From the sequence record PZ534511.1: DNA of 64,000 bases. The stretch is one strand, 5' to 3'. The stretch is from a phage. The notes under the pieces are model-generated. The model was not told where the DNA came from. It saw nothing but the letters and a program-made list of their open reading frames with translations, and did not search any database. Shown piece by piece: positions 1-64,000 of this stretch; position 1 is the first letter of the stretch, and each line of letters starts with the position of its first letter. The position numbers and the translations under genes are program-made.

Positions 1-298
1 TTTCTGTCACCTTAAAAGTTTTGCCGTGGTTTGTCCACGAAAACTGGTTAGGTTGGTAGACAATCTTTCTTATAGTGTCTGGGTATTTAGGGTGGGATTT
101 CCTGTTTAGTGTGGCAAACCCAGATGCCAGCATACCCATCGTGCCATCTCCTCTAGCTTCCCTGTAGATATTGCATGCCAGAATGTTTTCCTTAGTATCT
201 GATGGCTTGCAAGTATGATATACTTTTTGTTTTGGTGCTGCAACAACAGGCAGCGATAAAAGTGCGCTCAAAATAATAGCAAAGATCTTAATTTTCAC
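1..298 (-). CDS. Secreted cell-wall hydrolase, SleB/Hydrolase_2-like (partial; 3' end beyond window start)
   Basis: Own minus-strand translation: GTG start at 298-296 after GGAG; frame open to position 1; signal peptide MKIKIFAIILSALLSLPVVAAP; motifs IYREARGDG, ATLNR, YPDTI, QPNQFSW. Absent from track because no stop in window. Confidence 0.6.
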   Translation of the reverse strand, partial: MKIKIFAIILSALLSLPVVAAPKQKVYHTCKPSDTKENILACNIYREARGDGTMGMLASGFATLNRKSHPKYPDTIRKIVYQPNQFSWTNHGKTFKVTE

Positions 299-307
299 AA
301 TGACTCC

Positions 308-334
308 AAATAGAAAATCCCCGCCGAAGCGGGG
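308..334 (-). terminator. Rho-independent terminator
   Basis: Hairpin CCCCGC-cgaa-GCGGGG (319-334) followed on minus strand by ATTTTCTATTT. Confidence 0.5.
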
Positions 335-347
335 GAGGTCTTAGAAA

Positions 348-728
348 TTAATCGTAGTGTGCCAAAATCTCTCCATCGTTGCAAGTTCCCTCTACAAAGT
401 TATGAAGATTCATGCACTCATCTTGATAGAAGAATTTACCGCTTTTCAGCCGTAGGCCAAACAACTCCGCATCTCCACGATGGCAAGCCTCTACAAGTTC
501 ATAGATTTCATACGGCAACTCTCCGTCGTCATGGAAGAATCCAGCCTTATCGTTGACATAAATGAAGAAATAATCACTGCTATCGCAAGCGTCCAATATT
601 TTAAACCAGACTTCATCTACATCTTTTTCTCGGATATCGATCACGCAAGTGGAGCTGCATTCGTACTCCTTCTCCGGCTCCTCGGTCAATACCACCAGGT
701 AGTTTCCCCGCTTACCTACTTTAGCCAT
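348..728 (-). CDS. Hypothetical protein
   Basis: Track ORF 348..776; start moved to internal ATG (MAKVGKRGNY) preceded by G-rich RBS, removing overlap with ATPase gene. Confidence 0.5.
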   Translation of the reverse strand: MAKVGKRGNYLVVLTEEPEKEYECSSTCVIDIREKDVDEVWFKILDACDSSDYFFIYVNDKAGFFHDDGELPYEIYELVEACHRGDAELFGLRLKSGKFFYQDECMNLHNFVEGTCNDGEILAHYD

Positions 729-738
729 ACAACCCCCC

Positions 739-1923
739 TTAAGCTTTAGCCAAAATGGCGCTAAACTCTTCACCAAACTCTTTTACAATCTTCATCAGGT
801 TTGGGTATGCTTTGATCAGCTGAGCAACAATCTTGTCACGCCCTTTACCGATAAGCAAGGCATTTCCTAAGGCATTAGGTTTCATCATCGCCATAAAGAC
901 TGAGAATACAAAATCTCGGTTCTCGTCCTTGAAGTTTTCCCAAAGGAAATCGAGGAAGTTTGCCACGCAGCTGACAAGATCTTCGTCTGAGATACTTGCA
1001 TTTTCCATCATATTGCGAATAGCGATACAACCTTCAGATCCAAGAATCCACAAAATGTCTGGCTGCTTAGGACCTACGTATTCTTTGCAGCCACCTGCCA
1101 TAATCCGACCGATTTCCGGTAAATTACGTTTCTTGGTGTGGTAAGTCCAGATCTCTACCGCTGCAGTGTGACCAATAGCACCTTGTAGAAGAACACGGGC
1201 CATAGCGTCAGAAATAATACCGCTGTCAAAATCGTGCAAGATGTCAGATGCAGCAACCCAAGATCGTGGTGTGGCAAAAGATGGACAATTAATCTCAGCC
1301 ATAGCCTCATAATTATCAATAGCTGATGGAACTCTTTTCAGATACCCAATTACAGAGGAGTGAACCCCGTTGAGGAATGCGTAGTCCTCAATAAACACCT
1401 CTGCATTGCTTGTAACCTCTACAATGATAAAACGGTTAGCCAGAGGGGCTTCGAGCGCCGAAAGAACCGCACCATCTGTAGAACGGTTACCCGCAGCCAC
1501 AAAAACAGAACCTTTAGGGAATGCATAGGTGCCGCACTTGTGGTCAAGCATAATTTGCATTGCAACCTTTTGCAGGTAGTTATCTGCATGAGTGAGCTCA
1601 TCCAGAAAGATAATTCCGCTCCAGTCAGGATCCGCAGGCCAAAATTCTGGAATTGCAAACACTGTACGTGTAGTTCCATCCGCTTCTACAGGGATAGGTA
1701 GCCCAGATAAGTCGGCAGGATCTTTATCTGACAGTCGCACGTCAACAAGGTTGTCATCTCGCTCACCGAACATATTATCAGCGATCTGCTTCATCACCTG
1801 GCTTTTACCCACACCCATTGGTCCCAAAATTAGGACAGATCGGCTATGACGTTGGGCAAACTGAATAATAGCTGGCAACTCACGGACAGTGATTTGACCA
1901 CTTTCGAATACGTTTCTTGACAT
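739..1923 (-). CDS. AAA+ ATPase, MoxR/CbbQ-like (AAA_5 type)
   Basis: Walker A GPMGVGKS, Walker B IIFLDEL, VFVAAGNRS sensor region; 394 aa. Confidence 0.8.
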   Translation of the reverse strand: MSRNVFESGQITVRELPAIIQFAQRHSRSVLILGPMGVGKSQVMKQIADNMFGERDDNLVDVRLSDKDPADLSGLPIPVEADGTTRTVFAIPEFWPADPDWSGIIFLDELTHADNYLQKVAMQIMLDHKCGTYAFPKGSVFVAAGNRSTDGAVLSALEAPLANRFIIVEVTSNAEVFIEDYAFLNGVHSSVIGYLKRVPSAIDNYEAMAEINCPSFATPRSWVAASDILHDFDSGIISDAMARVLLQGAIGHTAAVEIWTYHTKKRNLPEIGRIMAGGCKEYVGPKQPDILWILGSEGCIAIRNMMENASISDEDLVSCVANFLDFLWENFKDENRDFVFSVFMAMMKPNALGNALLIGKGRDKIVAQLIKAYPNLMKIVKEFGEEFSAILAKA

Positions 1924-2192
1924 TAGTAAAAGTCCTCTACTTGTGTGTAAGTGTTTTCAAAGTTTTCCAAAACAGATATCACATCGAATCTGTCAATATC
2001 ATACGTGACTCTCCAGTTGTACGCAACCCTTTCTGCTGTTGCCTCTTCTGGCGCTAGTCGTCTGCTGGCATAAAAGAGTGTTGGAGTACACTTTCTTGCT
2101 TGCCCTCTAACTTTCCCATAATAATATCTGTGAATATCTTTGTCAAAATTTAACTCTTTTTCTGCACGAAGTTCATATTGCTGGTATAACAT
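1923..2192 (-). CDS. Hypothetical protein
   Basis: Track ORF in tightly packed minus-strand operon; no recognisable motif. Confidence 0.5.
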   Translation of the reverse strand: MLYQQYELRAEKELNFDKDIHRYYYGKVRGQARKCTPTLFYASRRLAPEEATAERVAYNWRVTYDIDRFDVISVLENFENTYTQVEDFY

Positions 2193-2236
2193 CTCTACTA
2201 CTCCTTAAGCAGCATCCTTGCCGCCATTCCTGCCCA

Positions 2237-2617
2237 CTAAAATGCAGTCCGAATCCAGACAAGGTTCTTATCTGCCCAATCATAGAGGCAAGTCATTGCA
2301 CTATTGAATTGCTCACACGGAGGATAATCTTCTTCCATCTGGCGCATAGCAGAGCCTTGTGGGTAAAGCTCCCGTGCTGCAAACCACGCGTCGTAGTCAT
2401 CAACGGTGTCGAAGTAGTATACAACATCCTCTAACTCAGGATCGAACTTTGAACTATCAGGATCCAGTTGTTCAGGGAACTTGGAGCGTAACTTGCCAGC
2501 CACAATACTTGCCAACTCGCTAACATGCTTATTGTCCCACTCCACTAGCTTCCCGTCTTCAGTGATGCGTCCTAACCACTGATCATGAAGGTCAACTGTT
2601 GTCTTCCACTGAGCCAT
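2237..2617 (-). CDS. Hypothetical protein
   Basis: Track ORF, same operon; acidic; no motif recognised. Confidence 0.5.
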   Translation of the reverse strand: MAQWKTTVDLHDQWLGRITEDGKLVEWDNKHVSELASIVAGKLRSKFPEQLDPDSSKFDPELEDVVYYFDTVDDYDAWFAARELYPQGSAMRQMEEDYPPCEQFNSAMTCLYDWADKNLVWIRTAF

Positions 2618-2619
2618 TA

Positions 2620-2877
2620 TCAGTCCACCTCTTCTTCTCGTTGTAGTTCAAGATACCCGTAGGTCTGGACATCTTGAAGGGTGTGGAACTCCCCCTCTGC
2701 CGCTAAGGCACGAACAACTTGGCACAAAACCTTATGAGGAACTTCATCCAAACCTAGATTCAGTGCAGGAAACACCTTATCTAAGTCAACAAAATAAACG
2801 AACTGTAGCTCACCAGCTTCAAAAGGTGTATCTTCAATAAACATCTTCTCGGCATTAGTCAAGATCTGCACTTTCAT
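2620..2877 (-). CDS. Hypothetical protein
   Basis: Track ORF; start/stop abuts neighbours. Confidence 0.5.
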   Translation of the reverse strand: MKVQILTNAEKMFIEDTPFEAGELQFVYFVDLDKVFPALNLGLDEVPHKVLCQVVRALAAEGEFHTLQDVQTYGYLELQREEEVD

Positions 2878-3233
2878 TATTCTACCTCCTCTTCTTTTTC
2901 TTCGGCATTAGTTTCATGGCTACCCCACTCGGGAGTTTCCACCTCGATAGTAAACTCACGCACTACACGGTAATTGCCCATGAAGCGCTCTACTTCGTCA
3001 AGGCTTATGGAGAGGCCATTGGCAACCAGGTCTGCAGCACCCTCTTCTACCAGGTAGTCCAGATTGGCTTCCAGAGCCTTAGGTTCAAACCCTGTCAATG
3101 CAATCAGATAACCTTCCCCTTCATCAGGGAGGACAATACAGCCCAATTGATTTTCTTTAAAAAGGCAGTGACCATCATTATTGATTGGGTGTTCATTGCA
3201 GTAAATAGCTGCACGATAAGTAACTTTAGACAT
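2877..3233 (-). CDS. Hypothetical protein
   Basis: Track ORF 2877..3254 (TTG); likelier start is ATG at 3233 (MSKVTYRA...) 9 nt after AAGGAG; this start region is one copy of a 29-bp inverted repeat. Confidence 0.5.
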   Translation of the reverse strand: MSKVTYRAAIYCNEHPINNDGHCLFKENQLGCIVLPDEGEGYLIALTGFEPKALEANLDYLVEEGAADLVANGLSISLDEVERFMGNYRVVREFTIEVETPEWGSHETNAEEKEEEVE

Positions 3234-3238
3234 CGGTA
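3210..3238 (-). repeat. 29-bp perfect inverted repeat, copy A (TACCGATGTCTAAAGTTACTTATCGTGCA on minus strand)
   Basis: Covers ATG and first 7 codons (MSKVTYRA) of gene 2877..3233; identical to 5072..5100 on plus strand. Confidence 0.85.
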
Positions 3239-3246
3239 AGGTCTCC

Positions 3247-3525
3247 TTAGGCAATTGTCATTTTACATTCTTGAAATTTTAACACAAGACGGTGATTGTG
3301 TCTAGTGTCTAAAAAGATTTTTTCAACCATCAGGCACACGGTATAACCGTCCATCTTGTTGACAACAAAATCTCCAGGATGAGGGAGGATGTCTCCCGGA
3401 TTGGGGAAACATAGTCCACTCAGAAAGGCATCGTCAGTGGTGGACTTAATAGATTTCCACACACTGTCTGCCTGAACATGTTCACCGACGTAATATACAT
3501 TACCACATGCCTTCATCATAGTCAA
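3247..3525 (-). CDS. Hypothetical protein
   Basis: Track ORF; 4-nt overlap with upstream gene. Confidence 0.45.
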   Translation of the reverse strand: MTMMKACGNVYYVGEHVQADSVWKSIKSTTDDAFLSGLCFPNPGDILPHPGDFVVNKMDGYTVCLMVEKIFLDTRHNHRLVLKFQECKMTIA

Positions 3526-4421
3526 ACCCTCGCATAAATTAAACTTGTATCAGTATACTTCTTTAATGGGTAAATATCCTGTCCATAGATGCAATCATTA
3601 AACACCTCATCTACCCAAAGGCTACACTTATATCCCATCATTTCTAAAACACCCATCTCTTCTTCGGTAAACTTATCACCGCTCTTGCAAGATGTCAATA
3701 CCTCATTCTGAACTCTTGCTACCTCGAAGCGGTTATTGGCAATATCGCTATTGGCGATCAAATACTCACCTAGAGGGTGTGCGGCATTAAAGATGCACAG
3801 CGGACGGCTGACGTAATAGTCTCCAGGTGTATAAAAATTGTTGAGGTCTTTCACTAGAACATTCTTATCAGTCACTTCATTTATAACATCATGCATATCG
3901 CACATCTTTATATGTTTGAGGATTCCATCCCCCATCACAAAATAAAAACTTGCTGAGACACTTTCGGCATAGATCTTACTAGATCCGTTGTAGTTGTATT
4001 TTACTCGGATGCTAACGGGGGTTTTTCCTGTCGCGTTAGCCATCATCCAAAGAAATGGCAGCTCATACTTCTCCTCTGAGGAAACAAAAGGTGAGGTAGC
4101 CAGAGATCGAAAACCTCCAGAGAAGTTGAAAGTTACAGAACCGCTCCGGCGGTATGATACCGCGTATTCTACTTTTATATCGACATACCCATTGGAATAG
4201 GTGTGTCCTTCATTATCTAAATATGTCCACTTATCAGACCCAGATACCAATCTACGCTCAATAACCTTCATCACTATAGGAATTAATGGGTTGGTACAAA
4301 CCGCTTTTGAAGTAGCTTTATCATCTAAAGCCTCGTAAATTGCAGAAAGGATGTCCCCAGCTGAAAGATTGGTTGTTATGTCCTGTTTCCACCGCGTACT
4401 AAAACTGTTAAGATTTGCCAT
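3522..4421 (-). CDS. Hypothetical protein
   Basis: Track ORF, 299 aa, first gene of minus-strand operon. Confidence 0.5.
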   Translation of the reverse strand: MANLNSFSTRWKQDITTNLSAGDILSAIYEALDDKATSKAVCTNPLIPIVMKVIERRLVSGSDKWTYLDNEGHTYSNGYVDIKVEYAVSYRRSGSVTFNFSGGFRSLATSPFVSSEEKYELPFLWMMANATGKTPVSIRVKYNYNGSSKIYAESVSASFYFVMGDGILKHIKMCDMHDVINEVTDKNVLVKDLNNFYTPGDYYVSRPLCIFNAAHPLGEYLIANSDIANNRFEVARVQNEVLTSCKSGDKFTEEEMGVLEMMGYKCSLWVDEVFNDCIYGQDIYPLKKYTDTSLIYARV

Positions 4422-4503
4422 AAGTAAGTGCTCCTATGTTAGTTTTCTTTCGAATGGGTGCACTATATTGTGGAGTTAGAGTAAAGTCAACACGTTTTTG
4501 ATG

Positions 4504-4532
4504 TTGACATCTGTTGAGACAATTGATACGAT
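4504..4532 (+). promoter_or_regulatory. Sigma70-like promoter (TTGACA-17-TACGAT)
   Basis: In divergent intergenic region; would place TSS about 25 nt upstream of ATG 4564. Confidence 0.4.
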
Positions 4533-4563
4533 TTCTTCACTTACAGAGCACGAGAGACGACTC

Positions 4564-5541
4564 ATGAATCTTGAAAAATATTATACACCAGAAGAGTTAG
4601 AGCGCTTGCTCAAAAAATATAGACGCAAACAGAATAACGCACGGAAACGAGATATAGAGTTCGACCTGTCATGGGAAGAATACCTCCTATTTGGTAAAAA
4701 ACTTTTAGGAGATGGAGTATGCGACTATACCCTTATACCTTTTGACATGCACACAGATGAAAACGGGCTGGGGAATCCTTTCTACCCATCTCTGGAGCGG
4801 ATAGATGATGAAGGTCCTTATGCGGCTGATAACTGTTGTGTGGTGGGATTGAGATGCAACTCTCTAAAGGACTGTCTGGTAGATAAAAAGACTGCAGTCT
4901 TGATTAAAGACGAAACTGATCGAAAAATTGTCCAGCAGATGATGCTCCACCTGAGCGAAGAGCGTATGGAGAAATTGAAAGGTGATTATACTTTTGAAGA
5001 TTTCATCTTGCAATATGGAACGGAAGAGGATAAACTAGCACTCTTTGACGAAGAAGAGGAGGAAGATATGCTACCGATGTCTAAAGTTACTTATCGTGCA
5101 CCCAAGAAGCACATTTCCGACATTGTAAACGAGCCTATCACAGAAGAGATTGAAGAAATGACGCAACAGGTGCATGAAGAGGAAAAAGAGACTCAGGAGG
5201 TCGAAGAGGAGCTTACAGAAGAGGTTCCTGCACTACCTGATGATGTTGAGATTGCCAAAGCTTACACTTTCTATTGTCAAACGTTCTACGATGTAGGTAT
5301 GAAAGTTGATCTGTCATTCAGCCAATTTAAGAGTTCGTATATTCGCAAATGCTGTGCTTTAACTGGTGAACGTCTTGGAGCTGGACTTAAACCCCTGTTG
5401 GTGACCGACTGGAATAAAGGTTTCACTAAAGGAAACTTTATGGTAGTATCTCCAATTATGGAGAAAGCTATGACAGATCTTATGAAGACCACCCGCATGA
5501 CAATGACCGAGTTGGCAGGTATTTTCAAACACGTTAAATAA
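4564..5541 (+). CDS. Hypothetical acidic protein
   Basis: Track ORF 4498..5541; start placed at ATG 4564 downstream of promoter-like element; Glu-rich centre; internal in-frame ATG at 5077 lies in second copy of the 29-bp repeat. Confidence 0.5.
   Translation: MNLEKYYTPEELERLLKKYRRKQNNARKRDIEFDLSWEEYLLFGKKLLGDGVCDYTLIPFDMHTDENGLGNPFYPSLERIDDEGPYAADNCCVVGLRCNSLKDCLVDKKTAVLIKDETDRKIVQQMMLHLSEERMEKLKGDYTFEDFILQYGTEEDKLALFDEEEEEDMLPMSKVTYRAPKKHISDIVNEPITEEIEEMTQQVHEEEKETQEVEEELTEEVPALPDDVEIAKAYTFYCQTFYDVGMKVDLSFSQFKSSYIRKCCALTGERLGAGLKPLLVTDWNKGFTKGNFMVVSPIMEKAMTDLMKTTRMTMTELAGIFKHVK
5072..5100 (+). repeat. 29-bp perfect inverted repeat, copy B
   Basis: Inside ORF 4564..5541 in frame (LPMSKVTYRA), preceded by GAGGAGG; flanking bases differ. 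Confidence 0.85.
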
Positions 5542-5546
5542 TGACA

Positions 5547-5572
5547 GGGGCCAATGGCCCCTTCTGGAGTTT
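5547..5572 (+). terminator. Terminator-like hairpin (weak)
   Basis: GGGGCC-aat-GGCCCC after stop of 4564..5541; short T-run. Confidence 0.3.
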
Positions 5573-5574
5573 TA

Positions 5575-7035
5575 ATGGATAGCAGAAGTTCAGAAATCAT
5601 TGCCTCGCAGAAAGATGATGCCCTGAGAATGTTGCAGGCTGCACGTATGTATCTCCTTGAAAAGCTGCCGTTTTATGGCACACTACTGTCAGGGTTGCAG
5701 TTCGTAGAAAACCACACATGGTGCTCCACCATGGCAACCGACCATAAACGCATCTACTACAGCCCTGAGTTCATTATGGGGTTGGCGGATGAGCGTAAAA
5801 CCATTCTTAAAGCATCTCTGACTGACAAGCAGTTTGAGATGGCTGAGGTTTTCTATTCCCCAAAATCTGTGAAAGAGGTGGCCTTTCTTCTGTCACATGA
5901 GGTGGGGCATATTATCTGTGATCATCTGGTCCGTGGTAAAAGCTTTGAGCCGGAACTGTTCAATATTGCTTGTGATCACGTTATCAACACAGGTCTTGTG
6001 GTTGACTTTAGCAAGCCTCCTTGTGTTTTCTTCCCGAAGGGGAAAAGCACTGAGTTCGTAAAAGGTAAGCCTTTTGGCTTCTTAGCTAATTGCTACTGCG
6101 ACATGAGGTTTCATGGATGGATTGCTGAGAACGTCTATGCAGTTCTTGATAAACAAAGAGATCAGAATGGCGGTAAAAGTAAGAACGGTAAAGGTGAGAA
6201 CTCCCAAGGAGATAAACGACAAACCGATGATCACATGAGCGGGAACGGTGGCACTAGTGATGATCTTGGAAAGGCTATGGGGTATGATCAGCCGCAACCA
6301 GTAATCAGTCAATCTGACAAAGATCAGGCCATGCAGGACTCTGGTGACATGTTGGAAGCAGCAATGCAAGCTTCAGGAGGTCGTTGCCCCGAGGCGGTGC
6401 GCGAGTTTGTCAAAAACAGAGGCAAGCCTGTAATCAATTATATAGATATTATTAAGCAACGTATGTTATCTAAAAGAAAGGCTGAGTTAACCTACAGAAA
6501 ACCTGGTCGCCGATCTGGGTCTTTGACCACCACAATGCGAAAAGTTGGAGCTATAAACAAGAATCAACACGTTATTGTTCCTGGTCGTAATCCGGAAAAC
6601 ACTATAGATATTGTAGTGGCTTTAGACGTTTCTGGGTCGATCTCACAAAGAACTTTAAAGAAAATGTTCAATGAGATCACCGGGTTGTGCAATTTGTATA
6701 AAGAGTTTAAGGTTACTATGTTCTGTTGGTCAACGGAGGTTGGAGAGGTTAAAGTATACACTCGCGGTAACATCGATGAGATGATTAACTATGAGGTCCA
6801 CTCAACATGGGGCACAACAGCCGCCTGCGTGTTCGAGTATCTGGATGCTAACATACCGAATGCAAAAGATGTCATCGTCCTTACCGACCTCTACTTTGAG
6901 CATAACTTTGAACAAAAGGCTGTTGACAACAAGTGGAAAAAGTACGATACTTTATGGGTTCTCACCGAAGGGTATAATAAAAATTATATCCCGAGCTTTG
7001 GGAAAACTGTGGAATTAATCGAGTACGCTAAGTAA
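5575..7035 (+). CDS. VWA-domain protein with N-terminal HExxH metallopeptidase-like motif
   Basis: HEVGHIICDH near residue 115; MIDAS-like VVALDVSGSIS near residue 350; start moved to ATG 5575 after GGAG (track start 5554 sits in a hairpin). Confidence 0.7.
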   Translation: MDSRSSEIIASQKDDALRMLQAARMYLLEKLPFYGTLLSGLQFVENHTWCSTMATDHKRIYYSPEFIMGLADERKTILKASLTDKQFEMAEVFYSPKSVKEVAFLLSHEVGHIICDHLVRGKSFEPELFNIACDHVINTGLVVDFSKPPCVFFPKGKSTEFVKGKPFGFLANCYCDMRFHGWIAENVYAVLDKQRDQNGGKSKNGKGENSQGDKRQTDDHMSGNGGTSDDLGKAMGYDQPQPVISQSDKDQAMQDSGDMLEAAMQASGGRCPEAVREFVKNRGKPVINYIDIIKQRMLSKRKAELTYRKPGRRSGSLTTTMRKVGAINKNQHVIVPGRNPENTIDIVVALDVSGSISQRTLKKMFNEITGLCNLYKEFKVTMFCWSTEVGEVKVYTRGNIDEMINYEVHSTWGTTAACVFEYLDANIPNAKDVIVLTDLYFEHNFEQKAVDNKWKKYDTLWVLTEGYNKNYIPSFGKTVELIEYAK

Positions 7036-7050
7036 GAGAGGATGGTATTT

Positions 7051-7308
7051 ATGGCAACAGAGGTAGTAATTAAAGCTGAACGCCCAGTTAAAAAAGCTAT
7101 CAACACGTTCCCTGTAGGAACCATTGTGAGCATGATTACAGAGTCAGGCCGTGTATCTACACTGCTAATCGTGAAATCTGCATGCTCATCTTGTGTGTGG
7201 GCATACGATCTTGACGAGAAAGAACTGAAAGATTTTGTTGGGGAGCTGAAAGCAACAGAGCTTGACGCTCGTATCGAAGTATTTGGTGAAACTATGAAGG
7301 AAGAGTAA
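7051..7308 (+). CDS. Hypothetical protein
   Basis: Track ORF 7042..7308; second ATG has better RBS spacing. Confidence 0.45.
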   Translation: MATEVVIKAERPVKKAINTFPVGTIVSMITESGRVSTLLIVKSACSSCVWAYDLDEKELKDFVGELKATELDARIEVFGETMKEE

Positions 7309-7571
7309 TGACTACAAAAATCACTATTGCAGAACCAAAAGCTAACACGCAACCTATCGAAAAGTTTAAATGCGGTGAGGTGGTAACATTCACACCGGAT
7401 AATGAAGATGCTAAGATTTTTGCCATGGTCACAGCCGAGTGGATGTGTGACAATACCACACAGGTGCTGCGTTTTGACACCTATCTTACAGATGAAATCA
7501 GGAACGACAAGATTGTGACTGGTGTGGATACTGAGATTATTTTCTACAAGAGCTTTTTAGAGGGTTTCTGA
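7308..7571 (+). CDS. Hypothetical protein
   Basis: Track ORF; start overlaps upstream stop. Confidence 0.45.
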   Translation: MTTKITIAEPKANTQPIEKFKCGEVVTFTPDNEDAKIFAMVTAEWMCDNTTQVLRFDTYLTDEIRNDKIVTGVDTEIIFYKSFLEGF

Positions 7572-7572
7572 T

Positions 7573-7806
7573 ATGGCAAAAATTCGTAAATTATCCAGCA
7601 ATCAGGTTGTGAAAGACTTTGAATCTGGAGAGATTTTGTATGTTCGTGATGCAGATGATGAAGGTGAAGATCTTGTTATGCTGGTAGGGCACGCTGAAGA
7701 CGGATGCATACAGGCTGTTTTTCTTGAAACAGCTATGGTGCACTGGATAGAGCTGGACCTGAAAGCACGAAAACCTAAAGCAGAAATCCTGATTTACGAA
7801 GATTAA
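7573..7806 (+). CDS. Hypothetical protein
   Basis: Track ORF, 77 aa. Confidence 0.45.
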   Translation: MAKIRKLSSNQVVKDFESGEILYVRDADDEGEDLVMLVGHAEDGCIQAVFLETAMVHWIELDLKARKPKAEILIYED

Positions 7807-7822
7807 CAAAAAGGAGATAACC

Positions 7823-8272
7823 GTGTTGAGCAAACGTGAATGCGACAGCATTAGCCTGAATTCTTATAAGAAACAATGGTTTGGGGTGGAAGTTTGCCGA
7901 CTGCGGCTAGGATCCTACCTGAACTTCGTCTATTATGAGAGTGACAGTCGTATCGTTTCTTATGAAGTGTTCTACACTAAGAACACATTCGAACTGCGCC
8001 GTAAAGTAGATGGCGGGAGAACTACCGCTCAGAATAATTGGGAAACTATCCTACCTACAGATGTTATAGGAAGTCCCCTGAATGTATCTGAAGATGAAAA
8101 TCTTATGGTTCATGCTATGATGGGACTTGACAGCTTAGAGCTGGCAATCTATGATATGTCCATCGAAGCAGTTAAGCTGGACTACATCGAAAACACTTTA
8201 GAGGAAGGTATCAAGAAGTTTCTCAGTGAGAAATTAAAAGACCACTTTCATAAGGAGCTATACCTGTTATGA
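7823..8272 (+). CDS. Hypothetical protein
   Basis: Track ORF; GTG start 7 nt after AAGGAGA. Confidence 0.5.
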   Translation: MLSKRECDSISLNSYKKQWFGVEVCRLRLGSYLNFVYYESDSRIVSYEVFYTKNTFELRRKVDGGRTTAQNNWETILPTDVIGSPLNVSEDENLMVHAMMGLDSLELAIYDMSIEAVKLDYIENTLEEGIKKFLSEKLKDHFHKELYLL

Positions 8273-8514
8273 AGACCCGTAAAGAACGTAACAAAATTTT
8301 ACCTGGAGCTCTAGAACACCTGATGAAGTGCAGATCTATTTGGCACTCTGCCAAGGAAGGGCAGAAGGTGGTTGTGGTTAGTGACAATACCAACCCGTTT
8401 GGAGATTATACCACTATGATGGCCCCGTATGTCCGTGATGGTGTTGTGGAAGTGGTCCCTTACAACGGTCTGCATGAACGGCACTTTGAAAGCACTTTGC
8501 TAGTGGAGCTATAG
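8269..8514 (+). CDS. Hypothetical protein
   Basis: Track ORF; 4-nt overlap with upstream gene. Confidence 0.45.
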   Translation: MKTRKERNKILPGALEHLMKCRSIWHSAKEGQKVVVVSDNTNPFGDYTTMMAPYVRDGVVEVVPYNGLHERHFESTLLVEL

Positions 8515-8516
8515 TC

Positions 8517-9083
8517 ATGGCGGTCAATGTGGCTTACAACACAGGAAAGCTTGACAGAGACATTGGGTGTCTTGTCCTTTCAGATACAGAAGAGTATTGG
8601 GGTTATGGGTTGCTGTCAGACCCACACCCGAGCAACCTTGTATCAACAGTGCTATACCGCTACGACCCTGTGCCAACGGTACACGACAAAGACATTCACG
8701 ACCTTCGGATCAAGTGTCTGGAAGATCTGCTGAACAATGGTTGCAACGATCTGCGGGTAGCCAAAGAGAAGCTTACAAACATTCACAAAGAGGAAGTGAT
8801 GAGCACCCTCAGTAAGAGATCAGTGCACAAAAAGATGATGCTGAACTTTGCAATGGGTATCTACATGGACGGGTATAAGGGAGGTGATCCGGTCCTCAAG
8901 CTTCGCTGCCCGACACTGTGGGAAAGAGTGGTTGACAGTAAGGACGGCACTGCCCTGCTCGAACTCCACACCGCAGGTTGGATTTGGCGGTATGTAGACG
9001 GATACCCTCTGTGGGCATGTGGACCTGGGGAATTTGTTGACAGACCTAGCGCGGTAGTGGACTTGCTATTACAGTTTGAATAA
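8517..9083 (+). CDS. Hypothetical protein
   Basis: Track ORF, 188 aa. Confidence 0.5.
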   Translation: MAVNVAYNTGKLDRDIGCLVLSDTEEYWGYGLLSDPHPSNLVSTVLYRYDPVPTVHDKDIHDLRIKCLEDLLNNGCNDLRVAKEKLTNIHKEEVMSTLSKRSVHKKMMLNFAMGIYMDGYKGGDPVLKLRCPTLWERVVDSKDGTALLELHTAGWIWRYVDGYPLWACGPGEFVDRPSAVVDLLLQFE

Positions 9084-9142
9084 AAGGTGAGTTATAAGGT
9101 ATTCATGCACCTACCAACAACAATACAACAGGAGAGACTGAG

Positions 9143-9418
9143 ATGACGAAAGAAGAGGCCGACGTATTAGATTTTGCACTAGAGGCTACGCAGGAGGCTT
9201 TGGTGTTAGCTTGGAAAATGAACCAGCGTGCTGCAGAATGCAACCGTCGCATCAATGAGATTCTGGGCATGTCTATGTATGATTTCACTATGCATGCCGG
9301 AGAGATTCCTGAACTAACTGCAGAGATGAATGATCTTGACAATAAAATTAATATCATTCTGAAGACAGCAGAAACAACCCACCAAACCGCCCGTAAATTT
9401 ATCAACGAGAAGGTGTGA
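9143..9418 (+). CDS. Hypothetical protein
   Basis: Track ORF; GGAGAG RBS upstream. Confidence 0.5.
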   Translation: MTKEEADVLDFALEATQEALVLAWKMNQRAAECNRRINEILGMSMYDFTMHAGEIPELTAEMNDLDNKINIILKTAETTHQTARKFINEKV

Positions 9419-9894
9419 ATATGGACTACAGCTACTGCGGGGAAGAAGTTCCTTTTAACTACAGTAATCTTACCACAAGCAATCCATACGAGACTCGCCA
9501 CGGCACACACATCATTGCCATCGACTTTGATGGAACGTTTAATGCGAGCCCTTTCATCTTCTCCCGCCTGATCAGGGATCTGAAGAAGGAGGGGTGGACA
9601 GTCTACCTTGTGACTTTCCGATTCATTACTCAAGACAATGTAGACATTGAGTATTGGCGCAAGGAGCTCGATGTTGGTGTGTTCTACACAGGCGGTGTGC
9701 AGAAGGCAGCCTACTTGGCGCAGTTTGATATCTACCCAGATATCTGGATTGATGATTCTCCGGCATGTATTCCGGCTAAGAATCAGTTAGAGTTTGCAAT
9801 GAAGGAGATTGAGTACAAGTCTGAGGCTAAGCGGAACGGATGGCCCTTTATTATTGAAGATTACCCAGATCCTGAACCGGAGAAAGAGCCATGA
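9415..9894 (+). CDS. HAD-like hydrolase candidate
   Basis: IAIDFDGTF resembles HAD motif I (DxDGT); function otherwise inferred. Confidence 0.4.
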   Translation: MNMDYSYCGEEVPFNYSNLTTSNPYETRHGTHIIAIDFDGTFNASPFIFSRLIRDLKKEGWTVYLVTFRFITQDNVDIEYWRKELDVGVFYTGGVQKAAYLAQFDIYPDIWIDDSPACIPAKNQLEFAMKEIEYKSEAKRNGWPFIIEDYPDPEPEKEP

Positions 9895-10061
9895 GGCGAA
9901 GATATCATTACCTGATGTGGAAGTTATATCATGGTGCTGCTAAAGCTTACCGCACCGTGTTTGGTAATGACAATCACTGCATTATGTTACACCTTACCGC
10001 CATTGAACATCACAATGAGTGGATTCGTGCAATCGTAATAGGTGACAAAGATTTTAAGTAA
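9891..10061 (+). CDS. Hypothetical small protein (56 aa)
   Basis: Own translation; ATG overlaps upstream TGA (ATGA coupling); below track length cutoff. Confidence 0.35.
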   Translation: MRRRYHYLMWKLYHGAAKAYRTVFGNDNHCIMLHLTAIEHHNEWIRAIVIGDKDFK

Positions 10062-10091
10062 AGTATTGCTTTCTAGATGGAGACTGATTAA

Positions 10092-10472
10092 ATGTGCAAG
10101 TGTAAATCCTATAATTGGAAAGTGAAAGGTGCCAAGCATCAAAATGTTATCGTTGATGTGCCTAAAAAGCTCCGTGACGGCAAAAAACGTGTGTGCCTTG
10201 ATAAGTGCATGGCTAAGCCTATCATGAGTCTATGGGCGGCAGGATTGAAAACTCTAAACTGCTGCTGTGGTCATAACAAAGATGTTCCAAGTATCATTAT
10301 CCCAGAGGATGCAGACCCTAAAGCTTATGCCAAAATACTGACCCGCTACCCCAGCACCTTCCTGATCGGAAAATGGTGTCACGATGAACTTCAATGGTGG
10401 GTAGCATACGGTAGTATAGGTACTGCTTTTGGCTTCCCAGCTTTGTCAGAGCGCTACGTCAAAGCGTCATAA
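10092..10472 (+). CDS. Cys-rich hypothetical protein
   Basis: Track ORF; CKCKS, CLDKC, NCCCGHN clusters; GGAG RBS. Confidence 0.5.
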   Translation: MCKCKSYNWKVKGAKHQNVIVDVPKKLRDGKKRVCLDKCMAKPIMSLWAAGLKTLNCCCGHNKDVPSIIIPEDADPKAYAKILTRYPSTFLIGKWCHDELQWWVAYGSIGTAFGFPALSERYVKAS

Positions 10473-10577
10473 CCTATTTTAAGGCCTCAAACGAGGCCTG
10501 TGCCTTCATAAATTGCCCTACCCTGTGTGATTACCCTCCTGAACAAAATACCCCCCCAGAATCGCTTAAAATTAAAC

Positions 10578-10606
10578 TTGACACCAACACCAGATCTATG
10601 TATGAT
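10578..10606 (+). promoter_or_regulatory. Sigma70-like promoter (TTGACA-17-TATGAT)
   Basis: Consensus -35 and near-consensus -10 with 17-nt spacer upstream of gene 10637..11044. Confidence 0.5.
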
Positions 10607-10636
10607 TATCTCACCAACCGAACAGAGGAGATCGTC

Positions 10637-11044
10637 ATGGATAATCTTGCGGATGTAAATGTCGAAATTGTTAAACTAAAGTTCTTAGGCTTTCGAGACC
10701 CTTATTCTTTAACAGCTATACTAATGGACACTCACTTCACACCAGGTAAAGAGTACACTGCCTTCCGTTATATTTGCGGAGATCACGAATCAGCTTATAG
10801 TGTGAATACAAACCTCGGTGAGGGATATTTCATCAGAGATATCGCAGATCACTTGTGGGGTATGTGGGAGTTGGTGGAGGAAGAGAATAAATCCCTTCCT
10901 AAAGAGATTTGGGTGCACACCTTCCACACAGGTAAGTTTGGAGGTACGGAACATAAATCTATCCACTATGATGAAGAAAGTGCCATTAAACAACAAGCTG
11001 TGCTTGGTGGATCTGTAGAAAAATTTGTTAAATGCGAGGACTGA
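10637..11044 (+). CDS. Hypothetical protein
   Basis: Track ORF 10598..11044; track ATG lies inside -10 hexamer of promoter; start placed at ATG 10637 after GAGGAG. Confidence 0.5.
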   Translation: MDNLADVNVEIVKLKFLGFRDPYSLTAILMDTHFTPGKEYTAFRYICGDHESAYSVNTNLGEGYFIRDIADHLWGMWELVEEENKSLPKEIWVHTFHTGKFGGTEHKSIHYDEESAIKQQAVLGGSVEKFVKCED

Positions 11045-11047
11045 GAA

Positions 11048-11248
11048 ATGGCTGATTTTTGCAAAGATTGTTCTGAAGAGTTGTTTGGTCGTGACTGCGG
11101 AGATCTGAAAGGACTGATCACAGAGGACCAGTGGAAGGAAGGTTATGCGGCCCCTGTTATCTGTGAAGGCTGTGGTTACACCTATGTCGATCATGAAGGT
11201 AAGCGTGTCCAGCCGTCTGAAGATGGGTCGTGTTGGGAATATTACTAA
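11048..11248 (+). CDS. Small zinc-ribbon-like protein
   Basis: Two CxxC pairs (CKDC, CEGC); 66 aa. Confidence 0.45.
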   Translation: MADFCKDCSEELFGRDCGDLKGLITEDQWKEGYAAPVICEGCGYTYVDHEGKRVQPSEDGSCWEYY

Positions 11249-11252
11249 TTAT

Positions 11253-11286
11253 AAAAAGAAAGGGGCCGTCTGGCCCCTTTTTATTT
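11253..11286. terminator. Bidirectional rho-independent terminator at convergent junction
   Basis: Hairpin GGGGCC-gtct-GGCCCC flanked by A-run upstream and T-run downstream. Confidence 0.6.
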
Positions 11287-11294
11287 GCCTCCTG

Positions 11295-14200
11295 TTAACT
11301 AGGGAAGTTTGTATAAGCTTCGAGATGGTATTGCTGGTTACCAGGTAGCATAACACCTATGCTTGCAACACCTAATGTTCTACCACCAGGGTTCCACTGA
11401 AACTTAAATCCAATCCAACCCGAGCTTCTGGCTGCATCAATGTTGTCACTGTACCCAAAAGTGGCTAGACCATCAACACCTGCTCCGAAAAGCAGTTGTA
11501 TCTGGTTCCTTGGTAGGCCAATAATTTCAGGTATGTAAGCACCAAAAAATGTAGGGTTGGTGGTTGTGGTCGGATTGTTCATGACCGGACCGGTAAAGAC
11601 CCTCATATTGGACGTTCCTGCAGGTCTAGGGTAAGCCCCGTCAAGAGGATTTCCTTCCCAAATAAACCACTGAGGTGCCATCTGTCTGACAGTAAACGAT
11701 GTTGAAGACGTTTTGCGGCCTGCATCATCTCTAACTACAAACTTTATGGTGACATTCCCAGTAGCTTTAAATGTTACCAGCCCTGTGGTGGCATCCACTG
11801 TTGCAATGTTGGTATTACTACTTTCCCAAGTCTTTCTAATCCCGGATACGTTGGAAGGGGTGATAGAAGGTTCCTGCATCTGCAGTTTACCGCCCACAAT
11901 CCCTATGCCGTTGCCCGGATTATACAGCACACCGACCTCGTCTATAATGTTCCCTGCTTTGAGACTATACTTCCTTGAGAAGTTGTAAGTTCCGTTATAA
12001 GTGTGTGTCCCTGAGAATGTGACATCTGCCTTCCCGTAAGAGATGCAAACCAACGCATACTTCCTGTCAGGCAACGTTTCTCCAGTCTCTGGGTGAGTTT
12101 TACCTACCTGGAACACACTCGGGTCAGTAGAGTCGTGACTATCACTAACGGAGCTTGGACCGCCCATCAACTGTGACAAACAATTCCTTACCCATGTCCA
12201 GTTATTATCGCTGGAGAAGTCCACAGTCAAATCAAACACAACCCACTCATTTGGCTTCCACACAGGTGTTGCAATGGACTTGCCTACACCGCCTCCTTGG
12301 AGTGTTGCCGACTGTTCGGTGATCAGTGCCGCATAGGCCAGAGTTCCTAAACTCAGAGTCTGGCTTGCTGTCCTCACTACCTTAGAATCAGCATCTGTGA
12401 AGTTGTTGATGATTTGGAATGTGCCATAAGTGTTTTTACAGGTAATTCTGGCGTTCAGCGTGTCAATCTTCCTCACATCTGCCATAGCAGTGTTAGACAC
12501 AGAGAAGTCAGAAGCTTTAGCTGAGTTTGCCGCAACAGCAGGATCAACGTTAAGAGTTGCGTTGAACTGACAGGCAGGGGTAACCAGCAGCTTGTTATCA
12601 CCTATTTGCTTCCATGAAATACTTTGGACAGGTAGATTCCATTTAATACCTGAGAAAACTTTAGCAACCCTTGGCCCCAAAGCTCCAGTCCTGTTGTCTT
12701 TACAGCACATAGACATGGTGATCGTTGACGGAGTTGCCTGACCGAACAATTCCTGTGCTTTTGCAGAGGACATGGTGTAGAAATTGTCCTTAACAAACTC
12801 ATCAGCGGCTAAAGATCCATCAGCCCTCCACCACTGGACCTGATACCCTGTTTTATCCCAGCCTCCAACCTGCTTCAAGTCCTCCCAAGAGATTTCCAGA
12901 TCCCCCGTGGTAGGGTTGATTGCAGCAGTTCCTGGTGTACCGGATGACCACAATGGGATATCAAACCACGCAGGTTTAACAGATTGCACTGCATTAGGAC
13001 CTATTGCAGCAGCAAGTTGTTGACCCATCAGCACGCGAGCATCTTTCACCAGGCCCCATTCTATCATAGACCCAGAGTAACCTTCTTTCTTGTAGGCAGA
13101 GGATCCGTTCAAATGGATGAGCCTGCTGCAGTCGAAGCCATACGCTCCACCACCGTTAGGATCTGCAAAGTTGGTTATGATTCTATCCCTAATATTTTTC
13201 CATGCCCTACCTCCAATCTCGTAGTCATGGTCATAACATCTTTGCAACGTTGTCCAGCAAATGATTGCCATTCTTCTGCCGCCTGTGAACCCGAAAGCGC
13301 CGTCATTCAGCTCTTTCCACAGGTAACAGTTGGTTGTCCACATAGCCCTGTGGATATTGAACCAGTTTATAGATTTGGCTGAGTTGTTCCACTGAGTCCC
13401 AGGTAATTCAGGCCACACTGCATTGACTAGCATGTCCTCTGTACCGGCATCTATTAAGAAGCCTCTTACCTTCTTGCCCATACCTACCCTGTCTTTAGCA
13501 ATCCAATTGCCAAACAGTCTCAGTTTTGGACCATAAACAACATCCTCTGGGTGCTCAAAAGAGACATACTTTAAGTAGATTGTTGGGTCACCGTAGGTGC
13601 CATCACAAACACTTTTGTGCATGTTTTCGCCAAGGTCTAGACGAAGCCCCGTCACTACTTTAGACGTGTCGGTGAATTTGTCTGTTAAGTCAAATTCATA
13701 CCACCACCACCCACCACCTAGCATAAATTTCTTGCATCGCACAGCGTCTGTGTCAGATATTCTCTTATCCCCTGCAAAAGGTGAATCAGCAAACTGATAG
13801 TGCAGAGCAGTCTCAAATAGGTGGGTGGAAGTTCCGTTCTCTGCAAGAACTTGCTTACCTATCAGATCGCACTTAATGATCATCACAACACGCTTGTATC
13901 CGTTTGTTACCGGAACTTGCATAGATATGGATGTTCCATCCATGTTCGATCTTAGATCACTCATGATGATATAGGGGTCGACAGCGTTGCCTAAAGTTTC
14001 AGGCCCTGGAATTATCTTGTATTTCTTGACCTGGCCCATAAATCTGTCACTGGCGTAAGTTGCAGCCTCAAAACAAGAGCCACCACCAGGTAATTCTCCA
14101 GGTCCCCAGAAAAATGCCCCATAGCAGTTATAGAACCACTTATTAGGGTCGTATTTGTTCTTGAAGGTCTGGACCTCGTTGGCCTGTTTTGTCAAGAAAA

Positions 14201-16922
14201 CCTGCGTGTCTGTGAAGATTGCAGGGTTTACTCTCGCCTGTCTTGGAGGGTAACCTGTAGTTTGGTTAAACCACAAATTACAAGAGTAATCCCTCATATA
14301 GTCATAATCAGAGTATTTGTTTACATCTTCGTTCCAACACATGTTTAGGTTGGTACCGCCCATGCATACAATATATTCTGCGACATACTTATCACTTCTG
14401 GTAGGAATACCTATGAACCATCTGTTAACAGGCTCATCCCAAGCTGTGCGCTCATCTTTAACGCAGATAGCAATCCAGTCATGTGTTCCTGTTTTCTTGC
14501 ACACATCTCGCTTCATACCATAGTAGAACTCTTTAGTATTCGGCTCAGGTGCATTTATCAGGTAACTCCATGCCTGATTTGCATAAGTTCCATTGGTGCG
14601 TGGATCATGATCAAAGGCATACATGATGATCCTTTCCCCACCAAGATGTTCGCCAAGAGTAACTTTGACATTCACATCGCCGTAACCATTGCGAACAACA
14701 TCCATATTATCAATAGAGATACCTCTGGGCGTGTAGGCAATTTTCAGCGAGTTATCTTCACTAGTGCCGCCAAGTGTAATCCCTATGTTGTTTGTTGTCC
14801 CGTCGACATATCTTACTGTAGCTTCCCAGCGTATTCCGAAATACCCTGCATCATGGCTGACAATTTTCAGTGTACGAGCTCCTGGGTGAGGTTTTCCAGG
14901 ATCAGGCCAAGGGTCTGGGTGTTCGTGAACAGTCAACGACGTTCCGTTCTGCTCATTAACCTGCAACATTTTACCACCCTTGCCATTAGGATTGAACTCC
15001 CACAAGGCTTGTGTTTTCACAATATTGTCATACGTGGCGCGTCTTTGATCGTAGATCTCTTGGGTCACATCATAAGTGACTGATCCAGCATCCATTCTGT
15101 GGAGTCTGACCATATACGATGTATCCCCTTCTACTGCAGGCTGGGTCCCATTCAGCCCAAAGTATACAGTATCATTAACATGGAACTGTTTGTTTCTACC
15201 GACAGTATGCCATTTACCATCAGACGGGTACGCAGGAACTATGGTGTTCCAGTTCAAAGTCCTTGTCGTATGGGTTCTGCCTGTGCCATGCTTGTCATGA
15301 TAGGTTATTTTTACAGAGTACAGGCCACGTCTGTTAACATTTCTGTTATACTGGGTGACAACAACTTCATTGGCCCCTCCGTGGTTCCAGTTGGTGGAGA
15401 ATTGGTAATTTGCATCTGTAACAACCGTGCCTGCAGCATTTACCAGTTCAATCTTGTCAATAATGAACGTAGCCCCCTCTGGCTGAGGCTTCAATTTCAT
15501 CTTGACCGTGTCACCAATGTAAATATTGCTAACGCTGCTAACACCGTTAACGTCGAAAATATCCTCAACACCCCAACTGTCTACCGGGACATTTTTATAC
15601 CAATTCTCCGGAATCTCTGTGAACCCTTGGCTGTTAAGTCTGCCGCCAAAGAGGTTATTAGATCCTGTAAAACTTCCCCTTGGGATACCTGACCACCAAA
15701 GTTTACCATTAACAACAGTAAAGGTACCTAAGAAACCTTCTCTGTGGATGCCTTGGAAATAAACACTCTCTGTCCAGCTGACTGGCAGGCGTTGCTCAAC
15801 ATATTTAGCTGTAGCAAGAGCTTGATAGTGGATAAAATCGGCCCTAGGACTATTGTTTGCAGATTGTGCACCAATATCATTACATAAGTTGCGAGAGAAC
15901 CCACGATACTGCTTAGTGCCATTATTGAAGAAAATGCCACTTGTGCCGTACCCACGAGCCATCATTACCTCATGGGTGTAGGTGATATTCAGTTCCCGCC
16001 ATGTATCATCTCCCCAAATGTTTTGACCATAAAATACGTTAACAAGCTGCTGGTCATCGGGTCTATGCATCCTCTGTGTAGCAATTACTGCCCCGTTAGG
16101 ACCACACATAAACCCTTTCCACTCCTCATCTGCAGGAATGCCCCTCAAATCGTTACGAGTAATCTGCACAGGAGGCCAAACAAGGTCGTTTCTACTGTTA
16201 TTTCTCAGAAAGTCGTAACCTGCAATCCAGAATCCGTTAGGACCACCAAAAATAACCGAGTTGTCATGAACTTCACAATTAATTCTTGGATTTTTCCAAG
16301 GACCTGTCTCTGGACTTTCAGATGTTTCACCGATCTTAACTGGAGTAGCGTGTTGACTTTTGTCAACATGAAGAGAGCCGTAAGTATTATTGCCAGAGCC
16401 GTACAGGTGAAGCATACCATCAGCCTCTGGTGCAGCAATTACCCACACGGTATTGTTTACGCCACCCATTACTTCAACAAGTCTCTCAGGATGGGTGTCC
16501 AAATGCAACCCTGTTACGATCTGTTCCGGCAAAGGTGTCCACTCTCTGACACAAACATCGTTTCCACCTGCTGCCTCCGATCCGATAAGACCAGCTGTGC
16601 AACCAATATAGAAAAATTTATTATCGAATGTGCGGATTACAAATGCACGGTCAGCTCTCCAAACATGGTCTACGTTCCAAGCTGCCTCATTAGGATAGTT
16701 TATTGTATCAAGATCTCCAGTCCGACACTCTCCGAACCTATTATAGCCAGTAATATTAAGCTGACCATCATCAAAAAGTATAGCTAAGCTATTTACATAG
16801 GATACTGTGTTGCTTGTACCATCACTGTTGTCTATTGGGTATGACAGAACAGCAAGTTCCTTAATTCCACCCCTCTTATCGAGGAAATGACGACCAAGTT
16901 TTAGCAAAGGGATTGGAAGCAT
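11295..16922 (-). CDS. Giant virion-associated fibre/adhesin-like protein (1875 aa) with N-terminal RCC1-like repeats
   Basis: Single uninterrupted ORF; N-terminal repeats GYNRFGECRTG / YGSGNNTYGSLHVD; last gene of structural block. Confidence 0.6.
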   Translation of the reverse strand: MLPIPLLKLGRHFLDKRGGIKELAVLSYPIDNSDGTSNTVSYVNSLAILFDDGQLNITGYNRFGECRTGDLDTINYPNEAAWNVDHVWRADRAFVIRTFDNKFFYIGCTAGLIGSEAAGGNDVCVREWTPLPEQIVTGLHLDTHPERLVEVMGGVNNTVWVIAAPEADGMLHLYGSGNNTYGSLHVDKSQHATPVKIGETSESPETGPWKNPRINCEVHDNSVIFGGPNGFWIAGYDFLRNNSRNDLVWPPVQITRNDLRGIPADEEWKGFMCGPNGAVIATQRMHRPDDQQLVNVFYGQNIWGDDTWRELNITYTHEVMMARGYGTSGIFFNNGTKQYRGFSRNLCNDIGAQSANNSPRADFIHYQALATAKYVEQRLPVSWTESVYFQGIHREGFLGTFTVVNGKLWWSGIPRGSFTGSNNLFGGRLNSQGFTEIPENWYKNVPVDSWGVEDIFDVNGVSSVSNIYIGDTVKMKLKPQPEGATFIIDKIELVNAAGTVVTDANYQFSTNWNHGGANEVVVTQYNRNVNRRGLYSVKITYHDKHGTGRTHTTRTLNWNTIVPAYPSDGKWHTVGRNKQFHVNDTVYFGLNGTQPAVEGDTSYMVRLHRMDAGSVTYDVTQEIYDQRRATYDNIVKTQALWEFNPNGKGGKMLQVNEQNGTSLTVHEHPDPWPDPGKPHPGARTLKIVSHDAGYFGIRWEATVRYVDGTTNNIGITLGGTSEDNSLKIAYTPRGISIDNMDVVRNGYGDVNVKVTLGEHLGGERIIMYAFDHDPRTNGTYANQAWSYLINAPEPNTKEFYYGMKRDVCKKTGTHDWIAICVKDERTAWDEPVNRWFIGIPTRSDKYVAEYIVCMGGTNLNMCWNEDVNKYSDYDYMRDYSCNLWFNQTTGYPPRQARVNPAIFTDTQVFLTKQANEVQTFKNKYDPNKWFYNCYGAFFWGPGELPGGGSCFEAATYASDRFMGQVKKYKIIPGPETLGNAVDPYIIMSDLRSNMDGTSISMQVPVTNGYKRVVMIIKCDLIGKQVLAENGTSTHLFETALHYQFADSPFAGDKRISDTDAVRCKKFMLGGGWWWYEFDLTDKFTDTSKVVTGLRLDLGENMHKSVCDGTYGDPTIYLKYVSFEHPEDVVYGPKLRLFGNWIAKDRVGMGKKVRGFLIDAGTEDMLVNAVWPELPGTQWNNSAKSINWFNIHRAMWTTNCYLWKELNDGAFGFTGGRRMAIICWTTLQRCYDHDYEIGGRAWKNIRDRIITNFADPNGGGAYGFDCSRLIHLNGSSAYKKEGYSGSMIEWGLVKDARVLMGQQLAAAIGPNAVQSVKPAWFDIPLWSSGTPGTAAINPTTGDLEISWEDLKQVGGWDKTGYQVQWWRADGSLAADEFVKDNFYTMSSAKAQELFGQATPSTITMSMCCKDNRTGALGPRVAKVFSGIKWNLPVQSISWKQIGDNKLLVTPACQFNATLNVDPAVAANSAKASDFSVSNTAMADVRKIDTLNARITCKNTYGTFQIINNFTDADSKVVRTASQTLSLGTLAYAALITEQSATLQGGGVGKSIATPVWKPNEWVVFDLTVDFSSDNNWTWVRNCLSQLMGGPSSVSDSHDSTDPSVFQVGKTHPETGETLPDRKYALVCISYGKADVTFSGTHTYNGTYNFSRKYSLKAGNIIDEVGVLYNPGNGIGIVGGKLQMQEPSITPSNVSGIRKTWESSNTNIATVDATTGLVTFKATGNVTIKFVVRDDAGRKTSSTSFTVRQMAPQWFIWEGNPLDGAYPRPAGTSNMRVFTGPVMNNPTTTTNPTFFGAYIPEIIGLPRNQIQLLFGAGVDGLATFGYSDNIDAARSSGWIGFKFQWNPGGRTLGVASIGVMLPGNQQYHLEAYTNFPS

Positions 16923-16930
16923 TGTGTTCT

Positions 16931-16962
16931 CCAGATAAGAAAACCGCCCCGTCAGGAGCGGT
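16931..16962 (-). terminator. Terminator-like hairpin
   Basis: ACCGC..GCGGT stem followed on minus strand by TTTTCTTATCT. Confidence 0.35.
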
Positions 16963-16972
16963 TAGATATATA

Positions 16973-18718
16973 TTAACGTTGTGCAATTACTACGTCTACG
17001 ATATCACCAACACCACAATATGTTAATTGCAGCAAGGTAACACTATTAGCCTTGTTATTAATAACAGGCGTTGCCGACAGGATAGCATACTTATCGTGCA
17101 AAGTCACGTTGTGACCTACAGCATCCTGAATGACATAGATAACCGCAGTGAATGGATAAGGTTTATCTTCCGCTGATGTACCAGGCCATTGTCCTATTGT
17201 AAAATCCCCTTTCGCGTGGACAACATACATACTGGCCTGCCCGTTAGGTGTCCATGTCCCACTGGACGCGTCAACCTCCTCTAAATCAAAATCTACCTTT
17301 CCTGCGTGGAAAGTAGGGGCAGTAATGGTTTTACCCGCCTCAATTTCTTGAGAGGTGGTTATCTTGCCACTGGAGTTAATGCCATTACAAACAAAGTTGA
17401 CATTAGAGAAGTCTGGCAGCCACCCAGTCACTGTGCCGGATATTTCAAGGTTGTGAAGGTAGGTGGTGCCCGTCCCTGCTGCGTTTAAACTAACATCTCC
17501 ATTTACCTGCAAGTTTCTGGTAACGTTGCAGTTTTCAGAGTTTGCAGTTGTTGCAGTTAAAGTAGTGGTTGTCAGCTCGGTAATTACACCTTTGTTGGCT
17601 GTAAGCCCTTCCCCTTCAAAAGTTGCACGCTCATTGACTCTTAGGGTATTCAGAGCTATGTTTTGGATAGAGGCTGTACCTCGAATAACTACAGATCCGC
17701 CAACTTCTAAATCACCATTTATTAATGCGTCCCCCGTGCTTTCAATATAGCTAGGGTAAATCATGGTGCCATCGACAGAGTAGGTTATCCCTGTAACAGT
17801 GCCTGTCACCTCAAGGTTCTTAACCCTGGTGGTTCCATCTACCTGCAATGTCGGTTCGGTTGCTGCCTTCATGGCATTACCACGAATGTACACGTAGTCA
17901 AAAAAGTTATTACCTAGACCATCAAAATGCACATCGTTATTATTAGCCACTGGTTTCCCAGAAGTTATAGTGTCAGCTATAACCCTGTGGGTGGACACTT
18001 CATGAGGTTGCAGCTCTGTGCTTCTCCAGTCTGCATGCTTAGGATCACTCCACGCAAAAGTAAGTGTAGAAGTATTTGCCGTGAGGATTAGGTTCCTGAA
18101 GCGTGCAGTAGAATCTGCTCCATTAACAGGCCCATGTAAGGTGAGTGTGCCACCAACTATAGTGTTAGCAAGTTCTGTAAGACCTTTTACCACCAAAGAT
18201 CCTACAGTAACTTTCATTCCCTCCATGGCTTCAAATATGCTATCCACATAGTCAACAACAAACTCTGTGTTTGCTATAGACTCGGATTTGTCGTCCATTG
18301 GAGGCGTAGGTACTCGCGGGTCACCTTCGAACCTCGGACTGTTAAGTTTTGCGTAGTATTTTGCCATTACTGCAGAATCGGTATATAATCTCCAGTTTGG
18401 AGATTGTGAAGGATCTGCTGGCATTCTAACCGGGTTAGATTTTGATGCTGCGGGAGCGTACCACCACTGAGGGCCTGTGTCCCCTTTAAACTCGTACAGC
18501 TGGTTAAAAACTGTTGTGGATGCACCATACGCCCAAGGGATCGGTGGCGTTTTAAAATAAAGGGTGTCAAGCATGGCTTTTCGTACCGTAGGGATGGTGG
18601 TCCCATCCTCTACGACAACTTCATCCACAGCGTTACCGTTGACAATCAGGTGCAAACGTTCAGAATCAACAATTACTTGATCTACCGCCTGCTCAAAGCT
18701 TGTCATGTCTTGCGCCAT
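16973..18718 (-). CDS. Tail fibre/tailspike-like protein (581 aa)
   Basis: Position in fibre cluster; Thr/Gly/Asn-rich repeat-like composition. Confidence 0.45.
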   Translation of the reverse strand: MAQDMTSFEQAVDQVIVDSERLHLIVNGNAVDEVVVEDGTTIPTVRKAMLDTLYFKTPPIPWAYGASTTVFNQLYEFKGDTGPQWWYAPAASKSNPVRMPADPSQSPNWRLYTDSAVMAKYYAKLNSPRFEGDPRVPTPPMDDKSESIANTEFVVDYVDSIFEAMEGMKVTVGSLVVKGLTELANTIVGGTLTLHGPVNGADSTARFRNLILTANTSTLTFAWSDPKHADWRSTELQPHEVSTHRVIADTITSGKPVANNNDVHFDGLGNNFFDYVYIRGNAMKAATEPTLQVDGTTRVKNLEVTGTVTGITYSVDGTMIYPSYIESTGDALINGDLEVGGSVVIRGTASIQNIALNTLRVNERATFEGEGLTANKGVITELTTTTLTATTANSENCNVTRNLQVNGDVSLNAAGTGTTYLHNLEISGTVTGWLPDFSNVNFVCNGINSSGKITTSQEIEAGKTITAPTFHAGKVDFDLEEVDASSGTWTPNGQASMYVVHAKGDFTIGQWPGTSAEDKPYPFTAVIYVIQDAVGHNVTLHDKYAILSATPVINNKANSVTLLQLTYCGVGDIVDVVIAQR

Positions 18719-18727
18719 GATTTCTCC

Positions 18728-18994
18728 TTAAGCTTTTTGCTCTTCGTTTTTAACGTGGTCAGGGTGCTGGCAACCCCACCGGAGCGAGATGAATTTGCTA
18801 ATAAGCTGGGGGCAAGCTACTGAAGGCGCGTATATCCACGCATACCATTCAGGAAGCGTATCATTATACCCCATATGAATAAACACCCCAGTCATCACCG
18901 CCATGCCTATGTTCGACCATAGCTTAGATTGGGACACTTTCGTAGGGTCATCAGATGCCGCAACCAGTCCCCATAAAAACTGAGTTAGTTTCAT
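18728..18994 (-). CDS. Small membrane protein (88 aa)
   Basis: Hydrophobic segment LWSNIGMAVMTGVFIHMGY; immediately downstream of fibre paralog B. Confidence 0.4.
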   Translation of the reverse strand: MKLTQFLWGLVAASDDPTKVSQSKLWSNIGMAVMTGVFIHMGYNDTLPEWYAWIYAPSVACPQLISKFISLRWGCQHPDHVKNEEQKA

Positions 18995-19005
18995 TTACCC
19001 TCTTT

Positions 19006-20052
19006 TTAAGCATAAGATATAGTGATCCATTGACCATTTACAAGTTTTTGGATAGCACCTGTCCAGTAATCACCTTGATAAGGGTGTTTATAAGCGTAGT
19101 TACCAGAGCACATCACATGTCCAGGGTAGACTCTTGACTCTCTGTAGGTGGTTTTAAAACGGTTTGCTATCCTTACATCATCAACCCCTCTGCTAGGCAT
19201 AGGGATAGTAAGGTTACCGCTACTGTCTGCGCCGTTACCATTTACCCTGCGGACCACGTTTCTTCCACCAACTGTTGCATATTGGCCCCTGACGGTTTCA
19301 TCGTTACAATCAACTCTTCCACCTATTTGAGCGCTTCCGCAGGATTGTTGTCCATTAACAGTGGCTCTTGGTATCGTGACCGCATTGGCATTTGCAGAGG
19401 AACTTTTTGCATCGTTGCATTCAAGATTTCCTTGGATAGCCAGTCTTGCACGGTTGGCAGTTATAGCATTGAGCTTCATAGCTGAAAACACAGGCTGCCC
19501 ACCAGAAGGTTGAAATCTCCAACGGAACCCATCTATTTGGTGAGAAGGATCATCAAGGTCTGTGCCGTCAGCACCACCGATGTTGTCCATAATCCAGAAA
19601 TCCATCGTCGTCTTGTCTGGAGTTATGGTGGTATATATTGCCGCACTGTCTGTTGACGCAGATGCAAACTCGATTCTTTGAAGACCTAAAGTTTGAGTCT
19701 GAGTCATTATGTCTCCAGACTTGTCAACATATAGATCGTCCATTTCTTCAGGTGAGTATACATTGAGAACTTGACGTGCAGCAGCTTTGTCTGGAACGTC
19801 TGCTAGATTATTAGTGACCCTTAAGAATCTATTATCCCATCCTGGGACAACATCTTCTGTTAAATGCTTCAACCACGCAGAAAGCATGTGAAGTTCAAAG
19901 TTAACAACTTCACATGCCATTCTTTGTGTCATATCCCAACCTTTCAATCTCTCTTCTTTTTTTGGTTGAGATTTATTCAACTCTCCCGTATTTTCAAGCA
20001 CAACATCCTGATTGGCCCAAATATCAAGAGGGATAACTGGTTTAGTCATCAC
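19006..20052 (-). CDS. Tail fibre protein, paralog B
   Basis: Homologous along its length to 21064..22104; GDIMTQTQTLGLQRIEF collar-like motif; shared C-terminus QKLVNGQWIT. Confidence 0.6.
   Translation of the reverse strand: MMTKPVIPLDIWANQDVVLENTGELNKSQPKKEERLKGWDMTQRMACEVVNFELHMLSAWLKHLTEDVVPGWDNRFLRVTNNLADVPDKAAARQVLNVYSPEEMDDLYVDKSGDIMTQTQTLGLQRIEFASASTDSAAIYTTITPDKTTMDFWIMDNIGGADGTDLDDPSHQIDGFRWRFQPSGGQPVFSAMKLNAITANRARLAIQGNLECNDAKSSSANANAVTIPRATVNGQQSCGSAQIGGRVDCNDETVRGQYATVGGRNVVRRVNGNGADSSGNLTIPMPSRGVDDVRIANRFKTTYRESRVYPGHVMCSGNYAYKHPYQGDYWTGAIQKLVNGQWITISYA
19021..19050 (-). repeat. 30-bp identical box at 3' end of fibre paralog B
   Basis: AGTGATCCATTGACCATTTACAAGTTTTTG also at 21079..21108; encodes QKLVNGQWIT. 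Confidence 0.8.
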
Positions 20053-20138
20053 GTTCTCCTGAGAAAATTCCTTAGGACTATTTTAACACTTTAGAGAACA
20101 AAATGCAAGAACGGAGTCCTTTCCGTTCTGACCTTTGT

Positions 20139-20453
20139 TTACCTTTTACTATGCTCTACGAGCATGTGCAAAATCTTTTGTACATCAGCTCGGATGCCGG
20201 AGACATCTGTCCTGACATCCTGCTTAAGGTCGTTAATATCGGCCTCTAGCTTGCTTAACCGAGTCTCGATAACGGAATCAAGTCTATCTTTTGTAACCAT
20301 ACTGTTTTTCACTAAGATGAGGTCTTTCTCCAGCTCATCCAACCTCTTGGAAATGCCTTTCCATTTGGTGTGCCACTGGTTGAAAGCCCATACACAGATC
20401 GGGACAACGGTACCCATGCAGATACCGTACAATGCCGCCAAATCCAACTCCAC
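20139..20453 (-). CDS. Membrane-anchored coiled-coil protein (104 aa)
   Basis: N-terminal hydrophobic helix LAALYGICMGTVVPICVWAF followed by heptad-like region. Confidence 0.4.
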   Translation of the reverse strand: MELDLAALYGICMGTVVPICVWAFNQWHTKWKGISKRLDELEKDLILVKNSMVTKDRLDSVIETRLSKLEADINDLKQDVRTDVSGIRADVQKILHMLVEHSKR

Positions 20454-20464
20454 AACACCTCCTC

Positions 20465-21049
20465 TTAGAGGGTAGGTCGCTCCGGGAAGAAAATGTCAGG
20501 GGCTTTAGATGTATCTATTTCAAGAAGTTTTACCCTGTACATTTTCAAATCTCTGATGTTACGTTTCTGGTCATCAGTAAGATCATATTCAAGGTCAATC
20601 ATGTCTTGATAGGCACCAATTCTAGCAGTAGCCCAAGCAAGTTCTGTCTCTATGACACCCTCTGCCTGTTGAACAAAGAATTCATTGTCTGTGACAAATT
20701 CATCACCAACTAAACGCAAAGCGTCGTGGTGAAGCATAATGTTTTCTGGTACCTCTTCTTTTTTGGCGATAACCACACGAAGACCTGGAGCAGGCCATAA
20801 GGCATCAGGTTCTTCTGTAGATGTCTTAAGAATTCCCTTCTCGTCAACAAGTAGGAAGATACACCCTGGATTTTCTTGTCGTAATGTTCGTGACTGCACA
20901 TACCAATCACCATCATCATTACGTAAAAAATACCCAGTGTATGCGGTGTAATCCTCGACCTCTTGAGGGGTCAGCTCCTTGGTTTCCTTGTTGGAGTAGT
21001 ATTCGCCAGATCCCGGTTGGTAAAGTTTAAACTCTTGAAGTATTTTCAT
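20465..21049 (-). CDS. Tail fibre assembly chaperone (Tfa-like)
   Basis: C-terminal MYRVKLLEIDTSKAPDIFFPERP matches Tfa-family signature; directly downstream of fibre paralog A. Confidence 0.6.
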   Translation of the reverse strand: MKILQEFKLYQPGSGEYYSNKETKELTPQEVEDYTAYTGYFLRNDDGDWYVQSRTLRQENPGCIFLLVDEKGILKTSTEEPDALWPAPGLRVVIAKKEEVPENIMLHHDALRLVGDEFVTDNEFFVQQAEGVIETELAWATARIGAYQDMIDLEYDLTDDQKRNIRDLKMYRVKLLEIDTSKAPDIFFPERPTL

Positions 21050-21063
21050 GCTAGTCCTCCGAT

Positions 21064-22104
21064 CTATGCATAATTAACAGTGATCCATTGACCATTTACA
21101 AGTTTTTGTAAAGGTCCTGCCCAGTAGGTTGAACCACGCATCTCTTTTTTGTCACCGAAATGCCAGCCTGTGACAACGTAGCCGTTGCGGATTGGAGATT
21201 CAGAAACGCCGTCCACAAGTCTTGCACCGATTCTGATGTCTTGCACACCTGTCTGCGGGATAGTGATCGTTACATCACCGTTACCGTTAGCCGTCACTCC
21301 ATTCACGGAGCGCACCACATTTCTGTTACCGACAACACAGTGCTGGCTTCTTACAACCATACTGTCACAACTTGCACCACCATTAACATATACTGACCCA
21401 GCCGTCAACTGACTAGCCACATTACAGTTGGTGAATGTTGCTGTATTGCTGATAGTAAGGTTATTGCACCTCATGTTATCGACAACTTCAACATTGCCTA
21501 CCACTTTCAACAGCGCACGATTAGCCGTGATCGCGTTAAGGTACATCAAAGTGAACTCTGGATTAATATCCGGCTGAGTTGGCTGGAATCTCCAACGAAA
21601 CGCATCTACTGTAGATGTACCACCATCATCAAACGACCCGGTATTATCACTTAACCCAAAGTCGAGAGTTGTCTTATCTGGGCCAATAGTTGTCTCTATC
21701 CAAGCCTTATCTGTCTCGGCAGCTTTAAAGTTGATACGTTGCAACCCCAAGGGGCCTGTCATTGTATCACCTGTAACTTTTACATACCTGGCGTCTGCCT
21801 CTTCCTTAGTGATAATCCCAAGGTTTCTACGGGCAACAGGGATGTTCAAAAGATCGCTCAAGTTATTATCACGTACCAGATAACGGCCTTCTTGAGCGGG
21901 GATCTGCTCGTCAGCAATGTATTTTGCCCAAGTTCCGAGCATATTGAAAATATAGTTAAGTTCTTCACAGGATGGCTTTTGACCAAGATCCCAACCTTTT
22001 CTCCACAAATCATCAATCGGGCGTAGCCTGTTCTGTCTGTGGGTGTTAGGCAGAACCTGATCCTCCTCTGCCCAAATCTCTAATGGAAAACTAGGTTTTG
22101 ACAT
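21064..22104 (-). CDS. Tail fibre protein, paralog A
   Basis: GDTMTGPLGLQRINF motif; C-terminus QKLVNGQWIT identical to paralog B. Confidence 0.6.
   Translation of the reverse strand: MSKPSFPLEIWAEEDQVLPNTHRQNRLRPIDDLWRKGWDLGQKPSCEELNYIFNMLGTWAKYIADEQIPAQEGRYLVRDNNLSDLLNIPVARRNLGIITKEEADARYVKVTGDTMTGPLGLQRINFKAAETDKAWIETTIGPDKTTLDFGLSDNTGSFDDGGTSTVDAFRWRFQPTQPDINPEFTLMYLNAITANRALLKVVGNVEVVDNMRCNNLTISNTATFTNCNVASQLTAGSVYVNGGASCDSMVVRSQHCVVGNRNVVRSVNGVTANGNGDVTITIPQTGVQDIRIGARLVDGVSESPIRNGYVVTGWHFGDKKEMRGSTYWAGPLQKLVNGQWITVNYA
21079..21108 (-). repeat. 30-bp identical box at 3' end of fibre paralog A
   Basis: Exact copy of 19021..19050; flanking bases differ. Confidence 0.8.
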
Positions 22105-22116
22105 TTTATCTCCTGA

Positions 22117-24189
22117 TTATGAGAAGTCTGGAGGGACAACATCTTCTACATACCCTTTCAGAGCAACCTGCCCCATATGAAGCACGGTAGAATCTCTGGC
22201 TGTAACAGTGATGCTGTCAGACATTACTTGCGGGTATGCCCACACATACTGTTTTACCTCAGGGTATCTATACTCTATGGTTGCCATGTTTCCGCAGATA
22301 CATCTCCATAAAAATTCTTGGTAATTCCTGGTTGGGTCGTAGCCATATACCGGAGCAAGCTCTTTACTAGGAACGAACCCTGCAAGGTATTGTATTTCAG
22401 ACGGTTGCCAACCTAACTTAACGATAGGTATGTTTACAGACTCTTTTGCCTTTTCAATACCTCCCTGCATCACCCAATCGTAGCACTCGGTGCAGAAGAA
22501 ATCAAGAGCACCTGCTTCTTTTTTATATTGGTCAGCAAGGTTCAGCTTTTGCGTAAGCTCTGTTTCCATAATGGTTGGGAAAAACAGCAGAGCTGTCATC
22601 TGAGCTGATGCAGCGTGTGCCTTTATTGCCTTTGAAATGGCCGCAATACGAGCGCCAAGCTTACCACGACAAAATGCTACATACTTGTCGTAAACACCGC
22701 CAGTTTTAGGATCGTCAATAGTCCCAATATCTAATGCATACTCACCTGTCTCATCATAAAACGCCTGCTTTGTAGGGTAATCATAAATACAAGGTCTACG
22801 AGTATCGGTATTGTACCACCACCACGGTTCACCAACCTGCATAATCACTGGCAGGTTGTTTCTCATAGCGGCTGATGCAAAATTCTTAAATACTGCAGTA
22901 AGGAAATTCATACCCTCTTCAATGGTTGGAGACAGGAGGTAGCTACAGGGTGTATACCCTGTTTTAGCGTAGTTATCGTTCCAGTCTCTTTGGGTCCATT
23001 CCAACGGGCAGGCATCGCTGAAAAGCTCAAAACTTACAGATTGCATAACGTCGAAGTTATGTCGTTTGGCATTGTACATAAAATCATCATGCCATTTATA
23101 AGCTGCAGCGTTTAGCGCCCCTGTTCTGTTTATAGACCATTGGGTTCCTGACCATGTGTAGTCATAATAATGACTCATACCAACATAATGGTTTATGGTT
23201 CCGGTATAGCCCAGACGCTTGATATTGTTCAACACCCTTAAAGGAGATACGTTCCACATATCGTCATATGCGGTGCAGATCCCAACGTCGTGCTCTTTAA
23301 CCTGAATATTGTTAAGTTGCATCATTTTCCAGCCTGTGTCTGGCTGGAGCAGATCTAGGCGCAACTCACACTCTACATTTTCCGTTCTCGGGTCTGTGCT
23401 ATTACTTACCCAGTCTTTAGGCATAAGCGGTATTAAAATCCTTCTCACCTGTCGAGGATCAACACCCATCATGTTGTTGTTCTGATCCATCCCGACGCAG
23501 TCCTCGAAATCAATATGAATCTCTGCAACATTCTTATCCTCTGAGATGCTGACAGCATATTGAGCTAAAGGAACATAGATGATTGTGCCATCAACAAGGT
23601 CTACAGTCATAATCATCTTTTCAGGGGTGGAGAAGTTGCTGGCATTGGTTATTGACATTCTGAACCAAAGCTTGGTGTTTCTCATCTCATAGTGATCATC
23701 AAACCCAATACCGAAATGGTCATACTTGTCAACTGTTTCCCAAATGCACCCAGCCATACCTCCATATGTTCTTGACACTAAACGGTTAATACAACAGTTG
23801 TTATCTGCAACAATACAGGTACTTTCAGTCTGCTGAGTAGTTGTAACCCAATACCTTGGGTGAAACATTCTCTCCTCAACAGTATCCCAAGATATCCTGT
23901 CAAGATTCTCATCTGAAACTATTGTACATTTCGCCCTTTGTGTTCCAATCATCACCCCTTGAGATTTTGATGAAAACTCCATAAAGAAGCTTCTTGGCAA
24001 CCTGTTGGGTAATTTGTCAACAATTTCCACTGGGATCTCAATACTGGTTGCCCCAATTGGGATAGTTACATCACCCTCAACATGATTATAATCCCTACCA
24101 GGAACGGCAGTATCCTGAACTGTGCGGTAATGAAACCGTGCAGCCATTGTAGAGTAATCACGGTAAGGTTTAAAAATAGCTGTTGCCAT
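22117..24189 (-). CDS. Baseplate-associated fibre/spike protein (690 aa)
   Basis: Position between gpI-like gene and fibre paralogs; no firm motif. Confidence 0.4.
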   Translation of the reverse strand: MATAIFKPYRDYSTMAARFHYRTVQDTAVPGRDYNHVEGDVTIPIGATSIEIPVEIVDKLPNRLPRSFFMEFSSKSQGVMIGTQRAKCTIVSDENLDRISWDTVEERMFHPRYWVTTTQQTESTCIVADNNCCINRLVSRTYGGMAGCIWETVDKYDHFGIGFDDHYEMRNTKLWFRMSITNASNFSTPEKMIMTVDLVDGTIIYVPLAQYAVSISEDKNVAEIHIDFEDCVGMDQNNNMMGVDPRQVRRILIPLMPKDWVSNSTDPRTENVECELRLDLLQPDTGWKMMQLNNIQVKEHDVGICTAYDDMWNVSPLRVLNNIKRLGYTGTINHYVGMSHYYDYTWSGTQWSINRTGALNAAAYKWHDDFMYNAKRHNFDVMQSVSFELFSDACPLEWTQRDWNDNYAKTGYTPCSYLLSPTIEEGMNFLTAVFKNFASAAMRNNLPVIMQVGEPWWWYNTDTRRPCIYDYPTKQAFYDETGEYALDIGTIDDPKTGGVYDKYVAFCRGKLGARIAAISKAIKAHAASAQMTALLFFPTIMETELTQKLNLADQYKKEAGALDFFCTECYDWVMQGGIEKAKESVNIPIVKLGWQPSEIQYLAGFVPSKELAPVYGYDPTRNYQEFLWRCICGNMATIEYRYPEVKQYVWAYPQVMSDSITVTARDSTVLHMGQVALKGYVEDVVPPDFS

Positions 24190-24875
24190 TAACCCTCCTG
24201 TCTAGTTGCGTTTACTGTAATACTTTCACAATAAATGGTTGTGGTGTCCCAATCAGGTCTTACGTCAGGAACATACAGCAAAGTAGCCAGCCCACCAACT
24301 CCGAATTGGTTTTCTTCCCACACTGATCCGAAGCCAAGAGCTGTAGAGTCCCCTTCAAAACCAAAAGCTTGCCCTTGCGATTCTGTAAGACGCAAATGAC
24401 AAGGTAATGGTAGCATATCTAAGATCTGATCGATAGACTGCAATATGTCAAAGCAAGTTTTTCTAATATTTATGTCAAACCTGAAGTTGTCTCCTTTCCA
24501 CGTATCGAAATTGTCTCTTCCGAACAATTGTCGCAAGGTGGAGATGACATCTTCGCGAGTCCCGCCCCTTGATGCTGCGGCCTGCTGAATAATTAGTGTG
24601 GCACGAAAATCAGCATCTGAAAGTCCATTCCTAAGAATACCAAGTTGATTACCAACTTCGTCAAGGTATCTTCCGCTGGCATTGTTAAGCAATCTTCCTT
24701 CAGCCAAACCTACCAGCATCTTATCAACATCCTCCAACCTTTTAAGGTATACGGTTAAGAATGTGACTAAATTAACCTTCTCAGCCAGAAAATCTCCAGG
24801 CAGGTAGTCAAGACCTCCCTGAACAAAATCTGGCAGAGTGTGGATGTGGTTAACATCCGACTTAATCTCTGCCAT
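24189..24875 (-). CDS. Baseplate protein, gpI-like
   Basis: Follows baseplate J-like gene with start/stop overlap; assignment by position and size. Confidence 0.4.
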   Translation of the reverse strand: MAEIKSDVNHIHTLPDFVQGGLDYLPGDFLAEKVNLVTFLTVYLKRLEDVDKMLVGLAEGRLLNNASGRYLDEVGNQLGILRNGLSDADFRATLIIQQAAASRGGTREDVISTLRQLFGRDNFDTWKGDNFRFDINIRKTCFDILQSIDQILDMLPLPCHLRLTESQGQAFGFEGDSTALGFGSVWEENQFGVGGLATLLYVPDVRPDWDTTTIYCESITVNATRQEG

Positions 24876-24886
24876 ATCTCGCCGCC

Positions 24887-26377
24887 TTAAATAGTTTGTT
24901 GGAAAGTTATATTACTTTCGTCGAGGTCAAACACCTCGGTCATGTTCGCAACAATATCGTTTGTAGTGTAAGCTTCATCAGAAGCTCCTACGGATTTAAC
25001 TTGAATTACCAGCCTATTAAATCTGCCTATTGACACAGCAGCAGATGCAGCACCTACCAATTGGATATTATACAACGTATCTGCAACATCCAGTCCGTTA
25101 ACAACCTGCAAAAGAGCCTCTATAATGGCATCTTTTTCGGTTGTAGAAAGCGCAGCACCGGAGTAGGTAATTCTTACATCTAGGCGGTAGGTGTTTGCCT
25201 TGGAGTAATAAATTCTTTCAGTTTGACCGTCAGATGTAGTGACATCGTAGAAAATATTACCATAAGTCCTGTTCGTACAGGCTATAGTTTGGTAAAGTGC
25301 TTGGCAAATGTCTTCCGTTGCACCACCAAACACAACCACTTGGAACTTGTAAGGGGGTATACCTTTAGCATCAGTTTTATCGGTGTTATTGGAGAACACT
25401 CTCACTTTCTCAACACCTTTCACCTCGCTTACAGCGCTAAGGATTGCAGGACGGGTAGCCTTAGATGTTAACTGTTTTGTGCTGGAAGCTCTTAAGCGAT
25501 ACTCTGAGTCTTTCTCAACATCCCTGCCCTCATTGAATCTTTCTCGGTTGGTAAGCTTGATAAATCCACTGGGAGTAGGTGACATTGTTGTCACGGTTTC
25601 TGCCTCTCTTGACAACTCACCCGCCTCGTTAGCGATAACATCCAGTGTGATAGTTCTTTCCCCTACAATCGGGGATACTCTGAAATCTACTCTACTATTA
25701 AGTCCAACTTGATCAAGATTCGAATTGTACCCTATCCACAACGTTCCTGTCAACATATCTATCTGAATCAAATCGTCGTTCAACAGGGTTGTATTATCGA
25801 CAATGAACTGCTTAATCTCTCCGTAAAAGCTTGGCAGATCAGAAGAGTCCAGAGACTTATCTGTTAAAACCAGACTTTTTGTTTTGATACTTCCATCTGT
25901 CTGGTTGGTAATTTGAAAGTTGTATTTACCAATCCTTAGGTCTGGGGCATTTATTCTGTGAGCAATAAGATTCCCTGCTACTTGCACATCGTTGCTAAGA
26001 ACAAAGTTGCCACTGTCCAGCGTATAAGTTTTGGAATCATAAATCATATTGTACGGCACAGTTGTGTTGATTGTCAACTGGCAGGTACCTGATGATTTAG
26101 AACGGCCTCTTCGGTAAATACCTTGTCTTCCAAGAAGCTCATCTAGGTAAATACCTTCTGCCCCATACAGCGTCTGTGATGCGTATACAGATGCTGCCAT
26201 AAGAATAAGTTGATACTCTCGCTCGTTGAAGATAGTGGTCAGCTTATCTGCAACGGAGTTACTCTGTACGTTGAAGTTTTCGCCAAAAGCACGGATCAGG
26301 CTTTGCTTAGTTTCAACGATTAGGTCATTTAGGGTTGGTATAACGAAACCAGCCTCTGTCAATCCATACTTAGCCAC
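24887..26377 (-). CDS. Baseplate J-like protein
   Basis: N-terminal pattern resembles Baseplate_J family (YGAEGIYLDELLGRQGIYRRG); GTG start after GGAGGAG. Confidence 0.5.
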   Translation of the reverse strand: MAKYGLTEAGFVIPTLNDLIVETKQSLIRAFGENFNVQSNSVADKLTTIFNEREYQLILMAASVYASQTLYGAEGIYLDELLGRQGIYRRGRSKSSGTCQLTINTTVPYNMIYDSKTYTLDSGNFVLSNDVQVAGNLIAHRINAPDLRIGKYNFQITNQTDGSIKTKSLVLTDKSLDSSDLPSFYGEIKQFIVDNTTLLNDDLIQIDMLTGTLWIGYNSNLDQVGLNSRVDFRVSPIVGERTITLDVIANEAGELSREAETVTTMSPTPSGFIKLTNRERFNEGRDVEKDSEYRLRASSTKQLTSKATRPAILSAVSEVKGVEKVRVFSNNTDKTDAKGIPPYKFQVVVFGGATEDICQALYQTIACTNRTYGNIFYDVTTSDGQTERIYYSKANTYRLDVRITYSGAALSTTEKDAIIEALLQVVNGLDVADTLYNIQLVGAASAAVSIGRFNRLVIQVKSVGASDEAYTTNDIVANMTEVFDLDESNITFQQTI

Positions 26378-26410
26378 GTCACTCCTCCGGTATGAAAATC
26401 TCTACAAGGT

Positions 26411-26439
26411 ATTTTACCAAATTTTGTAACAATAGTCAA
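26411..26439 (-). promoter_or_regulatory. Sigma70-like promoter (TTGACT-17-TAAAAT)
   Basis: Just downstream of fibre-gene terminator and upstream of baseplate J-like gene. Confidence 0.45.
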
Positions 26440-26445
26440 TCTGAG

Positions 26446-26473
26446 CATAAAAATAAACCCCGCCGAAGCGGGG
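26446..26473 (-). terminator. Rho-independent terminator
   Basis: CCCCGC-cgaa-GCGGGG then TTTATTTTTATG on minus strand; same stem-loop as at 319-334. Confidence 0.6.
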
Positions 26474-26482
26474 CTTTAAAGG

Positions 26483-29400
26483 TTAGTCGTGAGACTCGTT
26501 CCAAGGTCCCTGGAAGCTAGAGTTTGAACGACTTACTATCACAGTAGGACAGGATATTGTAACACCTGTTATAGCTGAGGTGGACCAGCGTGTGTAAATT
26601 TCAACAATAATGTCTATGGTCTGTTCACCCAGCCCTGTTATCCCGACTGCACACATACCATCGTTGTCGTTACCATACTTCTTGCCAGCGAGCAACTGGT
26701 GCCCCGCTATCCACACATTCAACTGGGAGCCTCCTAGAGTTCCGTTAAGCTTAAAGAAGAATGTTACGTTCTTACCTTGTCCTTGAACGTTATCCACGTA
26801 TCTCCATCTCCAACGGCAAACCTGCTGCTGAGAGTTGTATACTGGAGGACAGTCACCGTAGGTCTTGTGTGCAACTATTGCACCTTCGAACTGGTTAGCA
26901 CGAATAACAGAAGCCTCTACACGCCCACGGAAGGTACCTCCGGTTGCATCTATGGTGCCCCTAAAGCTACCGTTATTGGCATAAACATCCCCACGGAAGG
27001 TACCACTGGTGGCGTTAACTGCCCCTGTGAAGTTACCAGAACTGGCGTTGATGTTGCCTTTCACCCATACATCCATAAATTGGGCGTGCCCGTTCTTGTT
27101 AATATACCAACCGTATTTATGGTACCCGTTGCCATCGTAGTTGTTTGACGAAATTTCTTGTGCGATCTTGGCAGAAGAGATCGTGCCATTCTCTATAAAA
27201 GCGTCTTTCAAGAACGCTTGGTTGTTCTTGATTGCGAAAGCAAGGGTTGCTGTTCCATTTCCGGGGTTGTATACCGCAAAGTTGTTTGCACTAACCATGA
27301 AGTAGGATTGAACTTGGCCCCCAGACCCTTCCATCCCCAACTGGATACCTGCAACATATTTATTCCCTGCGGAGTCTACCTGTATTTTTGTGCCCCATTG
27401 AGCATTTACTTTACCCTCTAAGTCGGTTACAGCCTTAGATGTTGTAGCTACTGCAGCCCTAAGCTCAGATACATCCCCAACATCATTGATGATCTCCTGC
27501 TTAGCGACAGCAAGTTCTTGACGAATAGCTGACGCTGTGCCGTTGATAAGGTCCACAGTGGCTTTGTTGGTATCGGAAATTGTAGCATCCAGCGCTGTTT
27601 TTGTGGAGGTCAGTTTTCCATCCAAAGCATCAATCGCTTGCTTGTTGGTAGAGATCTCCCCACGTGCAGAAGTTATTTGCTCTGACAGTGCAGATGTTTT
27701 CTGATTCAACAAGTCAGTGGTGGCCTTGTTGGTATTGGCAATCAAGGTGTTGAGGTCAGTTTTTGCGGTAGTTATCTTGCCGTCAAGGGTGGTATAGTTT
27801 TTAGATACCGTCGCGTTTGTCTGACTAATCTTTTGATCCAGAGTTTCAGATGTCCTGTTCAAAAGATCTACAGTGGCTTGGTTAGTGCTCAAGATGCTTG
27901 CGTCAAGTTCTGTTCTCTGAGTATTGATCTTACCATCCAGAGTTTTATCTCCGGCTAAATACCCGCTCTCAACTCCCCCTATCTGCTCTACCAGCTCACC
28001 TTTGGCGGCAACCAATTTCTCATCTAAAGCCTCTGTCTTTTTGTTCAGAAGATCAGTAGTTGCTTTATTGGTTGTCTCGATTAGAGATGCCAGTCTGCCA
28101 CTTTCAGTGTTCAGATCGTTGGTGAATTTGTTCTGTGCAGCAACAAGTTTCCTATCCAGCGCTGTAATGTTACCATTGACATCTTCAAACTTCTGAGTTG
28201 TTTCTGTAACTACCGCACCTATTCTGTCCCCAAGTTGCTGGAACGCTTCATCTACCCTACCATCCATGTACCTGTTAAGTTCTGTGACACGATTTTCAAC
28301 CTCTTCAATAGAGGAATCCAAAGTGCTCATCAACTCTTTATAAGTTTCTGTCTTTTTGAATTCAGCATCTATCTGAGGCATCAAATCCTCAATAGAGGTG
28401 TAGCAGCGTGCAGCGCATTCTACAAACTGAGAACTACCAAAAGCGTTTGTGGTTCGAATATACCAATAATAAACCTTATCGTTCTGCAGACCTTCAGATG
28501 TCCAAGTTGAACCAACACCCATACGGGTGGCGTTTGAAGTAACGGTTGCATCACTGGTGTCTGGCAACCTTGTCATACCGGATGTCCAAAAGTCATACTG
28601 GGTGCTAACACTTGCTAAATCCCTACTATGCGGAATCAAGGTGATAGCAAAGTATCCTTGCTTAACCTCTACAGAAACCGGAGCTTCAGGTGCCTGAATG
28701 TTAAACTCACAATACGCTTCTGGAGATACACCACCTTTATAAGATGTTGCAACCACGGTTGCTGTGTATGACCCTTTGGTCAAACCTTCTACTCTGACAA
28801 ACTGCTCAACTGTCTGTGCTGTCCAAACAATCTCTCCGTTCTTTCTTACCTGCACAATATTTTGAGCGTAAGTCCCAACGTTGTCCCAAGCCAAAACACC
28901 GTGAGTTACTTCCCCAGCTTGGAGAACGGAGTATCTGAAGTTTTGCGGTTGAGCTACACCAGATGGAGATATCGGAATATCTACATTGCCAGAATCCGGA
29001 AGTTGCCCTGTGGCATCATTCCACTCTTTAGCATCTTGACGAAGTTTTACCTTGACACCACCCTTTTTGGTAAACTCCCATTCAAGAACCCTCATTTCTT
29101 GGCCCACTATACCTATACTTGGAAGGTTCATTGTAACGTAACGACCAGGTTTAAATTTAAAACCTCGCATATTGCAGGTGACTTCAATAATCCTGCCAGC
29201 TCTCGCGCGTCTTAAGAAGATTGCAGAAACACGCTGAGCTTGATAAGGGCTGGTAACAAAGCGATAGTCTATATCGATTATCTTTCTTTCTCCATCCTTC
29301 TCTATCCACTCTGGGACAAACACTGATGGAAAATCTGTTTCAGAATACCCTTTGGTCGGACTAGTGAATCTGCCGGTTATTGTGTTGGATCTTTTGTCAA

Positions 29401-30322
29401 ATGAGGCTTCCGGGTAGATCTTGACCTCACCACAGACACAATCCTCACTCAGTGTCATTGTTGCCGGGCCATAGTATGCACCAACCAGCAAACCATACTT
29501 ACCAGCTACATAGCTGAGATCTGCGCCACAAGCTTTCAGCATTTCTGCCATAATACTTGCTGGGGCCTCATCCATATCGAACTCGCCATTAATTGTGTAA
29601 CGACGCTCGCTGGTTCCGTCTGCGTTTCTTACAGCCTCGTCGCATATGTTGGCAGCCTCCTTGAAGGACTCCCAGTTGATGGTTTCGTCAGGACATTTAA
29701 GGTACGTTCTTAAATAGTCCAGAATCACCAAGGCAGCGTTATTGGTATACACCTCTTTACTAGTGCGAGGATCATAGCATTTTTTACCAACCTTGACGAG
29801 TGTGACGTTTGGCAACCCAAAAGGAAACTTGTTAGGGTCAAACCTAAAGCTGACCCGTAGCCAACTGATCCCTCTACCTATCATGTCCGGTGACCACGAT
29901 GGGCAGTGTGTGCCCATGAAAGGATCAGAGGTTTTTCTATCGTTATGTAGCTCCCACGATACCAAATCCCCATACGAAGAAATAGGATTACCGTCGATAA
30001 GTATATCTTCTATACCTTCCAGAGGGTGATTGGCAAGAACAATAGCACAATGAAGGGTTCTGTCCCTGTCCTGCTCCAAAAACGCAAGCAATCCAGATGT
30101 ACGTGTCTTCCCATACACTACAGAGCAAGGTGCAGCAGAAGATCTGAGAAGCTTTTGTCTATCTTGCTGACTTCTGTAAGATTTGTTTCCCTCGAAAATC
30201 TTATCCAGAGTTCTGGTGGTAACAGTGTTCAGGCTGTCAGCCAGAGCTGCCTTGGATGCGTTCCAGTCATAACTTGAAGATCTTGCAGAAGCAACGATGT
30301 TATCAATCATTGCAATTGGCAT
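26483..30322 (-). CDS. Long tail fibre protein with FN3-like region and repeated coiled-coil shaft (1279 aa)
   Basis: Tandem ~50-aa repeats (NKATTDLLNQKT variants); C-terminal G-x-F-x-G repeats. Confidence 0.55.
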   Translation of the reverse strand: MPIAMIDNIVASARSSSYDWNASKAALADSLNTVTTRTLDKIFEGNKSYRSQQDRQKLLRSSAAPCSVVYGKTRTSGLLAFLEQDRDRTLHCAIVLANHPLEGIEDILIDGNPISSYGDLVSWELHNDRKTSDPFMGTHCPSWSPDMIGRGISWLRVSFRFDPNKFPFGLPNVTLVKVGKKCYDPRTSKEVYTNNAALVILDYLRTYLKCPDETINWESFKEAANICDEAVRNADGTSERRYTINGEFDMDEAPASIMAEMLKACGADLSYVAGKYGLLVGAYYGPATMTLSEDCVCGEVKIYPEASFDKRSNTITGRFTSPTKGYSETDFPSVFVPEWIEKDGERKIIDIDYRFVTSPYQAQRVSAIFLRRARAGRIIEVTCNMRGFKFKPGRYVTMNLPSIGIVGQEMRVLEWEFTKKGGVKVKLRQDAKEWNDATGQLPDSGNVDIPISPSGVAQPQNFRYSVLQAGEVTHGVLAWDNVGTYAQNIVQVRKNGEIVWTAQTVEQFVRVEGLTKGSYTATVVATSYKGGVSPEAYCEFNIQAPEAPVSVEVKQGYFAITLIPHSRDLASVSTQYDFWTSGMTRLPDTSDATVTSNATRMGVGSTWTSEGLQNDKVYYWYIRTTNAFGSSQFVECAARCYTSIEDLMPQIDAEFKKTETYKELMSTLDSSIEEVENRVTELNRYMDGRVDEAFQQLGDRIGAVVTETTQKFEDVNGNITALDRKLVAAQNKFTNDLNTESGRLASLIETTNKATTDLLNKKTEALDEKLVAAKGELVEQIGGVESGYLAGDKTLDGKINTQRTELDASILSTNQATVDLLNRTSETLDQKISQTNATVSKNYTTLDGKITTAKTDLNTLIANTNKATTDLLNQKTSALSEQITSARGEISTNKQAIDALDGKLTSTKTALDATISDTNKATVDLINGTASAIRQELAVAKQEIINDVGDVSELRAAVATTSKAVTDLEGKVNAQWGTKIQVDSAGNKYVAGIQLGMEGSGGQVQSYFMVSANNFAVYNPGNGTATLAFAIKNNQAFLKDAFIENGTISSAKIAQEISSNNYDGNGYHKYGWYINKNGHAQFMDVWVKGNINASSGNFTGAVNATSGTFRGDVYANNGSFRGTIDATGGTFRGRVEASVIRANQFEGAIVAHKTYGDCPPVYNSQQQVCRWRWRYVDNVQGQGKNVTFFFKLNGTLGGSQLNVWIAGHQLLAGKKYGNDNDGMCAVGITGLGEQTIDIIVEIYTRWSTSAITGVTISCPTVIVSRSNSSFQGPWNESHD

Positions 30323-30759
30323 TAATACCTCCAGACATCAACAACGATAGAATCTTTCATGTCGAACATAAAGACCCCTTTATCACCTTTAGCCCAAATC
30401 TGGTTGTTCCAGAACACACCAGCGGTGAGCCCGTTCAGACCTTCGAAAATGACAATATCTCCACGCTGAGCCTGTTTAGGAGTATCCAGCCGAGTCATAA
30501 AGAGATCAAAAATAGTAGGCAGGTGTGTGGTTTTGAAACGAAGCATGCACCATCTTTTGCTTTCCAACTCTGTTTTATACGTTCCTTCAAAGTTAGAAAG
30601 AAAATCTGTTCCGTATTGGGCATCAACACACTTAGCCGCAAAGGTGCAACAATCGTGGAATCCCCATTCAAAAGGTATGGTGGCCTCTTCGTCAAACACT
30701 TTCCACAATCTTTCTTGCCAATCCACTAAACGAGGATGTGTGCTCATTAAACCTCCCAA
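30322..30759 (-). CDS. Tail-associated protein, possible NlpC/P60-like fold
   Basis: EWGFHDCCTF Cys/His cluster; position before long fibre gene; weak. Confidence 0.3.
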   Translation of the reverse strand: MGGLMSTHPRLVDWQERLWKVFDEEATIPFEWGFHDCCTFAAKCVDAQYGTDFLSNFEGTYKTELESKRWCMLRFKTTHLPTIFDLFMTRLDTPKQAQRGDIVIFEGLNGLTAGVFWNNQIWAKGDKGVFMFDMKDSIVVDVWRY

Positions 30760-31313
30760 ATGATCGGGCGGCTCGCCACCTGATCCACATATTTAAAAAA
30801 TCTGTCGTTATCGTTTCTTGAGCTGTGGCTTTCCTCCGTGTACCGATAAGGAAAACCTCTTAACCAGCTGTTGAAGATGGAGGAGATGGATATGGACAAA
30901 GCACTATTCTCGCCTGTCTGAATAGCCATATCTGTTATAAGGCCGTCAAACAAGCCATTAGTTGTAACAGGCAGACCATTCTCCATAGCGGTAATGTACA
31001 ACGTGGCACGACAACCAGAATACTCCGTCTTCAGCAGATCACCCACATACTTAGGATCAAACCCGTTCAATGTCGCTACCACAGATCCGAAGTTGGTGGC
31101 ATCTTTCTCAGACACAGCAGTTAACGTTGCTGATCCACCTATCCCTATAAAATGTTGCCCCTCAATTACTACAACACCAGTGCCTGAGCACACCCTGACA
31201 GTTCCTGTCGGTAGCTCCAGCTTTGCAGCAATTAAGATCTCAACACCATCAAGCTCCAGCTTTTCAAGAAATAAATTATCTAATGGCGCTCTGATCATCT
31301 TAGAAATCCTCAA
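30747..31313 (-). CDS. Tail/baseplate structural protein
   Basis: Track ORF overlapping neighbours by 13-14 nt. Confidence 0.4.
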   Translation of the reverse strand: MRISKMIRAPLDNLFLEKLELDGVEILIAAKLELPTGTVRVCSGTGVVVIEGQHFIGIGGSATLTAVSEKDATNFGSVVATLNGFDPKYVGDLLKTEYSGCRATLYITAMENGLPVTTNGLFDGLITDMAIQTGENSALSISISSIFNSWLRGFPYRYTEESHSSRNDNDRFFKYVDQVASRPIIWEV

Positions 31314-31890
31314 AGAAGTTGATAACTATATTATCACCTTTTTGCATAGCATCGACTTTTTGCTTAATTTTATAAATATCTCTGATATGAAACCTACCCT
31401 TCGGAGATTGAGTTATTATCTTCATGGTGTCCCCTGCGGCAATAGGCTTTCTAAGTCTTGGAGATATGCCTATAACAGCAGACCCAACACCATCACTACG
31501 CACTGGAGCTGTTACCACTTTCAATTCATCATTGACAGATATTTTATCCCCAGCTCTAGCTATGTCTCTGTTTGGCTCCCATCCGACCGTCTTCAAAAAA
31601 TCGTCGTTACCAGTAGGCCCAAGGGCGATTGGCTCATTAGTTGTTACTGAGTGACCGTAAGTTTTAATAAGAAAGATGTTTCCATCTTTATACACCTGAT
31701 CAACAAAGCTCTTAAGCTCTAGCAACTGTGACTCGCTGATATTGGAGACCGTCAAAGTGCCTTTCCAGTTAGGTGTGGCATAGGTTACTTTTTGCGTTTT
31801 ACCTGTAAATGGACTTTTAAACGTAACAATATCTGCCAGCAGCTCCAATCTAATATCTGGAAGATATCTAGGCCTTTCCCATAAAAACAT
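31300..31890 (-). CDS. Tail/baseplate structural protein
   Basis: Track ORF; first gene after terminator. Confidence 0.4.
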   Translation of the reverse strand: MFLWERPRYLPDIRLELLADIVTFKSPFTGKTQKVTYATPNWKGTLTVSNISESQLLELKSFVDQVYKDGNIFLIKTYGHSVTTNEPIALGPTGNDDFLKTVGWEPNRDIARAGDKISVNDELKVVTAPVRSDGVGSAVIGISPRLRKPIAAGDTMKIITQSPKGRFHIRDIYKIKQKVDAMQKGDNIVINFFEDF

Positions 31891-31950
31891 TGTGCCTCCG
31901 GGTTAAACAATCATGATAGCTATTTTACCAGATTTTAAGTTAATACGCAA

Positions 31951-31982
31951 TACAAACAAAAAGCCCCCGCCGAAGCGAGGGC
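31951..31982 (-). terminator. Rho-independent terminator
   Basis: Hairpin GCCCCCGCcgaaGCGAGGGC (one mismatch) then TTTTTGTTTG. Confidence 0.5.
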
Positions 31983-31989
31983 AAAACAG

Positions 31990-34900
31990 TTACTTCAGTT
32001 TCTCTTGCAACCCAGTAACAACCTCTGTCAATTTTTTAACCTGCTCCTCAAGGGCGGTTATTTTATCATCTTGTTCTCTGCAAACCTGAACAAGCAATCC
32101 TGTTACAGCCGCATAGTCAACATTATAGAATCTTTCCTCGGTCATCAGAGGAATACCATCTTGAGTAGGACCAGGAACCTCTTTCCTTTTCACGAAAGAA
32201 CCAACCGCTTCAGGCAATGCTTCCATAACCTCTTGAGCAATTACCCCCGCGTGAGGCATACCATTCTCTTTTAGAGTGTAGGTATAGCCTTTCATCTTAC
32301 GGATAGCTTCCAACGCGTTAGGAATAACCTCTATGTTATCCTTCAGGTCACGGTCAGAGCTCTGGCTGACAGCGGTGCACTCTACTACGCCGTTGACAGC
32401 AAAGTACCTTGACTTGGCCTCATCTGTCTTAGCACCACAATGCCATACCCAACTGGCAGATGTAGCGTTGTCGTTTATCTGAAACTCAAGCACGTTCTTC
32501 CTGTCTGCGCCATTACCCCAGTAGTACATTCTGCCTGTATTAGAAGGCATGTTGGAAGTGTTGGTAACATCGGTCCCACCACCTGTATGTATCATGAACT
32601 CTGGGTCAAGATTGGAACCTGCGGTTTTAAGAGTAATTCCCTTACCACCAAGCTGCTGCCAAGGTCCCCATGTGAAAACACTACCTATTGTTGTTCCATA
32701 ACGCAGGAATTTTTCCCCAAGATATGATATATACTCCTGTACGCAACTCTCTGGAACATTGGCGTAGTTCCTGTACACGATAAGCGTACCTGCCCGGGAG
32801 CATGGGTAGTTTCTATCAGGTGTGGCTTGAGCATTGGCCTCCTGATGATAAAAACCTTCCCTATCCCCTTTGTAGTCGTTAAGGTCATTAATCCCCAGAC
32901 CTTGCCCTCTGTGTTGTATGACCTTGTTCCACGCTCTATGGTTACCACCCTCGATAGATCTGGTGTATAACTGATCAAGGCGTCCAGCCATTTGGAAAGC
33001 ATAGTTTCCAGAGAACGCCACAGACAGTCCACCAACAACCATCGAGCCTTCTGGTCCGTTAACATTACCCGCCATTATTTTTGACGGGTTATTAGACCCA
33101 AACTGGTTGTTCCAGTCTCCACCAGTATGACATACAAAACCACCAGGGGCCGAGAAAGTACCGTCTTTGTTGAAATTGTAGAATCTGTGAGCTGTGCCCA
33201 CAACATCGCGAACAATAACTTGACCAGCTTCTGGGGTAGATCTGAACTCTGCCTGACCTTTGAGGCCAGCACCATTACCGCATTTAGAGGTAAACGTACC
33301 GTTAGTTAGATCCTCTGTTCCATCTGATGCACACTGGAATCCTGCATTAGAGAATAACGCCTTTCTAGGGCTGCCATAGCACAAATAGTCAATACCGTCA
33401 GCCCATAGTTCGACTTTAGGCATGTTCATTTTGCTCATCACCGCATAGCGTTCAGCAGTGCCTATATAGTGCCACTGTGTGCCGCCGCCAGTGTAGAACC
33501 CAGAGGTACCTTTGAAGTCAACAATAGGTCTGGTGTTGGTATTGTTATCTCCAAGAACAGCAAGATTCAAATCTGCTGACTGGAGAGGCGCAACAAACTT
33601 AACACCGTCCTGATTGTCTGTTACAGCTCCGACCTGGTAATCTTGCTCTCTGGTAAACACTTCTACAACATTTCTACTTGCGTATACGCTGACAGGGAAA
33701 GCACGAGCCTCTACATAGAAAGCAACATACTCTTGTTTACCCCTTGTTGGAGCAACCATCCCAAGAAGTGCTTTTTCATTCTGGTAGAAATTTACTACCC
33801 CGTAGAAAGAGTCTCCTCTGTCTGTCCAGCCCCCAGTTCTGTAATGGCACTGCAGAGTAGCGCAGTTCATAGGGTCACTGCCGGATGACGATCTGGTAAC
33901 TATGGTAATATCAGTACCAGTTGCTGGAGCATAGTACGGATCTGTTCTAACGATGATTGGGTAGTATTTCCCATCTTCCATCCCTGCAGTTCTTGGCAGT
34001 GTTAAGAAATCTTTGACACCCGCAGCTATAGGAACTTTGAACAGATTCTGAGCATCTGCCAGGGTTGTAGCCCCAGTGCCACCTGCGGCGTGAGATAAAG
34101 GTTCCCACTTGGCCTTCCGGTTGTTATAAACACCCCATTCCAGAGTGCCGTTACCGGACTCATCCATCCCACCATCCCAGACGACCATCTTGGCGGCTTT
34201 CTTGGACCCCCAGAAGCCTCTTTCTGCTCCTGAACTACGAATCCACTCTCCAAGTCCCCAGTTTGTCAGCTGACCAGTAAGATCCCCAACCTGCATGTAT
34301 TTAGGGCAGTCTAACACGCCGTCTTCGCGTAAACCTAAATATCTATGAGTTTCAGATCCTTTTGCACCTTTGTGCAGGTGGATTGTCAACCAAGCCTTAT
34401 TGTCGTTTCTTACCTCAGAATAGATCCTATATCCATGCTCAAGGACACCGTCAGTATTATATTTATCTCCATGGAGAATACCTGAGGCCGATTTAACATC
34501 TCCCGAGTATTGAGCTAAGTAAAGGTGCCCGAAGGCTGGCGAGTTGTTTTTACCAAGGCCAATATGAGATCTGAAGGTATCATCGTTACGAGGTCTGACC
34601 ATCGGCTGCCATGCAGTCCACTGATTTGTGTTGGCCTGATAGGTTCTCAAATACCAAACATCTACGTTAGAGAATGGATAGTATTCCTGACGACAACCTG
34701 TACCGCCGTTAGCATTGTTCTGCCAAACAATCAAGTGACCAGCACCAGAACCTGCAGGGTAACCATTTGCCTCAGTTGCATTAGCAGTCATCGGCTGGTA
34801 GTATATACCATCCTGATTACCAGTCAAATTATTGATATTGAAATTTGCATCAAGCGCAGCACGCTGCTTATAGAAAGCACCGATATTGATACGGACTCCA

Positions 34901-35790
34901 GCGGCATCTCTAGCCCCTGTGCCGCCTTGCTCTATAGCAAGAGGTTGCCACGAAGCTGTTTGTTGGTTCCACATACCCCAACGGCCTGTTGCATCAAGCT
35001 GCAAGTACCCTGCCGTATTTAAATCATCTCCAGCACGGATAACTGTTCTTGTTGGGTTATTTGTCTCTAGGCGTTTAAATTCATCACGAAGTGCTATTCT
35101 TTTTGTTGTTGCTACACCGTTGGTTACTGCAATGGTGTACATAGCTCCGGTGGTAGCGCCACGGAAAATACCATCAACAGTTGTAGTATCACGACGAGAT
35201 ACCACACCGTTCAGAAATTTTTCACCAGCTGCTACAGAAGGGTAGTTGGTAGTTCTTCCCTCTTCAATAACTGCAGGGCCAACAAAGTTATCAAGGTGAA
35301 TAACATCGCCTACAGTGTGCACTGTACCAAAATCTACACGCTGTGCAAGTGCTTTAGCATCGTTAGCTGTCTGAACAGTAACATCCATTACATCCTGGAC
35401 AGACTGCCCTTCGGCTGTCATGATCATAGATGCGCCAATGGTAGATTCCAGCTCCTCCCTTAGGGACGGGTCAGTATATACCATCCATGCAGCGTCAGTA
35501 ATCCCACCATCAGCGTACGGTGAAGACAGTGCAGGAACAGTGTGTGGAAATTCGCCTTTCCAACGCAGGTAGAGGTCTTCCTCTTCGAAGTAGGCAAAAT
35601 CCATTGGGCCGTTTAACTTACCACCTTCCTTAAAGGAGATTACATGAGAAACAGTCCCATCCACATGGACAACATCGCCAATTTTTACACGACGAGTCAG
35701 GTCTGGTTGTTGAACAACCAGGTAATCATCCTCTGTCACTGCGGTAGTGGCAGGAAGAGATTCAATTCTGACAACTTTAATATCAGCCAT
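31990..35790 (-). CDS. Tail fibre/tailspike with C-terminal intramolecular chaperone (peptidase S74-like) domain
   Basis: C-terminal SSDRDLKDNIEV motif and trailing coiled coil; N-terminal anchor domain shared with 38425..39093. Confidence 0.6.
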   Translation of the reverse strand: MADIKVVRIESLPATTAVTEDDYLVVQQPDLTRRVKIGDVVHVDGTVSHVISFKEGGKLNGPMDFAYFEEEDLYLRWKGEFPHTVPALSSPYADGGITDAAWMVYTDPSLREELESTIGASMIMTAEGQSVQDVMDVTVQTANDAKALAQRVDFGTVHTVGDVIHLDNFVGPAVIEEGRTTNYPSVAAGEKFLNGVVSRRDTTTVDGIFRGATTGAMYTIAVTNGVATTKRIALRDEFKRLETNNPTRTVIRAGDDLNTAGYLQLDATGRWGMWNQQTASWQPLAIEQGGTGARDAAGVRINIGAFYKQRAALDANFNINNLTGNQDGIYYQPMTANATEANGYPAGSGAGHLIVWQNNANGGTGCRQEYYPFSNVDVWYLRTYQANTNQWTAWQPMVRPRNDDTFRSHIGLGKNNSPAFGHLYLAQYSGDVKSASGILHGDKYNTDGVLEHGYRIYSEVRNDNKAWLTIHLHKGAKGSETHRYLGLREDGVLDCPKYMQVGDLTGQLTNWGLGEWIRSSGAERGFWGSKKAAKMVVWDGGMDESGNGTLEWGVYNNRKAKWEPLSHAAGGTGATTLADAQNLFKVPIAAGVKDFLTLPRTAGMEDGKYYPIIVRTDPYYAPATGTDITIVTRSSSGSDPMNCATLQCHYRTGGWTDRGDSFYGVVNFYQNEKALLGMVAPTRGKQEYVAFYVEARAFPVSVYASRNVVEVFTREQDYQVGAVTDNQDGVKFVAPLQSADLNLAVLGDNNTNTRPIVDFKGTSGFYTGGGTQWHYIGTAERYAVMSKMNMPKVELWADGIDYLCYGSPRKALFSNAGFQCASDGTEDLTNGTFTSKCGNGAGLKGQAEFRSTPEAGQVIVRDVVGTAHRFYNFNKDGTFSAPGGFVCHTGGDWNNQFGSNNPSKIMAGNVNGPEGSMVVGGLSVAFSGNYAFQMAGRLDQLYTRSIEGGNHRAWNKVIQHRGQGLGINDLNDYKGDREGFYHQEANAQATPDRNYPCSRAGTLIVYRNYANVPESCVQEYISYLGEKFLRYGTTIGSVFTWGPWQQLGGKGITLKTAGSNLDPEFMIHTGGGTDVTNTSNMPSNTGRMYYWGNGADRKNVLEFQINDNATSASWVWHCGAKTDEAKSRYFAVNGVVECTAVSQSSDRDLKDNIEVIPNALEAIRKMKGYTYTLKENGMPHAGVIAQEVMEALPEAVGSFVKRKEVPGPTQDGIPLMTEERFYNVDYAAVTGLLVQVCREQDDKITALEEQVKKLTEVVTGLQEKLK

Positions 35791-35794
35791 TCTT

Positions 35795-35821
35795 TCTCCT
35801 GAAAGGGGGCAAACAGCCCCC
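35795..35821 (-). terminator. Terminator/attenuator-like hairpin
   Basis: GGGGGC-aaaca-GCCCCC with short T-run overlapping next gene RBS. Confidence 0.35.
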
Positions 35822-35825
35822 TATG

Positions 35826-38423
35826 TTAAAGGTACAATCCACGGTATTGAGCATAAAGACCCAGACCGCGAAGGATTTCGCCAGAGTGATAGCCAACCGG
35901 ATCAGAAACTGCCCAGCAGCCGTTTAAAATATTATCCCCATTAATGAAGTGGTGCTTTTGCAGTAGCTTCACACAGGCTTCTACAACAATATCTATTTGA
36001 GGTATTGTCTCTGAATACCCGCACAGACCTAGCCAGCAGCAACCTGCAAGCCATTCACCTACCACCCACATCCTGTCCCCTCTGTCTTGATAAGAGTATC
36101 CCCCAGAGGTGTTAAAGTCTGTAGGCAGATTTCCTGAATGAGATGACTGGAATCTGTTGAGGAACCATGCCCATTTCTGGCAGAACAGGAACAGTCTTTC
36201 ATCAACAGGTTCTTTATGTTTCTTGAGCTCATATATTGTGCGGCACGCAGCAACAAAAGATCTTGACTGGAGCTTAGAGTTATCTACCATCTCCCACCAA
36301 CCAGTCAACCCTTCATTGCCTCTCTGCCATACATAACGTGAGGCAACTGGACCCTCTGTCCTAAATGTATTATTATACCAGACTTGAGCGTCATACAGAA
36401 AGCCTATTGTATTTGACAATCTATGGCGATCTATGTTTTCTGCACCCATGCAGTAGACTGCTGGGTATTGCATGCCAGGGTAGGGCCAATTTGGCTTTTC
36501 CTCTAAGAGATAGTTTTCCTTATCTATCACCTTTCCGGCAGGGAACACACCCGGTGTGTGCCTGTATGCACCTTGCTTGTAGTTTCTGACATAGCAATCG
36601 CCAACCTTAGCGGTTGATTCTGTCTTGCTTGCCATCCACACGCTAAACCAGATTAGATAAGCATCCCTATCTGCAATATAGAATTGCGGCAGCGTGTTGA
36701 CGCAATACAGATCAAACAAGCCATTACCTATCTGCCTGTCGCTTAGACTGAAATCTACAGAGGTTAGTCCCTTAGGATTAGCAAAGAAAGGTTTAATCTC
36801 TTCTTCGGTGTGATGAGGTTGTGTCGGATCTAGTTTGAAATCTCCTAGAGTAAGAGTTTCTGTTATCCATTGTCCATTGGTGGCATATAGATCAGCATAC
36901 CATAACCACCTGTCTTTGTCAAGAAATTTGACCCTTACCATCTCATCATCTGATCGATAAGTTACTGAGTTTAAAGAAATCTCTCTTCCAAAATTGAAAG
37001 TTACTTTACCTCTTGCTATATTACAACGGGTGAAGTTGTCAGAGTGGTTGTAAATGTCGGTATCATACTGCATACTAACACTAGCACCACCGCTTACGGC
37101 AATGTTTTCCTCTTTAGGTAAGAGATACGGATTACCGTCTTTACCAACCACCTCTACGAAATCGGTAACCTTGGCAACTATTTCTGTTACCTCTGCCCTT
37201 CCAAAAGGAACCCCTATCCTGTACTGTTTTTTGTTATTGTTGCCATCATTAAGGATGAAATGTGGCTGGAACAGAACCCCCTCTCCTCCGAAATTCATAA
37301 CAATTTCAGCATCTCTGCCTATTTTGTATGTAGTCCCTTTTTGGATTATTTCGCAAGGCTGGCGTGCGTTCATTCTAAAATTGATATACCCGTCACTGTC
37401 CCTGCTCATGACAGGAACTGTTCCTGCAACAAGACAAGTACCATCTGTAAACGGTGCCTTAATCAACGTGGTCTTTCTAAACAATTTGTCGTAGGCGTTT
37501 ATATCACTGAAATTAAGCAGTTTGTTGTAAGACTGTTCAAACGCGGTGTAATACTTTTCCTCACCTGTCAAGGTGTAGAGTTGATAACAAGCGTCACACC
37601 ACATTTCTTCCCCGTCCAACTCTGGGGCCTGATTATCTGCAACCACGTTTATAGGATTTACAATTACAGGGGATCCTGCAGGTATCACCGATCCACCCTG
37701 CTCCTGAGGTAATCTTACACAATAGGTCACCTTGTGGCTGCCTGTAACACCCTTATCTTGTAATTGGATTGTGCCGAACTCTACAGACGTATGACCACTG
37801 TCGGCTATGCTACCGTTAGCCCAATAGCGGTTACCATCCCATGCTATGTACCACTCAACCCACCAACTTAATCCGGATGTTGTCCAATCTGGGTTAGCAT
37901 CTGTGCCACCGTAAACATCAGAGTCTACAGTGTTTCTTCCTAACACACCGTTATACGCTTGGAATGCCTTGTCCAGGTATTCCCCCCATGTCGGAGATCC
38001 AGCTGGGATTTTTCCTCTACCGTTGGTAAAAGACACCACCACATCTTTAAACCCACCGTGTGATGGAACCCCATCTGTGGATAGAGGGTAGTGGGACAAT
38101 CTTTGCATTTTACTTTCTACGGCATATGCACCCAGAAGATGACTATTGTAAGCTTCCCAAGCATCTTTTGCCCTATCCAGATAGAAATCGCTTTTCGATG
38201 CCCTGTATGCTTCAATGTATCCCAGAATCAACACAGCTTGGGACTCATGCATTGCCCAATCGTTATTTATCTTATTACCTGCCCACCCTGCAGCTATAAG
38301 ACCATCAGGGTTTACTAGCTTATTTTGTGTAGGTGTGTTGGTAATACCTGTGTTGTTATCGAGGCACTTCCTGTGCCCCTCAATCATCTGAAATACGTTA
38401 TCAATGTTGTGTTGAATACGCAT
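35826..38423 (-). CDS. Tail-associated protein (865 aa), possible glycan-degrading domain
   Basis: Large ORF in baseplate/fibre region; aromatic-rich; enzymatic function is speculation. Confidence 0.4.
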   Translation of the reverse strand: MRIQHNIDNVFQMIEGHRKCLDNNTGITNTPTQNKLVNPDGLIAAGWAGNKINNDWAMHESQAVLILGYIEAYRASKSDFYLDRAKDAWEAYNSHLLGAYAVESKMQRLSHYPLSTDGVPSHGGFKDVVVSFTNGRGKIPAGSPTWGEYLDKAFQAYNGVLGRNTVDSDVYGGTDANPDWTTSGLSWWVEWYIAWDGNRYWANGSIADSGHTSVEFGTIQLQDKGVTGSHKVTYCVRLPQEQGGSVIPAGSPVIVNPINVVADNQAPELDGEEMWCDACYQLYTLTGEEKYYTAFEQSYNKLLNFSDINAYDKLFRKTTLIKAPFTDGTCLVAGTVPVMSRDSDGYINFRMNARQPCEIIQKGTTYKIGRDAEIVMNFGGEGVLFQPHFILNDGNNNKKQYRIGVPFGRAEVTEIVAKVTDFVEVVGKDGNPYLLPKEENIAVSGGASVSMQYDTDIYNHSDNFTRCNIARGKVTFNFGREISLNSVTYRSDDEMVRVKFLDKDRWLWYADLYATNGQWITETLTLGDFKLDPTQPHHTEEEIKPFFANPKGLTSVDFSLSDRQIGNGLFDLYCVNTLPQFYIADRDAYLIWFSVWMASKTESTAKVGDCYVRNYKQGAYRHTPGVFPAGKVIDKENYLLEEKPNWPYPGMQYPAVYCMGAENIDRHRLSNTIGFLYDAQVWYNNTFRTEGPVASRYVWQRGNEGLTGWWEMVDNSKLQSRSFVAACRTIYELKKHKEPVDERLFLFCQKWAWFLNRFQSSHSGNLPTDFNTSGGYSYQDRGDRMWVVGEWLAGCCWLGLCGYSETIPQIDIVVEACVKLLQKHHFINGDNILNGCWAVSDPVGYHSGEILRGLGLYAQYRGLYL

Positions 38424-38424
38424 C

Positions 38425-39093
38425 TTAGATAGCTCCTGCGATAATCAGTGCCCCGTACCAAGTTAACCCGTTGTCGTAGGTTTCCAACTTGAAAATATCT
38501 GTTGCACCAGCTGTAAATGTTAGGATAGGATCTCTTCCGTAGGACCATTTAACATTACCAGGCCAATAGACTTTGTTGCCGCCAGAGGTCTGAGTAATGC
38601 ATACGGTTATAGTCCTCGCCACCCCTTCAAGACCTTCTGTTTGATTTTCAAAAGAGATTGTGGTATTTGAAGTTAGTCGAACCTTAAAGGTATCCGCAAC
38701 TTCAAGATCCATATCAAGCTGACCACCGATAGATCCGTAATCAACTATTCTGCCAGAAGAAGTTGCAGCAAGCTCACCAAAAACAGACCAGGCATTTGCA
38801 GACACACCCCCAGCACCCTCTACAGTGGAGTCTGGGAGGATTATTTTAGGATAATCCCCGTTCCACGTGTAGTAGCGCTTAGTTTCTGGATCATAAGCAA
38901 AGTCCTTCTTGCTCTTAAGATAACCACCCTCTGTGAAATAGACTATCTTAGTGATGCTAAGATCGTTGACAACATCGTCAATCTTAGCCTTTCTTGTCCC
39001 ATCAGTCTGGTTGACAACCAAGAAGTCATCACTCAGGACTGTTTCTGCATCTTCAAGATCTGGAATTGGTATTGTAGGATAAGCTACAGCCAT
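38425..39093 (-). CDS. Short fibre/adaptor protein with tailspike-type N-terminal anchor domain
   Basis: N-terminus (DFLVVNQTDGTRKAKIDDVV..FTEGGYLKSKKDFAY) parallels N-terminus of 1266-aa fibre. Confidence 0.45.
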   Translation of the reverse strand: MAVAYPTIPIPDLEDAETVLSDDFLVVNQTDGTRKAKIDDVVNDLSITKIVYFTEGGYLKSKKDFAYDPETKRYYTWNGDYPKIILPDSTVEGAGGVSANAWSVFGELAATSSGRIVDYGSIGGQLDMDLEVADTFKVRLTSNTTISFENQTEGLEGVARTITVCITQTSGGNKVYWPGNVKWSYGRDPILTFTAGATDIFKLETYDNGLTWYGALIIAGAI

Positions 39094-39102
39094 GATTTCT
39101 CC

Positions 39103-39819
39103 TTAGTTAACATCAATAGCACGACCAGACTGGTTGGCAATAGCCTCATCATTGGAGGTAGCAATAACACCAGAGTATTCGCGCTCATCTGGAGCAAGCG
39201 TCCAGGTATTGCGGTTAATGGTTTGTTCTGCCTCAGTCATCAGCAGATCTTTATCCTGAGTCAACAGAGAGCCTACAGGGATCGGGTTTTCCATCTCAGG
39301 ACCAGCATACTGGTTCCACCATGTGGCATCTCCGGTTCTAGGCAATCTGAAGTTGATCAGATAGTACAGTTTATTAGCCCACTTAATCCAACCCTCATCA
39401 TCACAGAGGGAGGTTGTCCCAGAATCAGGCTGTGGGTAGGTGAACTGATCAAGACCTACAAAAGCCAGCCTTACAATCTCGTTCTCTTTGGTAACAACCT
39501 CAAAGAACGCTTGGTATGTTCTCGATCTTCTATCCATGGTGGATTGGAAGTTTATGATGTTTAGCACATCCGGCTCTTGTCTTGCCACTTCCATAATCTT
39601 GTTATCAAGAACAGTCTTCATGACCTTCTTGCTGAGAAAGTCCATATAAGGGAAGCCAAACAGCTCGTCAAAGTACCAGCTCCCCTTCCACGTATTAAAT
39701 CTCATCCACAAGCGCTGGCGCAGACTTACCTGGTTTGAATCTATCAACTCAAGACCTTTGTCTATCGCCAAATCGCCTGTCTGTGGGTCCATCAATATAT
39801 CACTATAAAGCGTAGCCAT
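39103..39819 (-). CDS. Baseplate wedge protein with gp25/GPW-like N-terminal domain
   Basis: DPQTGDLAIDKG...WMRFNTWKGSWYFDELFGFP pattern. Confidence 0.5.
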   Translation of the reverse strand: MATLYSDILMDPQTGDLAIDKGLELIDSNQVSLRQRLWMRFNTWKGSWYFDELFGFPYMDFLSKKVMKTVLDNKIMEVARQEPDVLNIINFQSTMDRRSRTYQAFFEVVTKENEIVRLAFVGLDQFTYPQPDSGTTSLCDDEGWIKWANKLYYLINFRLPRTGDATWWNQYAGPEMENPIPVGSLLTQDKDLLMTEAEQTINRNTWTLAPDEREYSGVIATSNDEAIANQSGRAIDVN

Positions 39820-39831
39820 GAAAGCCCTCTA

Positions 39832-40509
39832 TTAGTGCGGTCCACTTGTCTCGCCATCAGGGCAAGAGTGGGTATGACCTTTATATTCTGCATAGAATGA
39901 ATCCAAATCCACGCCAGCAGCAGTTATAATTCTACCAGATGGGTCTATTGTGGCACCATTCATTCTGATATTTCCATCCACAGCAGCTCGCAAATTGGCA
40001 GCACCGTTAGTGAAAGAAAACTCCCCGCTGCTGTCGCACCGTAATGTTCCACCCGGTGTCTGAAGCTCAAAATCGCCAGAAGGTGTCAGTTTAAAATAAA
40101 CCCTATCATTCCATAACTCTACGTTATCAGGATCGATCTGTAAAGCGTTTGAGTCTGAATGAACGGAGGTGATTGCCCACCCTGGAAACAGGCCGTGAGT
40201 TTGTTGATCGTCGTTATTGTTTTCATTCCTCTCTGAAAACTGCAATCCTACAACATCTCCGGCCTTAATAGGAAGTGTTAACCTTGCCTTTCCGCTGTTT
40301 GCAGACATCACCTGAATTGGAACGTCATAGATAAGGGGGTATCTCTCCACATCTCCGTCATCAAACGTGGTTTCAGCTATTGGCTGCACAGATGCAGAAG
40401 GGATACTGTAGTCTACACTGACAACTCTGGCCCTGATACTGGTGTGGTAGTCCCTCATTATTTTTTCTATGAAGGATCTTACAGCAGCATCTTTCCTATT
40501 TATTGCCAT
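39832..40509 (-). CDS. Baseplate central spike protein, gpV-like
   Basis: Size 225 aa; C-terminal HTHSCPDGETSGPH resembles metal-binding spike tip. Confidence 0.5.
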   Translation of the reverse strand: MAINRKDAAVRSFIEKIMRDYHTSIRARVVSVDYSIPSASVQPIAETTFDDGDVERYPLIYDVPIQVMSANSGKARLTLPIKAGDVVGLQFSERNENNNDDQQTHGLFPGWAITSVHSDSNALQIDPDNVELWNDRVYFKLTPSGDFELQTPGGTLRCDSSGEFSFTNGAANLRAAVDGNIRMNGATIDPSGRIITAAGVDLDSFYAEYKGHTHSCPDGETSGPH

Positions 40510-41513
40510 TATACCTCCTCAGTTTTGTCAACAACTCCACCCACTGTTTCCCCAAGGCCAAGCTCTGTAGTGTAATCACCTCCTTCTATGGTGCCCTTAT
40601 GATGCACCGTGATCACCTTATAGAATCCTGTATATTGCTTGCTTTTAAGATAAATAGTGGACTCTGGGAGGATAGCTCCGTTAAGGCATGTGGTTACAGT
40701 AAGGCCAACATCCTCTCTCGGGTTTTTCTTTTTCTTTTTAGATGTCGAACCGCCTTTGGCAGCAGCTTTAGCTTTTCGTTTTTTAGCAGGTTCTGGGTTT
40801 TTAGGGGTAGGCGATCCGTGCATCCCAGACTCTGCACTTATTTCAAACACAGAGTCTTTGAACCTTTTTCCAACCTTGGTCCAATACAAAGCTCCATCCT
40901 GAACGCTAAATGTGGAGTTGGTCAGCCTTGCAAACCTGCGGAGGTTCTCTGCAGTGTTTCCAGAGAAAGCCATAGAGTATTGCAAAGTCTGGTTTCCAAA
41001 ACCCACAACCCTACCTTTTGGCAAGTTCATATCCTTCAGCAGGTCATTAAGCACAGAGTTCAGAGGTGTACCTTTCTGATAAGATCTTGTGCTTTGGCAC
41101 TTAATAATGTTCTCAGTACCATCTCCAAAGATGAACTTAGTTTTTCTGGTCGGACCTTCCCATCTGTCTTCAACAAACTCTACAGTTCCGGAGAATATTA
41201 ACTGGTTCTCATCATCATATCCAGCTTCAAACATAACTGCAAGGGCATCAGCCTGATGCATATCCAGATAGTTAACTGTATCGTCAGACAGGTTGTAAAC
41301 TGTCACATAACCTTTGTTTGGCTCTTTGGTATTATCCTTTTGTATGTCAAACTCTATATTGGCAGCACCAGTGTCAGAGCTAACTTCATAAACTCCGGAA
41401 TCACTCTCCCCTTTCTTTTCAACAGATTTTGGGATATTGGTTTTTGATTTACCGCCATGTTCTACAGGACGACCAAACAATAATCGCCATGTTCTACGTC
41501 TGTACTCCGCCAT
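40509..41513 (-). CDS. Baseplate hub-like protein
   Basis: Position upstream of spike; internal Lys/Ala-rich linker; weak. Confidence 0.35.
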   Translation of the reverse strand: MAEYRRRTWRLLFGRPVEHGGKSKTNIPKSVEKKGESDSGVYEVSSDTGAANIEFDIQKDNTKEPNKGYVTVYNLSDDTVNYLDMHQADALAVMFEAGYDDENQLIFSGTVEFVEDRWEGPTRKTKFIFGDGTENIIKCQSTRSYQKGTPLNSVLNDLLKDMNLPKGRVVGFGNQTLQYSMAFSGNTAENLRRFARLTNSTFSVQDGALYWTKVGKRFKDSVFEISAESGMHGSPTPKNPEPAKKRKAKAAAKGGSTSKKKKKNPREDVGLTVTTCLNGAILPESTIYLKSKQYTGFYKVITVHHKGTIEGGDYTTELGLGETVGGVVDKTEEV

Positions 41514-41893
41514 TATTCTAACCCTTGCTGTTCCTTGTAAAGATCAACCGGGGTGCCGTATACAAGTTGTAGCTCAGATCTCGCCCCAAGGTTATATCTT
41601 CCAACCCTGCCCCAATATTGATCGTCTTTAAACGACAGCGCCATCAGTCTACCTTTCGGTAAATCATCTCGGTAATGCAGTCCGTCTAAAATATCTTGAC
41701 AAGCTGTTACTTTTCTGGTTACTAAAGGGCTGTCACCTACCGGACCAAGAGATAACCACCAGGACTCATCCCTCTCATTCCATTGCATACGCATTTCATA
41801 CGTTTCGTTGTCTAAAACAACACGCATGGTTTGATCAGGAAAGCCGTCAATGTCCCACACAAAGGTGATTATGCACCAATCTTTAAGCTCCAT
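41513..41893 (-). CDS. Tail/baseplate protein
   Basis: Track ORF; start/stop coupled to downstream gene. Confidence 0.4.
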   Translation of the reverse strand: MELKDWCIITFVWDIDGFPDQTMRVVLDNETYEMRMQWNERDESWWLSLGPVGDSPLVTRKVTACQDILDGLHYRDDLPKGRLMALSFKDDQYWGRVGRYNLGARSELQLVYGTPVDLYKEQQGLE

Positions 41894-41905
41894 TATACGC
41901 TCCCC

Positions 41906-42817
41906 TTATTTCCCGTTAACTTTGTTGTAGTTCCCCTGCTCAGATGGGACTATGGTAGAAGGTCTTCCATATTCCTGATAATACCAATCCGCAGCCGATT
42001 GGGTAACACCGTTTTCATCTGTCCACATCATGGATTTGTATGGCTGCCACTCCTCTGCAGCATTTGTGGATGCAGTGTCTGCGAATGCTCCTGTGTCCCT
42101 CTTGTTACCTACGTTACTACCATTCTTACAGTCGTTGACAGCACCTTTTTGTTGGGTCTTGCCTACTTTCTTAGGATTGCTGTATACAGTTGCATTAACA
42201 ACCTTGTTCAAGTAGAATGTGCGGAACTCTGTAAGTTCTACATCAAAAACCATTGCAGCACCTTCACCAACAGACTTGCTGGCAGAAAGGCTGGTTATAA
42301 TGTAGTTCTCAAGGAGTCTTTCCTCGGTAACCAAAGAAACCAATTGGCGCTTATTAATGATCTCAGTCAAAGCCTCCAGTGCAGCGCCCGGTCGCATAGA
42401 TGCTGCAGGGTTTTTAGAGTCAGTATTCCTGTCAATGTAGTTTTGCTCATAGATTATATGTGGTGATGTATTTACCCTACCAGTAAAAGAAAATACACCA
42501 TCTTTAATTACAGCGTGGTCTGACAGGGTAGACTTATCTTCCACTGCAAAACTAGTTTTATCAACAGAATGTTTGAAAGAATAGTTCTCAACCTGGTCGA
42601 AGATAATGGCAAGATCGTTAGTAAAGTTTTTACCCTTCATCTCCGTATTGCGACCACCATAGTTAAGACCGCTGACAAACATAGTGTACTTTACATCGCT
42701 TTCAGTTTGCTGCTCTGCCTTTTCAGCCTTTGGAGATTTAACCTCTTGAGGCTTGTACAGGTCTTTTTCATCAACTATATTGCTTGGCATAACCTCTCCA
42801 GGACACTCCGATACCAT
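41906..42817 (-). CDS. Tail/baseplate protein (303 aa)
   Basis: First gene after tape-measure terminator; true start may be internal ATG (MPSNIVDE) after GGAGAGG. Confidence 0.4.
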   Translation of the reverse strand: MVSECPGEVMPSNIVDEKDLYKPQEVKSPKAEKAEQQTESDVKYTMFVSGLNYGGRNTEMKGKNFTNDLAIIFDQVENYSFKHSVDKTSFAVEDKSTLSDHAVIKDGVFSFTGRVNTSPHIIYEQNYIDRNTDSKNPAASMRPGAALEALTEIINKRQLVSLVTEERLLENYIITSLSASKSVGEGAAMVFDVELTEFRTFYLNKVVNATVYSNPKKVGKTQQKGAVNDCKNGSNVGNKRDTGAFADTASTNAAEEWQPYKSMMWTDENGVTQSAADWYYQEYGRPSTIVPSEQGNYNKVNGK

Positions 42818-42823
42818 CTAGAT

Positions 42824-42852
42824 ATTGTATCATAAAATAGCCGTTTTTACAA
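42824..42852 (-). promoter_or_regulatory. Sigma70-like promoter (TTGTAA-17-TACAAT)
   Basis: Immediately after tape-measure terminator, upstream of baseplate genes. Confidence 0.35.
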
Positions 42853-42855
42853 CAC

Positions 42856-42883
42856 CGATAAAATAAAGGGGGCCGGAGCCCCC
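42856..42883 (-). terminator. Rho-independent terminator
   Basis: GGGGGC-cgga-GCCCCC then TTTATTTTAT on minus strand. Confidence 0.6.
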
Positions 42884-42896
42884 CCTGCACAGTTTA

Positions 42897-45233
42897 TTAC
42901 CAAAGGTCGGTAGACATGAAGTTGATATCTTTATTGTTCTCCCACTCAAGTTTTGCATCAAATATTTTGTTAAACTCACCCTCATCTATTGAAATCGTGA
43001 TTTTCCCATCACTGATCTCTAAAGGTAGCATTTCCATAGTTCTTAATTGAGAAGCAAAACCAGGGCCACCCGGCAACGGAAGAGTCCCGCCCGGTAAGGT
43101 GTCCAAAGGATTAACAAACCCGTTACCTCCCGATATGATATCTTTGCGAATCATATCGCTGATAGTATCCAGCTGCTGATTTCTTTCACTTAGTGGGTTG
43201 TAACGGTCATTAAATAATTCCCCGGCGCTTAGTATTGTACCGATAATGCCCAGCTTACCGAGCAGACCAACTTTGCCACCAGGTGTCTTGAGGCCACCTC
43301 CACCTTTTCCTGCCGGAGCTCCACCACCAGATCCTTCTGTAGTAGCGGCACCCGCTGCTCCAGCTGCACCCCTTAGAGAGTTAAGGAATTTAAAGGTTTT
43401 TACAAGCATAGATGCCATGACAAAACCTTTTGTTAGGGCGTTGACGACCAGCATGATGGCAGCAGCAAACCCTGCCCATTTAGCATAGCTAAAGGTGTCA
43501 TGAAGCTCTTCAGAATATTCCTTCGTCTTGGCTGTTATGAACCCCCATTTAATCCCCCATTCAAGGAAAAACATGCGGATCTTGACTATAGTGTTGTTTA
43601 GTTCACCAACTACCCAGTTAAGGCCTCTCACAAACCCGCTAACAAAATCACCAGAGGCATCCCACACAAATTGCAGAGTCTCACCCGTGCGGATCAGTGT
43701 ATAATAGAACTCTGTTAGTTCGTCAGACCAACGGGTGAACAGTTTCTGACGAGTCAGTTCGATGAAGGTTTTCAGTCTGTTTTCTGCCAGCACGTTAGAC
43801 TTCTGCATTCTTTCATAACCAGCTGCAGATGCCTCGTTCATGTACTTAGCCACATACTTCATGATCTTGGCTGTTTTAACCTCACCTTTCTTCATCATGT
43901 CCATGAACTGATCCATGGAGAGTTCAGAAAGACCAAAAGCCTCTTTGGTGGCCTTGATAAAAGGTTCGTATGCACCAGGCAATGCTTCAGCAAGTTGTTG
44001 CTTCAGTTCTTCGGACATTACTTGCCCTTTACCGAGCATTTGCTGGATTGCCATAATACCGCGCTGGTATTTTACCTCATCGGCACCATAAGCAGCAGCA
44101 TACTGGGAGTATGCAGAAAACAGCTCATGCACTTCCTGATTTGTCATCTGGTTTTTGGCGTTTACCGACATCTGGGCGTAACCTTGAAGACCAGATTTGA
44201 GATCAAAACCAAGACGCATAGCCTCTTGCTGGACAAACGCAACCTCACTGTTAGCTTTGTTTGGATCTCCAGTAACAGCAGTAAGAGCAGCACTTGCCCC
44301 CTCCATCATGTGACCGGATCTATTAACTGCAGCAAATCCAGAAAAAGCTGTATACGCAGCTGTTGCATTAATAACAGATCTACGTAAGTCTCTCATGGCA
44401 TCGCCTAGTGTAAGCGTTTGGCTGGTGGCGCTTTTAAACCCAGACTGCAGCGCTGACAGGTGGGCGTTAAAGGTTGACTTCTTCATCTCCCCGCGAGCAA
44501 ACCTGGACTCTAACTCTGAGTATCCTGGCAAGCTTCCACGGAATCCGGCCCCATACTTGGCAGAAAGTCTTATCGCGGAGTTGTAGAGGTGGGTTCTCCT
44601 TGCCTCACGATCCGACATAAGCCTATTATCCATACCAGCTTTACTGTCTCTTCTTAGCTGTCTATGATAACGATTCATGGCAGCGGTCTGGGCTTTCACA
44701 AGATTAGGATCTGAAGCCACTCCACCCATGTTCGGGTTGCCTGGAATATATCTGAAAGACTTGGCGTTAGCAAGAACTCTTGCCTTAGGTGCCTTATAAC
44801 CCCCATAGGATACTGGTGCAGATTTGGCAGCTTTTTTAGCCTCTTTAGCTTGCTGCTGGTAGAACTTACGCATCCTAGCCATCTCTGGGTTTTTGGCGGT
44901 AAGATTGCCTACAGCTTGCCTACGTCTTGCATTCTCCCTACGCTCTATTGCAGCCTTTACTGCAGCCTCTTTCTTAGCCTGAGCAACGCTCTCCCTGTGC
45001 AGTTTAGCATTTGCTTGAGATTGTTGTCTGGCAACACGTTGCATTGTCTGCTGAGTTTTAACCGCCACTGCCTGCCATCTACTCATGGGGTTGGCTGAGT
45101 TAAAATCCTCGCCCAGTTTCCTGAACTCCCTCCCAATACTGCGAATTTTCTCTACAGCTTTTTTGTAGGAGGAGTTCTCTATCTCAAAGCCAATCTTGTT
45201 GACTGTTGTGGCAACTATTTTGTTTGTAGCCAT
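42897..45233 (-). CDS. Tail tape measure protein
   Basis: 778 aa, follows chaperone pair; helical Ala/Lys/Gln-rich N-terminus; Gly-rich GAAGAAGAATTEGSGGG and hydrophobic segments. Confidence 0.65.
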   Translation of the reverse strand: MATNKIVATTVNKIGFEIENSSYKKAVEKIRSIGREFRKLGEDFNSANPMSRWQAVAVKTQQTMQRVARQQSQANAKLHRESVAQAKKEAAVKAAIERRENARRRQAVGNLTAKNPEMARMRKFYQQQAKEAKKAAKSAPVSYGGYKAPKARVLANAKSFRYIPGNPNMGGVASDPNLVKAQTAAMNRYHRQLRRDSKAGMDNRLMSDREARRTHLYNSAIRLSAKYGAGFRGSLPGYSELESRFARGEMKKSTFNAHLSALQSGFKSATSQTLTLGDAMRDLRRSVINATAAYTAFSGFAAVNRSGHMMEGASAALTAVTGDPNKANSEVAFVQQEAMRLGFDLKSGLQGYAQMSVNAKNQMTNQEVHELFSAYSQYAAAYGADEVKYQRGIMAIQQMLGKGQVMSEELKQQLAEALPGAYEPFIKATKEAFGLSELSMDQFMDMMKKGEVKTAKIMKYVAKYMNEASAAGYERMQKSNVLAENRLKTFIELTRQKLFTRWSDELTEFYYTLIRTGETLQFVWDASGDFVSGFVRGLNWVVGELNNTIVKIRMFFLEWGIKWGFITAKTKEYSEELHDTFSYAKWAGFAAAIMLVVNALTKGFVMASMLVKTFKFLNSLRGAAGAAGAATTEGSGGGAPAGKGGGGLKTPGGKVGLLGKLGIIGTILSAGELFNDRYNPLSERNQQLDTISDMIRKDIISGGNGFVNPLDTLPGGTLPLPGGPGFASQLRTMEMLPLEISDGKITISIDEGEFNKIFDAKLEWENNKDINFMSTDLW

Positions 45234-45240
45234 GGTTTCC

Positions 45241-45282
45241 TCATAATAAAAAGGGCCAGATCCCAGAAAAGGAATCCGGCCC
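45241..45282 (-). terminator. Terminator/attenuator between chaperone and tape-measure genes
   Basis: Imperfect 9-bp hairpin GGGCCAGAT..ATCCGGCCC then TTTTTATTATG. Confidence 0.4.
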
Positions 45283-45287
45283 TTAGA

Positions 45288-45536
45288 TTATCCTCTCCTG
45301 CGCTTAGCTTTCGCAGCAGCTGCGGCAGCCTTCTGCTCCCGCTCCATTTCCCTGTTTTGGACGGTATCTAGGAATTCTTCGATATCAAGATACTCACATA
45401 GCTTCAGGAAATACGCCATATCTGCAAGATTTAGCGATTCAAAATTTTCCCCTTTGAAATTCTTGAGCACCCTGCACCAAAGAAAGTCGAACCAGTTTAG
45501 TGAACTGTTCTTGGCTGCCCACTCACTGGCCCTCAC
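45288..45536 (-). CDS. Tail assembly chaperone, downstream frame (gpT-like)
   Basis: Frame stays open about 42 codons upstream of GTG, overlapping 45548..46021 in -1 frame. Confidence 0.4.
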   Translation of the reverse strand: MRASEWAAKNSSLNWFDFLWCRVLKNFKGENFESLNLADMAYFLKLCEYLDIEEFLDTVQNREMEREQKAAAAAAKAKRRRG

Positions 45537-45547
45537 AACAACCTTGC

Positions 45548-46021
45548 TTATTCCTGCTCTTCCGGAGTCTGATCCAGATTGTTCACCTGCTGAATCATAC
45601 CCATCTGCTGTAACATCTCCAGAAGGCTTCCTAAACCGTCTTGTGTGAAAAAACAGCCGTAGTTAACCTCCAGAACCTTACCTGCCAGCTTAATCATCTC
45701 CAGCAGATGCCCTGCAAACACAACATCCGGGTTAAGCCTATCCACACCATCTACGGTAATATCTTCGAACAAGATTTTAAATAGCTCTTCAATGGAGTTA
45801 TCATCAAGTTCTTGGAACAGGTAAGCCAGGGCTGTAGGAAGGACCTCTGCCATATTCTGACCACCTGAGAGAATAGATCCACCGATAGCACCTAGCGGGA
45901 CAGCCACAATCTTACCGATTTTAGGCATGTTTTTCATTGCTTTCATCGGCCCCCAGTGGGTGATCACAAAGTTGTGCCCTGCTAAATCAATCTCTGTTGT
46001 AGGTCTAAAGTTTATAGCCAT
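45548..46021 (-). CDS. Tail assembly chaperone (gpG-like)
   Basis: Position between tube and tape measure genes; 157 aa acidic. Confidence 0.45.
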   Translation of the reverse strand: MAINFRPTTEIDLAGHNFVITHWGPMKAMKNMPKIGKIVAVPLGAIGGSILSGGQNMAEVLPTALAYLFQELDDNSIEELFKILFEDITVDGVDRLNPDVVFAGHLLEMIKLAGKVLEVNYGCFFTQDGLGSLLEMLQQMGMIQQVNNLDQTPEEQE

Positions 46022-46064
46022 TTTATAGCATCCTTATTAGTCATGTTGTGCACCATATTTGTGT

Positions 46065-46093
46065 ATTTTACCATGATTATGGTGCATTGTCAA
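46065..46093 (-). promoter_or_regulatory. Sigma70-like promoter (TTGACA-17-TAAAAT)
   Basis: Consensus hexamers after tube-gene terminator, upstream of chaperone/tape-measure genes. Confidence 0.5.
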
Positions 46094-46130
46094 TTTAACC
46101 TTTCAAGCAATTCAAGAACGTGTGTCAAAA

Positions 46131-46164
46131 CCATAAAAGCAAAAAGCCCCACCCGAAGGTGAGG
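46131..46164 (-). terminator. Rho-independent terminator
   Basis: Hairpin GCCTCACC-ttcg-GGTGGGGC (one mismatch) then TTTTTGCTTTT. Confidence 0.5.
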
Positions 46165-46183
46165 CTTATGCTAAAGTGTGCCC

Positions 46184-46657
46184 TTAAATAATACCTGCAA
46201 GACCTGCGAGGCCAGTAAGAGCACCAGTGATGTTATCACGGTTGAGCCATGCATCCAGAATACCGATATCCCAGTCCAGTTGACCTACTTCGGTTCCGTA
46301 AGTCAGGTCAGGCTGTTTCTGGATCCAACCGATTGTGGAAATACCAGGGCCCTGGCTACCTTCCAGCAGAACCGGGAAGAATACCAGGCCAGTAATAGAT
46401 GCCTGTTTCTGCCAGTCAGAAAGGTAAGCGTTCCATACAGAAGTGTTCTGCAAAGATACAGTCATAACACCGGATTGGTTACGGGACAGAGCCGCAGACA
46501 TTTCACCATCCACACCGACGTGAGGATAAATGTTGTCTTCGTTTCTTGAAACAACAATCTTGGTGTCAGCAGCGAAGCCAGTGACACGCTGCTGCATCAG
46601 ATACAGTTTGACCTTTTTAGGGTCATACGCATAAGGAGTTAAAATTTGAGTTTCCAT
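46184..46657 (-). CDS. Tail tube protein
   Basis: 157 aa directly downstream of sheath candidate; terminator follows. Confidence 0.45.
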   Translation of the reverse strand: METQILTPYAYDPKKVKLYLMQQRVTGFAADTKIVVSRNEDNIYPHVGVDGEMSAALSRNQSGVMTVSLQNTSVWNAYLSDWQKQASITGLVFFPVLLEGSQGPGISTIGWIQKQPDLTYGTEVGQLDWDIGILDAWLNRDNITGALTGLAGLAGII

Positions 46658-46667
46658 CTAGGCTTCC

Positions 46668-48044
46668 TTATTCAGTCATTGCAACAGCATTGGTGGATTT
46701 AGAACCAACTTTGTCCAGAAGGACGTTGATCCGGATACGGACGAAGTGCAGGGCGTTGTTATACACCAGTTCTACTTTCACACCTTCCAGAACACGAGCA
46801 GCCAACTGATTGGTTGGGATTTCTGCACGTTTAGGAACTGTGATGATCGGGTCGTAGAATACATTATTGTCTTCGTCGAAACCTGTCAGGATCGCACCAT
46901 TCTTAATGCCAGTGTTGATTGGGTTGTTCATCAGGACAGACTTGATAACCGGAAGATCATCATCAGACATCTTCATGCTTAAACCCATGTTGGAGCGACG
47001 ATGCATGTACCCAAACATAGATTCTTCAGATCTGAACTTGATCCAGTGTGCAAAACGAATAGCGTCTGCATACTGACCTGAAGCACACTTACCTTCCCAG
47101 AAAGCGCCAACACCGTTAATCATTCTGTAGAAGTTAACGTGGTTTTCCCAAATAGCCATACGCTGAGTTAAAGTCAGAGACGGTGCAATCACACCTGGCA
47201 TCTGTTTTAAGTGCAAGCTGTCGCCGTAAGACGGATCGTTGGATGCCATAGCACCTATGATACCACCCTCCGGGAAGTCCTTATCTGCACGAGGATCGTA
47301 CATGCCAACACTGTCATATTGTGCAGCCATCAGTTTGGTGGCGATGTTATTATCTTTGCCAGTCACATCTTCTGCAGTAGAGTAGACATGCAGCTTGTAG
47401 TTAGCCTGAGCCCACTTCGCACATGCTTCAATGTCGGTGTGGTCTTCATGGCACAGGAAGTACCAATTGTCACGCTCAGCATTGATCTTATCAACTACTG
47501 TAGAAGGTTTTTCAGCATTGGCGATATTTTTGATTGTATAGTTACCAGTATGATAACCAACAGTACAGTCACCCGTGATGGTGAGAACACCGTCTTCAGC
47601 CGCTACAGTGATATCGTCCAAGTTATCATCTGCTTCGATTTTAGTCTTCATGGACTCTGCAATCTGAGTTGCACCTGTTCCACCAGAGATAGGCACTATC
47701 AGAGAAGTATTGTAGCCACCTTTTGCAATAGTCATTACGACATCGGTATCAGCTGCGGCAGCAATACCTTTAAAATCTACAGTGGTTTTTTCTTTTGCCT
47801 GTCTGCCGATCATAACATACTGCGGAGGGAATACACCGCCGAAAGCTTTTGCTGCAAACTCATAAGCTGCAGAGCCTTGTGCGAAACCGTCTTCCACCAT
47901 CTGATCCAGCTCAGCATATACACGAGCTCGCTCAGTAAAGTTGTTGTGGATAGCGATGAACAGCGGAGTTTCGAAACCTACAGTGTCAATAGGCTGGGTT
48001 CCGAGGTTAACTGTAACATCTACCACTTTATCTAAATATGGCAT
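46668..48044 (-). CDS. Tail sheath protein
   Basis: 458 aa; C-terminal VNFYRMINGVGAFWEG pattern resembles sheath core; position. Confidence 0.5.
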   Translation of the reverse strand: MPYLDKVVDVTVNLGTQPIDTVGFETPLFIAIHNNFTERARVYAELDQMVEDGFAQGSAAYEFAAKAFGGVFPPQYVMIGRQAKEKTTVDFKGIAAAADTDVVMTIAKGGYNTSLIVPISGGTGATQIAESMKTKIEADDNLDDITVAAEDGVLTITGDCTVGYHTGNYTIKNIANAEKPSTVVDKINAERDNWYFLCHEDHTDIEACAKWAQANYKLHVYSTAEDVTGKDNNIATKLMAAQYDSVGMYDPRADKDFPEGGIIGAMASNDPSYGDSLHLKQMPGVIAPSLTLTQRMAIWENHVNFYRMINGVGAFWEGKCASGQYADAIRFAHWIKFRSEESMFGYMHRRSNMGLSMKMSDDDLPVIKSVLMNNPINTGIKNGAILTGFDEDNNVFYDPIITVPKRAEIPTNQLAARVLEGVKVELVYNNALHFVRIRINVLLDKVGSKSTNAVAMTE

Positions 48045-48116
48045 TTGTTTCCTCTTAATATCTGTGCACGGATATCAAACACGCAGTGTAATCATTACAC
48101 TACACAATTATAACGA

Positions 48117-48668
48117 TTACTGACCACTGTCTGTAACCGCTTTACCAGAATTGGGTGAAGGGAAGTGTGTGGTTATTTCAGCCTTAATTCCCTGAAGATC
48201 CTCAAAAGCCCCAATGTCTGTTTCAACAAACCTTACGTTAAATGTCAGCATCACAGTGGCTCTATTTTCATACGTCTGCTTATTCAACGGCACTCTTTGA
48301 GGTGAGATTGTTGAATTGTTAGAGTAGGCAAAGCACGATCCCAGAGGGAAATACTTGTCATAAAACATTGGAAGGTTTATTGCTTGCAATACTCTGCTAA
48401 GTGCAGCATATGCTCTGCCACGATAAGCTGTTAACAGATAAGTAACAGTGTAACTGTGGGTGACGTAAGCATTACCCTCTGCATCTTGAAACTCATTATC
48501 TTCCCAAGTTGTGGGATTGATCGCCAAGGTTTGTAAAAGTACAAACTCACCTTCCGGCTTCGGTATGGTAGAGCTTTCTGCCAGAACTACAGTTCTTCCT
48601 GTGGCAACCTTGACGAGCTTAGCAATGGTTGTTTCAAGATCAGAAAAAACTTTTTCGAAAGCTTCCAT
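48117..48668 (-). CDS. Tail completion/neck protein
   Basis: Position between head and sheath genes. Confidence 0.4.
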   Translation of the reverse strand: MEAFEKVFSDLETTIAKLVKVATGRTVVLAESSTIPKPEGEFVLLQTLAINPTTWEDNEFQDAEGNAYVTHSYTVTYLLTAYRGRAYAALSRVLQAINLPMFYDKYFPLGSCFAYSNNSTISPQRVPLNKQTYENRATVMLTFNVRFVETDIGAFEDLQGIKAEITTHFPSPNSGKAVTDSGQ

Positions 48669-49093
48669 CAGTTTTCTCCTTCAGGCTCTTCTACTACAAA
48701 AAATCTATATCTCCCACCACCAGAGGTAACATATGCATCGCATTTTAAAACGGTAAACCATTTCAAGTCACCACGAATGTCAGGAAGTTGAATTTGATCA
48801 GCCATTGCATATGTCCCTTCATCCGGACTATACAACTTGGTTGAAGAGTAAACTGTAAAAGCCTCGTACTGTCTGTCACCTTCAGGGTTTATTTGAGAGG
48901 AGTAATCTTTAGCTGCCCTTCCTGTCAACGGCTGCACAACACACTCTAAGACATCAAACTCTTCATACTCAAGTTCTAACCCCTCGTTGGCAAAAGGGCC
49001 ACCAACTGTTTTGTTATACACTCTGTGGCGACCTTTGAATGTTTTACGAGGTATTAGTCTGTTCTTTCCTATCAGCTTATAACCTGCTGCCAC
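48668..49093 (-). CDS. Tail completion/neck protein
   Basis: Position; coupled start/stop. Confidence 0.4.
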   Translation of the reverse strand: MAAGYKLIGKNRLIPRKTFKGRHRVYNKTVGGPFANEGLELEYEEFDVLECVVQPLTGRAAKDYSSQINPEGDRQYEAFTVYSSTKLYSPDEGTYAMADQIQLPDIRGDLKWFTVLKCDAYVTSGGGRYRFFVVEEPEGEN

Positions 49094-49108
49094 TCAACCC
49101 CCTTATTT

Positions 49109-49579
49109 TTACTGTCCGATTTTAAAGGTTGCAGATTCAAGCAGCACATCGTAATGCCGCATAGCCTCGTTGAAGCCCTTTTCTTGTGCCCACTGCTCAC
49201 TAACAGTAGGATTACTAAACTGCCCAGCCTCAATAACAAACTGGATAGCTTTGGCCCCTGTGTCCCCCATCTGCTTAAGAATAGCCTCTGCACTTGATCC
49301 TCTAGCCATAGCTCTCAACAATTTTTCTGTCAAGGTCTGTAGTTGAGTACTATGAAATGCAAAGGCTGTCTCCATGAAATTGCGAACAGGCAGCCCGTTC
49401 CAACCGAAGTTGTGAATGGCTGCCAATGTTGCCATATTTAAGCCTGACGGGTGAGGTTCGTCATAAAAGCCGTAGGTTATTGTTTTACTTTCAAGTCTCA
49501 CAAGTTCTTTGTAGAAGCGATCTAAACGCTTTAGGTTGAACCTTGTTTGACATTTAACCTTTAGCATTATATCCCTCAC
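49109..49579 (-). CDS. Head-tail connector/neck protein
   Basis: Position; 156 aa. Confidence 0.4.
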   Translation of the reverse strand: MRDIMLKVKCQTRFNLKRLDRFYKELVRLESKTITYGFYDEPHPSGLNMATLAAIHNFGWNGLPVRNFMETAFAFHSTQLQTLTEKLLRAMARGSSAEAILKQMGDTGAKAIQFVIEAGQFSNPTVSEQWAQEKGFNEAMRHYDVLLESATFKIGQ

Positions 49580-49620
49580 TAATGTATTTTACCACAAAGA
49601 TACATCAAAAGCAACAATTT

Positions 49621-50298
49621 TTAAAAACTGCGTTTGCGTCTTGGGTGGCGAGGAGGTTGGTTATTTAGACCACTGATAGGTGTAATCCCCTGGACATCGA
49701 ACGGTCCGTTGCTGTTTTCATTAAATTTAACCCGAATTCCTTCGTCTACACGAACACCACCAATGATAATCATTCTGCTGTAAGCATCTAGCTCAGAATC
49801 TACATAGTCTGGGTGTGCCAGCAGCCAATCAAGGAAATCCTTCCATTGGGCGTAGGAAGATCCACCACGAATCTCTATGGTCTCATCACCTATTTTTTCC
49901 AGACGGGAAGTTATACTTGCATTACCACTGGACACTTCCTGCATCATCAGCCACCGCACAAGCTGCACAAGCACATTGTACTTAAGCAGGGGCAGCTTAT
50001 CAGGATCTGCCGGATAATTTAGTTTCAACTTCTCCATGTCAAGGAATGTTTTAATTACCTCATCAGGGAGGGTTTCCTCATCAACATTGCCAAGTAACAA
50101 CCTCATAATATTAATAAGAGGTTGGTCTGGATCAGGTTCCGGAGGTACAGGATCTTCTTTTGGTGGTTCTTCTGGGGTATCGACTACACCATCATGGTTA
50201 GGCGGTGACGGGATAATCTCTTCATCTTCATACCATGCCATTTGAAAATACCTCGTAAAAATAAAGCCCCATTCCTGATTTGGAAGGGGCCTTAACAA
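49621..50298 (-). CDS. Virion structural protein with Pro/acidic-rich N-terminal region
   Basis: Track ORF; PPKEDPVPPEPDPDQP; true start may be internal. Confidence 0.4.
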   Translation of the reverse strand: MLRPLPNQEWGFIFTRYFQMAWYEDEEIIPSPPNHDGVVDTPEEPPKEDPVPPEPDPDQPLINIMRLLLGNVDEETLPDEVIKTFLDMEKLKLNYPADPDKLPLLKYNVLVQLVRWLMMQEVSSGNASITSRLEKIGDETIEIRGGSSYAQWKDFLDWLLAHPDYVDSELDAYSRMIIIGGVRVDEGIRVKFNENSNGPFDVQGITPISGLNNQPPRHPRRKRSF

Positions 50299-50300
50299 AA

Positions 50301-51128
50301 TTATGCCAGTGCAGCCTCAAAATCTTTCATCATATTTTGGAAAGTTTTTGCCTTACTTAAGGTAACACCGTACTCTTTAGCGAAGGCTTGAAGTGCATCT
50401 TTTGAACCACTTTTGTCATCTTCGTTGTTAAGAGCTGCGGCCTGTTTAAGGATTTCATCCTTATTCTCAATGGCTACAAATGAGGAAGAGGATACAGTCA
50501 CATCTTGCGGATCTGCTACAGTAACTTCACCGTCACCACCAGGTTCAGTAGGACCTACAGGCGGCTCCGGCTCTGGTTCAGGCGGTGGAGCTATCGTAGA
50601 GACCAGTCCAAGATTTACAACCTGAGAACGTTTCTTAGGCCACTCAATGGTGAAAGTTTGGGTATCTTCTTCATAAACAATGTTGCATTGCTCATCGTTT
50701 ATGGTCACTTTTTTAGGCATCCCTACAGGGTCCCATAGATGGCCCTCTGCCACGGAAACTTGGAAAGCAGCATCTACCTCTTTAAACACTGAAGGAGTTA
50801 GTGTGATATTGACATCCCCGCTTTGCAGTGTTAAAGTGCTTTCATCAAGGTTCTCTGTGAAGAACAGAAGAATAACACCCATACGGATAGTTGAAATACC
50901 AGTATCAATTGGCAGGCCTGTGTGTTTTGCAATCTTCTGGAAGAAGTCTACAATCGTTCTGCATGGATAGTGAACACTGCCAATAACGAATTCTGTTGGT
51001 GGCAGAAGAGCTGATAAACCAACATTGATTTCTGGATTGTATTGTGCTAAAAATTGATAAAAACTTAACTGATTGTTGAAAACTCTTAATAGAGGATCAT
51101 ACTCAACTGGATATACGGCTCTCTTCAC
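50301..51128 (-). CDS. Virion structural protein with (PE)n linker
   Basis: PPPEPEPEPPVGPTEPGG linker; follows major capsid terminator. Confidence 0.4.
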   Translation of the reverse strand: MKRAVYPVEYDPLLRVFNNQLSFYQFLAQYNPEINVGLSALLPPTEFVIGSVHYPCRTIVDFFQKIAKHTGLPIDTGISTIRMGVILLFFTENLDESTLTLQSGDVNITLTPSVFKEVDAAFQVSVAEGHLWDPVGMPKKVTINDEQCNIVYEEDTQTFTIEWPKKRSQVVNLGLVSTIAPPPEPEPEPPVGPTEPGGDGEVTVADPQDVTVSSSSFVAIENKDEILKQAAALNNEDDKSGSKDALQAFAKEYGVTLSKAKTFQNMMKDFEAALA

Positions 51129-51149
51129 GGGACACTCCTGTTAAACCCT

Positions 51150-51184
51150 AATAAATAAAAAGGGGAGGGGAGAACCCCCTCCCC
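51150..51184 (-). terminator. Strong rho-independent terminator after major capsid gene
   Basis: 9-bp GC stem GGGGAGGGG/CCCCTCCCC then TTTTTATTTATT on minus strand. Confidence 0.7.
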
Positions 51185-51208
51185 GTATGGGATGAATCAC
51201 CTTAGTGA

Positions 51209-52219
51209 TTAGCCACCGTTTTTCAGAGTTACTTTAACAACCAGCTCCGGACGGGTGTTAACTGCCAGCATAGAAGTTTCAGATTCAATCTTCTCTTCAC
51301 GCAGGTATGCAGAGTGTTTATACCACATATACAGTTCCTGTGCTGGAGTATTTGCTTCGTTAACATCGTCTGCCGGAGCAAAGTGCAGCTGGAACATCTG
51401 ATCAATACCCATCGGCAGAATGCGAGCTTCTTTCTTAGGAATATTGCCAGAGATATCTTCGATAAAGGTGATACCTTTATGTTCGAACACACGATAAACG
51501 CTGTCCTGACCGCCAGCACCCAGACGACGACGCAGAGGTTCCTGAGCAGAGCCGTAGTAGGTGTATGCCAGCTCTACCAGAGGGTGGTGAGTGATTGCAC
51601 TGAAGAACTCAGGAGAGCACAGAGCCACGATACGGTAGCCAGCAGCGTTGTCACCAGCTTGCAGGGCGATATGCAGACGAGCGTCTTCCAGAACTTCCAT
51701 CGGGTCCTGATCTGCTTTTGCTGGATCGATTTCTACAGATTTCTGATCTACGCCCCACAGAGTGTAGTAGTCATACTGACAGGTTGTGTCACCAGGTGCA
51801 TAGGATTTACCCAGAATAGCCTGGAACAGCGCTTTCTCACGCAGTGCTTCATGAGAAACACGGATACGGCGAACAACGCGGGTTACTACGTCCTGAACAG
51901 TTTTCGGAGCATCAGGGGTGAAGTAACGACGGAAGTTCTGAACATCTGCTGCGGTGATGCCTTTGTCCAGAGGGAAGAACGGGATGTTCAGGTTTTTAAC
52001 CTGAGCACGTTCACTACCAACGTAGTTACGCTCACCACCACGACGGCGTGCCGGAATGTCGGTTACAACTTCATCAACACGCTCAATCTGAGCAATTGTT
52101 GAGGTGCCGAGACGGGTTTCGAACAGATCCATACCAGTAATCAGGCGGAATTGACGTGGAACAAGGTCCAGAGTAGCACCTAAATCAACAATGCCAAATT
52201 CATCTTTACGAGTAATCAT
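51209..52219 (-). CDS. Major capsid protein
   Basis: 336 aa after decoration and scaffold genes, followed by strong terminator; lambda gpE-like size. Confidence 0.65.
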   Translation of the reverse strand: MITRKDEFGIVDLGATLDLVPRQFRLITGMDLFETRLGTSTIAQIERVDEVVTDIPARRRGGERNYVGSERAQVKNLNIPFFPLDKGITAADVQNFRRYFTPDAPKTVQDVVTRVVRRIRVSHEALREKALFQAILGKSYAPGDTTCQYDYYTLWGVDQKSVEIDPAKADQDPMEVLEDARLHIALQAGDNAAGYRIVALCSPEFFSAITHHPLVELAYTYYGSAQEPLRRRLGAGGQDSVYRVFEHKGITFIEDISGNIPKKEARILPMGIDQMFQLHFAPADDVNEANTPAQELYMWYKHSAYLREEKIESETSMLAVNTRPELVVKVTLKNGG

Positions 52220-52267
52220 TTATTTCTCCAAAGTAAAACTTAAATATTTTCCCGAACAATTTAGGAC

Positions 52268-52657
52268 TTACTCTTCACCAAGAGTCTGGACGTGAACTTT
52301 GTTACCCAGAGCTTCCAGCTTTTCAAGAACAGCCTGCTTAGCTGCTTCACCGTTAGACCCCAGCAGCTTATCTTTTGCAAAGGTAACACCGTGAACTGCA
52401 ACAACCAGTTTATATTTCTGACCTGTTTGCAGAGGCTCAGCAAGATGAACTTTTCCTGCATCTTTTACCAAAGCTCGGTCTACAAGAACACCATAAACGT
52501 CTGAGCCATCATCGTTAGCGATAGTGCCAGTTTTTGTTACAACAGTACCCGCATGGTGGTGCTCTGTCAGTGTAATTTCCATCTCTTTAAAATTGTAGCC
52601 AGCATCGCTAGAATCAACTTTGCCGAGCACGATATCAGAATATTGAGCGGTAATCAT
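52268..52657 (-). CDS. Head decoration protein
   Basis: 129 aa immediately upstream of major capsid gene. Confidence 0.55.
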   Translation of the reverse strand: MITAQYSDIVLGKVDSSDAGYNFKEMEITLTEHHHAGTVVTKTGTIANDDGSDVYGVLVDRALVKDAGKVHLAEPLQTGQKYKLVVAVHGVTFAKDKLLGSNGEAAKQAVLEKLEALGNKVHVQTLGEE

Positions 52658-52677
52658 TTATTTCCCCCGTTAATGTC

Positions 52678-53655
52678 TTATTTGTTAGATTCTGCACGTG
52701 CACGAGCAAGTGCTTTTGCAACGTTTTCAGCAAGAATTTCTTCTGCGGATTTCGCAATATCATCCACAACAGGTTCGCCATCATTACCATGTTCAGTGGT
52801 GGCAAACTCTTCTTTAGTTTTATGCACCTCTGCTTCCAGCTCTTCAATTTTTGCTTGAGCTTTCTCCAGCATAGCTACGATAGGTTCGTTAGCTTTTTCC
52901 AGCATGAAGTTAACCAGGGTTGCGTGATCTTCTTCACCAACAAAGCTTAAAGCTTGAGCCTTAGTCAGCATTTTAGCTTTTTCAACTTCAACCTGGGCCT
53001 TGATGATTTCTTCAGCTTTACTCTGGGTTGCTTTCAGCTCTTCTACTTGCTTCAGCAGATCCAGATACTCTTTAGTTTTGGTTACGTCCACCGGATTCTC
53101 CTCGGTATTTGCGGATTTTGCAACATCATCCACCTCGGTAGTTTTATCCACCTCAGCAGGTTCCTGTACCGCCTTGATCAGGTTCCCTTCTTTATCGAAG
53201 AGATCAGCGGTTACTTGTTCAAAAATCTGTTGTGTTTTTAACAGGCTGTATTGATCTACCACACTAAGCTGCTTGCCTTCTTTTGCAGCTTTATGAATGG
53301 TCACGTTATCACAACGCTCTTCCAGCCATGCAATACAAGACTCTGCGTCAGCTTGCGCCCATTCCCAATCAGGATGCTCTTTAGCCCAAGCCTCCTCTTC
53401 AATCTCAAAACCAAGCATGTGTGCAAGTGCTTTAGCATCATCATACCACATATCGAAGAAACGACGCAGGTATTCTTCAAAACTAAGCTCCACAGTAACT
53501 TGGCGAAGTGCCTTAACAATGTCGTCTGTTAACTGCTCAGGCTTAAGATCACTCTTCATTAAAAGAGATACAGGTCTGTTGTTAGCGCTATAGCCTTGCG
53601 CCTTATGGCACAGGGCAATCCCCTTCTCTTTAATAGTAATCGTTTTTTCAGACAT
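52678..53655 (-). CDS. Scaffolding protein
   Basis: 325 aa, acidic, helical/coiled-coil character; between portal region and decoration gene. Confidence 0.5.
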   Translation of the reverse strand: MSEKTITIKEKGIALCHKAQGYSANNRPVSLLMKSDLKPEQLTDDIVKALRQVTVELSFEEYLRRFFDMWYDDAKALAHMLGFEIEEEAWAKEHPDWEWAQADAESCIAWLEERCDNVTIHKAAKEGKQLSVVDQYSLLKTQQIFEQVTADLFDKEGNLIKAVQEPAEVDKTTEVDDVAKSANTEENPVDVTKTKEYLDLLKQVEELKATQSKAEEIIKAQVEVEKAKMLTKAQALSFVGEEDHATLVNFMLEKANEPIVAMLEKAQAKIEELEAEVHKTKEEFATTEHGNDGEPVVDDIAKSAEEILAENVAKALARARAESNK

Positions 53656-54230
53656 TATTCATTGCCCTCTTCTACAACACTGATTCCGAAGTTTACGTTG
53701 GTAATTTCACCAGTTTCTTCATCAACATTACCTGTTGCCTGAATGCTTAGGCCACCAACAATGCCAGCCTTCTTAGCTTCCCATAGTTCAGGATTATTGT
53801 ATTTAACTTTAGCAACCCAAGAGCCAGCCTTGATGACCTGCTCAGTGCCAATTACTACAACATCAAACTCTTCTTGAATCCACGTCTTTTCAATAGTGAA
53901 AGCATCTGTAGAGGTCAAGTGAAAAAGGTTTTCAGAAACTAGGCCTGCGGCGTATGCTGCGTCCCAGTTATCTTTAGCCTTTTTGATGGTGTCTTTACTC
54001 ATCCACTCACCGTGAGCATCTTTAGTGTCAGGCTCGTAGATGATTTCGTAGGAAATCATTTCTTCCTGTGGCATCTTATTCCCCATGTGGATTATTTTAT
54101 CACGCCAAAGGAGGTTTTGCAACCCCCTGTGTTGATAATTTTTAATTTTCCATGTTGGATATGGAATTATCTCTGGTTGATGACATCTTAGAAGTGCCGT
54201 TACCAGTGGATCCTGCAGCCATTCCATCAC
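53655..54230 (-). CDS. Head morphogenesis/prohead protease candidate
   Basis: Position between portal and scaffold; N-terminus overlaps portal 3' end so start is probably internal. Confidence 0.3.
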   Translation of the reverse strand: MMEWLQDPLVTALLRCHQPEIIPYPTWKIKNYQHRGLQNLLWRDKIIHMGNKMPQEEMISYEIIYEPDTKDAHGEWMSKDTIKKAKDNWDAAYAAGLVSENLFHLTSTDAFTIEKTWIQEEFDVVVIGTEQVIKAGSWVAKVKYNNPELWEAKKAGIVGGLSIQATGNVDEETGEITNVNFGISVVEEGNE

Positions 54231-55698
54231 CAGCCCTACTGATGTCCTGGCCCAAGAGCTTCATCAGCTCTTCCTGATCCATGTCCTCGTCAAATCTTTC
54301 ATCAAACCCGCCTACTTCAAGAATCTTATTAATTACTGCAGGAGTTTTTGGCAAGTAACCTACAGCACCGATCCTCTGGACAAATTTGGAGAAGCTCTCC
54401 ATGTCCACCTCTTCAATCAGACCAGGTTTCAGTTTAGGCATATCATCATCTTCAAGGATGATACCATTCAATGCCAGAAGCTGTGGAATAAGATCCTTAT
54501 TGAAGGCTTCAGTGATAATATCTATATCACGCTGAACAAAATGACCATGGATAGACTGTTTTGACTCAGACAGAGAGAAGGATCCAACGTTATCGTTACC
54601 GAGGTTAATAAAGCCAGCACCGAAACGGTCAAGAATCGCCTTCTTACGGGCATCAATCAAATCTTTAGTCGAATACTGCTTACCCATACCATCAACCCCC
54701 TTCAGGGTCATGGAGTAAAGCTCTTTACCAGACTTATCTCTATCAGACGGAAGTATAAAGAAACTTTGCTCACCACTATGGGCGTTTGCTGCGTCAAGCA
54801 TAAGGTCTGCAACCATTCTCCCTTCCATTGAATTCGGGTCAATGCTGGCCTTGTTCAAAATATTGGAAGGAATTTTCAGCTCAAGCACGCCACCAAGGTC
54901 TTTGGAACAGCCAACAACCTCAAGGTTTTCAATCAGAACTTTCTCACGGAAAGATCTGTAGCAACCTATCATCGGTGACACACCTGCAGGGTTAGATTCT
55001 GTTCCTGACAGGGTCATGAGCATAAGCTTTTTAGCAGGGATGAAAATTTCAGGCTCATTAAAGCCTTTTGAAGGCATTGCAGCAAGAGGTCCAGCCCAGC
55101 GTGCATTCTGAGTGTTTAGAAATGCATTAGGTGACTGATAAATACCTGTCAGTGTTCTACTATTCTTGTCAAAAACAAACGGCTCTGATCTGGACAGGCT
55201 GGCCTGAGGTCGGAATGCAATTTTATCAATAAGAAGCATCCCGGCATATTTACCTTCTTTCTCTCTGCGGTATACTTTCTCAAACAGTGAAAAACCATAC
55301 TCGTTAAAGGTAGCTGCGCTTCTTGCAATATCTCGAAGAGTTTGTTGGTTTGCCAAATTACGCAAAGAATACTCTATAAGCTCGGCAGCTTTCTTAGAGT
55401 CTTCACTTTTAACATTATAAAGGATCTTAAAATCATTGAATGCTTTCGTGATGAAAACATATTTTGTATCTAAGGCAGTAGCAACTGTGGAATCACATTT
55501 CATAGTCTCCACTGTGGCAATCAGCTGAGGCCAACGCAATTCCTCAACCATCATAGATTGCGATTCTGCCATAATTTGGGAAAGTGCGCCAGAACCGATC
55601 TCACTCATACGAACATTATGAGTTGGTGCGCCTGCGTTCCCAGATTTATTCACAGTTTTGGCTGTGGCGTTGTGTTTCCTGCGGTTCTTTTTGGACAC
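54142..55698 (-). CDS. Portal protein
   Basis: 518 aa directly downstream of terminase. Confidence 0.65.
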   Translation of the reverse strand: MSKKNRRKHNATAKTVNKSGNAGAPTHNVRMSEIGSGALSQIMAESQSMMVEELRWPQLIATVETMKCDSTVATALDTKYVFITKAFNDFKILYNVKSEDSKKAAELIEYSLRNLANQQTLRDIARSAATFNEYGFSLFEKVYRREKEGKYAGMLLIDKIAFRPQASLSRSEPFVFDKNSRTLTGIYQSPNAFLNTQNARWAGPLAAMPSKGFNEPEIFIPAKKLMLMTLSGTESNPAGVSPMIGCYRSFREKVLIENLEVVGCSKDLGGVLELKIPSNILNKASIDPNSMEGRMVADLMLDAANAHSGEQSFFILPSDRDKSGKELYSMTLKGVDGMGKQYSTKDLIDARKKAILDRFGAGFINLGNDNVGSFSLSESKQSIHGHFVQRDIDIITEAFNKDLIPQLLALNGIILEDDDMPKLKPGLIEEVDMESFSKFVQRIGAVGYLPKTPAVINKILEVGGFDERFDEDMDQEELMKLLGQDISRAGDGMAAGSTGNGTSKMSSTRDNSISNMEN

Positions 55699-55798
55699 AA
55701 GCTTTACCCCTCAAAACAGTATAACAAAATAGCCCTCGTCAGAGGGCTAGTATCTCCAATTACTTTATTGTACCACATCTAATTAAGATTGGCAACAC

Positions 55799-56605
55799 TT
55801 AGATAAAACGCTTGAACATAGAAGGTGATGAGATTGATGGAATCACACAAGGAAGTGCTACCTCCTCTTTCTCCAGGAAATTAATCGCAGAAGCTACGCA
55901 GTCGGCCCAGTCGTCTTTTCTGTTAAATGTTGATCTTTCCCCGTTGAATTTTTCAAGTTCAGTCAGAAATGCTTCCAGAGTATCAGGATGGAAACTGGAT
56001 TTTACAATCCTCACCATTCCTTGTTGGGCAAGATTGGCAAAAGGTGAGAACCTTGTCAGTTTAGACTTGTTGGAAGGCATTGGGTCTTCTTCAACCCTGA
56101 ACCCTTCGGCAAGCAAGGATCTGGAGGAGGTTAAGAACTCACTCTTACCTGCCTGCCCTGGGTCCACAGAGAAGACGATTATGCAATCATCACCATCGAA
56201 CTGCGCCTGTTTCCTGATGATCACATCTCGTTCACCAGCCTTTTTACAGAACTTGCCTTCCAGACCTGTGGAATACCTCCCGTCATCCACGTTCTCAGGA
56301 CAATAATCACCGGACAGGTAATAAAAGCCGTCGCTATCTTTACTTACCTTAATACTGGCAGTAAAGTCAGGAAATTTATTACCGGAAGTTCTCTCGGTTC
56401 CTGCCTTATCCCATGCCCTGCAAGATACTGACCCAAGAGGTACTCTATCGGCATCACGAAGGAAAGATCTTTGAAAATAGTTTGCACCCTCAGGCTTTGC
56501 AAACCAGTTACCATGGAGAAGCTGAGCTTTTTCCAGCTCTGGTAGACCTTCAAGGAAAGCAAGGTATTCTGGGTTATCTCTCAGGCAGACAGGATTATCG
56601 AATCC
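55799..56605 (-). CDS. terL: Terminase large subunit, exon 3 (nuclease domain)
   Basis: Frame open from in-frame stop at 56606-56608; GFDNPVCLRD..LLHGNWFAKPEG..SVSCRAWDKAG..DDWADCVASAINFL; track ORF 55799..56290 is its 3' part. Confidence 0.7.
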   Translation of the reverse strand, partial: GFDNPVCLRDNPEYLAFLEGLPELEKAQLLHGNWFAKPEGANYFQRSFLRDADRVPLGSVSCRAWDKAGTERTSGNKFPDFTASIKVSKDSDGFYYLSGDYCPENVDDGRYSTGLEGKFCKKAGERDVIIRKQAQFDGDDCIIVFSVDPGQAGKSEFLTSSRSLLAEGFRVEEDPMPSNKSKLTRFSPFANLAQQGMVRIVKSSFHPDTLEAFLTELEKFNGERSTFNRKDDWADCVASAINFLEKEEVALPCVIPSISSPSMFKRFI

Positions 56606-57578
56606 TTATATTCAAAGGTGGTCGCAACACCACCTTCCGCACCTTTACGTGCTGCTGCATGTTACCATGCAGAGTAGACTATATCACCACCCATTTCAGG
56701 GTGCTTCGCTTTTCGAGCGCCATAAGCTTGCGCCCTACTCCCTCTCGGGATAGTCGTTGAACTACATTACCAATCGTAATTGTTTGAAATATAGGTGTAA
56801 GTCTTACGGTCTTTTATTCCTTTAACAACACTAAAACTTACTCCCCACTTCTTAGCTATTTTATTGACACACAAGACCTTATCACTAAGATCCTCGCAGA
56901 TACCTATTATCTTGTGCTCACTTATCCGATTAGAGGTTGGCACTTTTCTAAAGTTAAACTCTTTAGAAATATCTGGGTATACTGAGCCATTCTTTATACC
57001 ACTTACAAGTGGTTGATTGACACCGAACATTTCACAAATGTCTTTTACCCTTGCGCCTTGTTCTAACAGCCTACATATTTCAAGAGCAGTGGCATCATCC
57101 AGGGACCTGTATTTATTGACATAGTCCTTTTTAAGTCCCATTTCATGAGCGTGATGTGTGTTTTCCTCAGGCGTTGTCCACTCAAGGTTCCATGCGGCGT
57201 TATTCAACTTATTACCATCTAGGTGGTTTACTTGAGTTTTCACGCTGGGATTGTCATTATCAACAAAAGTCATAGCAATCACTCTGTGAACGAGCACTTG
57301 GAACTTTTTACCGTCCTCGCACAAAGTTACCATAGCATAGCCAGTCTTTTTCTGCACATTAGGATGGAGGAATTTATTAGAATACAGACTGTAAATTCTG
57401 CCATCGTATGTAGCACAATAATGATTGTAGCCTAAAAAGCCTAAATTTTTCATTTCAAACATCTCCCTACTACAGGTTCGGAAGGGTAATTATAGCTGCT
57501 GATTGTCCGTTTAGCAATCGGATTTCCCAGCAATTAACGAAGTTATTCGACGTGCATTTCTGCACGAAGCCACTATCA
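56606..57578 (-). mobile_element. Group I intron 2 in terL, with HNH endonuclease ORF
   Basis: P AATTGCTGGGAAA (~57523-57535), Q AATCAGCAGC (~57495-57504, compensatory to P), R GTTCAACGACTATCC (~56748-56762), S GATATAGTC (~56677-56685); boundaries approximate. Confidence 0.65.
56767..57462 (-). CDS. HNH homing endonuclease (HNH_3-like), intron-encoded
   Basis: NHLDGNKLNNAAWNLEWTTPEEN motif; C-terminal HTH-like region; between Q and R elements of intron 2. Confidence 0.75.
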   Translation of the reverse strand: MFEMKNLGFLGYNHYCATYDGRIYSLYSNKFLHPNVQKKTGYAMVTLCEDGKKFQVLVHRVIAMTFVDNDNPSVKTQVNHLDGNKLNNAAWNLEWTTPEENTHHAHEMGLKKDYVNKYRSLDDATALEICRLLEQGARVKDICEMFGVNQPLVSGIKNGSVYPDISKEFNFRKVPTSNRISEHKIIGICEDLSDKVLCVNKIAKKWGVSFSVVKGIKDRKTYTYISNNYDW

Positions 57579-57902
57579 TTTAATGGTTGCGCCTATAAAC
57601 GAGAATGACAACGGTCTTGGCTTGATCTCAACACCCAGTCCGTTAACCGTGGTGTATTTCTCTATCAACTCTTCTTTAGAGTCTCCCCAGATAAATTCAC
57701 CGTCGCGTCGGATAAAATATCTTTTCTTACCGCATTTCTCCGGATCTGGATACCCTTCATCGTCCAACCACCATCTAACCAGTTTGGCAAGCATGTGTTC
57801 TGAATCGGGGTTACAGCTGATAACCATTCTTGATGGATACTTTGACTGAGATCGCAGACGAGACATCAGATAGTCTATCTGCTCCCATTCGAATTGTGTC
57901 GT
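57576..57902 (-). CDS. terL: Terminase large subunit, exon 2 (ATPase C-terminal part)
   Basis: Frame open from stop near 57903-57905: TTQFEWEQIDYLMSRLRSQSKYPSRMVISCNPD; exact 3' end (5' splice site) probably just upstream of 57579. Confidence 0.55.
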   Translation of the reverse strand, partial: TTQFEWEQIDYLMSRLRSQSKYPSRMVISCNPDSEHMLAKLVRWWLDDEGYPDPEKCGKKRYFIRRDGEFIWGDSKEELIEKYTTVNGLGVEIKPRPLSFSFIGATIK

Positions 57903-58782
57903 TTATGTTCGGGCAAGGTCGCTAGTCTTGCCCCGCCATTTTCAGGCAGCTGCATGTCTCCATGCAGACCAGACTATATCTTATGAATGTGTAAATACTC
58001 TGCCGCTCTAAGAATAGTTTCCTCATCCTCTTGGAAGAAACCTAAAGCTCTGTTGCATTTATCACAAAGCAACCCTCTTACAGCACCAGTTTTATGGTCA
58101 TGATCAACACAAAAGAAATCTCTATACCCTTGCGTCCTATACTCATCAAGGGATATTCTACAAATGGCACACTTATGATCTTGATCTGAGAGTAGACGAT
58201 AGTATTCATCTTTTGTTATGTGAAATTTCTTCTCAATCTGATAAAACTTTTCACACATCTTACACCTGTTCGTAACCAGATATACTTTACCATAGTCACG
58301 TTTTGTGTAAAAACTATCAGCGAGCATACTTTCATGACAAGATTTGCATTCAAAAAGTTCACCTTTCTTCAGCAAGTCTTGAATAAACAATGCTGCGTCA
58401 TCTCTCTTAACCATATTTTTGTTTTTACGAGATCCACCCTTCCTGTAGTACATATAGCATTCCTTGCATGTACCTGAGTATCCATCCTTGCTCTTAGATG
58501 ATAAAAAGAAATCATCAATAGGTAGAACTCTTTGGCAATCCATACATTTTTTAGTATTACACATTCACCCTCCCGTTTCGAATCGCTTGATTCTACGTCT
58601 TTCGACTAGTCGTTGAACGTTCATCCTCTCGGATGCTTCGCTGCGGATTATCTAAATTAACACACTGTTACCATACCTTCGATCTCTCTTCGAAGCCTCT
58701 ATCATGTTACCATGACAGGTTGGTGGTGTCAATAATAAAGATTTCCCCGCAATTAGGGAGGTTTTACGAGAGCTACAAATTA
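57903..58782 (-). mobile_element. Group I intron 1 in terL, with HNH endonuclease ORF
   Basis: Minus-strand core elements: P AATTGCGGGGAAA (~58742-58754), Q AATCCGCAGC (~58640-58649), R GTTCAACGACTAGTC (~58604-58618), S AAGATATAGTC (~57972-57982); boundaries approximate. Confidence 0.7.
57974..58564 (-). CDS. HNH endonuclease (endonuclease VII-like) with CxxC zinc fingers, intron-encoded
   Basis: CVDHDHKTGAVRGLLCDKCNRALG motif; several CxxC pairs; between R and S elements of intron 1. Confidence 0.75.
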   Translation of the reverse strand: MCNTKKCMDCQRVLPIDDFFLSSKSKDGYSGTCKECYMYYRKGGSRKNKNMVKRDDAALFIQDLLKKGELFECKSCHESMLADSFYTKRDYGKVYLVTNRCKMCEKFYQIEKKFHITKDEYYRLLSDQDHKCAICRISLDEYRTQGYRDFFCVDHDHKTGAVRGLLCDKCNRALGFFQEDEETILRAAEYLHIHKI

Positions 58783-59208
58783 ACCCTCATCGAAGCAAAC
58801 CATGGTATACTCAAGCCCTTGATGGTTAAGCTTATCTTGTACATACTCCATGTGGCAGTATTTTACAACAGCTCCCTTTTTGCTTCTATCCCACTTGCCG
58901 GTGTTCGGATCAAACCGTGGAAAAATGAACTTATGATCCTTCTCTCTGAACTTTGGCTTAATGTTTTCAGGCAGATCACTATAAATAGCTACTGCTTTAG
59001 GCCATAGTCCACCCTCACCTTCCAACTGTGGGGTTGTTCTTCGGAACATAACCACAGAGCTGTGGGGGTCATCAATAATTTTAAGTGGCATCAATTGCAA
59101 GAGGAACGACTTGCCAGACCCTGCGGCACCGCCGATTACCAAAATATCTGCATCGTTTTCAAGGATCATCTTCTGCTTTTCAGAACACGGTCCGTAAATC
59201 TTAGACAT
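58780..59208 (-). CDS. terL: Terminase large subunit, exon 1 (ATPase N-terminal part)
   Basis: Walker A GGAAGSGKS; Walker B MVCFDE just before stop at 58780-58782, followed by intron P element. Confidence 0.75.
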   Translation of the reverse strand: MSKIYGPCSEKQKMILENDADILVIGGAAGSGKSFLLQLMPLKIIDDPHSSVVMFRRTTPQLEGEGGLWPKAVAIYSDLPENIKPKFREKDHKFIFPRFDPNTGKWDRSKKGAVVKYCHMEYVQDKLNHQGLEYTMVCFDEG

Positions 59209-59495
59209 TAACCTCTCTCCTTTGGAAACAGTGTTCTAATATAGTCTTGCAAAATGATCAATTTAGCTCTATCATTGCTACAAGACAGATTATTATCCCT
59301 CATAATGCCAGAATTCACTGCATCTGGCGCACCTTTCTTCAAAGGCATAGCTTTAGCAGGTGGTTTCATGGCACCTTCCGGGGGTTTAACAATCAACCTT
59401 CCTACATCAGGAGGGTCAATCTTGTATTCTCTCTCAACGCTGGTTGCACACCCACATAATAACAAGCACACAATAAACAGTGCAGCAACTCTCAT
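59208..59495 (-). CDS. Outer-membrane spanin (o-spanin, Rz1-like lipoprotein)
   Basis: Signal peptide with lipobox-like LLLCGC; Pro-rich mature region; overlaps i-spanin by 4 nt. Confidence 0.55.
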   Translation of the reverse strand: MRVAALFIVCLLLCGCATSVEREYKIDPPDVGRLIVKPPEGAMKPPAKAMPLKKGAPDAVNSGIMRDNNLSCSNDRAKLIILQDYIRTLFPKERG

Positions 59496-59890
59496 CGACC
59501 CTCCTGATTAATACTCTCATTATAAATATCTATAAGCTGATCAGGGAGTGTTGACTTCTTACCCTCAGGTGATTGGAGGTAAATAATCTGCTTTTCTTTA
59601 CCTGCCCTCTCAGCTATATTTAATTTATCCTGCAGATCAGAAAGAGATTTTTCAAGGTTTTTAACCTCCTCTGCGTGGCCCATTTTAATCTTGTCGGCCT
59701 GCTTTTGTTGCTGATCAAGGATCCGTTCCCACTTTAACTCTGTTGCTGACACACCCTCCTGGTAGGCATCATTAAGCTTGGAGTTAAACCAATACACGGC
59801 CCCAAGATAAGCTGTACCTATCGCAGCTGCAAAAACTAAACCTTTTATGATCCCTTTATACCTACTCAGCCATGTTAAAACTGAAATCAT
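59492..59890 (-). CDS. Inner-membrane spanin (i-spanin, Rz-like)
   Basis: N-terminal TM helix IIKGLVFAAAIGTAYLGAVYWF plus coiled-coil periplasmic domain. Confidence 0.55.
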   Translation of the reverse strand: MISVLTWLSRYKGIIKGLVFAAAIGTAYLGAVYWFNSKLNDAYQEGVSATELKWERILDQQQKQADKIKMGHAEEVKNLEKSLSDLQDKLNIAERAGKEKQIIYLQSPEGKKSTLPDQLIDIYNESINQEGR

Positions 59891-59900
59891 TTTAAGGCTC

Positions 59901-59939
59901 CAGAAACGAAAAAACCCCGCAGCTATGCAGCTAACGGGG
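59901..59939 (-). terminator. Rho-independent terminator
   Basis: CCCCG...CGGGG stem enclosing CAGCTATGCAGCTG, then TTTTTTCGTTTC. Confidence 0.45.
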
Positions 59940-59995
59940 CGGGTTAAAATTGAGTAACCTAAATAGATCGAAACTAACTAAAAGGAGACTAATAC

Positions 59996-60265
59996 TTATC
60001 GAGGCACTCGGTGGATGATTCTAACAGTAACTGCATTTTCATTCATCAAGTATGCATCTACATCTCTGTAAATATAAAACTTCTGCTCACTATCAACAAC
60101 ACAAGCTACTGCCCCTTCAGAGTTGTCTTCAAAAAAGACCACCACTGCATCGCAGCTGAGTTCATGATATGACTCTCGAAGATTTACAGCCAGAGGATTG
60201 AAATCGTCACGAAAATCTACAGTATGGGTTGGATTTACACGCTCTACAATTTTAAGTGTATACAT
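59996..60265 (-). CDS. Hypothetical protein (89 aa)
   Basis: Track ORF 59996..60355 would overlap tRNA-Pro; start set at internal ATG 60265 after AAGGAA. Confidence 0.45.
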   Translation of the reverse strand: MYTLKIVERVNPTHTVDFRDDFNPLAVNLRESYHELSCDAVVVFFEDNSEGAVACVVDSEQKFYIYRDVDAYLMNENAVTVRIIHRVPR

Positions 60266-60311
60266 TTTAAAGGTTCCTTTTGTTTGTATATGTTTAAAGT
60301 ATAACTGAAAG

Positions 60312-60388
60312 TGGTCTCCACGGAGTGATTCGAACACTCGACCTCCTGATCCCAAATCAGGCGCTCTACCAAGCTGAGCTACGCGGAG
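60312..60388 (-). tRNA. tRNA-Pro (anticodon UGG)
   Basis: Hand-folded cloverleaf: 7-bp acceptor CUCCGCG/CGUGGAG, T-loop GUUCGAAUC, anticodon loop UUUGGGA, encoded CCA. Confidence 0.7.
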
Positions 60389-60399
60389 TATTTATTATT

Positions 60400-60474
60400 T
60401 GGTGGCCCTGGGTGGAATTGAACCACCGTCTGGCGATTATGAGTCGCTTGCTTGAACCTTCCAGCTACAGGGCC
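60400..60474 (-). tRNA. tRNA-Met or Ile2 (anticodon CAU)
   Basis: Acceptor GGCCCUG/CAGGGCC, anticodon loop CUCAUAA, T-arm GGUGG-UUCAAUU-CCACC, encoded CCA. Confidence 0.65.
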
Positions 60475-60475
60475 A

Positions 60476-60551
60476 TGGTGCTGATAGCAGGACTCGAACC
60501 TGCAACCTATTGATTACAAATCAATTGCACTACCAATTGTGCTACATCAGC
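60476..60551 (-). tRNA. tRNA-Thr (anticodon UGU)
   Basis: Acceptor GCUGAUG, D-arm GCAC-AAUUGGUA-GUGC, anticodon loop UUUGUAA, T-loop UUCGAGU, CCA. Confidence 0.7.
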
Positions 60552-60556
60552 AAAAA

Positions 60557-60655
60557 GGTGCTAGGTGATGGAATCGAACCACCTATGTATTCAACGACTA
60601 CCTCGTCTATTTTCAGGATTAAAAATCCTCGCCCTTGCCAAAGGGCTTACCTAGC
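60557..60655 (-). tRNA. Atypical tRNA-like gene (about 99 nt; possible UUU anticodon; about 30-nt variable region)
   Basis: Perfect acceptor GCUAGGU/ACCUAGC, D-arm GCCC-UUUGGCAA-GGGC, T-arm GGUGG-UUCGAUU-CCAUC, but anticodon arm non-canonical and extra hairpin ACGAGGUAGUCGU; 3' CC only. Confidence 0.4.
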
Positions 60656-60753
60656 TCAGTATGTTGACCATGTTGCTAGTCGGCGATGACGACTGTAACA
60701 TTTGATAATCCGGTTCTGCTTCCGGCTTTCGCTTAATTACAAGGTCAACAATA

Positions 60754-60844
60754 TGGCTGAGGGTAATGGAATCGAACCATCATCGAGTCATCCTCAACGG
60801 GACGGTTTTCAAGACCGCTTGAGCACCATTGCTCCCTACCCTCA
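60754..60844 (-). tRNA. tRNA-Ser (anticodon UGA), long variable arm
   Basis: Acceptor UGAGGGU/ACCCUCA, anticodon loop CUUGAAA, long variable arm, T-loop UUCGAUU, CCA. Confidence 0.65.
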
Positions 60845-60958
60845 TTTATAAACAATACTGATAATGACACTGATTTTCGAGCAGTTAGTGACTAGTATAA
60901 ACGACGATAAATATCAATGCCATTATCTGTATGATTTATGCATTTAAAAATGTAAATT

Positions 60959-61045
60959 TGGTGGGGAGTGGTGGAGTCGAACCACCCGAGTCGCAATGAC
61001 AATAGATTTACAGTCTACACCGCTACCTCTACGGGATAACTCCCC
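60959..61045 (-). tRNA. tRNA-Tyr (anticodon GUA), long variable arm
   Basis: Acceptor GGGGAGU/ACUCCCC, anticodon loop CUGUAAA, T-arm GGUGG-UUCGACU-CCACC, CCA. Confidence 0.65.
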
Positions 61046-61049
61046 AATT

Positions 61050-61124
61050 TGGCACCCCGTACTGGACTCGAACCAGTGTCAACGGCTTAGAAGGCCGCTG
61101 CTTTATCCACTAAGCTAACAGGGC
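61050..61124 (-). tRNA. tRNA-Arg (anticodon UCU)
   Basis: Acceptor GCCCUGU/ACGGGGU (G-U pairs), D-arm GCUU-AGUGGAUAA-AGC, anticodon loop CUUCUAA, T-loop UUCGAGU, CCA. Confidence 0.65.
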
Positions 61125-61182
61125 ACTGGGTGGCTTTCTTTTACACCTTAGCCGCCAGAAAAGGTGGGAGACCATGTTTACA

Positions 61183-61211
61183 ATATTACACTGTTAAGCA
61201 AAGTTTGTCAA
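61183..61211 (-). promoter_or_regulatory. Sigma70-like promoter (TTGACA-17-TAATAT) for tRNA cluster
   Basis: About 60 nt upstream of tRNA-Arg. Confidence 0.45.
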
Positions 61212-61220
61212 GAAAATATT

Positions 61221-61559
61221 TTAACTATTGCCAACAGGCTGTATTTCTGTGGTAAATGGCATAAAAGGTGCTGGTTTTTCAGCCTCTTCTACTACCACCT
61301 CTTCCTCTTCACCGAACATCTCATCATATTCTTCCTGCATTCGGTCTGCCTTATCAAGAACATACTCTGCAATGCTTTGACGAATATTTTGTTTGGTTTT
61401 CGGGTCCAACATCAGCTCTCTTAAAACTTTGTGAGCTTCTGGAACCATCGCTATAAAAGATTCCTTCATATCAAGGATGTTCTTCTCTAGCTGAATGGCG
61501 TTGGACTCCTCTTTCAGAGGTCTGCCTCTACGGCGACGCTTTTTAGTTGTATCCGCCAT
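61221..61559 (-). CDS. Basic DNA-binding protein candidate (AT-hook-like N-terminus)
   Basis: Start at internal ATG 61559 after GGAGG and consensus promoter; N-terminus TTKKRRRRGRP; acidic C-terminus. Confidence 0.45.
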   Translation of the reverse strand: MADTTKKRRRRGRPLKEESNAIQLEKNILDMKESFIAMVPEAHKVLRELMLDPKTKQNIRQSIAEYVLDKADRMQEEYDEMFGEEEEVVVEEAEKPAPFMPFTTEIQPVGNS

Positions 61560-61587
61560 GTTTCCTCCATTATCACGTGATAGGTGG

Positions 61588-61616
61588 ATTTTATCATAGC
61601 AAATACTGATTGTCAA
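61588..61616 (-). promoter_or_regulatory. Sigma70-like promoter (TTGACA-17-TAAAAT)
   Basis: Consensus hexamers about 30 nt upstream of ATG 61559. Confidence 0.45.
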
Positions 61617-61903
61617 GTTCGCCGCAGGGTGGTATTCCCTGCGACTTGTCCAGCGTCCTAGACCAGCAAGACCCAACAAGTGGGTTACCAGAGCCCATTA
61701 CCGCACTTTGGCTCGACCTTATTACAGGTTGGCTGGGGTCACATCGTCATGTGCTGGCTGCCCCTACCATTTTAAGTGTGGTGCACTATCAAGCCCTCTA
61801 AGGGGAACTCAGTCTTCTCCGAACCCTGTTTCAAAGCATCCGGAGATAAAGCCATCAAATTCATCTTTAAATTGGATATTCATCATGATACACGAAAACA
61901 ACC

Positions 61904-62146
61904 TCATTGTAAAGCACAAATAAATAAAACATACTTAATTTGTTTGTTATCAGGCTCAGGGTAGAAGTAGAAGATCTTGCTATCACCGATCTGAACACCA
62001 CCATCCCAACAGCATAGCCCATAACCCGTATTCATACAAGCTAAGTCGTTGGCAAAATCTATTGCATCATCCAGTGCACGAAATTCACCTTCATCTTCTA
62101 AATAATCCTCATTCATGGAACGAAAAACGAGCTTAACCTTAAACAT
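61904..62146 (-). CDS. Hypothetical protein
   Basis: Track ORF, 80 aa. Confidence 0.4.
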   Translation of the reverse strand: MFKVKLVFRSMNEDYLEDEGEFRALDDAIDFANDLACMNTGYGLCCWDGGVQIGDSKIFYFYPEPDNKQIKYVLFICALQ

Positions 62147-62222
62147 AGCATTACCTGTAGACCTCGTAAGTTAAAATTGTATCACATCATATTGCAGATC
62201 TTATCAGGTAACATTATTTTTG

Positions 62223-62432
62223 TCAACAGATTCCGGCCTTATCTCGCCTGTCTGCGTATTCTTTAATCGCAACCTCCTCTGCATTGGTGACTAAATCTTC
62301 AAAGTAACTCTCAAGCTCCTCGTCAATGTCAGGAAACCAACTCTTTTTCCTGTCAGTGTGAATCGCAGACTTGTTGAATTTATTACAGTTCTTTGCTACC
62401 GGATTATTCATTAATAGCCCCTCAGCGTTCAT
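62223..62432 (-). CDS. Hypothetical protein
   Basis: Track ORF, 69 aa, overlaps upstream gene stop. Confidence 0.4.
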   Translation of the reverse strand: MNAEGLLMNNPVAKNCNKFNKSAIHTDRKKSWFPDIDEELESYFEDLVTNAEEVAIKEYADRRDKAGIC

Positions 62433-63000
62433 AGTAAATCTTATTTAACATTACCTCATCCTTTGCAGAAAGAATACCGAGATATGCATCACCGAACCTG
62501 CCTGCAACAACCTCTACATGATACATCACTTCGTTAATATCGTCAAGAGTGATAACTGGATGACCGTATCTCTCTGAGTATTGTCTCAGAGTGCGATGTA
62601 GGGAATCATCATCGTAGGCAGACTTTTTAATATCACAAACACGACGAATAGCCTTGATGTCGAAAAACCCTGTGCGATACCAACCAAGAAAAAGGTTTCG
62701 TGCAGTGTCAACACCTACATCAACACCGTCAAGAACCTTATCTACAAGATAGCTGTCATCCTTTGGACCTGCTTCCTTAGTTCGAATGTAGTTGCCATCT
62801 TTTCCAGGTGACAGCTCCTTCTCATCACCAACCTGAATGCCATCATTTGGCGGTGTTAACCACTTATCCGGATGCTTACGATCACGAGCGTTAGAATGAT
62901 TACGCTGGAAACCTGGCTTCCACTTGAAAGTTTTCTCCATCTGTTCTTCATTCTGATAACGTTTTGCAATCTTTTCACGGTCATCTTTGCGTGGACTCAT
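62422..63000 (-). CDS. Hypothetical protein
   Basis: Track ORF, 192 aa; GGAGG RBS; downstream of iteron/AT-rich region. Confidence 0.45.
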   Translation of the reverse strand: MSPRKDDREKIAKRYQNEEQMEKTFKWKPGFQRNHSNARDRKHPDKWLTPPNDGIQVGDEKELSPGKDGNYIRTKEAGPKDDSYLVDKVLDGVDVGVDTARNLFLGWYRTGFFDIKAIRRVCDIKKSAYDDDSLHRTLRQYSERYGHPVITLDDINEVMYHVEVVAGRFGDAYLGILSAKDEVMLNKIYYER

Positions 63001-63359
63001 AGCTGCCTCCTCTTCAAGTTATAGAAAAACTCACTGTATCGCTTTGTAACGAGCTTTTCTATCAAACTGGTGCGATTGCCTTACCTGATATAGTTTATAT
63101 AGCTGTGGAGCGATTTAGGGGCCTTCTTGTCCGTTTCCACACATAAACTTCATCCAAGCTCGCGCGGGAGACTCTCAACCGACTCCTTCCGGCGCTGGCA
63201 AGCTTTCGTCGGTGGTCCACATCAGTGCTCGGCCTTTGGCCTGCGCTATCGCTTCGCTCCCACACATGTTAACAGACCTGCATGTATGCACTTCTGTTAT
63301 TGTGTGCACCAGAGAGGCCCGGCATCTCGCCCCTCGTAGGCGAGTGCCAATGAAGGGCC

Positions 63360-63500
63360 GACACTACCAATAGTAAGTAATAAATTTAAAACATGGTACT
63401 TAGGATCTAATATATTCTACATAAGTTAAGTATATGTACTTAGTACCATAAGTACTAGATCTTTTGTTTTTTATTATTTAGTTATTTTAGTTATATTCTT
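63360..63500. promoter_or_regulatory. AT-rich tract with short GTACT-type repeats next to iterons; origin/operator candidate
   Basis: Sharp drop in GC; repeats GGTACTTAGGATCT / GTACTTAGTACC / AGTACTAGATCT. Confidence 0.35.
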
Positions 63501-63504
63501 TATG

Positions 63505-63585
63505 TGTCCGTATCACGGACAGTTAGTGTCCGTATTACGGACAGATTTGTCCGCGTGACGGACAGTAGTGTCCGTATCACGGACA
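63505..63585. repeat. Four 17-bp palindromic iterons TGTCCGTATCACGGACA at 21-22 bp spacing
   Basis: Copies ~63505-63521, 63527-63543 (1 mismatch), 63548-63564 (3 mismatches in central spacer), 63569-63585; half-sites TGTCCG/CGGACA invariant. Confidence 0.8.
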
Positions 63586-63660
63586 GTTACTAACCTCTGT
63601 TCCAGAGCGAACATAAAACATACGAATCCTTATAGTACAGATATTTAAGTTTTTACTGGT

Positions 63661-63957
63661 CTAACCAGTTGTTGACATTCGAATAACTTCTTCTGGTGGC
63701 AAAACTTTGGAAAATGTGCATCTTTTACCTCTCCCTTGTGTGGATATTTCAACCACTCCCGCACATTCTAAAGTTTTAACGCACGCTGCTGCTTTTGTTT
63801 TCTTTATTCCAACATCTGCTGCAATTTTCCTTGTGCTGGGTGTGAAGCGTGAACTTCCTCCAAGCTTATACCAGTTGTGCAGGTAGCAGTATACGATCTT
63901 GTCATACAAGTCAAGAACAACAACCTCCCCAGTTGTGTCATTCAAAACTTTTGACAT
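63661..63957 (-). CDS. Winged-helix DNA-binding regulator candidate
   Basis: STRKIAADVGIKKTKAAACVKTLECAGVV resembles an HTH recognition region; iterons lie just downstream. Confidence 0.4.
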   Translation of the reverse strand: MSKVLNDTTGEVVVLDLYDKIVYCYLHNWYKLGGSSRFTPSTRKIAADVGIKKTKAAACVKTLECAGVVEISTQGRGKRCTFSKVLPPEEVIRMSTTG

Positions 63958-64000
63958 AGACAGTATTTCAAGGGGGACTTTAAGATATAGCAGCTTATCC

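Follow-up and report, generated by a model that had tools for sequence, protein, structure and literature searches.

Tail fibre GpS of phage Mu (5YVQ) carries a C-terminal tip domain with the motif QK-x-(V/I)NG-x-W, and the gene immediately downstream codes for a chaperone of the Tfa family, GpU (TfaMu). Two alternative tips per genome are obtained by inversion of the G segment (S/U to S'/U'): Mu has one constant N-terminal exon and two inverted C-terminal exons, each with its own chaperone, and Gin acts on inverted repeats. A modular model of Tfa has been described (PMC9608196). Other fibres are known for their N-terminal baseplate anchor, i.e., fibre III of phage phi92 (gp147), present in six copies on the wedge (PMC13450770), and the short tail fibre (STF) of phage phiTE (gp236, 9CUY), whose residues 3-92 make up its joint at the wedge, as seen in the baseplate structure of phiTE (PMC11972413). 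In the virion, both are trimeric fibres that point downward on the wedge, and each phage has one such gene. The phiTE STF (554 aa) has a long, coiled-coil and Ig-rich body.

In the gp37/gp38 adhesin mosaics of T-even phages, hypervariable segments lie between conserved motifs (the GRM/HVS layout of Gp38). In the horizontal exchange of P2/lambda-type tail fibres, tips travel with chaperone or adhesin genes. The STF family described here resembles both by its conserved blocks around a hypervariable segment and by joint exchange; however, those protein families are unrelated to it, its 3' block is a single terminal motif and its chaperone is of the Tfa type.

The DNA analysed (hereafter the window, i.e., the whole 64-kb stretch) belongs to Vequintavirus. 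Escherichia phage DrSchubert matches it at 99.9% identity, and its GenBank annotation gives two short tail fibre proteins and a tail fibre chaperone at the locus considered. Judged from these matches, this is the STF locus of an rV5-like Vequintavirus infecting E. coli. Such a locus, whose two STF paralogs and chaperone have homologues in Mu (GpS/GpU), has been described by Maffei et al. 2021 (PMC8594841, S5C/D Fig; rV5 gp033, gp032 and gp030; BASEL phages Bas48-50), where it is reported as strongly conserved from genome to genome; the architecture of two paralogs and one chaperone is thus not new. The passages of that paper that deal with this locus do not mention an identical 3' box, gene conversion between the paralogs or exchange of a tip-Tfa cassette in relatives. 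The system is a known one, and the modest new evolutionary detail is the probably gene-converted ends of the STF paralogs.

As in Mu, the window holds two alternative tips, the tip domain is homologous to that of GpS, and paralog A has a Tfa-family gene immediately downstream. Unlike in Mu, both genes are complete and in direct orientation, they come with a single chaperone and direct repeats, nothing suggests inversion, and a cognate, co-varying downstream Tfa/GpU gene exists for paralog A but not for paralog B. The N-terminal anchor is homologous to those of phi92 gp147 and phiTE gp236, and the terminal tip motif to that of phiTE gp236; the window has two such genes instead of one.

Two paralogs and a single chaperone gene

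The earlier note on this DNA had described two tail fibre paralogs homologous from end to end. This is borne out: A and B align over their full length with 43% aa identity (BLASTP, E = 2e-94; 51% nt identity for the genes overall), each scores E < 1e-130 against the STF family profile, and the conserved N-terminal motifs that had been quoted are correct. The divergence had been attributed to the centres, whereas A and B differ most in the 40-aa tip that immediately precedes the box (27% aa identity). The coordinates given for A stand. The start listed for B is a GTG at 20052; the ATG one codon downstream (20049) is favoured by the DrSchubert annotation and by an AGGAG 6 nt upstream. The features are collected in Table 1.

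Table 1. Features of the STF locus, with positions in the window
Feature	Positions	Strand	Basis
STF paralog A, 346 aa	21064-22104	-	ORF; phrog_4465, E = 1.8e-171; DrSchubert annotation "short tail fiber protein"
N-terminal baseplate-attachment domain of A, residues ~1-108	21781-22104	-	homology to phiTE STF
Tip cassette of A, residues 292-332	21109-21231	-	family alignment and tip/body split
Box A, codons 333-342, QKLVNGQWIT	21079-21108	-	exact 30-nt repeat
Tfa / Mu GpU-type tail fibre assembly chaperone, 194 aa	20465-21049	-	PF02413; phrog_136
ORF104, 104 aa, hydrophobic N-terminus and coiled coil	20139-20453	-	phrog_5345
Terminator-like hairpin then T-run, between ORF104 and paralog B	20108-20129	-	consensus scan and reading of the sequence
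STF paralog B, 347 aa from ATG	19006-20049	-	ORF; phrog_4465, E = 2.1e-166; GenBank CDS of 1044 nt
Tip cassette of B, residues 294-333	19051-19170	-	diverged form of the tip type seen in A and PVP-SE1
Box B, codons 334-343, QKLVNGQWIT	19021-19050	-	exact 30-nt repeat of box A
Membrane protein, 88 aa	18728-18994	-	phrog_1322; also found in relatives where the STF locus ends

Within the baseplate/fibre module, the wedge genes and a TIM-barrel fibre gene precede paralog A, and the Tfa gene comes after it. This A-type gene order is shared by the window, Av-05, PVP-SE1 and relatives L026-L036. Residues 121-192 of the Tfa ORF match PF02413 (Caudo_TAP) with 45.6 bits, for a gathering cut-off of 22.1, and the ORF matches phrog_136 with E = 1e-36. 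No second Tfa gene was found in the window, where a profile of 12 Tfa sequences matches this ORF alone; a Tfa-like chaperone thus follows A only, as first read.

Paralog B is two genes further down than the Tfa-paired slot, with no Tfa gene behind it. Some single-fibre relatives have the gene of a 4-TM membrane protein in the slot of B. The 88-aa membrane-like ORF reported after B is indeed a conserved membrane protein, with homologues in Av-05, L026 and L029 (E = 1e-24 to 1e-35). Two features had been omitted from the neighbourhood: (i) ORF104, which is kept after the Tfa gene in all relatives (it is seen in PVP-SE1, L011 and L026-L036) and matches a 104-aa membrane protein of Av-05 (E = 1.7e-17); (ii) the hairpin, a match to the consensus only, i.e., a putative terminator.

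Of the two copies, A resembles the single fibre of related phages more closely (body identity 44-48%, vs. 39-42% for B). The dN/dS estimates, 0.015-0.038 for A and 0.04-0.10 for B, show that purifying selection acts on both paralogs; B, which has no chaperone gene of its own, evolves faster. A recent duplication would be contradicted by the aa identity of 43% and by the presence of both paralogs in three divergent lineages.

Residues 1-108 of A match residues 1-111 of phiTE STF (9cuy; phmmer, E = 1.4e-19), and a profile match to the same protein covers residues 1-91 (E = 2.5e-26). The tip of A is the hypervariable segment of the STF family and is putatively receptor-binding. Its identity to the tip of Phapecoctavirus J-01 is 61%, vs. 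27% for the bodies. The tip of B has 37-39% identity to those of Av-05 and PVP-SE1, and tblastn found no closer relative of it outside Vequintavirus. The AlphaFold2 monomer of paralog A, obtained with a 25-sequence alignment, is a poor model (mean pLDDT 60.6, pTM 0.33), and Foldseek of this model against the PDB gave nothing below E = 0.7.

The terminal motif and the identity of its codons

The box, CAAAAACTTGTAAATGGTCAATGGATCACT, occurs in exactly two copies in the window, one at the 3' end of each paralog, as had been noticed before. A search tolerating 3 mismatches found no further copy there, and 100 shuffles produced no match. The box is embedded in a 62-nt stretch with 84% identity between A and B, where mismatches are of all kinds.

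At the protein level, 25-37 homologues were compared: Q333 and W340 never vary, and K334 and G338 hardly do. The peptide of box A aligns to PVQKNINGTWYNV of Mu GpS and PIQKKVNGVWVTI of phiTE STF, i.e., QK-x-(V/I)NG-x-W is conserved in both proteins too. Residues 440-503 of Mu GpS (5yvq) match positions 293-356 of the STF profile (domain E = 2.1e-8), and 8ju3 also matches. With A as a single sequence, residues 286-343 match Mu GpS (5yvq); the E-value is 1.7e-6 for the whole sequence and 0.0066 for the C-terminal stretch alone. On these alignments, the box is the last conserved motif of a Mu GpS-type tip and the best-conserved element of the whole fibre family, and purifying selection therefore accounts for its amino acid identity. 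Residues 326-342, box included, may form a beta-hairpin at the terminus according to the monomer model, which is of low confidence; we infer a structural role for the box.

The nucleotide identity is another matter. Outside the box, the same codon is used at 42 of the 132 identical degenerate amino acid positions (32%); inside it, at 9 of 9, and the box codons are mostly non-preferred ones. With the codon usage of the window itself, ten identical codons given identical residues have P = 1.3e-4. The nucleotide identity of the boxes thus exceeds chance (P about 1e-4).

The drift of the boxes was tabulated over nine distinct Vequintavirus loci. In six of these, box A and box B are 1-4 nt apart; FV3-like genomes have 3-4 mismatches and no re-homogenisation. 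Since the boxes drift apart in several Vequintavirus lineages, conversion would be occasional and not continuous. Three of the ten box codons vary per paralog in the genus, and variation is equal or lower in 25% of all 10-codon windows, i.e., the synonymous variability of the box is ordinary for Vequintavirus.

A sister lineage with two paralogs (L004, L005/L010, L006 and L011; uncultured, from metagenomes only) gives another picture. The L011 locus has no megablast match among GenBank phages. In this lineage, 7 of 30 nt differ between box A and box B (76% identity over the last 14 codons). By contrast, the paralogs of L011 have 95-100% nt identity across the tip, with an adjacent tip tract at 100%, vs. 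60% gene-wide; the shared tract covers about 100 nt of tip sequence and excludes the box. Tip-coding tracts have been copied from B to A, to an extent that differs by genome, and end at the 5' edge of the box: B-type patches of unequal lengths are seen in L011_A and L010_A and are absent from L004_A and L006_A.

Relatives L034-L036 have 75% (A) and 70% (B) nt identity to the window, and their two boxes are 1-2 nt apart from each other. Both of their boxes use CTG, GTC and CAG, where both window boxes use CTT, GTA and CAA. Between these relatives and the window, the box has 3 concerted sites and no orthology-supporting site, vs. 24 and 211, respectively, gene-wide. These three shared synonymous changes indicate concerted evolution, on a signal of three synonymous sites in one additional lineage; about 0.7 such sites per 30 nt are expected by homoplasy (Poisson P ~0.04 for three).

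The boxes are probably kept alike by gene conversion between the copies, and not as a dedicated module-swapping site; the comparison of lineages indicates a conversion that is patchy and recurrent between the paralogs. The full explanation, i.e., a known STF locus, a tip motif under selection, recurrent short-patch gene conversion and exchange of tip plus Tfa, is given a probability of about 0.7. It must be mentioned that 30 nt is short for a conversion tract. The box patch could be the remnant of a longer one, because the surrounding 62 nt are 84% identical.

Exchange of tips in relatives and alternative readings

In single-fibre relatives, tips are exchanged on nearly unchanged bodies and conversely. 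Av-05 and L030 have bodies at 97% identity, tips at 28% and Tfa N-domains at 28%; L026 and L032 have bodies at 92%, tips at 17% and Tfa at 33%. L030 and L029 show the opposite, with bodies at 44%, tips at 86% and Tfa N-domains at 55%. Tip type and Tfa type are always paired in the 11 relatives compared, and this alignment-based comparison shows that tip and Tfa covary. The swapped unit comprises the tip, the box and the whole Tfa gene; its upstream breakpoint is at the GVQDIR block and its downstream one is where the Tfa gene ends. Because each tip moves along with the Tfa gene behind it, the box lies within what is exchanged rather than at the border.

The earlier note had proposed the boxes as potential recombination sites for exchanging receptor-binding modules. 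One part of this stands: recombination acts on the 3' ends (L011, L034-L036). A dedicated or conserved DNA site does not, nor does exchange between phages at the box. That the boxes and the conserved 5' parts are homology arms by which modules pass between paralogs or phages, altering host range, is accordingly unlikely. Across the family, a hypervariable tip is bounded on its 3' side by the conserved box, and the segment from the GVQDIR block to the box comes in at least five or six tip types; the B-to-A tracts of the L011 lineage change tip residues (P to A, A to Q) and stop at the box; and fibres with unrelated bodies, from Phapecoctavirus and 52-kb Salmonella/E. coli phages, have 58-61% identity to A over its C-terminal 57 aa. 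Yet, in every inter-genome swap examined, low identity spans the box region and the whole Tfa gene and recovers at the next gene, with tip type and Tfa type always together. Moreover, A and B have at most 12 nt of homology in the 5' part, the paralogs of the L011 lineage have unlike box DNA (76%), and a crossover between the direct boxes would remove the sole Tfa gene, ORF104 and most of B. When relatives were compared for swaps at the box, none was found among more than 110 GenBank Vequintavirus genomes, where the locus is collinear at 94-100% identity (the account of this locus in PMC8594841 is in accord), and the breakpoints in single-fibre relatives lie elsewhere.

It is very improbable that no conversion took place and that the box is an undiverged remnant of the duplication, kept by strong protein constraint and chance. 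The motif is the most conserved of the family, hence non-synonymous changes are excluded, and just nine synonymous positions are involved. Against this, synonymous sites elsewhere are saturated between A and B, the 32% of shared codons being about the codon-usage expectation, so that 9 of 9 has the low probability given above; without homogenisation, one would not expect both boxes of the L034 lineage to have changed in parallel at three sites; and the box of the sister lineage diverges freely at synonymous sites.

Selection on the box nucleotides themselves (RNA structure, regulatory or protein-binding site, or codon-specific translation pause) is rejected as the least credible reading: a 20-nt core, GTAAATGGTCAATGGATCAC, is common to both window boxes and to paralog B of the distant L011 lineage, and, compared with shuffles, the folding of the 3' end of A is a little better (z = -2.1), with a palindrome, TTTACAAAAACTTGTAAA, overlapping the box, but the B context has no fold (z = 0.07), no structure is common to both 3' ends, no promoter-like (sigma-70-like) site of the coding strand covers either box (the total count being that expected from shuffles), box variability in the genus is ordinary, the L011-lineage A boxes differ from the B boxes and the L034 lineage has three other codons in both.

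Two further candidates were discarded. A Mu-like invertible switch (G segment, or C segment of P1) does not fit direct repeats and two complete genes that share a strand and have a start and an N-terminal domain each; no Gin/Cin serine invertase was found among the genes from 16973 to 26377. A diversity-generating retroelement does not fit a sole repeat of 30 nt exact (62 nt at 84%) without adenine-biased mismatches; no reverse transcriptase is annotated in DrSchubert in the 27.5 kb around the locus.

Proposed working of the fibre pair and its meaning

In the preferred reading, i.e., recurrent short-patch conversion, the two fibres share an N-terminal baseplate anchor, a body and a C-terminal tip of the Mu GpS type, and their tips are expected to bind the LPS core for irreversible adsorption. 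Paralog B would be a derived duplicate, placed two genes downstream behind the terminator-like hairpin. Both fibres probably need the single Tfa, B using the one encoded after A, and the same terminal element for folding or trimerisation; through this shared dependence, selection may keep enough 3' similarity for conversion to continue. The patches vary in position and length by lineage: the 30-nt box in the window, the same box with three shared changes in L034-L036 and about 100 nt of the tip in L011. Between phages, the tip moves with its cognate Tfa gene, the box being internal to the unit.

It is conceivable, though rather doubtful, that the paralogs are two clients of one chaperone, i.e., that B depends on the Tfa of A via the shared terminal motif, that this ties the 3' ends together through recurrent conversion, and that occasional spill-over of the tracts into the tip, as in L011_A and L010_A, moves receptor-contact residues from one fibre slot to the other. 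If true, the system would be a built-in means of homogenising or re-diversifying secondary-receptor specificity within one genome.

The STF locus is expected to decide the irreversible adsorption of phages that are widely isolated on E. coli, and its layout therefore matters for host-range engineering. Since the exchangeable unit is the tip with its Tfa gene, tip grafts should carry the cognate chaperone; the terminal motif QK-x-VNG-x-W should be left intact. The second fibre of Vequintavirus, with its strongly diverged tip and no chaperone gene of its own, poses the question of one Tfa for two tips. The patchy concerted evolution of the pair would be a small, clear natural case of gene conversion shaping paralogous receptor-binding proteins in one phage genome.

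The short tail fibre locus

Over positions 18700-22200 the window shares 99.9% identity with Escherichia phage DrSchubert, a Vequintavirus (rV5-like myovirus) from whose annotation the gene names were taken, and this region is matched by 117 GenBank phage records, 114 of them with at least 80% query coverage and at least 90% identity. The transcription order on the minus strand is lateral fibre, short tail fibre (STF) A, chaperone (Tfa), ORF104, STF B, 88-aa ORF and lateral fibre. The locus is the known Vequintavirus STF system, i.e., a Mu GpS/GpU-type fibre-chaperone pair plus a chaperone-less duplicate: A and Tfa match the GpS-type tip and the adjoining chaperone gene, B being the duplicate without a chaperone of its own. 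In Maffei et al. 2021 (PMC8594841), two paralogous STFs and a tail fibre chaperone are described for Vequintavirinae sensu stricto, the locus being homologous to the phi92-like single-fibre locus and ultimately to Mu GpS plus GpU; thus the two-fibre, one-chaperone architecture is already published for this phage group. The phi92 homologue gp147 is fibre III, six copies of which are attached beneath the C-terminal domain of the wedge protein; a role in irreversible adsorption has been proposed for it (PMC13450770). In the homologous phiTE STF, the joint with the wedge is made by the first ~90 residues (PMC11972413).

Features of the locus and of the corresponding slot in single-fibre relatives
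Feature	Sequence	Position	Strand	Basis or remark
Lateral tail fibre with glycosidase/deacetylase domain	window	22117-24189	minus	DrSchubert annotation
Short tail fibre protein (A)	window	21064-22104	minus	DrSchubert annotation
Box A	window	21079-21108		
Tail fibre chaperone (Tfa)	window	20465-21049	minus	DrSchubert annotation; PF02413 above threshold
Hypothetical protein (ORF104, membrane/coiled-coil, 104 aa)	window	20139-20453	minus	DrSchubert annotation
Terminator-like hairpin	window	20108-20129	minus	AGAACGGA-aaggac-TCCGTTCT stem-loop, then TGCATTTTGTT
Short tail fibre protein (B)	window	19006-20049	minus	DrSchubert annotation
Box B	window	19021-19050		
Hypothetical protein (88-aa membrane protein)	window	18728-18994	minus	DrSchubert annotation
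Lateral tail fibre	window	16973-18718	minus	DrSchubert annotation
PF26221 slot protein	L022 (Av-05)	1264-1737		
PF26221 slot protein	L024	1263-1736		
PF26221 slot protein	L030	5020-5493		
PF26221 slot protein	L033	4856-5320		

The end-to-end homology of the two fibre ORFs, claimed in the earlier note, is borne out (43% identity, E = 2e-94), as is the presence of a Tfa-like chaperone after A only; the Tfa profile search found no second copy in the 64-kb window. On the contrary, the centres are not the most diverged parts, the greatest divergence being that of the 40-aa tip adjoining the box. The start of B is most likely the ATG at 20049, with AGGAG upstream. ORF104 and a terminator-like hairpin lie between the Tfa gene and B; the hairpin is within the 89-nt gap that separates ORF104 from B, which suggests that B and the 88-aa ORF may form a transcription unit apart from A-Tfa-ORF104. 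Within the matched 3.1-kb stretch, the GenBank record of Murica lists a terminator and that of Gotham a promoter. It must be noted that 16-21 «Campylobacter phage» records (MG0656xx, host Campylobacter jejuni), which carry no annotation, are 98-100% identical to E. coli Vequintavirus at the locus; their stated host looks doubtful. In the window the STF gene comes after a TIM-barrel/Calx-beta fibre gene, as it does in every relative examined except L028 (1-4000), a metagenomic contig with a 222-nt gap in its place.

In a search against solved structures, residues 1-108 of A (N-terminal anchor) match the phiTE STF (E = 1.4e-19) and residues 286-343 (C-terminal tip) match residues 440-501 of Mu GpS; with a 25-sequence profile the E values are 2.5e-26 and 2.1e-8, respectively. 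The motif YL-x-x-x-NL(S/A)D(L/V)-x-x-x-x-x-AR-x-NLG (residues 72-100 of A, in the fibre body) matches one repeated 5-6 times in PDB 9zd7 («short tail fiber gp92») and is apparently a repeat unit that many fibre shafts share. The alignment of 37 homologues shows four consecutive elements: (i) a conserved body with the terminal block V-x-G-R-x-V-V-R-x-V-N-G-x-x-A-D-x-N-G...G-V-Q-D-I-R; (ii) a hypervariable tip, 39-50 residues long, whose types number at least five or six and look unrelated to one another; (iii) the box motif Q-K-(L)-V-N-G-x-W-(I/Y)-(T/N)-V, with Q and W invariant throughout and K and G almost invariant; (iv) 3-4 variable residues at the end. The box motif is also found in Mu GpS (PVQKNINGTWYNV) and in the phiTE STF (PIQKKVNGVWVTI). 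By this alignment it is the most conserved protein element of the STF family, which accounts for the amino-acid identity of the two boxes. A low-confidence monomer model hints that it lies in a terminal beta-hairpin.

Nucleotide identity of the boxes

The 30-nt box CAAAAACTTGTAAATGGTCAATGGATCACT occurs exactly twice in the 64 kb, once at the 3' end of each fibre gene, as the earlier note had it; near-copies are found neither in the 64-kb window nor in shuffled sequence. A 62-nt stretch at 84% identity has the box as its core, the genes overall having 51% nucleotide identity. Synonymous sites are saturated between A and B: outside the box the same codon is used at 32% of identical degenerate residues, inside the box at 9/9. 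The chance of ten identical box codons is 1.3e-4 with the codon usage of the window, by which these codons are mostly second-choice. Protein constraint, codon bias and chance thus fail to explain the box identity; the observation is confirmed and is non-random.

Gene conversion between the paralogs is directly visible in relatives. In L011, which belongs to an uncultured two-fibre sister lineage, A and B are 95-100% identical over ~100 nt of the tip-coding region versus 60% gene-wide, and this high identity stops at the first box codons. In a four-genome comparison, A of L011 has B-type nucleotides where A of L004 and L006 retain the A-type (residues P to A, A to Q), and A of L010 has a shorter B-type patch; these patches are separate, recent B-to-A conversion events. 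In a third two-fibre lineage (L034-L036; nucleotide identity to the window 75% for A, 70% for B), boxes A and B are 1-2 nt apart, and both contain CTG, GTC and CAG where both window boxes contain CTT, GTA and CAA. The four-sequence site analysis gives 211 orthology-supporting sites, 24 concerted and 28 of the third topology (noise) gene-wide, and 3 concerted and 0 orthology-supporting sites within the box; homoplasy is expected to yield ~0.7 concerted sites per 30 nt (P ~0.04 for the 3 observed). In the two Vequintavirus lineages the boxes resemble mixtures, different in each, of the A-type and B-type states kept in L011, which fits a putative independent homogenisation in each lineage. The 3' ends of A and B evolve in concert via occasional short-patch conversion, the surviving patch in the window lineage falling on the stretch where constraint on the protein is strongest. 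Judged from these comparisons, the box encodes the conserved terminal motif of the family, and gene conversion has probably homogenised its two copies.

A conserved DNA site is ruled out by four lines: (i) box A equals box B at 30/30 positions in 3 of 9 distinct Vequintavirus loci (the window, Pr121LW and one IMG/VR contig), and in the remaining 6 the boxes have 1-4 mismatches, among them one that turns L into F in B genes of the FV3-like type; (ii) within the genus each paralog has 3 variable codons among the 10 of its box, and of all 10-codon windows one in four is equally or more invariant; (iii) the sister lineage (L004, L005/L010, L006, L011) has the same two-fibre locus, with A 73-74% identical in amino acids to that of the window, and its boxes differ from each other at 7/30 nt in 4/4 genomes (76% identity over the last 14 codons); (iv) the two 3' ends have no RNA fold in common (z = 0.07 for the B context, -2.1 for A) and no promoter-like site is present on the coding strand at the boxes. 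A palindrome, TTTACAAAAACTTGTAAA (21085-21111, minus strand), overlaps box A, whose 3' end folds mildly better than random; the 3' context of B, without the palindrome extension, has no fold. Phage BP9 has a window-type box in A and an FV3-type box in B (TTT, AAC, ACC), which hints that, at some point between A and B, sequences of different Vequintavirus lineages may meet at a recombination junction.

Exchange of tips with their chaperones

The boxes had been proposed as recombination sites for the exchange of receptor-binding modules. This holds only insofar as the 5' edge of the box is where the conversion tracts of the L011 lineage, which carry tip residues from one paralog to the other, come to an end; exchange between phages, however, uses other junctions, and the box is rejected as a specialised recombination site. 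No module swap was found within Vequintavirus, either among the GenBank records matching the locus or in PMC8594841. In single-fibre relatives, drawn from metagenomes and GenBank, tips are clearly exchanged, but with the chaperone and with the box inside the unit rather than at the box as the earlier note had suggested. L026 and L029 are 97% identical up to fibre codon ~115; from the GVQDIR block onwards, across tip, box region and the whole of the Tfa gene, they are ~40% identical, and at the next gene 95% again. Whatever the fibre body, tip type pairs with Tfa type, and this fits the published modular model of Tfa, whose N-domain is variable and binds the tip of the fibre, whereas its C-domain is conserved and forms the trimer (PMC9608196).

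Identity between single-fibre relatives
Pair	Body	Tip	Tfa N-domain
Av-05 vs L030	97%	28%	28%
L030 vs L029	44%	86%	55%
L026 vs L032	92%	17%	33%
L028 vs L032	78%	75%	83%

Within the exchanged unit the box has identical residues and ~75-80% nucleotide identity; it is a small conserved island inside the unit and not the breakpoint. A useful role for a crossover between the direct boxes is unlikely, as the Tfa gene, ORF104 and most of B would be lost by it.

Five metagenomic Vequintavirinae-like contigs (L026, L028, L029, L031, L032), with bodies 72-92% identical, have tips of at least three types unrelated to one another, and a Tfa type of its own accompanies each. L030, Av-05-like in its body, carries a tip and a Tfa whose type is that of a distant group. 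Together these single-fibre contigs are a clear-cut natural series of cassette swaps, in which the tip moves with its chaperone.

Origin and status of paralog B

The body of A is 44-48% identical to the single fibres of Av-05, PVP-SE1, LNA4 and L033, versus 39-42% for B, and the Tfa gene adjoins A, not B. The slot of B (region 19006-20138) is flanked by the two conserved membrane proteins of 104 aa and 88 aa. The same slot holds a four-helix membrane protein, PF26221 (Phage_phiTE_239), of 157 aa in Av-05, PVP-SE1 and the metagenomic L030 and 154 aa in L033, likewise metagenomic, and is empty in the other relatives; no homologue of this protein is present in the window. Within the genus, dN/dS is 0.04-0.10 for B versus 0.015-0.04 for A; B is thus not decaying. 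Its tip is 27% identical to that of A, and no closer relative was found outside Vequintavirus.

Tips elsewhere come with matching chaperones. B may fold via the single Tfa, through the shared framework and the terminal motif, or it may fold unaided; shared use of the Tfa is favoured because it would also account for the 3' ends staying similar enough for continued conversion. Beyond the known system, the locus clearly exemplifies concerted evolution of a patchy kind between two fibre paralogs, and its relatives add tip-Tfa cassette exchange in the Vequintavirinae subfamily.

Follow-up and report, generated by a model that had tools for sequence, protein, structure and literature searches.

By their sequence, the promoter-like sites that punctuate the late genes of the phage DNA studied here (the 64,000 nucleotides of record PZ534511.1, hereafter the window) are probably promoters of an rV5-like phage that are read by the σ70 RNA polymerase of the host. 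The window is ~97–98% identical to Escherichia phage rV5 (Vequintavirus), which identifies its source as an rV5-like coliphage, and its ~48-kb minus-strand structural-gene cluster contains eight putative promoters and, dispersed among them, about a dozen intrinsic terminators. The eight late promoters consist of TTGnnn, a 17-bp spacer ending in TGn, and TA(A/C)AAT, usually followed by A, i.e. a predicted partial −35 box combined with an extended −10 box. As far as can be judged from their motifs, the sites flagged in an earlier note on this DNA are genuine, non-random σ70-type promoter sequences, often paired with a terminator, within the structural-gene cluster; this is an ordinary finding.

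Nearly everything reported here, namely the seven sites of that note (with another register for the one at 42824), the late motif and the majority of the terminators, is already published for rV5, a phage of the same species group, whose promoters and terminators were predicted by Kropinski et al. 2013 (Virol J 10:76, Additional file 4/Table S4; GenBank DQ832317). The rV5 entries P036, P051, P074, PtRNA and P011 have the same sequences as in the window, P025 differs from its counterpart P25 by one −10 base, and P048 is aligned in Table S4 in another register than at 42824–42852. The rV5 listing also includes an eight-copy 'late' motif, TggTAaAAtA, and terminators t027–t064. The rV5 paper omits the promoter preceding the prohead-protease gene (54094–54122), the terminator at 26455–26476 and the terminator preceding ORF67.

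Promoter sequences in the window

A loose scan for sites matching at least 9 of the 12 consensus positions stayed near the shuffled background (49 versus 35 expected, 31 versus 36 and 50 versus 34) and was uninformative alone, so that strict patterns were used instead. TTGACW-N17-TAWWAT has five exact matches against 0.13 expected, all on the minus strand (2118–2146, 26411–26439, 46065–46093, 61183–61211 and 61588–61616), a number that none of 100 shuffles reached; the first of them does not appear in the earlier note. The sites are better described by TTG-N17-TAMAAT with TGn in the spacer, for which there are nine matches against 0.17 expected (0/100 shuffles reach nine), all of them on the minus (gene) strand, in non-coding spacers shortly 5' of genes, with leaders of 18–68 nt between the −10 box and the start codon. 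The −35 to −10 spacing is exactly 17 bp at all nine. Their −35 hexamers all begin with TTG, with TTGACA at P051 and P74, TTGACT at P036 and three or four of six consensus positions elsewhere, and their −10 hexamers are TAAAAT or TACAAT, matching TATAAT at five of six positions. TG at −15/−14 is found at the eight late sites and at P74 and is missing at PtRNA and P25. The window contains 19 TGNTAMAAT 9-mers, and a TTG at 17-bp spacing accompanies exactly the nine that are located in spacers. The sequence TGNTAAAATA occurs seven times (0.78 expected), every copy being on the coding strand; in rV5, the late module, about one third of the genome, has six of the eight copies and two lie elsewhere, a suggestive but weak enrichment. 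One occurrence of TGATAAAATA, at 32059–32068 within ORF41, was treated as a chance match, as it is not in rV5 and has no TTG at 17 bp.

The eight late sites, all on the minus strand, are given here in the direction of transcription. P064 (55767–55795; TTGCCA-N14-TGG-TACAAT; 'late' P064 of rV5) lies upstream of terminator t064 (55730–55749, minus strand, −14.2 kcal/mol; t064ABC of rV5), which separates the terminase and portal genes; the resulting order of promoter, terminator and portal gene is odd for a productive promoter. P063 (54094–54122; TTGCAA-N14-TGA-TAAAATAA), absent from Table S4, occupies the spacer between the portal stop codon (54142) and the likely prohead-protease ATG (54074), a corrected start that we suggest for the latter gene; its TTGCAA and TGnTAAAATAA are kept in six of six genera. 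P056 (49586–49614; TTGCTT-N14-TGG-TAAAATA; 'late' P056 of rV5), also kept in all six genera, has an 18-nt leader to the neck/tail-completion gene and no terminator ahead. P051 (46065–46093; TTGACA-N14-TGG-TAAAATA; P051 of rV5), with a 43-nt leader to the tail-chaperone gene, is found in Vequintavirus only, the position being taken in the other genera by a different, conserved hairpin. P048 (42824–42852; TTGTAA-N14-TGA-TACAATA) starts 5 nt past the U-tract of t049, and the orthologous position reads TGnTAAAAT in four relatives and TGATAAACT in Hena1. P040 (31922–31950; TTGCGT-N14-TGG-TAAAATA; 'late' P040 of rV5) lies directly past the t041 U-tract. P036 (26411–26439; TTGACT-N14-TGG-TAAAATA; P036 of rV5) has a 33-nt leader to a baseplate-wedge gene, and its TGnTAAAATA is kept in six of six genera but its TTGACT is not. 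Finally, the −35 box of P030 (20080–20108; TTGCAT-N14-TGT-TAAAATA; 'late' P030 of rV5) overlaps the 3' end of a hairpin at 20108–20129 (−12.8 kcal/mol). Five of these sites, P064, P063, P056, P040 and P030, were absent from the earlier list.

The remaining sites appear to be ordinary promoters of the TTGACA type that serve tRNAs and small genes with no structural role. P74 (61588–61616, minus strand; TTGACA-N14-TGA-TAAAAT; P074 of rV5 in Table S4 and GenBank) has a 28-nt leader to ORF74; it is preceded by a GC hairpin (about 61621–61645) devoid of a U-tract and is not a late-gene promoter. PtRNA (61183–61211, minus strand; TTGACA-N17-TAATAT, no TG; PtRNA of rV5) lies directly 5' of the tRNA cluster at 60312–61124. 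P11 (4504–4532, plus strand; TTGACA-N14-TGA-TACGAT; P11 of rV5) precedes the Srd-like gene gp11 and has a divergent partner, P10 (4462–4490, minus strand; TTGACT-N17-TATAGT; P010 of rV5), and P25 (10578–10606, plus strand; TTGACA-N17-TATGAT; P025 of rV5) lies ~30 nt 5' of an ATG at 10637.

The earlier note had described five minus-strand sites as TTGACA/TTGACT-N17-TAAAAT/TAATAT, which is correct for those at 26411, 46065, 61183 and 61588; the site at 42824–42852 is actually TTGTAA-N17-TACAAT with an upstream TG and scores 9/12. At the two plus-strand sites TTGACA is perfect and the spacer is 17 bp long, but the −10 box reads TACGAT (4504, with TG) or TATGAT (10578). The title of the note places each site, and its text several of them, just after a terminator. 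This holds for 26411, whose −35 box lies 7 nt past the U-tract of a hairpin of −16.5 kcal/mol, and for 42824 (5 nt, −17.4 kcal/mol), and loosely for 46065 (~39 nt, −21.4 kcal/mol); only a stop codon precedes 61183, and the GC hairpin ahead of 61588 lacks a U-tract. The latter two belong to the tRNA cluster and to the small ORF74, not to capsid, tail or fibre genes.

Conservation across Vequintavirinae

We compared the orthologous spacers of Henunavirus, Seunavirus, Certrevirus, Mydovirus and phage W70, whose flanking proteins are 30–80% identical. Four promoter positions (before the protease, neck, ORF48 and wedge genes) recur in these five other Vequintavirinae genera, as do the terminators beside two of the four. 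Around the sites, the spacer DNA has become too different to align, while TT(G), the 17-bp spacing, TG at −15/−14 and TAAAAT(A) are nearly invariant. Among the 24 orthologous sites, the information content is 2.0 bits for the TT of the −35 box, 1.3 for its G, 2.0 for TG at −15/−14, 1.8–2.0 across TAAAAT and 1.5 at the following A; no other position exceeds 1.0 bit, and none exceeds 0.8 bits unless it belongs to the −35 hexamer or is the base that follows it. Of these sites, 20 have a 17-bp spacer and four a 16-bp spacer.

Within the late module, complete TTGACA or TTGACT −35 boxes are confined to Vequintavirus. On the late strand of this module in the remaining five genera, TTGACA-type sites either do not occur or are located within coding sequence. 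Where a site adjoins a terminator in CR9 and W70, the 'TT' of the −35 box simply belongs to the U-tract. The 'consensus' −35 box announced in the earlier note exists at only two late promoters and is missing at their orthologous positions, and the element common to the late sites across genera appears to be the extended −10 box, not a consensus −35 box. The conservation pattern fits recognition by σ70 through an extended −10 element.

In having TG at −15/−14, a weak −35 box and the A2 and T6 of the −10 hexamer, the late sites resemble the extended −10 (TGn) σ70 promoters of E. coli. They differ from these in that the hexamer is nearly always TAAAAT instead of TATAAT, the next base is a conserved A and the TTG of the −35 box is retained. 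Note that, to our knowledge, the conserved A following the −10 hexamer is not a recognised σ70 determinant. Within the subfamily, the early promoter of Certrevirus, AAAA(N3-4)TGTTGAC(N17-19)TATAAT (Buttimer et al. 2020, Antibiotics 9:352), is likewise a predicted σ70-like promoter of phages devoid of an RNA polymerase of their own; it differs from the late sites in its concentration in early/middle regions, its strong −35 box and its UP-like element. No late motif is given by Buttimer et al. 2020, the late-strand TGnTAAAAT sites of CR9 having been found in the present analysis.

Terminators and the proposed transcription of the late cluster

The intrinsic terminators of the cluster are GC-rich hairpins followed by a T-rich tract, located 3' of stop codons, with predicted energies of −12.8 to −26.1 kcal/mol; they lie on the minus strand unless stated otherwise. 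Such a hairpin stands directly ahead of each of five of the eight late-module promoters. Terminator t052 (46144–46167, −21.4 kcal/mol; t052 of rV5) lies 3' of the sheath and tube genes, t049 (42865–42886, −17.4 kcal/mol), kept in six of six genera, lies 3' of the tape-measure gene, t041 (31963–31982, −16.9 kcal/mol; t041 of rV5) precedes P040, and a terminator not listed in Table S4 (26455–26476, −16.5 kcal/mol) follows the fibre gene ORF37. Inspection of the orthologous spacers shows that the hairpins beside P048 and P036 are present in six of six genera with differing stem sequences.

Other terminators have no promoter behind them. This is the case for one at 59909–59940 (−16.9 kcal/mol, six U; not in Table S4), 20 nt before the start of the spanin-like ORF67, for t060 (51162–51184, −21.5 kcal/mol; t060 of rV5), directly 3' of the major capsid gene, a position at which relatives also carry terminators, for a terminator-like hairpin with a U-tract 3' of ORF58 (50256–50290, −15.5 kcal/mol), for t050 (45251–45284, −26.1 kcal/mol; t050 of rV5), which abuts the tape-measure ribosome-binding site, an arrangement kept in five of six genera, and for t028 (16942–16963, −14.9 kcal/mol; in Table S4), which precedes the 1875-aa ORF27. 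The late cluster is closed by the bidirectional t026/t027 (11259–11280, both strands). Since several terminators (before the tape-measure gene, ORF27 and ORF67, and after the capsid gene) are not followed by a promoter, read-through matters as much as re-initiation. The sequence pattern fits promoters at which the σ70 RNA polymerase of the host re-initiates behind terminators within the structural-gene cluster, as the earlier note proposed; the promoter-less terminators point to read-through in addition.

In the explanation that we favour, terminators placed after genes for abundant proteins (capsid, sheath/tube) and before genes for low-copy ones (tape measure) would lower downstream transcription, and the promoters lying 0–40 nt behind five hairpins would restart the next block, i.e. 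the chaperone, baseplate hub, wedge and fibre modules. The outcome would be a chain of semi-independent units, the levels of which would depend on how leaky each terminator and how strong each promoter is. Recognition by the E. coli σ70 holoenzyme, the efficiency of the terminators and the tuning of expression are what we infer from this arrangement. The earlier note had seen no gene for a phage RNA polymerase, and the rV5 annotation (GenBank/RefSeq) lists neither an RNA polymerase nor a sigma factor, in agreement with the rV5 paper (Kropinski et al. 2013). A hidden enzyme was considered in the form of a 676-aa 'DNA-directed RNA polymerase' encoded beside the DNA polymerase of Klebsiella phage KNP2; Pfam finds nothing in this protein, which has homologues in Hena1 and CR9; as rV5, W70 and the window all lack one, it is irrelevant to the present phage. 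For Vequintavirus, Vequintavirinae, rV5-like phages and PVP-SE1, a literature search for transcriptomes, start-site mapping or studies of late promoters yielded sequence-based predictions only; for rV5-like phages, the literature searched contains no mapped start sites, in vitro transcription or rifampicin data, and a full-text search with the motif strings returned unrelated papers only.

Other readings of the late motif

Near-optimal σ70 promoters should fire at once on naked DNA, so that late timing is not explained by sequence alone. It is conceivable, though unlikely, that the late sites form a distinct promoter class served by a phage factor that remodels or blocks region 4 of σ70 and spares extended −10 promoters; TTGACA-dependent early promoters and host promoters would then be shut off, and termination might be suppressed too. 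AsiA of T4 is proposed to act by such remodelling or blocking of region 4. The documented precedent is Thermus phage P23-45, which has no RNA polymerase of its own and transcribes its middle and late genes from extended −10 promoters, with gp39 and gp76 as the phage proteins involved; gp39 additionally suppresses intrinsic termination, an activity that would suit the terminator-rich late cluster described here. In line with this scheme, the part that is invariant in six of six genera is TGnTAAAATA, next to a weak −35 box (TTGCAA, TTGMTT, TTGTnn or TTTnnn), and TTGACA-type sites are missing from the late-strand spacers of the other five genera, whereas the predicted early promoters of rV5 and Certrevirus have a strong TTGAC. 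Six late-cluster terminators without a promoter behind them would also call for read-through or antitermination, and the Srd-like gp11 matches the PHROG families 'decoy of host sigma70' (2.8e-12) and 'Srd anti-sigma factor' (3.7e-10). However, the best PHROG family of gp11 is labelled 'HNH endonuclease' and Pfam finds nothing in it. Moreover, P23-45 promoters have no discernible −35 box, whereas the late sites keep TTG at exactly 17 bp, suggesting that region 4 still touches the DNA; beyond the late module, roughly a third of the rV5 promoters that have been published contain TG too, so that the classes are not cleanly separate, and the early set, having been chosen for TTGACA, suffers from ascertainment bias. 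Proteins like gp39 and gp76, known in P23-45, have been identified in no rV5-like phage, nor are homologues of AsiA, MotA, gp39 or gp76 reported, and we know of no MotA or AsiA in rV5. The TTGCTT of P056 is an unlikely T4 MotA box as well, since its TGCTT lies ~3 bp farther upstream than the T4 consensus would place it. We regard as similarly doubtful a broader version, in which TTGC(a/t)(a/t)-N14-TGnTAAAATA would define a late class throughout Vequintavirinae, timed by a gp39-like protein that remodels region 4 and/or antiterminates, with this control exerted at the conserved terminator-promoter cassettes ahead of ORF48 and the baseplate-wedge gene.

Still less probable is a T4-style late promoter, in which (G)TAAAATA would be the equivalent of TATAAATA, read by a gp55-like factor that makes no −35 contact. 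T4 late promoters (TATAAATA; gp55, gp33, gp45) do place an A/T-rich −10 8-mer before structural genes and share AAATA with the rV5 motif, and the rV5 authors themselves likened TggTAaAAtA to TATAAATA, without stressing the TTG-N17 spacing and without a cross-genus comparison. The 1.5 bits carried by the A after the hexamer and the six of eight TGNTAAAATA copies in the late module of rV5 point the same way. Unlike T4 late promoters, however, the present sites combine TG at −15/−14 with a conserved TTG at 17 bp, σ70 features for which a −10-only promoter of the gp55 type has no need, and a −35 element is recognisable throughout, being ambiguous only where TTG overlaps a terminator U-tract. Besides, none of the three exact copies of TATAAATA in the window is on the late strand; all three lie on the plus strand, in antisense orientation to the late genes. 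Homologues of gp55, gp33 or gp45 are not reported in the rV5 paper, and RefSeq annotates no sigma gene. That the sites are chance consensus matches devoid of promoter function is hardly credible. The near-background result of the loose scan does indicate that many weak matches are noise, but the strict patterns occur 10- to 50-fold above expectation, are wholly strand-biased and confined to spacers, and the sites are kept across genera even though the DNA around them has diverged too far to be aligned; these sequence data effectively refute the chance reading.

Host σ70 promoters thus remain our preferred reading of the late sites. The result carries little weight beyond annotation: to the rV5 paper it adds one missed promoter, two missed terminators and cross-genus comparative support for predictions based on the rV5 group. 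For the rV5-like coliphages, a large group used in therapy and biocontrol, it confirms that the structural-gene cluster is densely set with conserved, putatively host-type promoters and terminators.

A predicted promoter motif in the late-gene spacers

A sequence search with a 12-kb slice of the window returned 118 phage records matching over the full slice length at 95–99% identity, among them Escherichia phage V5/rV5 (DQ832317, NC_011041; genus Vequintavirus), whose coordinates parallel those of the window with an offset of ~2.2 kb. This offset is not constant: it differs by ~560 bp between positions 46 kb and 61.6 kb, pointing to an insertion or deletion somewhere within that interval. From ~11.3 to 59.9 kb, the minus strand carries spanin-like, terminase, portal, protease, capsid, sheath, tube, tape-measure, baseplate and fibre genes. 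The terminase large-subunit gene (56290–59208, minus) is in pieces, with HNH-type endonuclease ORFs between them (56767–57462 and 57974–58564). Seven tRNA-type genes lie at 60.3–61.1 kb; the seventh (60557–60655, minus, ~97–99 nt), flanked by tRNA-Thr and tRNA-Ser and unannotated in the original rV5 record, is labelled 'tRNA-???' by ARAGORN, with a 4-base anticodon (atcc), and has an Rfam tRNA score of 35.5 bits (gathering score 29).

The pattern TTGACW-N17-TAWWAT has five exact matches in the window, every one on the minus strand; 0.13 would be expected, and five were attained in none of 100 dinucleotide-preserving shuffles. They comprise four of the five minus-strand TTGACA/TTGACT sites listed in the earlier note (26411, 46065, 61183 and 61588) and one absent from its list (2118–2146, minus). 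The remaining listed site, 42824–42852, lacks these hexamers and is a weaker match (9/12), TTGTAA-N17-TACAAT with an upstream TG. In the two plus-strand sites (4504–4532 and 10578–10606), TTGACA is perfect and the spacer is 17 bp; their −10 boxes are TACGAT and TATGAT. The proposed position just after a terminator applies to 26411 and 42824 and, loosely, to 46065, where the U-tract of a hairpin lies 7, 5 and ~39 nt from the −35 box, respectively, and not to 61183, preceded only by a stop codon, or 61588, preceded by a GC hairpin devoid of U-tract; nor are these last two late-gene promoters, as they serve the tRNA cluster and the small ORF74. The observation is real and statistically solid, but its details are imprecise.

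When all late-cluster spacers of at least 30 nt were listed, a TGGTAAAATA-like box was found to recur. TGNTAAAATA occurs seven times in the window (0.78 expected), always on the minus strand. A fuller pattern, TTG-N17-TA(A/C)AAT with TGn as the last three spacer bases, has nine matches against 0.17 expected (no shuffle out of 100 reached nine), all in spacers immediately 5' of minus-strand genes, with 18–68 nt between the −10 box and the start codon. Eight of these predicted promoters lie in the structural-gene cluster: P030 (20080–20108), P036 (26411–26439), P040 (31922–31950), P048 (42824–42852), P051 (46065–46093), P056 (49586–49614), P063 (54094–54122) and P064 (55767–55795); the ninth, P74 (61588–61616), lies outside the late genes. 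The 9-mer TGNTAMAAT is present 19 times in the window and is accompanied by TTG at 17-bp spacing in exactly these nine promoters and at none of the other 10 sites, most of which are inside coding sequence by position.

For rV5, the type phage of the genus, the promoter finding is already published. Its GenBank record contains 'Sigma70-type promoter' features (P11, P51, P(tRNA), P74 and others) and Rho-independent terminators, and Kropinski et al. (2013) reported 33 promoters, 11 of them with extended −10 regions, 20 terminators and a MEME motif, TggTAaAAtA, with eight copies 5' of late genes 27–66 (P030, P036, P040, P048, P051, P055, P056 and P064). Their Table S4 includes P036, P051, P074, PtRNA, P011, P025 and, in another register, P048, so that every site named in the earlier note was already covered. 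Our analysis adds the conserved protease promoter (54094–54122), terminators at 26455–26476 and about 59909–59940, the conservation across genera, and the TTG at 17-bp spacing that sets the spacer sites apart from other 9-mer matches. A literature search found no experimental transcription mapping for any rV5-like phage.

Terminators and their order relative to promoters

Hairpin–U-tract terminators, whose predicted free energies range from −12.8 to −26.1 kcal/mol, are found before ORF67, directly before the tape-measure gene, and after the terminase, capsid, ORF58, tube, tape-measure, ORF41, ORF37, ORF31, ORF28 and ORF27 genes. Among the eight late sites, P030, P036, P040, P048 and P051 each follow a terminator hairpin; P056 and P063 do not. 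Six terminators have no promoter behind them, so that transcription of the genes that follow (ORF67 and terminase, portal, ORF59, ORF57, tape measure and ORF27) must depend on read-through. At 55730–55795 (minus), P064 (TTGCCA-N17-TACAAT, with TG) is followed by terminator t064 and then the portal gene; t064 begins 17 nt past the P064 −10 box and lies entirely within the first ~45 nt of the predicted transcript. Such an order might serve attenuation or the production of a short RNA; alternatively, P064 may be non-productive. Other genera have no spacer at this position.

Conservation across Vequintavirinae

We compared the structural regions of five relatives, Erwinia phage Hena1 (Henunavirus), Salmonella phage SSE121 (Seunavirus), Cronobacter phage CR9 (Certrevirus), Klebsiella phage KNP2 (Mydovirus) and Escherichia phage W70 (a further Vequintavirinae relative), whose structural proteins are 30–80% identical to those of the window. 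Each locus contains 3–5 copies of TGNTAAAATA, always on the late-gene strand. Four orthologous positions, those preceding the prohead-protease, neck (ORF56), ORF48 and baseplate-wedge (ORF36) genes, keep the promoter in every one of the six genera; the exception is a single position at which Hena1 reads TGATAAACT. Alignment of 24 orthologous sites on the −10 box gives 2.0 bits for each of the two T's at −35 and for the TG at −15/−14, 1.8–2.0 bits for the TAAAAT positions, 1.5 bits for the adjoining A, 1.3 bits for the G after the −35 TT, 0.5–1.0 bits for the second half of the −35 hexamer and the base that follows it, and at most 0.8 bits elsewhere. This pattern of conservation is what sigma-70 regions 4.2, 3.0 and 2.4 would be expected to leave as a footprint. 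In all six genera, terminators with differing stem sequences precede the ORF48 and wedge promoters, and five of the six also keep the promoter-less terminator that adjoins the ribosome-binding site of the tape-measure gene.

The TTGACA/TTGACT hexamers of P036 and P051 are not common to the relatives: the P036 position reads TTGCAA, TTTATA or TTTAAT, and the P051 position has, instead of a promoter, a different conserved hairpin. TTGACA-type matches in the relatives' late modules are almost all antisense or within coding sequence. The hairpin in the tube-chaperone spacer of the five other genera is GCCACAnGGATGTGGCC (related GCCTCAAGGATGAGGCC in W70), with ...CTCACGCATGGAT coming next in most; no promoter is present in these spacers (L003 12113–12193, L004 13060–13135, L005 15618–15690, L006 36414–36496, L007 15361–15442, all loci of the relatives). 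The Vequintavirus spacer (window 46021–46184) is twice as long and contains terminator t052 and the consensus promoter P051.

As annotated, the prohead-protease gene (rV5 ORF63; 53655–54230, minus) overlaps the portal gene by ~86 nt at its start, and homology to relatives sets in at residue 51–55 of this ORF. The ATG at 54074 is in frame, has GGGGAA before it and is 19 nt past the conserved promoter. It is the probable true start and would place this promoter in a real spacer. In four genera (L003 27814, L004 30300, L005 27855, L007 27367, plus strand), the ORF29 orthologue, a gene for a small 'membrane protein', opens with aTGYTAAAAT and is preceded by TTG at 17 bp, so that the promoter-like pattern overlaps both a conserved start codon and a conserved N-terminus (MLKF/MLKS). 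The pattern could be a coding-sequence coincidence or a promoter serving the fibre gene downstream.

Polymerase and late timing

The earlier note's interpretation, host-polymerase transcription with internal re-initiation tuning expression, is reasonable, and the comparative evidence supports part of it. The analysis directly shows the motif, its statistics, its placement and its conservation; which polymerase acts, how efficient the terminators are and whether they tune expression are inferred. RefSeq labels KNP2 gp004 (L006 3246–5276) a 'DNA-directed RNA polymerase'. A Pfam search gave no match for it, and the homologues in Hena1 and CR9 (59–73% identical) are annotated hypothetical; the label looks unsupported. 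No homologue was found in rV5, W70 or the window. Gp11 (4564–5541, plus), a 'Srd-like anti-sigma factor' described as Srd-like in rV5 (Kropinski et al. 2013), best matches a PHROG family labelled 'HNH endonuclease' (1.5e-109); its hits to the 'decoy of host sigma70' (2.8e-12) and 'Srd anti-sigma factor' (3.7e-10) families are weaker, and Pfam gave none. Its start is probably ATG 4564, 31 nt past P11, rather than TTG 4606, where the annotated rV5 start would fall provided that the local coordinate offset is valid.

Late timing is not explained by sequence alone. A mechanism of the T4 gp55 type is unlikely, given that the −35 and TG elements are conserved, that exact TATAAATA is missing from the late strand of the window and that rV5 was reported to have no gp33, gp45 or gp55 homologues (Kropinski et al. 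2013). Possibly, in the manner of gp39 of phage P23-45, a phage factor disfavours −35-dependent promoters and/or suppresses termination. Such a factor would be consistent with −35 boxes that are weak and variable, with a TG that is invariant and with the large number of terminators that lack a promoter; the retention of TTG at −35 and the occurrence of TG in many non-late rV5 promoters weaken the case for it. The best-supported reading of the sequence data is that host sigma-70 polymerase transcribes the late genes from promoters of the extended −10 type that also carry a partial −35 box. These promoters would alternate with leaky intrinsic terminators, which may lower expression after abundant-protein genes and before low-copy genes.

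Follow-up and report, generated by a model that had tools for sequence, protein, structure and literature searches.

The window analysed here, a stretch of 64,000 nucleotides (PZ534511.1), carries on its minus strand a tail fibre gene of 1266 aa plus stop codon (31990..35790), which was taken from the list of open reading frames and matched phrog_6578 'tail fiber protein' with 1758 bits. The parts of the fibre gene and the terminator described below lie on the minus strand as well. The nucleotide sequence of the gene was 95.6% identical to that of Escherichia phage FV3 and 90-95% identical to those of about ninety other rV5-like phages. At the protein level the identity was 88% to gp41 of rV5 (ABI79112, 1272 aa; full length) and 85% to bas54_0027 of MaxBurger. 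The gene order around the fibre, with a lambda-J-like 1279-aa protein, a distal-tail-protein-like gene and an 865-aa tail protein, was the same as in rV5 and MaxBurger, and because of this order we identified the window as the tail and fibre region of a Vequintavirus (rV5-like). Gp41 of rV5 occupies the syntenic position in its tail/fibre cluster, with orthologues in FV3, MaxBurger and other Vequintavirus. Full-length similarity and a conserved gene neighbourhood were thus both found, as for the gp41-type lateral tail fibres of Vequintavirus (phrog_6578), and we concluded that, by sequence, the gene is an orthologue of rV5 gp41 and MaxBurger bas54_0027. Directly after the stop codon of the fibre gene a strong intrinsic terminator was detected (31953..31982), with an 8-bp stem containing 7 G-C pairs, a TTCG loop and then TTTTTGTTTG. 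The next gene after the fibre gene is the distal-tail-protein-like one (phrog_1302).

The N-terminal part of the fibre contains an anchor domain, Tail_spike_N (PF18668, E 7.5e-10), at aa 46-103 (35482..35655), and in a sequence search of the PDB the N-terminus matched the N-termini of the tail spikes and fibres 9occ, 9lna, 9d84 and 4qnl. The N-terminus of a 222-aa protein encoded elsewhere in the window (38425..39093) was paralogous to this anchor domain. Further along the fibre a knob-like domain was present in two copies, the first at aa 318-397 (34600..34839) and the second, of the pyocin-knob type and recognised by its similarity to the first, at aa 969-1047 (32650..32886); the copies were 34% identical (E 1e-12). 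The fibre of the R2 pyocin (6ct8) was found in the PDB search as a sequence match for aa 978-1048. Compared with rV5 segment by segment, from the N- to the C-terminus, the fibre was 98, 97, 98, 86, 60, 45.5 and 89% identical, the 60% belonging to aa 958-1050 and the 45.5% to aa 1051-1144. The last of these stretches (32359..32640) reached no more than 45.5% identity with either rV5 or MaxBurger, and its flanks were well kept, with 86-98% identity on one side and 89-90% on the other. From the segment identities it follows that a hypervariable distal tip sits between a conserved shaft and the conserved C-terminal domain described below. The phage differs from rV5 in carrying another allele of the receptor tip on the same scaffold and with the same C-terminal domain.

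The extreme C-terminus of the fibre, aa 1145-1266 of 1266 (31993..32358), comprises 122 aa, for which a mass of 13.6 kDa was calculated. When the whole protein was searched against Pfam, aa 1145-1196 matched PF13884, Peptidase_S74 ('Chaperone of endosialidase'), with 60.8 bits and an E value of 1.5e-16, covering HMM positions 1-57 of 58. The match scored almost three-fold above the gathering score of 22 bits, and the E value was 9.4e-18 when the last 143 aa were searched alone. The domain begins within the sequence SSDRDLKDNIEV at aa 1144-1155, which contains the motif SDRDLK also present in rV5 gp41 and in MaxBurger bas54_0027, and the C-terminal sequence continues as ...YFAVNGVVECTAVSQSSDRDLKDNIEVIPNALEAIRKMKGYTYTLKENGMPHAGVIAQEVMEALPEAVGSF...ITALEEQVKKLTEVVTGLQEKLK. 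In PHROGs the last 143 aa fell into many families of 'tail fiber' and 'long tail fiber distal subunit' proteins. The only other Pfam domain on the 1266 aa was Tail_spike_N, and no sialidase or other glycan-degrading domain was detected by Pfam. Peptidase_S74 was not found by Pfam in nine other proteins of the tail/fibre cluster.

A preliminary description of this DNA had proposed an S74-like chaperone domain in the last ~125 residues of the fibre, with a C-terminal part of ~14 kDa, and had named the Pfam HMM as a check. The profile match and the fold bear this out, and the calculated length and mass are close to those anticipated. Its outer coordinate, 32380, falls at aa 1137 and thus misses the start of the domain by eight residues on the N-terminal side, which was adequate; the minus strand had not been stated.

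In principle, motifs as short as this one, with Ser and Lys, are frequent, and SDRDLK could have arisen by coincidence at the end of an ordinary fibre. We consider the probability of this to be next to nil. Even the relaxed motif SD..[LIVM]K.[DNE][IV] occurred a single time in the six-frame translation of the 64-kb window, the HMM match had an E value far beyond chance, and the fold searches returned chaperone domains only. Chance resemblance is accordingly refuted by the Pfam search, the homologue profile and the fold searches.

The catalytic residues were located by conservation and by alignment to characterised members of the family. An alignment of 24 homologues, gathered from a search of 5.8 billion proteins, showed Lys1150 (32341..32343) to be invariant, and Ser1145 and Asp1146 were conserved in at least 90% of the sequences. 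By BLASTP, Ser1145 and Lys1150 paired with Ser1264 and Lys1269 of the T5 fibre protein pb1 (sequence from NC_005859), and the alignment to Lys1269 together with the conservation makes Lys1150 the predicted general base of a Ser-Lys dyad. In T5 the serine is activated by Lys1269, autoproteolysis is blocked by the exchange S1264A, and the bond that is cut is Thr1263-Ser1264 (PMC4690869). A profile built from the homologues matched three PDB entries. Two are S16 gp37 (6F45, E 6e-18) and the ICA domain of MyRF (7DC3, E 1.6e-9); the third, 3GUD, is the released chaperone of the GA-1 neck appendage. The 3GUD chain starts with SDERHK, which aligned with SDRDLK so that its residue 1 is the equivalent of Ser1145. 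The catalytic positions were also aligned with S16 gp37. In K1F endosialidase the corresponding nucleophile is Ser911. The Ser-Lys dyad context suggested in the preliminary description was therefore found at the catalytic positions of the family, as seen from the T5 pb1, S16 gp37 and GA-1 alignments.

From the alignments to T5 pb1 and GA-1 3GUD we predicted the scissile bond to be Ser1144-Ser1145 (32356..32361; codons 32359-32361 and 32356-32358). A cut at this position would give a fragment of 122 aa and 13.6 kDa and a mature fibre of 125 kDa comprising aa 1-1144. In T5, the residues Arg1250, Asp1239 and Thr1263 upstream of the nucleophile, contributed by a neighbouring chain, sense the folding state or form the oxyanion hole (PMC4690869). 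Arg1250 and Asp1239 could not be mapped onto the fibre, as the alignment upstream of the serine was unreliable. Arg1128, a candidate sensor, recurs in rV5 and in SE11, a T5-like phage, but was not conserved in other homologues.

The structure of the last 143 aa was predicted with AlphaFold2 as a monomer from the 24-sequence alignment, with a mean pLDDT of 81.6. The model consists of short helices and strands, a beta-hairpin and a single long C-terminal helix. The hairpin is predicted at aa 1196-1224 (32119..32205; model strands E73-81 and E93-101), and the length of this segment varied among the homologues; it is possibly the counterpart of the 'tentacle' hairpin described for the T5 chaperone (PMC4690869). 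The C-terminal helix spans aa 1226-1265 (31996..32115; model helix H103-142) with block pLDDT values of 89-95. In the last 23 aa all seven a/d heptad positions (7/7) were hydrophobic, an outcome matched by 64 of 20,000 shuffled sequences. A cruder heptad test gave no significant result when applied to all 44 aa of the tail. The continuous model helix and the heptad pattern agree with the coiled-coil tail noted in the preliminary description, and we presume that the helix forms a trimeric coiled coil, the trimeric state being taken from T5 and K1F.

When the model was compared with the PDB by Foldseek, the seven best matches were to 4UW8 (T5 pb1), 3GW6 (K1F) and 3GUD (GA-1), each with a probability of 1.00, and the matches thereafter were unrelated proteins with probabilities below 0.5. 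The scores were moderate, as is to be expected of a monomer model set against intertwined trimers. Neither 4UW8 nor 3GW6 was retrieved by the phmmer and profile searches of the PDB, and both were found by the fold search only. The top matches of the fold searches were exclusively intramolecular chaperones, including the MyRF ICA domain, which belongs to a membrane-bound eukaryotic transcription factor. That aa 1145-1266 belong to Peptidase_S74, the family of C-terminal intramolecular chaperone domains, was hence confirmed by the HMM score, the position in the protein, the serine, the lysine and the fold.

The K1F endosialidase chaperone is the founding member of Peptidase S74. The domain of the fibre belongs to the same Pfam family and fold class as the K1F domain (3GW6), with a likeness given by HMM and structure only, as no pairwise sequence match was obtained. 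K1F differs in having a sialidase/glycosidase domain, which was not detected in the fibre. The chaperone of T5 pb1 (aa 1264-1396, 4UW8) was ~29% identical over 75 aa and is 133 aa long, compared with 122 aa here. When the full-length proteins were compared by BLASTP only the chaperone boundary aligned (E 0.14) and no homology of the shaft was found; the T5 'bullet' domain, the substrate that is folded, was without a detectable sequence counterpart in the fibre. As judged from these comparisons, the fibre as a whole is neither a homologue of T5 pb1 nor an endosialidase, and the C-terminal module alone is common to them. The likeness to endosialidases and L-shaped fibres that had been suggested earlier thus holds for the C-terminal domain and does not extend to the rest of the protein, which is unrelated to T5 pb1 and lacks a sialidase domain. 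The chaperone-coding region of T5 is also overlapped by an annotated antisense ORF, T5.134. Over the chaperone region of the fibre an antisense ORF was present as well (32005..32274, plus strand, 89 aa); it had no similarity to T5.134 and was rejected as a chance ORF.

Some of these relationships have been described before. In the study of the rV5 genome, gp41 was found by HHpred to match 3GW6 and to have a coiled-coil C-terminus (Kropinski et al. 2013, PMC3606486). Its supplementary table lists gp41 as 'L-shaped tail fiber protein; PF13884.1 Peptidase_S74', and gp41 was identified as a virion protein by mass spectrometry (PMC3606486). The name 'L-shaped tail fiber protein' is owed solely to the chaperone. 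More recently, S74 domains were reported on fibres of Vequintavirinae in the RBPseg study of 2025 (PMC12143355). The S74 domain on the gp41 lineage was therefore already known, from rV5 since 2013 and from Vequintavirinae fibres since 2025. A literature search joining Vequintavirus with S74 returned no match.

The best explanation of the data, and one we hold with high confidence, is that aa 1145-1266 are an S74 chaperone domain, which would template the trimeric tip of the fibre and then cleave itself off at Ser1144-Ser1145. The explanation starts from the domain, its catalytic residues, the predicted fold and the orthology to rV5 gp41 found in this study. On the model of the homologous domains of K1F endosialidase and T5 pb1, the fibre would trimerise, be folded by the chaperone and be cleaved (PMC4690869). 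The C-terminal helices of three nascent chains would form a trimeric coiled coil and thereby bring the chains into register. The distal tip (aa ~1051-1144), the presumed substrate of the chaperone, would then fold into its intertwined form, with the hairpin and the alpha/beta part serving as the template. Once the trimer was correctly folded, Lys1150 would be positioned so as to activate Ser1145, and Ser1145 would cut the Ser1144-Ser1145 bond in every chain, with one 13.6-kDa fragment leaving per chain. What would be left is the mature 125-kDa fibre with the hypervariable receptor-binding tip presumably at its C-terminal end.

From family membership we strongly infer that the fibre is autoproteolysed, and the cryo-EM map of a relative gives indirect support. 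The TC12 fibre of MaxBurger was described as having pyocin-knob domains and, at its C-terminus, an S74 domain, and the density of the peptidase was absent 'as expected' from the map, which had a resolution of 7-9 Å (PMC12143355). This fibre (RBP_11) is probably the orthologue of gp41 and bas54_0027, because only one S74-bearing fibre was found in the homologous cluster here. The missing density also speaks against a rival view, which we judge to be very improbable, that the S74-like domain stays uncleaved and forms part of the virion, where it would serve the fibre as a structural cap or a trimerisation foot. This view would agree with our failure to identify the upstream sensor residues in the fibre. 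In the Seuratvirus KurtStettler an S74-like stretch lies mid-protein in 510 aa, and therefore not every occurrence of S74 need be a releasable C-terminus. However, the Ser-Lys dyad of the fibre is intact and conserved, which makes a retained domain unlikely, and the characterised members with an intact dyad, T5, K1F, GA-1/phi29, S16 and MyRF, all cleave (PMC4690869, PMC12143355). In the virion proteome of rV5, 8 of 8 gp41 peptides were N-terminal of rV5 Ser1151. Only 6 of the 52 detectable tryptic peptides of gp41 lie in the chaperone, so that an all-N-terminal outcome would arise by chance in ~38% of cases, and because of this probability (~0.38) the virion peptides were uninformative on cleavage.

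Cleavage with subsequent release of the chaperone could also have the main purpose of laying bare a site at which a separate adhesin docks, in the manner of S16 gp37 and gp38, in which case the tip would not be receptor-binding. No PDB entry matched the sequence better than S16 gp37 (6F45), and a gp38-like adhesin was suggested for the MaxBurger fibre by the authors of the RBPseg study (PMC12143355). S16 gp37 later binds the separate adhesin gp38, whereas such a gene was not seen near the fibre gene here: the fibre gene is followed by the terminator and then by the distal-tail-protein-like gene, and the GP38 family was not found by Pfam in the nine neighbouring proteins of the fibre cluster. 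The MaxBurger map likewise showed no adhesin density (PMC12143355), and no part of the fibre varies more than the tip at aa 1051-1144, as expected if the tip itself contacts the receptor. We therefore regard adhesin docking as improbable, and prefer the templating of a receptor-binding tip followed by self-cleavage.

Horizontal exchange of tip-plus-chaperone cassettes is well known. Outside the Vequintavirus, the chaperone was 66.7% identical in the L-shaped fibre of the T5-like Salmonella phage SE11 (gp130, 1360 aa), where ~60 aa before the serine were alignable, the distal tip itself only weakly. In 'tail fiber domain-containing proteins' of E. coli prophages the C-terminal module was 56-70% identical. 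The SE11, prophage and siphovirus fibres differ from the fibre studied here in scaffold, virion morphotype and N-terminal attachment. A module of tip plus chaperone is common to myoviruses and siphoviruses, which fits horizontal cassette exchange. We also considered a combined reading, in which the chaperone and the preceding ~60-90 aa would form a portable 'tip cassette' and the released trimer would have a second role, or a docking site for an adhesin would be exposed; as a whole we give it a small chance. If it were true, the conserved 3' end of the gene would be a recombination anchor for swaps of the receptor tip, and rV5-like myoviruses would trade tips with E. coli prophages and with siphoviruses, T5-like ones among them. 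The second role of the released 13.6-kDa coiled-coil trimer would then be in the infected cell.

The value of these results for discovery is small, and their practical value lies in annotation and engineering. For annotation, aa 1-1144 (125 kDa, predicted) are best treated as the mature fibre, with the receptor-specific part presumably in the 94-190 residues immediately upstream of the predicted cleavage site. Recombinant receptor-binding constructs should retain aa 1145-1266, which are predicted to be required for folding, and the exchange S1145A would yield the uncleaved form for structural work. The predicted mature fibre ends with ...VVECTAVSQS, and its semi-tryptic C-terminal peptide would be YFAVNGVVECTAVSQS (aa 1129-1144). 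The peptides DNIEVIPNALEAIR and FYNVDYAAVTGLLVQVCR belong to the chaperone part.

The distal region of the 1266-aa tail fibre protein (aa 955-1144; 32359-32928, minus strand) was found to be only 45-60% identical to its orthologues in the Vequintavirus relatives rV5 and MaxBurger, whereas the remaining fibre was 86-98% and the C-terminal Peptidase_S74 chaperone 89-90% identical to them. As judged from these sequence identities, the region is a putative receptor-tip allele swap, with the conserved chaperone as its boundary.

The chaperone was compared with homologous copies. The L-shaped fibre gp130 of the T5-like siphovirus Salmonella phage SE11 (locus L007, 859-4941) and fibre fragments from E. 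coli prophages (proteins P0003-P0032) were 56-70% identical to it. The L-shaped tail fibre of T5 itself, pb1, reached about 29% identity to this myovirus chaperone, far below the SE11 and prophage copies. That the chaperone is nearer to those copies than to pb1 indicates that the module has been exchanged across morphotypes. A further relative was detected in the Seuratvirus KurtStettler, where bas22_0024 (locus L006, 2934-4466; 510 aa), annotated as a 'putative lateral tail fiber chaperone', contains an S74-like stretch with 54.6% identity to the S74 domain of the fibre. This stretch is internal (about aa 190-294) and is followed by a further ~215 aa, an unusual placement, as the domain normally forms the end of the protein.

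Two copies of a knob-like domain of ~80 aa each were identified in the fibre, copy 1 at aa 318-397 (34600-34839, minus strand) and copy 2 at aa 969-1047 (32650-32886, minus strand). They aligned to each other with 34% identity (E 1e-12), and copy 2 matched the R2 pyocin fibre 6ct8. The domain is the counterpart of a mobile pseudo-domain, the 'pyocin knob', which the RBPseg cryo-EM study (PMC12143355) described in TC12 fibres.

At its N-terminus (aa 7-105; 35476-35772, minus strand) the fibre carries a Tail_spike_N-type anchor (PF18668). The N-terminus of a 222-aa rV5-gp43-like protein, encoded two genes upstream (38425..39093, minus strand), was 38% identical to it (E 3e-20), which suggests that the two proteins may share a type of attachment site on the baseplate. 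A 690-aa lateral-fibre protein (22117..24189, minus strand; PF23845, E 4e-80, and PF23844) matched the TIM-barrel and N-terminal domains of the 'non-contractile tail sheath protein' and also Calx-beta; the annotation of its MaxBurger counterpart reads glycosidase/deacetylase fibre.

Although the phage is contractile-tailed, the fibre gene is followed immediately downstream (26483..31890, minus strand) by a siphovirus-like tail-tip set. Its members are a gene resembling those for distal tail proteins (phrog_1302), a tail protein gene (phrog_2048), one for a 145-aa protein whose MaxBurger annotation is cell wall hydrolase, and one for a lambda-J-like protein of 1279 aa in which Phage_Tail_Tip and Ig_J domains were identified. 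The set had previously been noted for rV5.

On the plus strand an 89-aa antisense ORF (32005..32274) overlaps the chaperone-coding region, and an antisense CDS, T5.134, is annotated at the corresponding position in T5. Since comparison of the two products revealed no similarity, the 89-aa ORF is probably a chance ORF.

In the phage collection, 16-18 records named 'Campylobacter phage' (host C. jejuni) matched the E. coli rV5-like fibre gene. In the one such record inspected, MG065677 ('Campylobacter phage A13b'), the C-terminal 143 aa were 87.2% identical. These records resemble coliphages of the rV5-like type, and mislabelling or contamination is the probable explanation.
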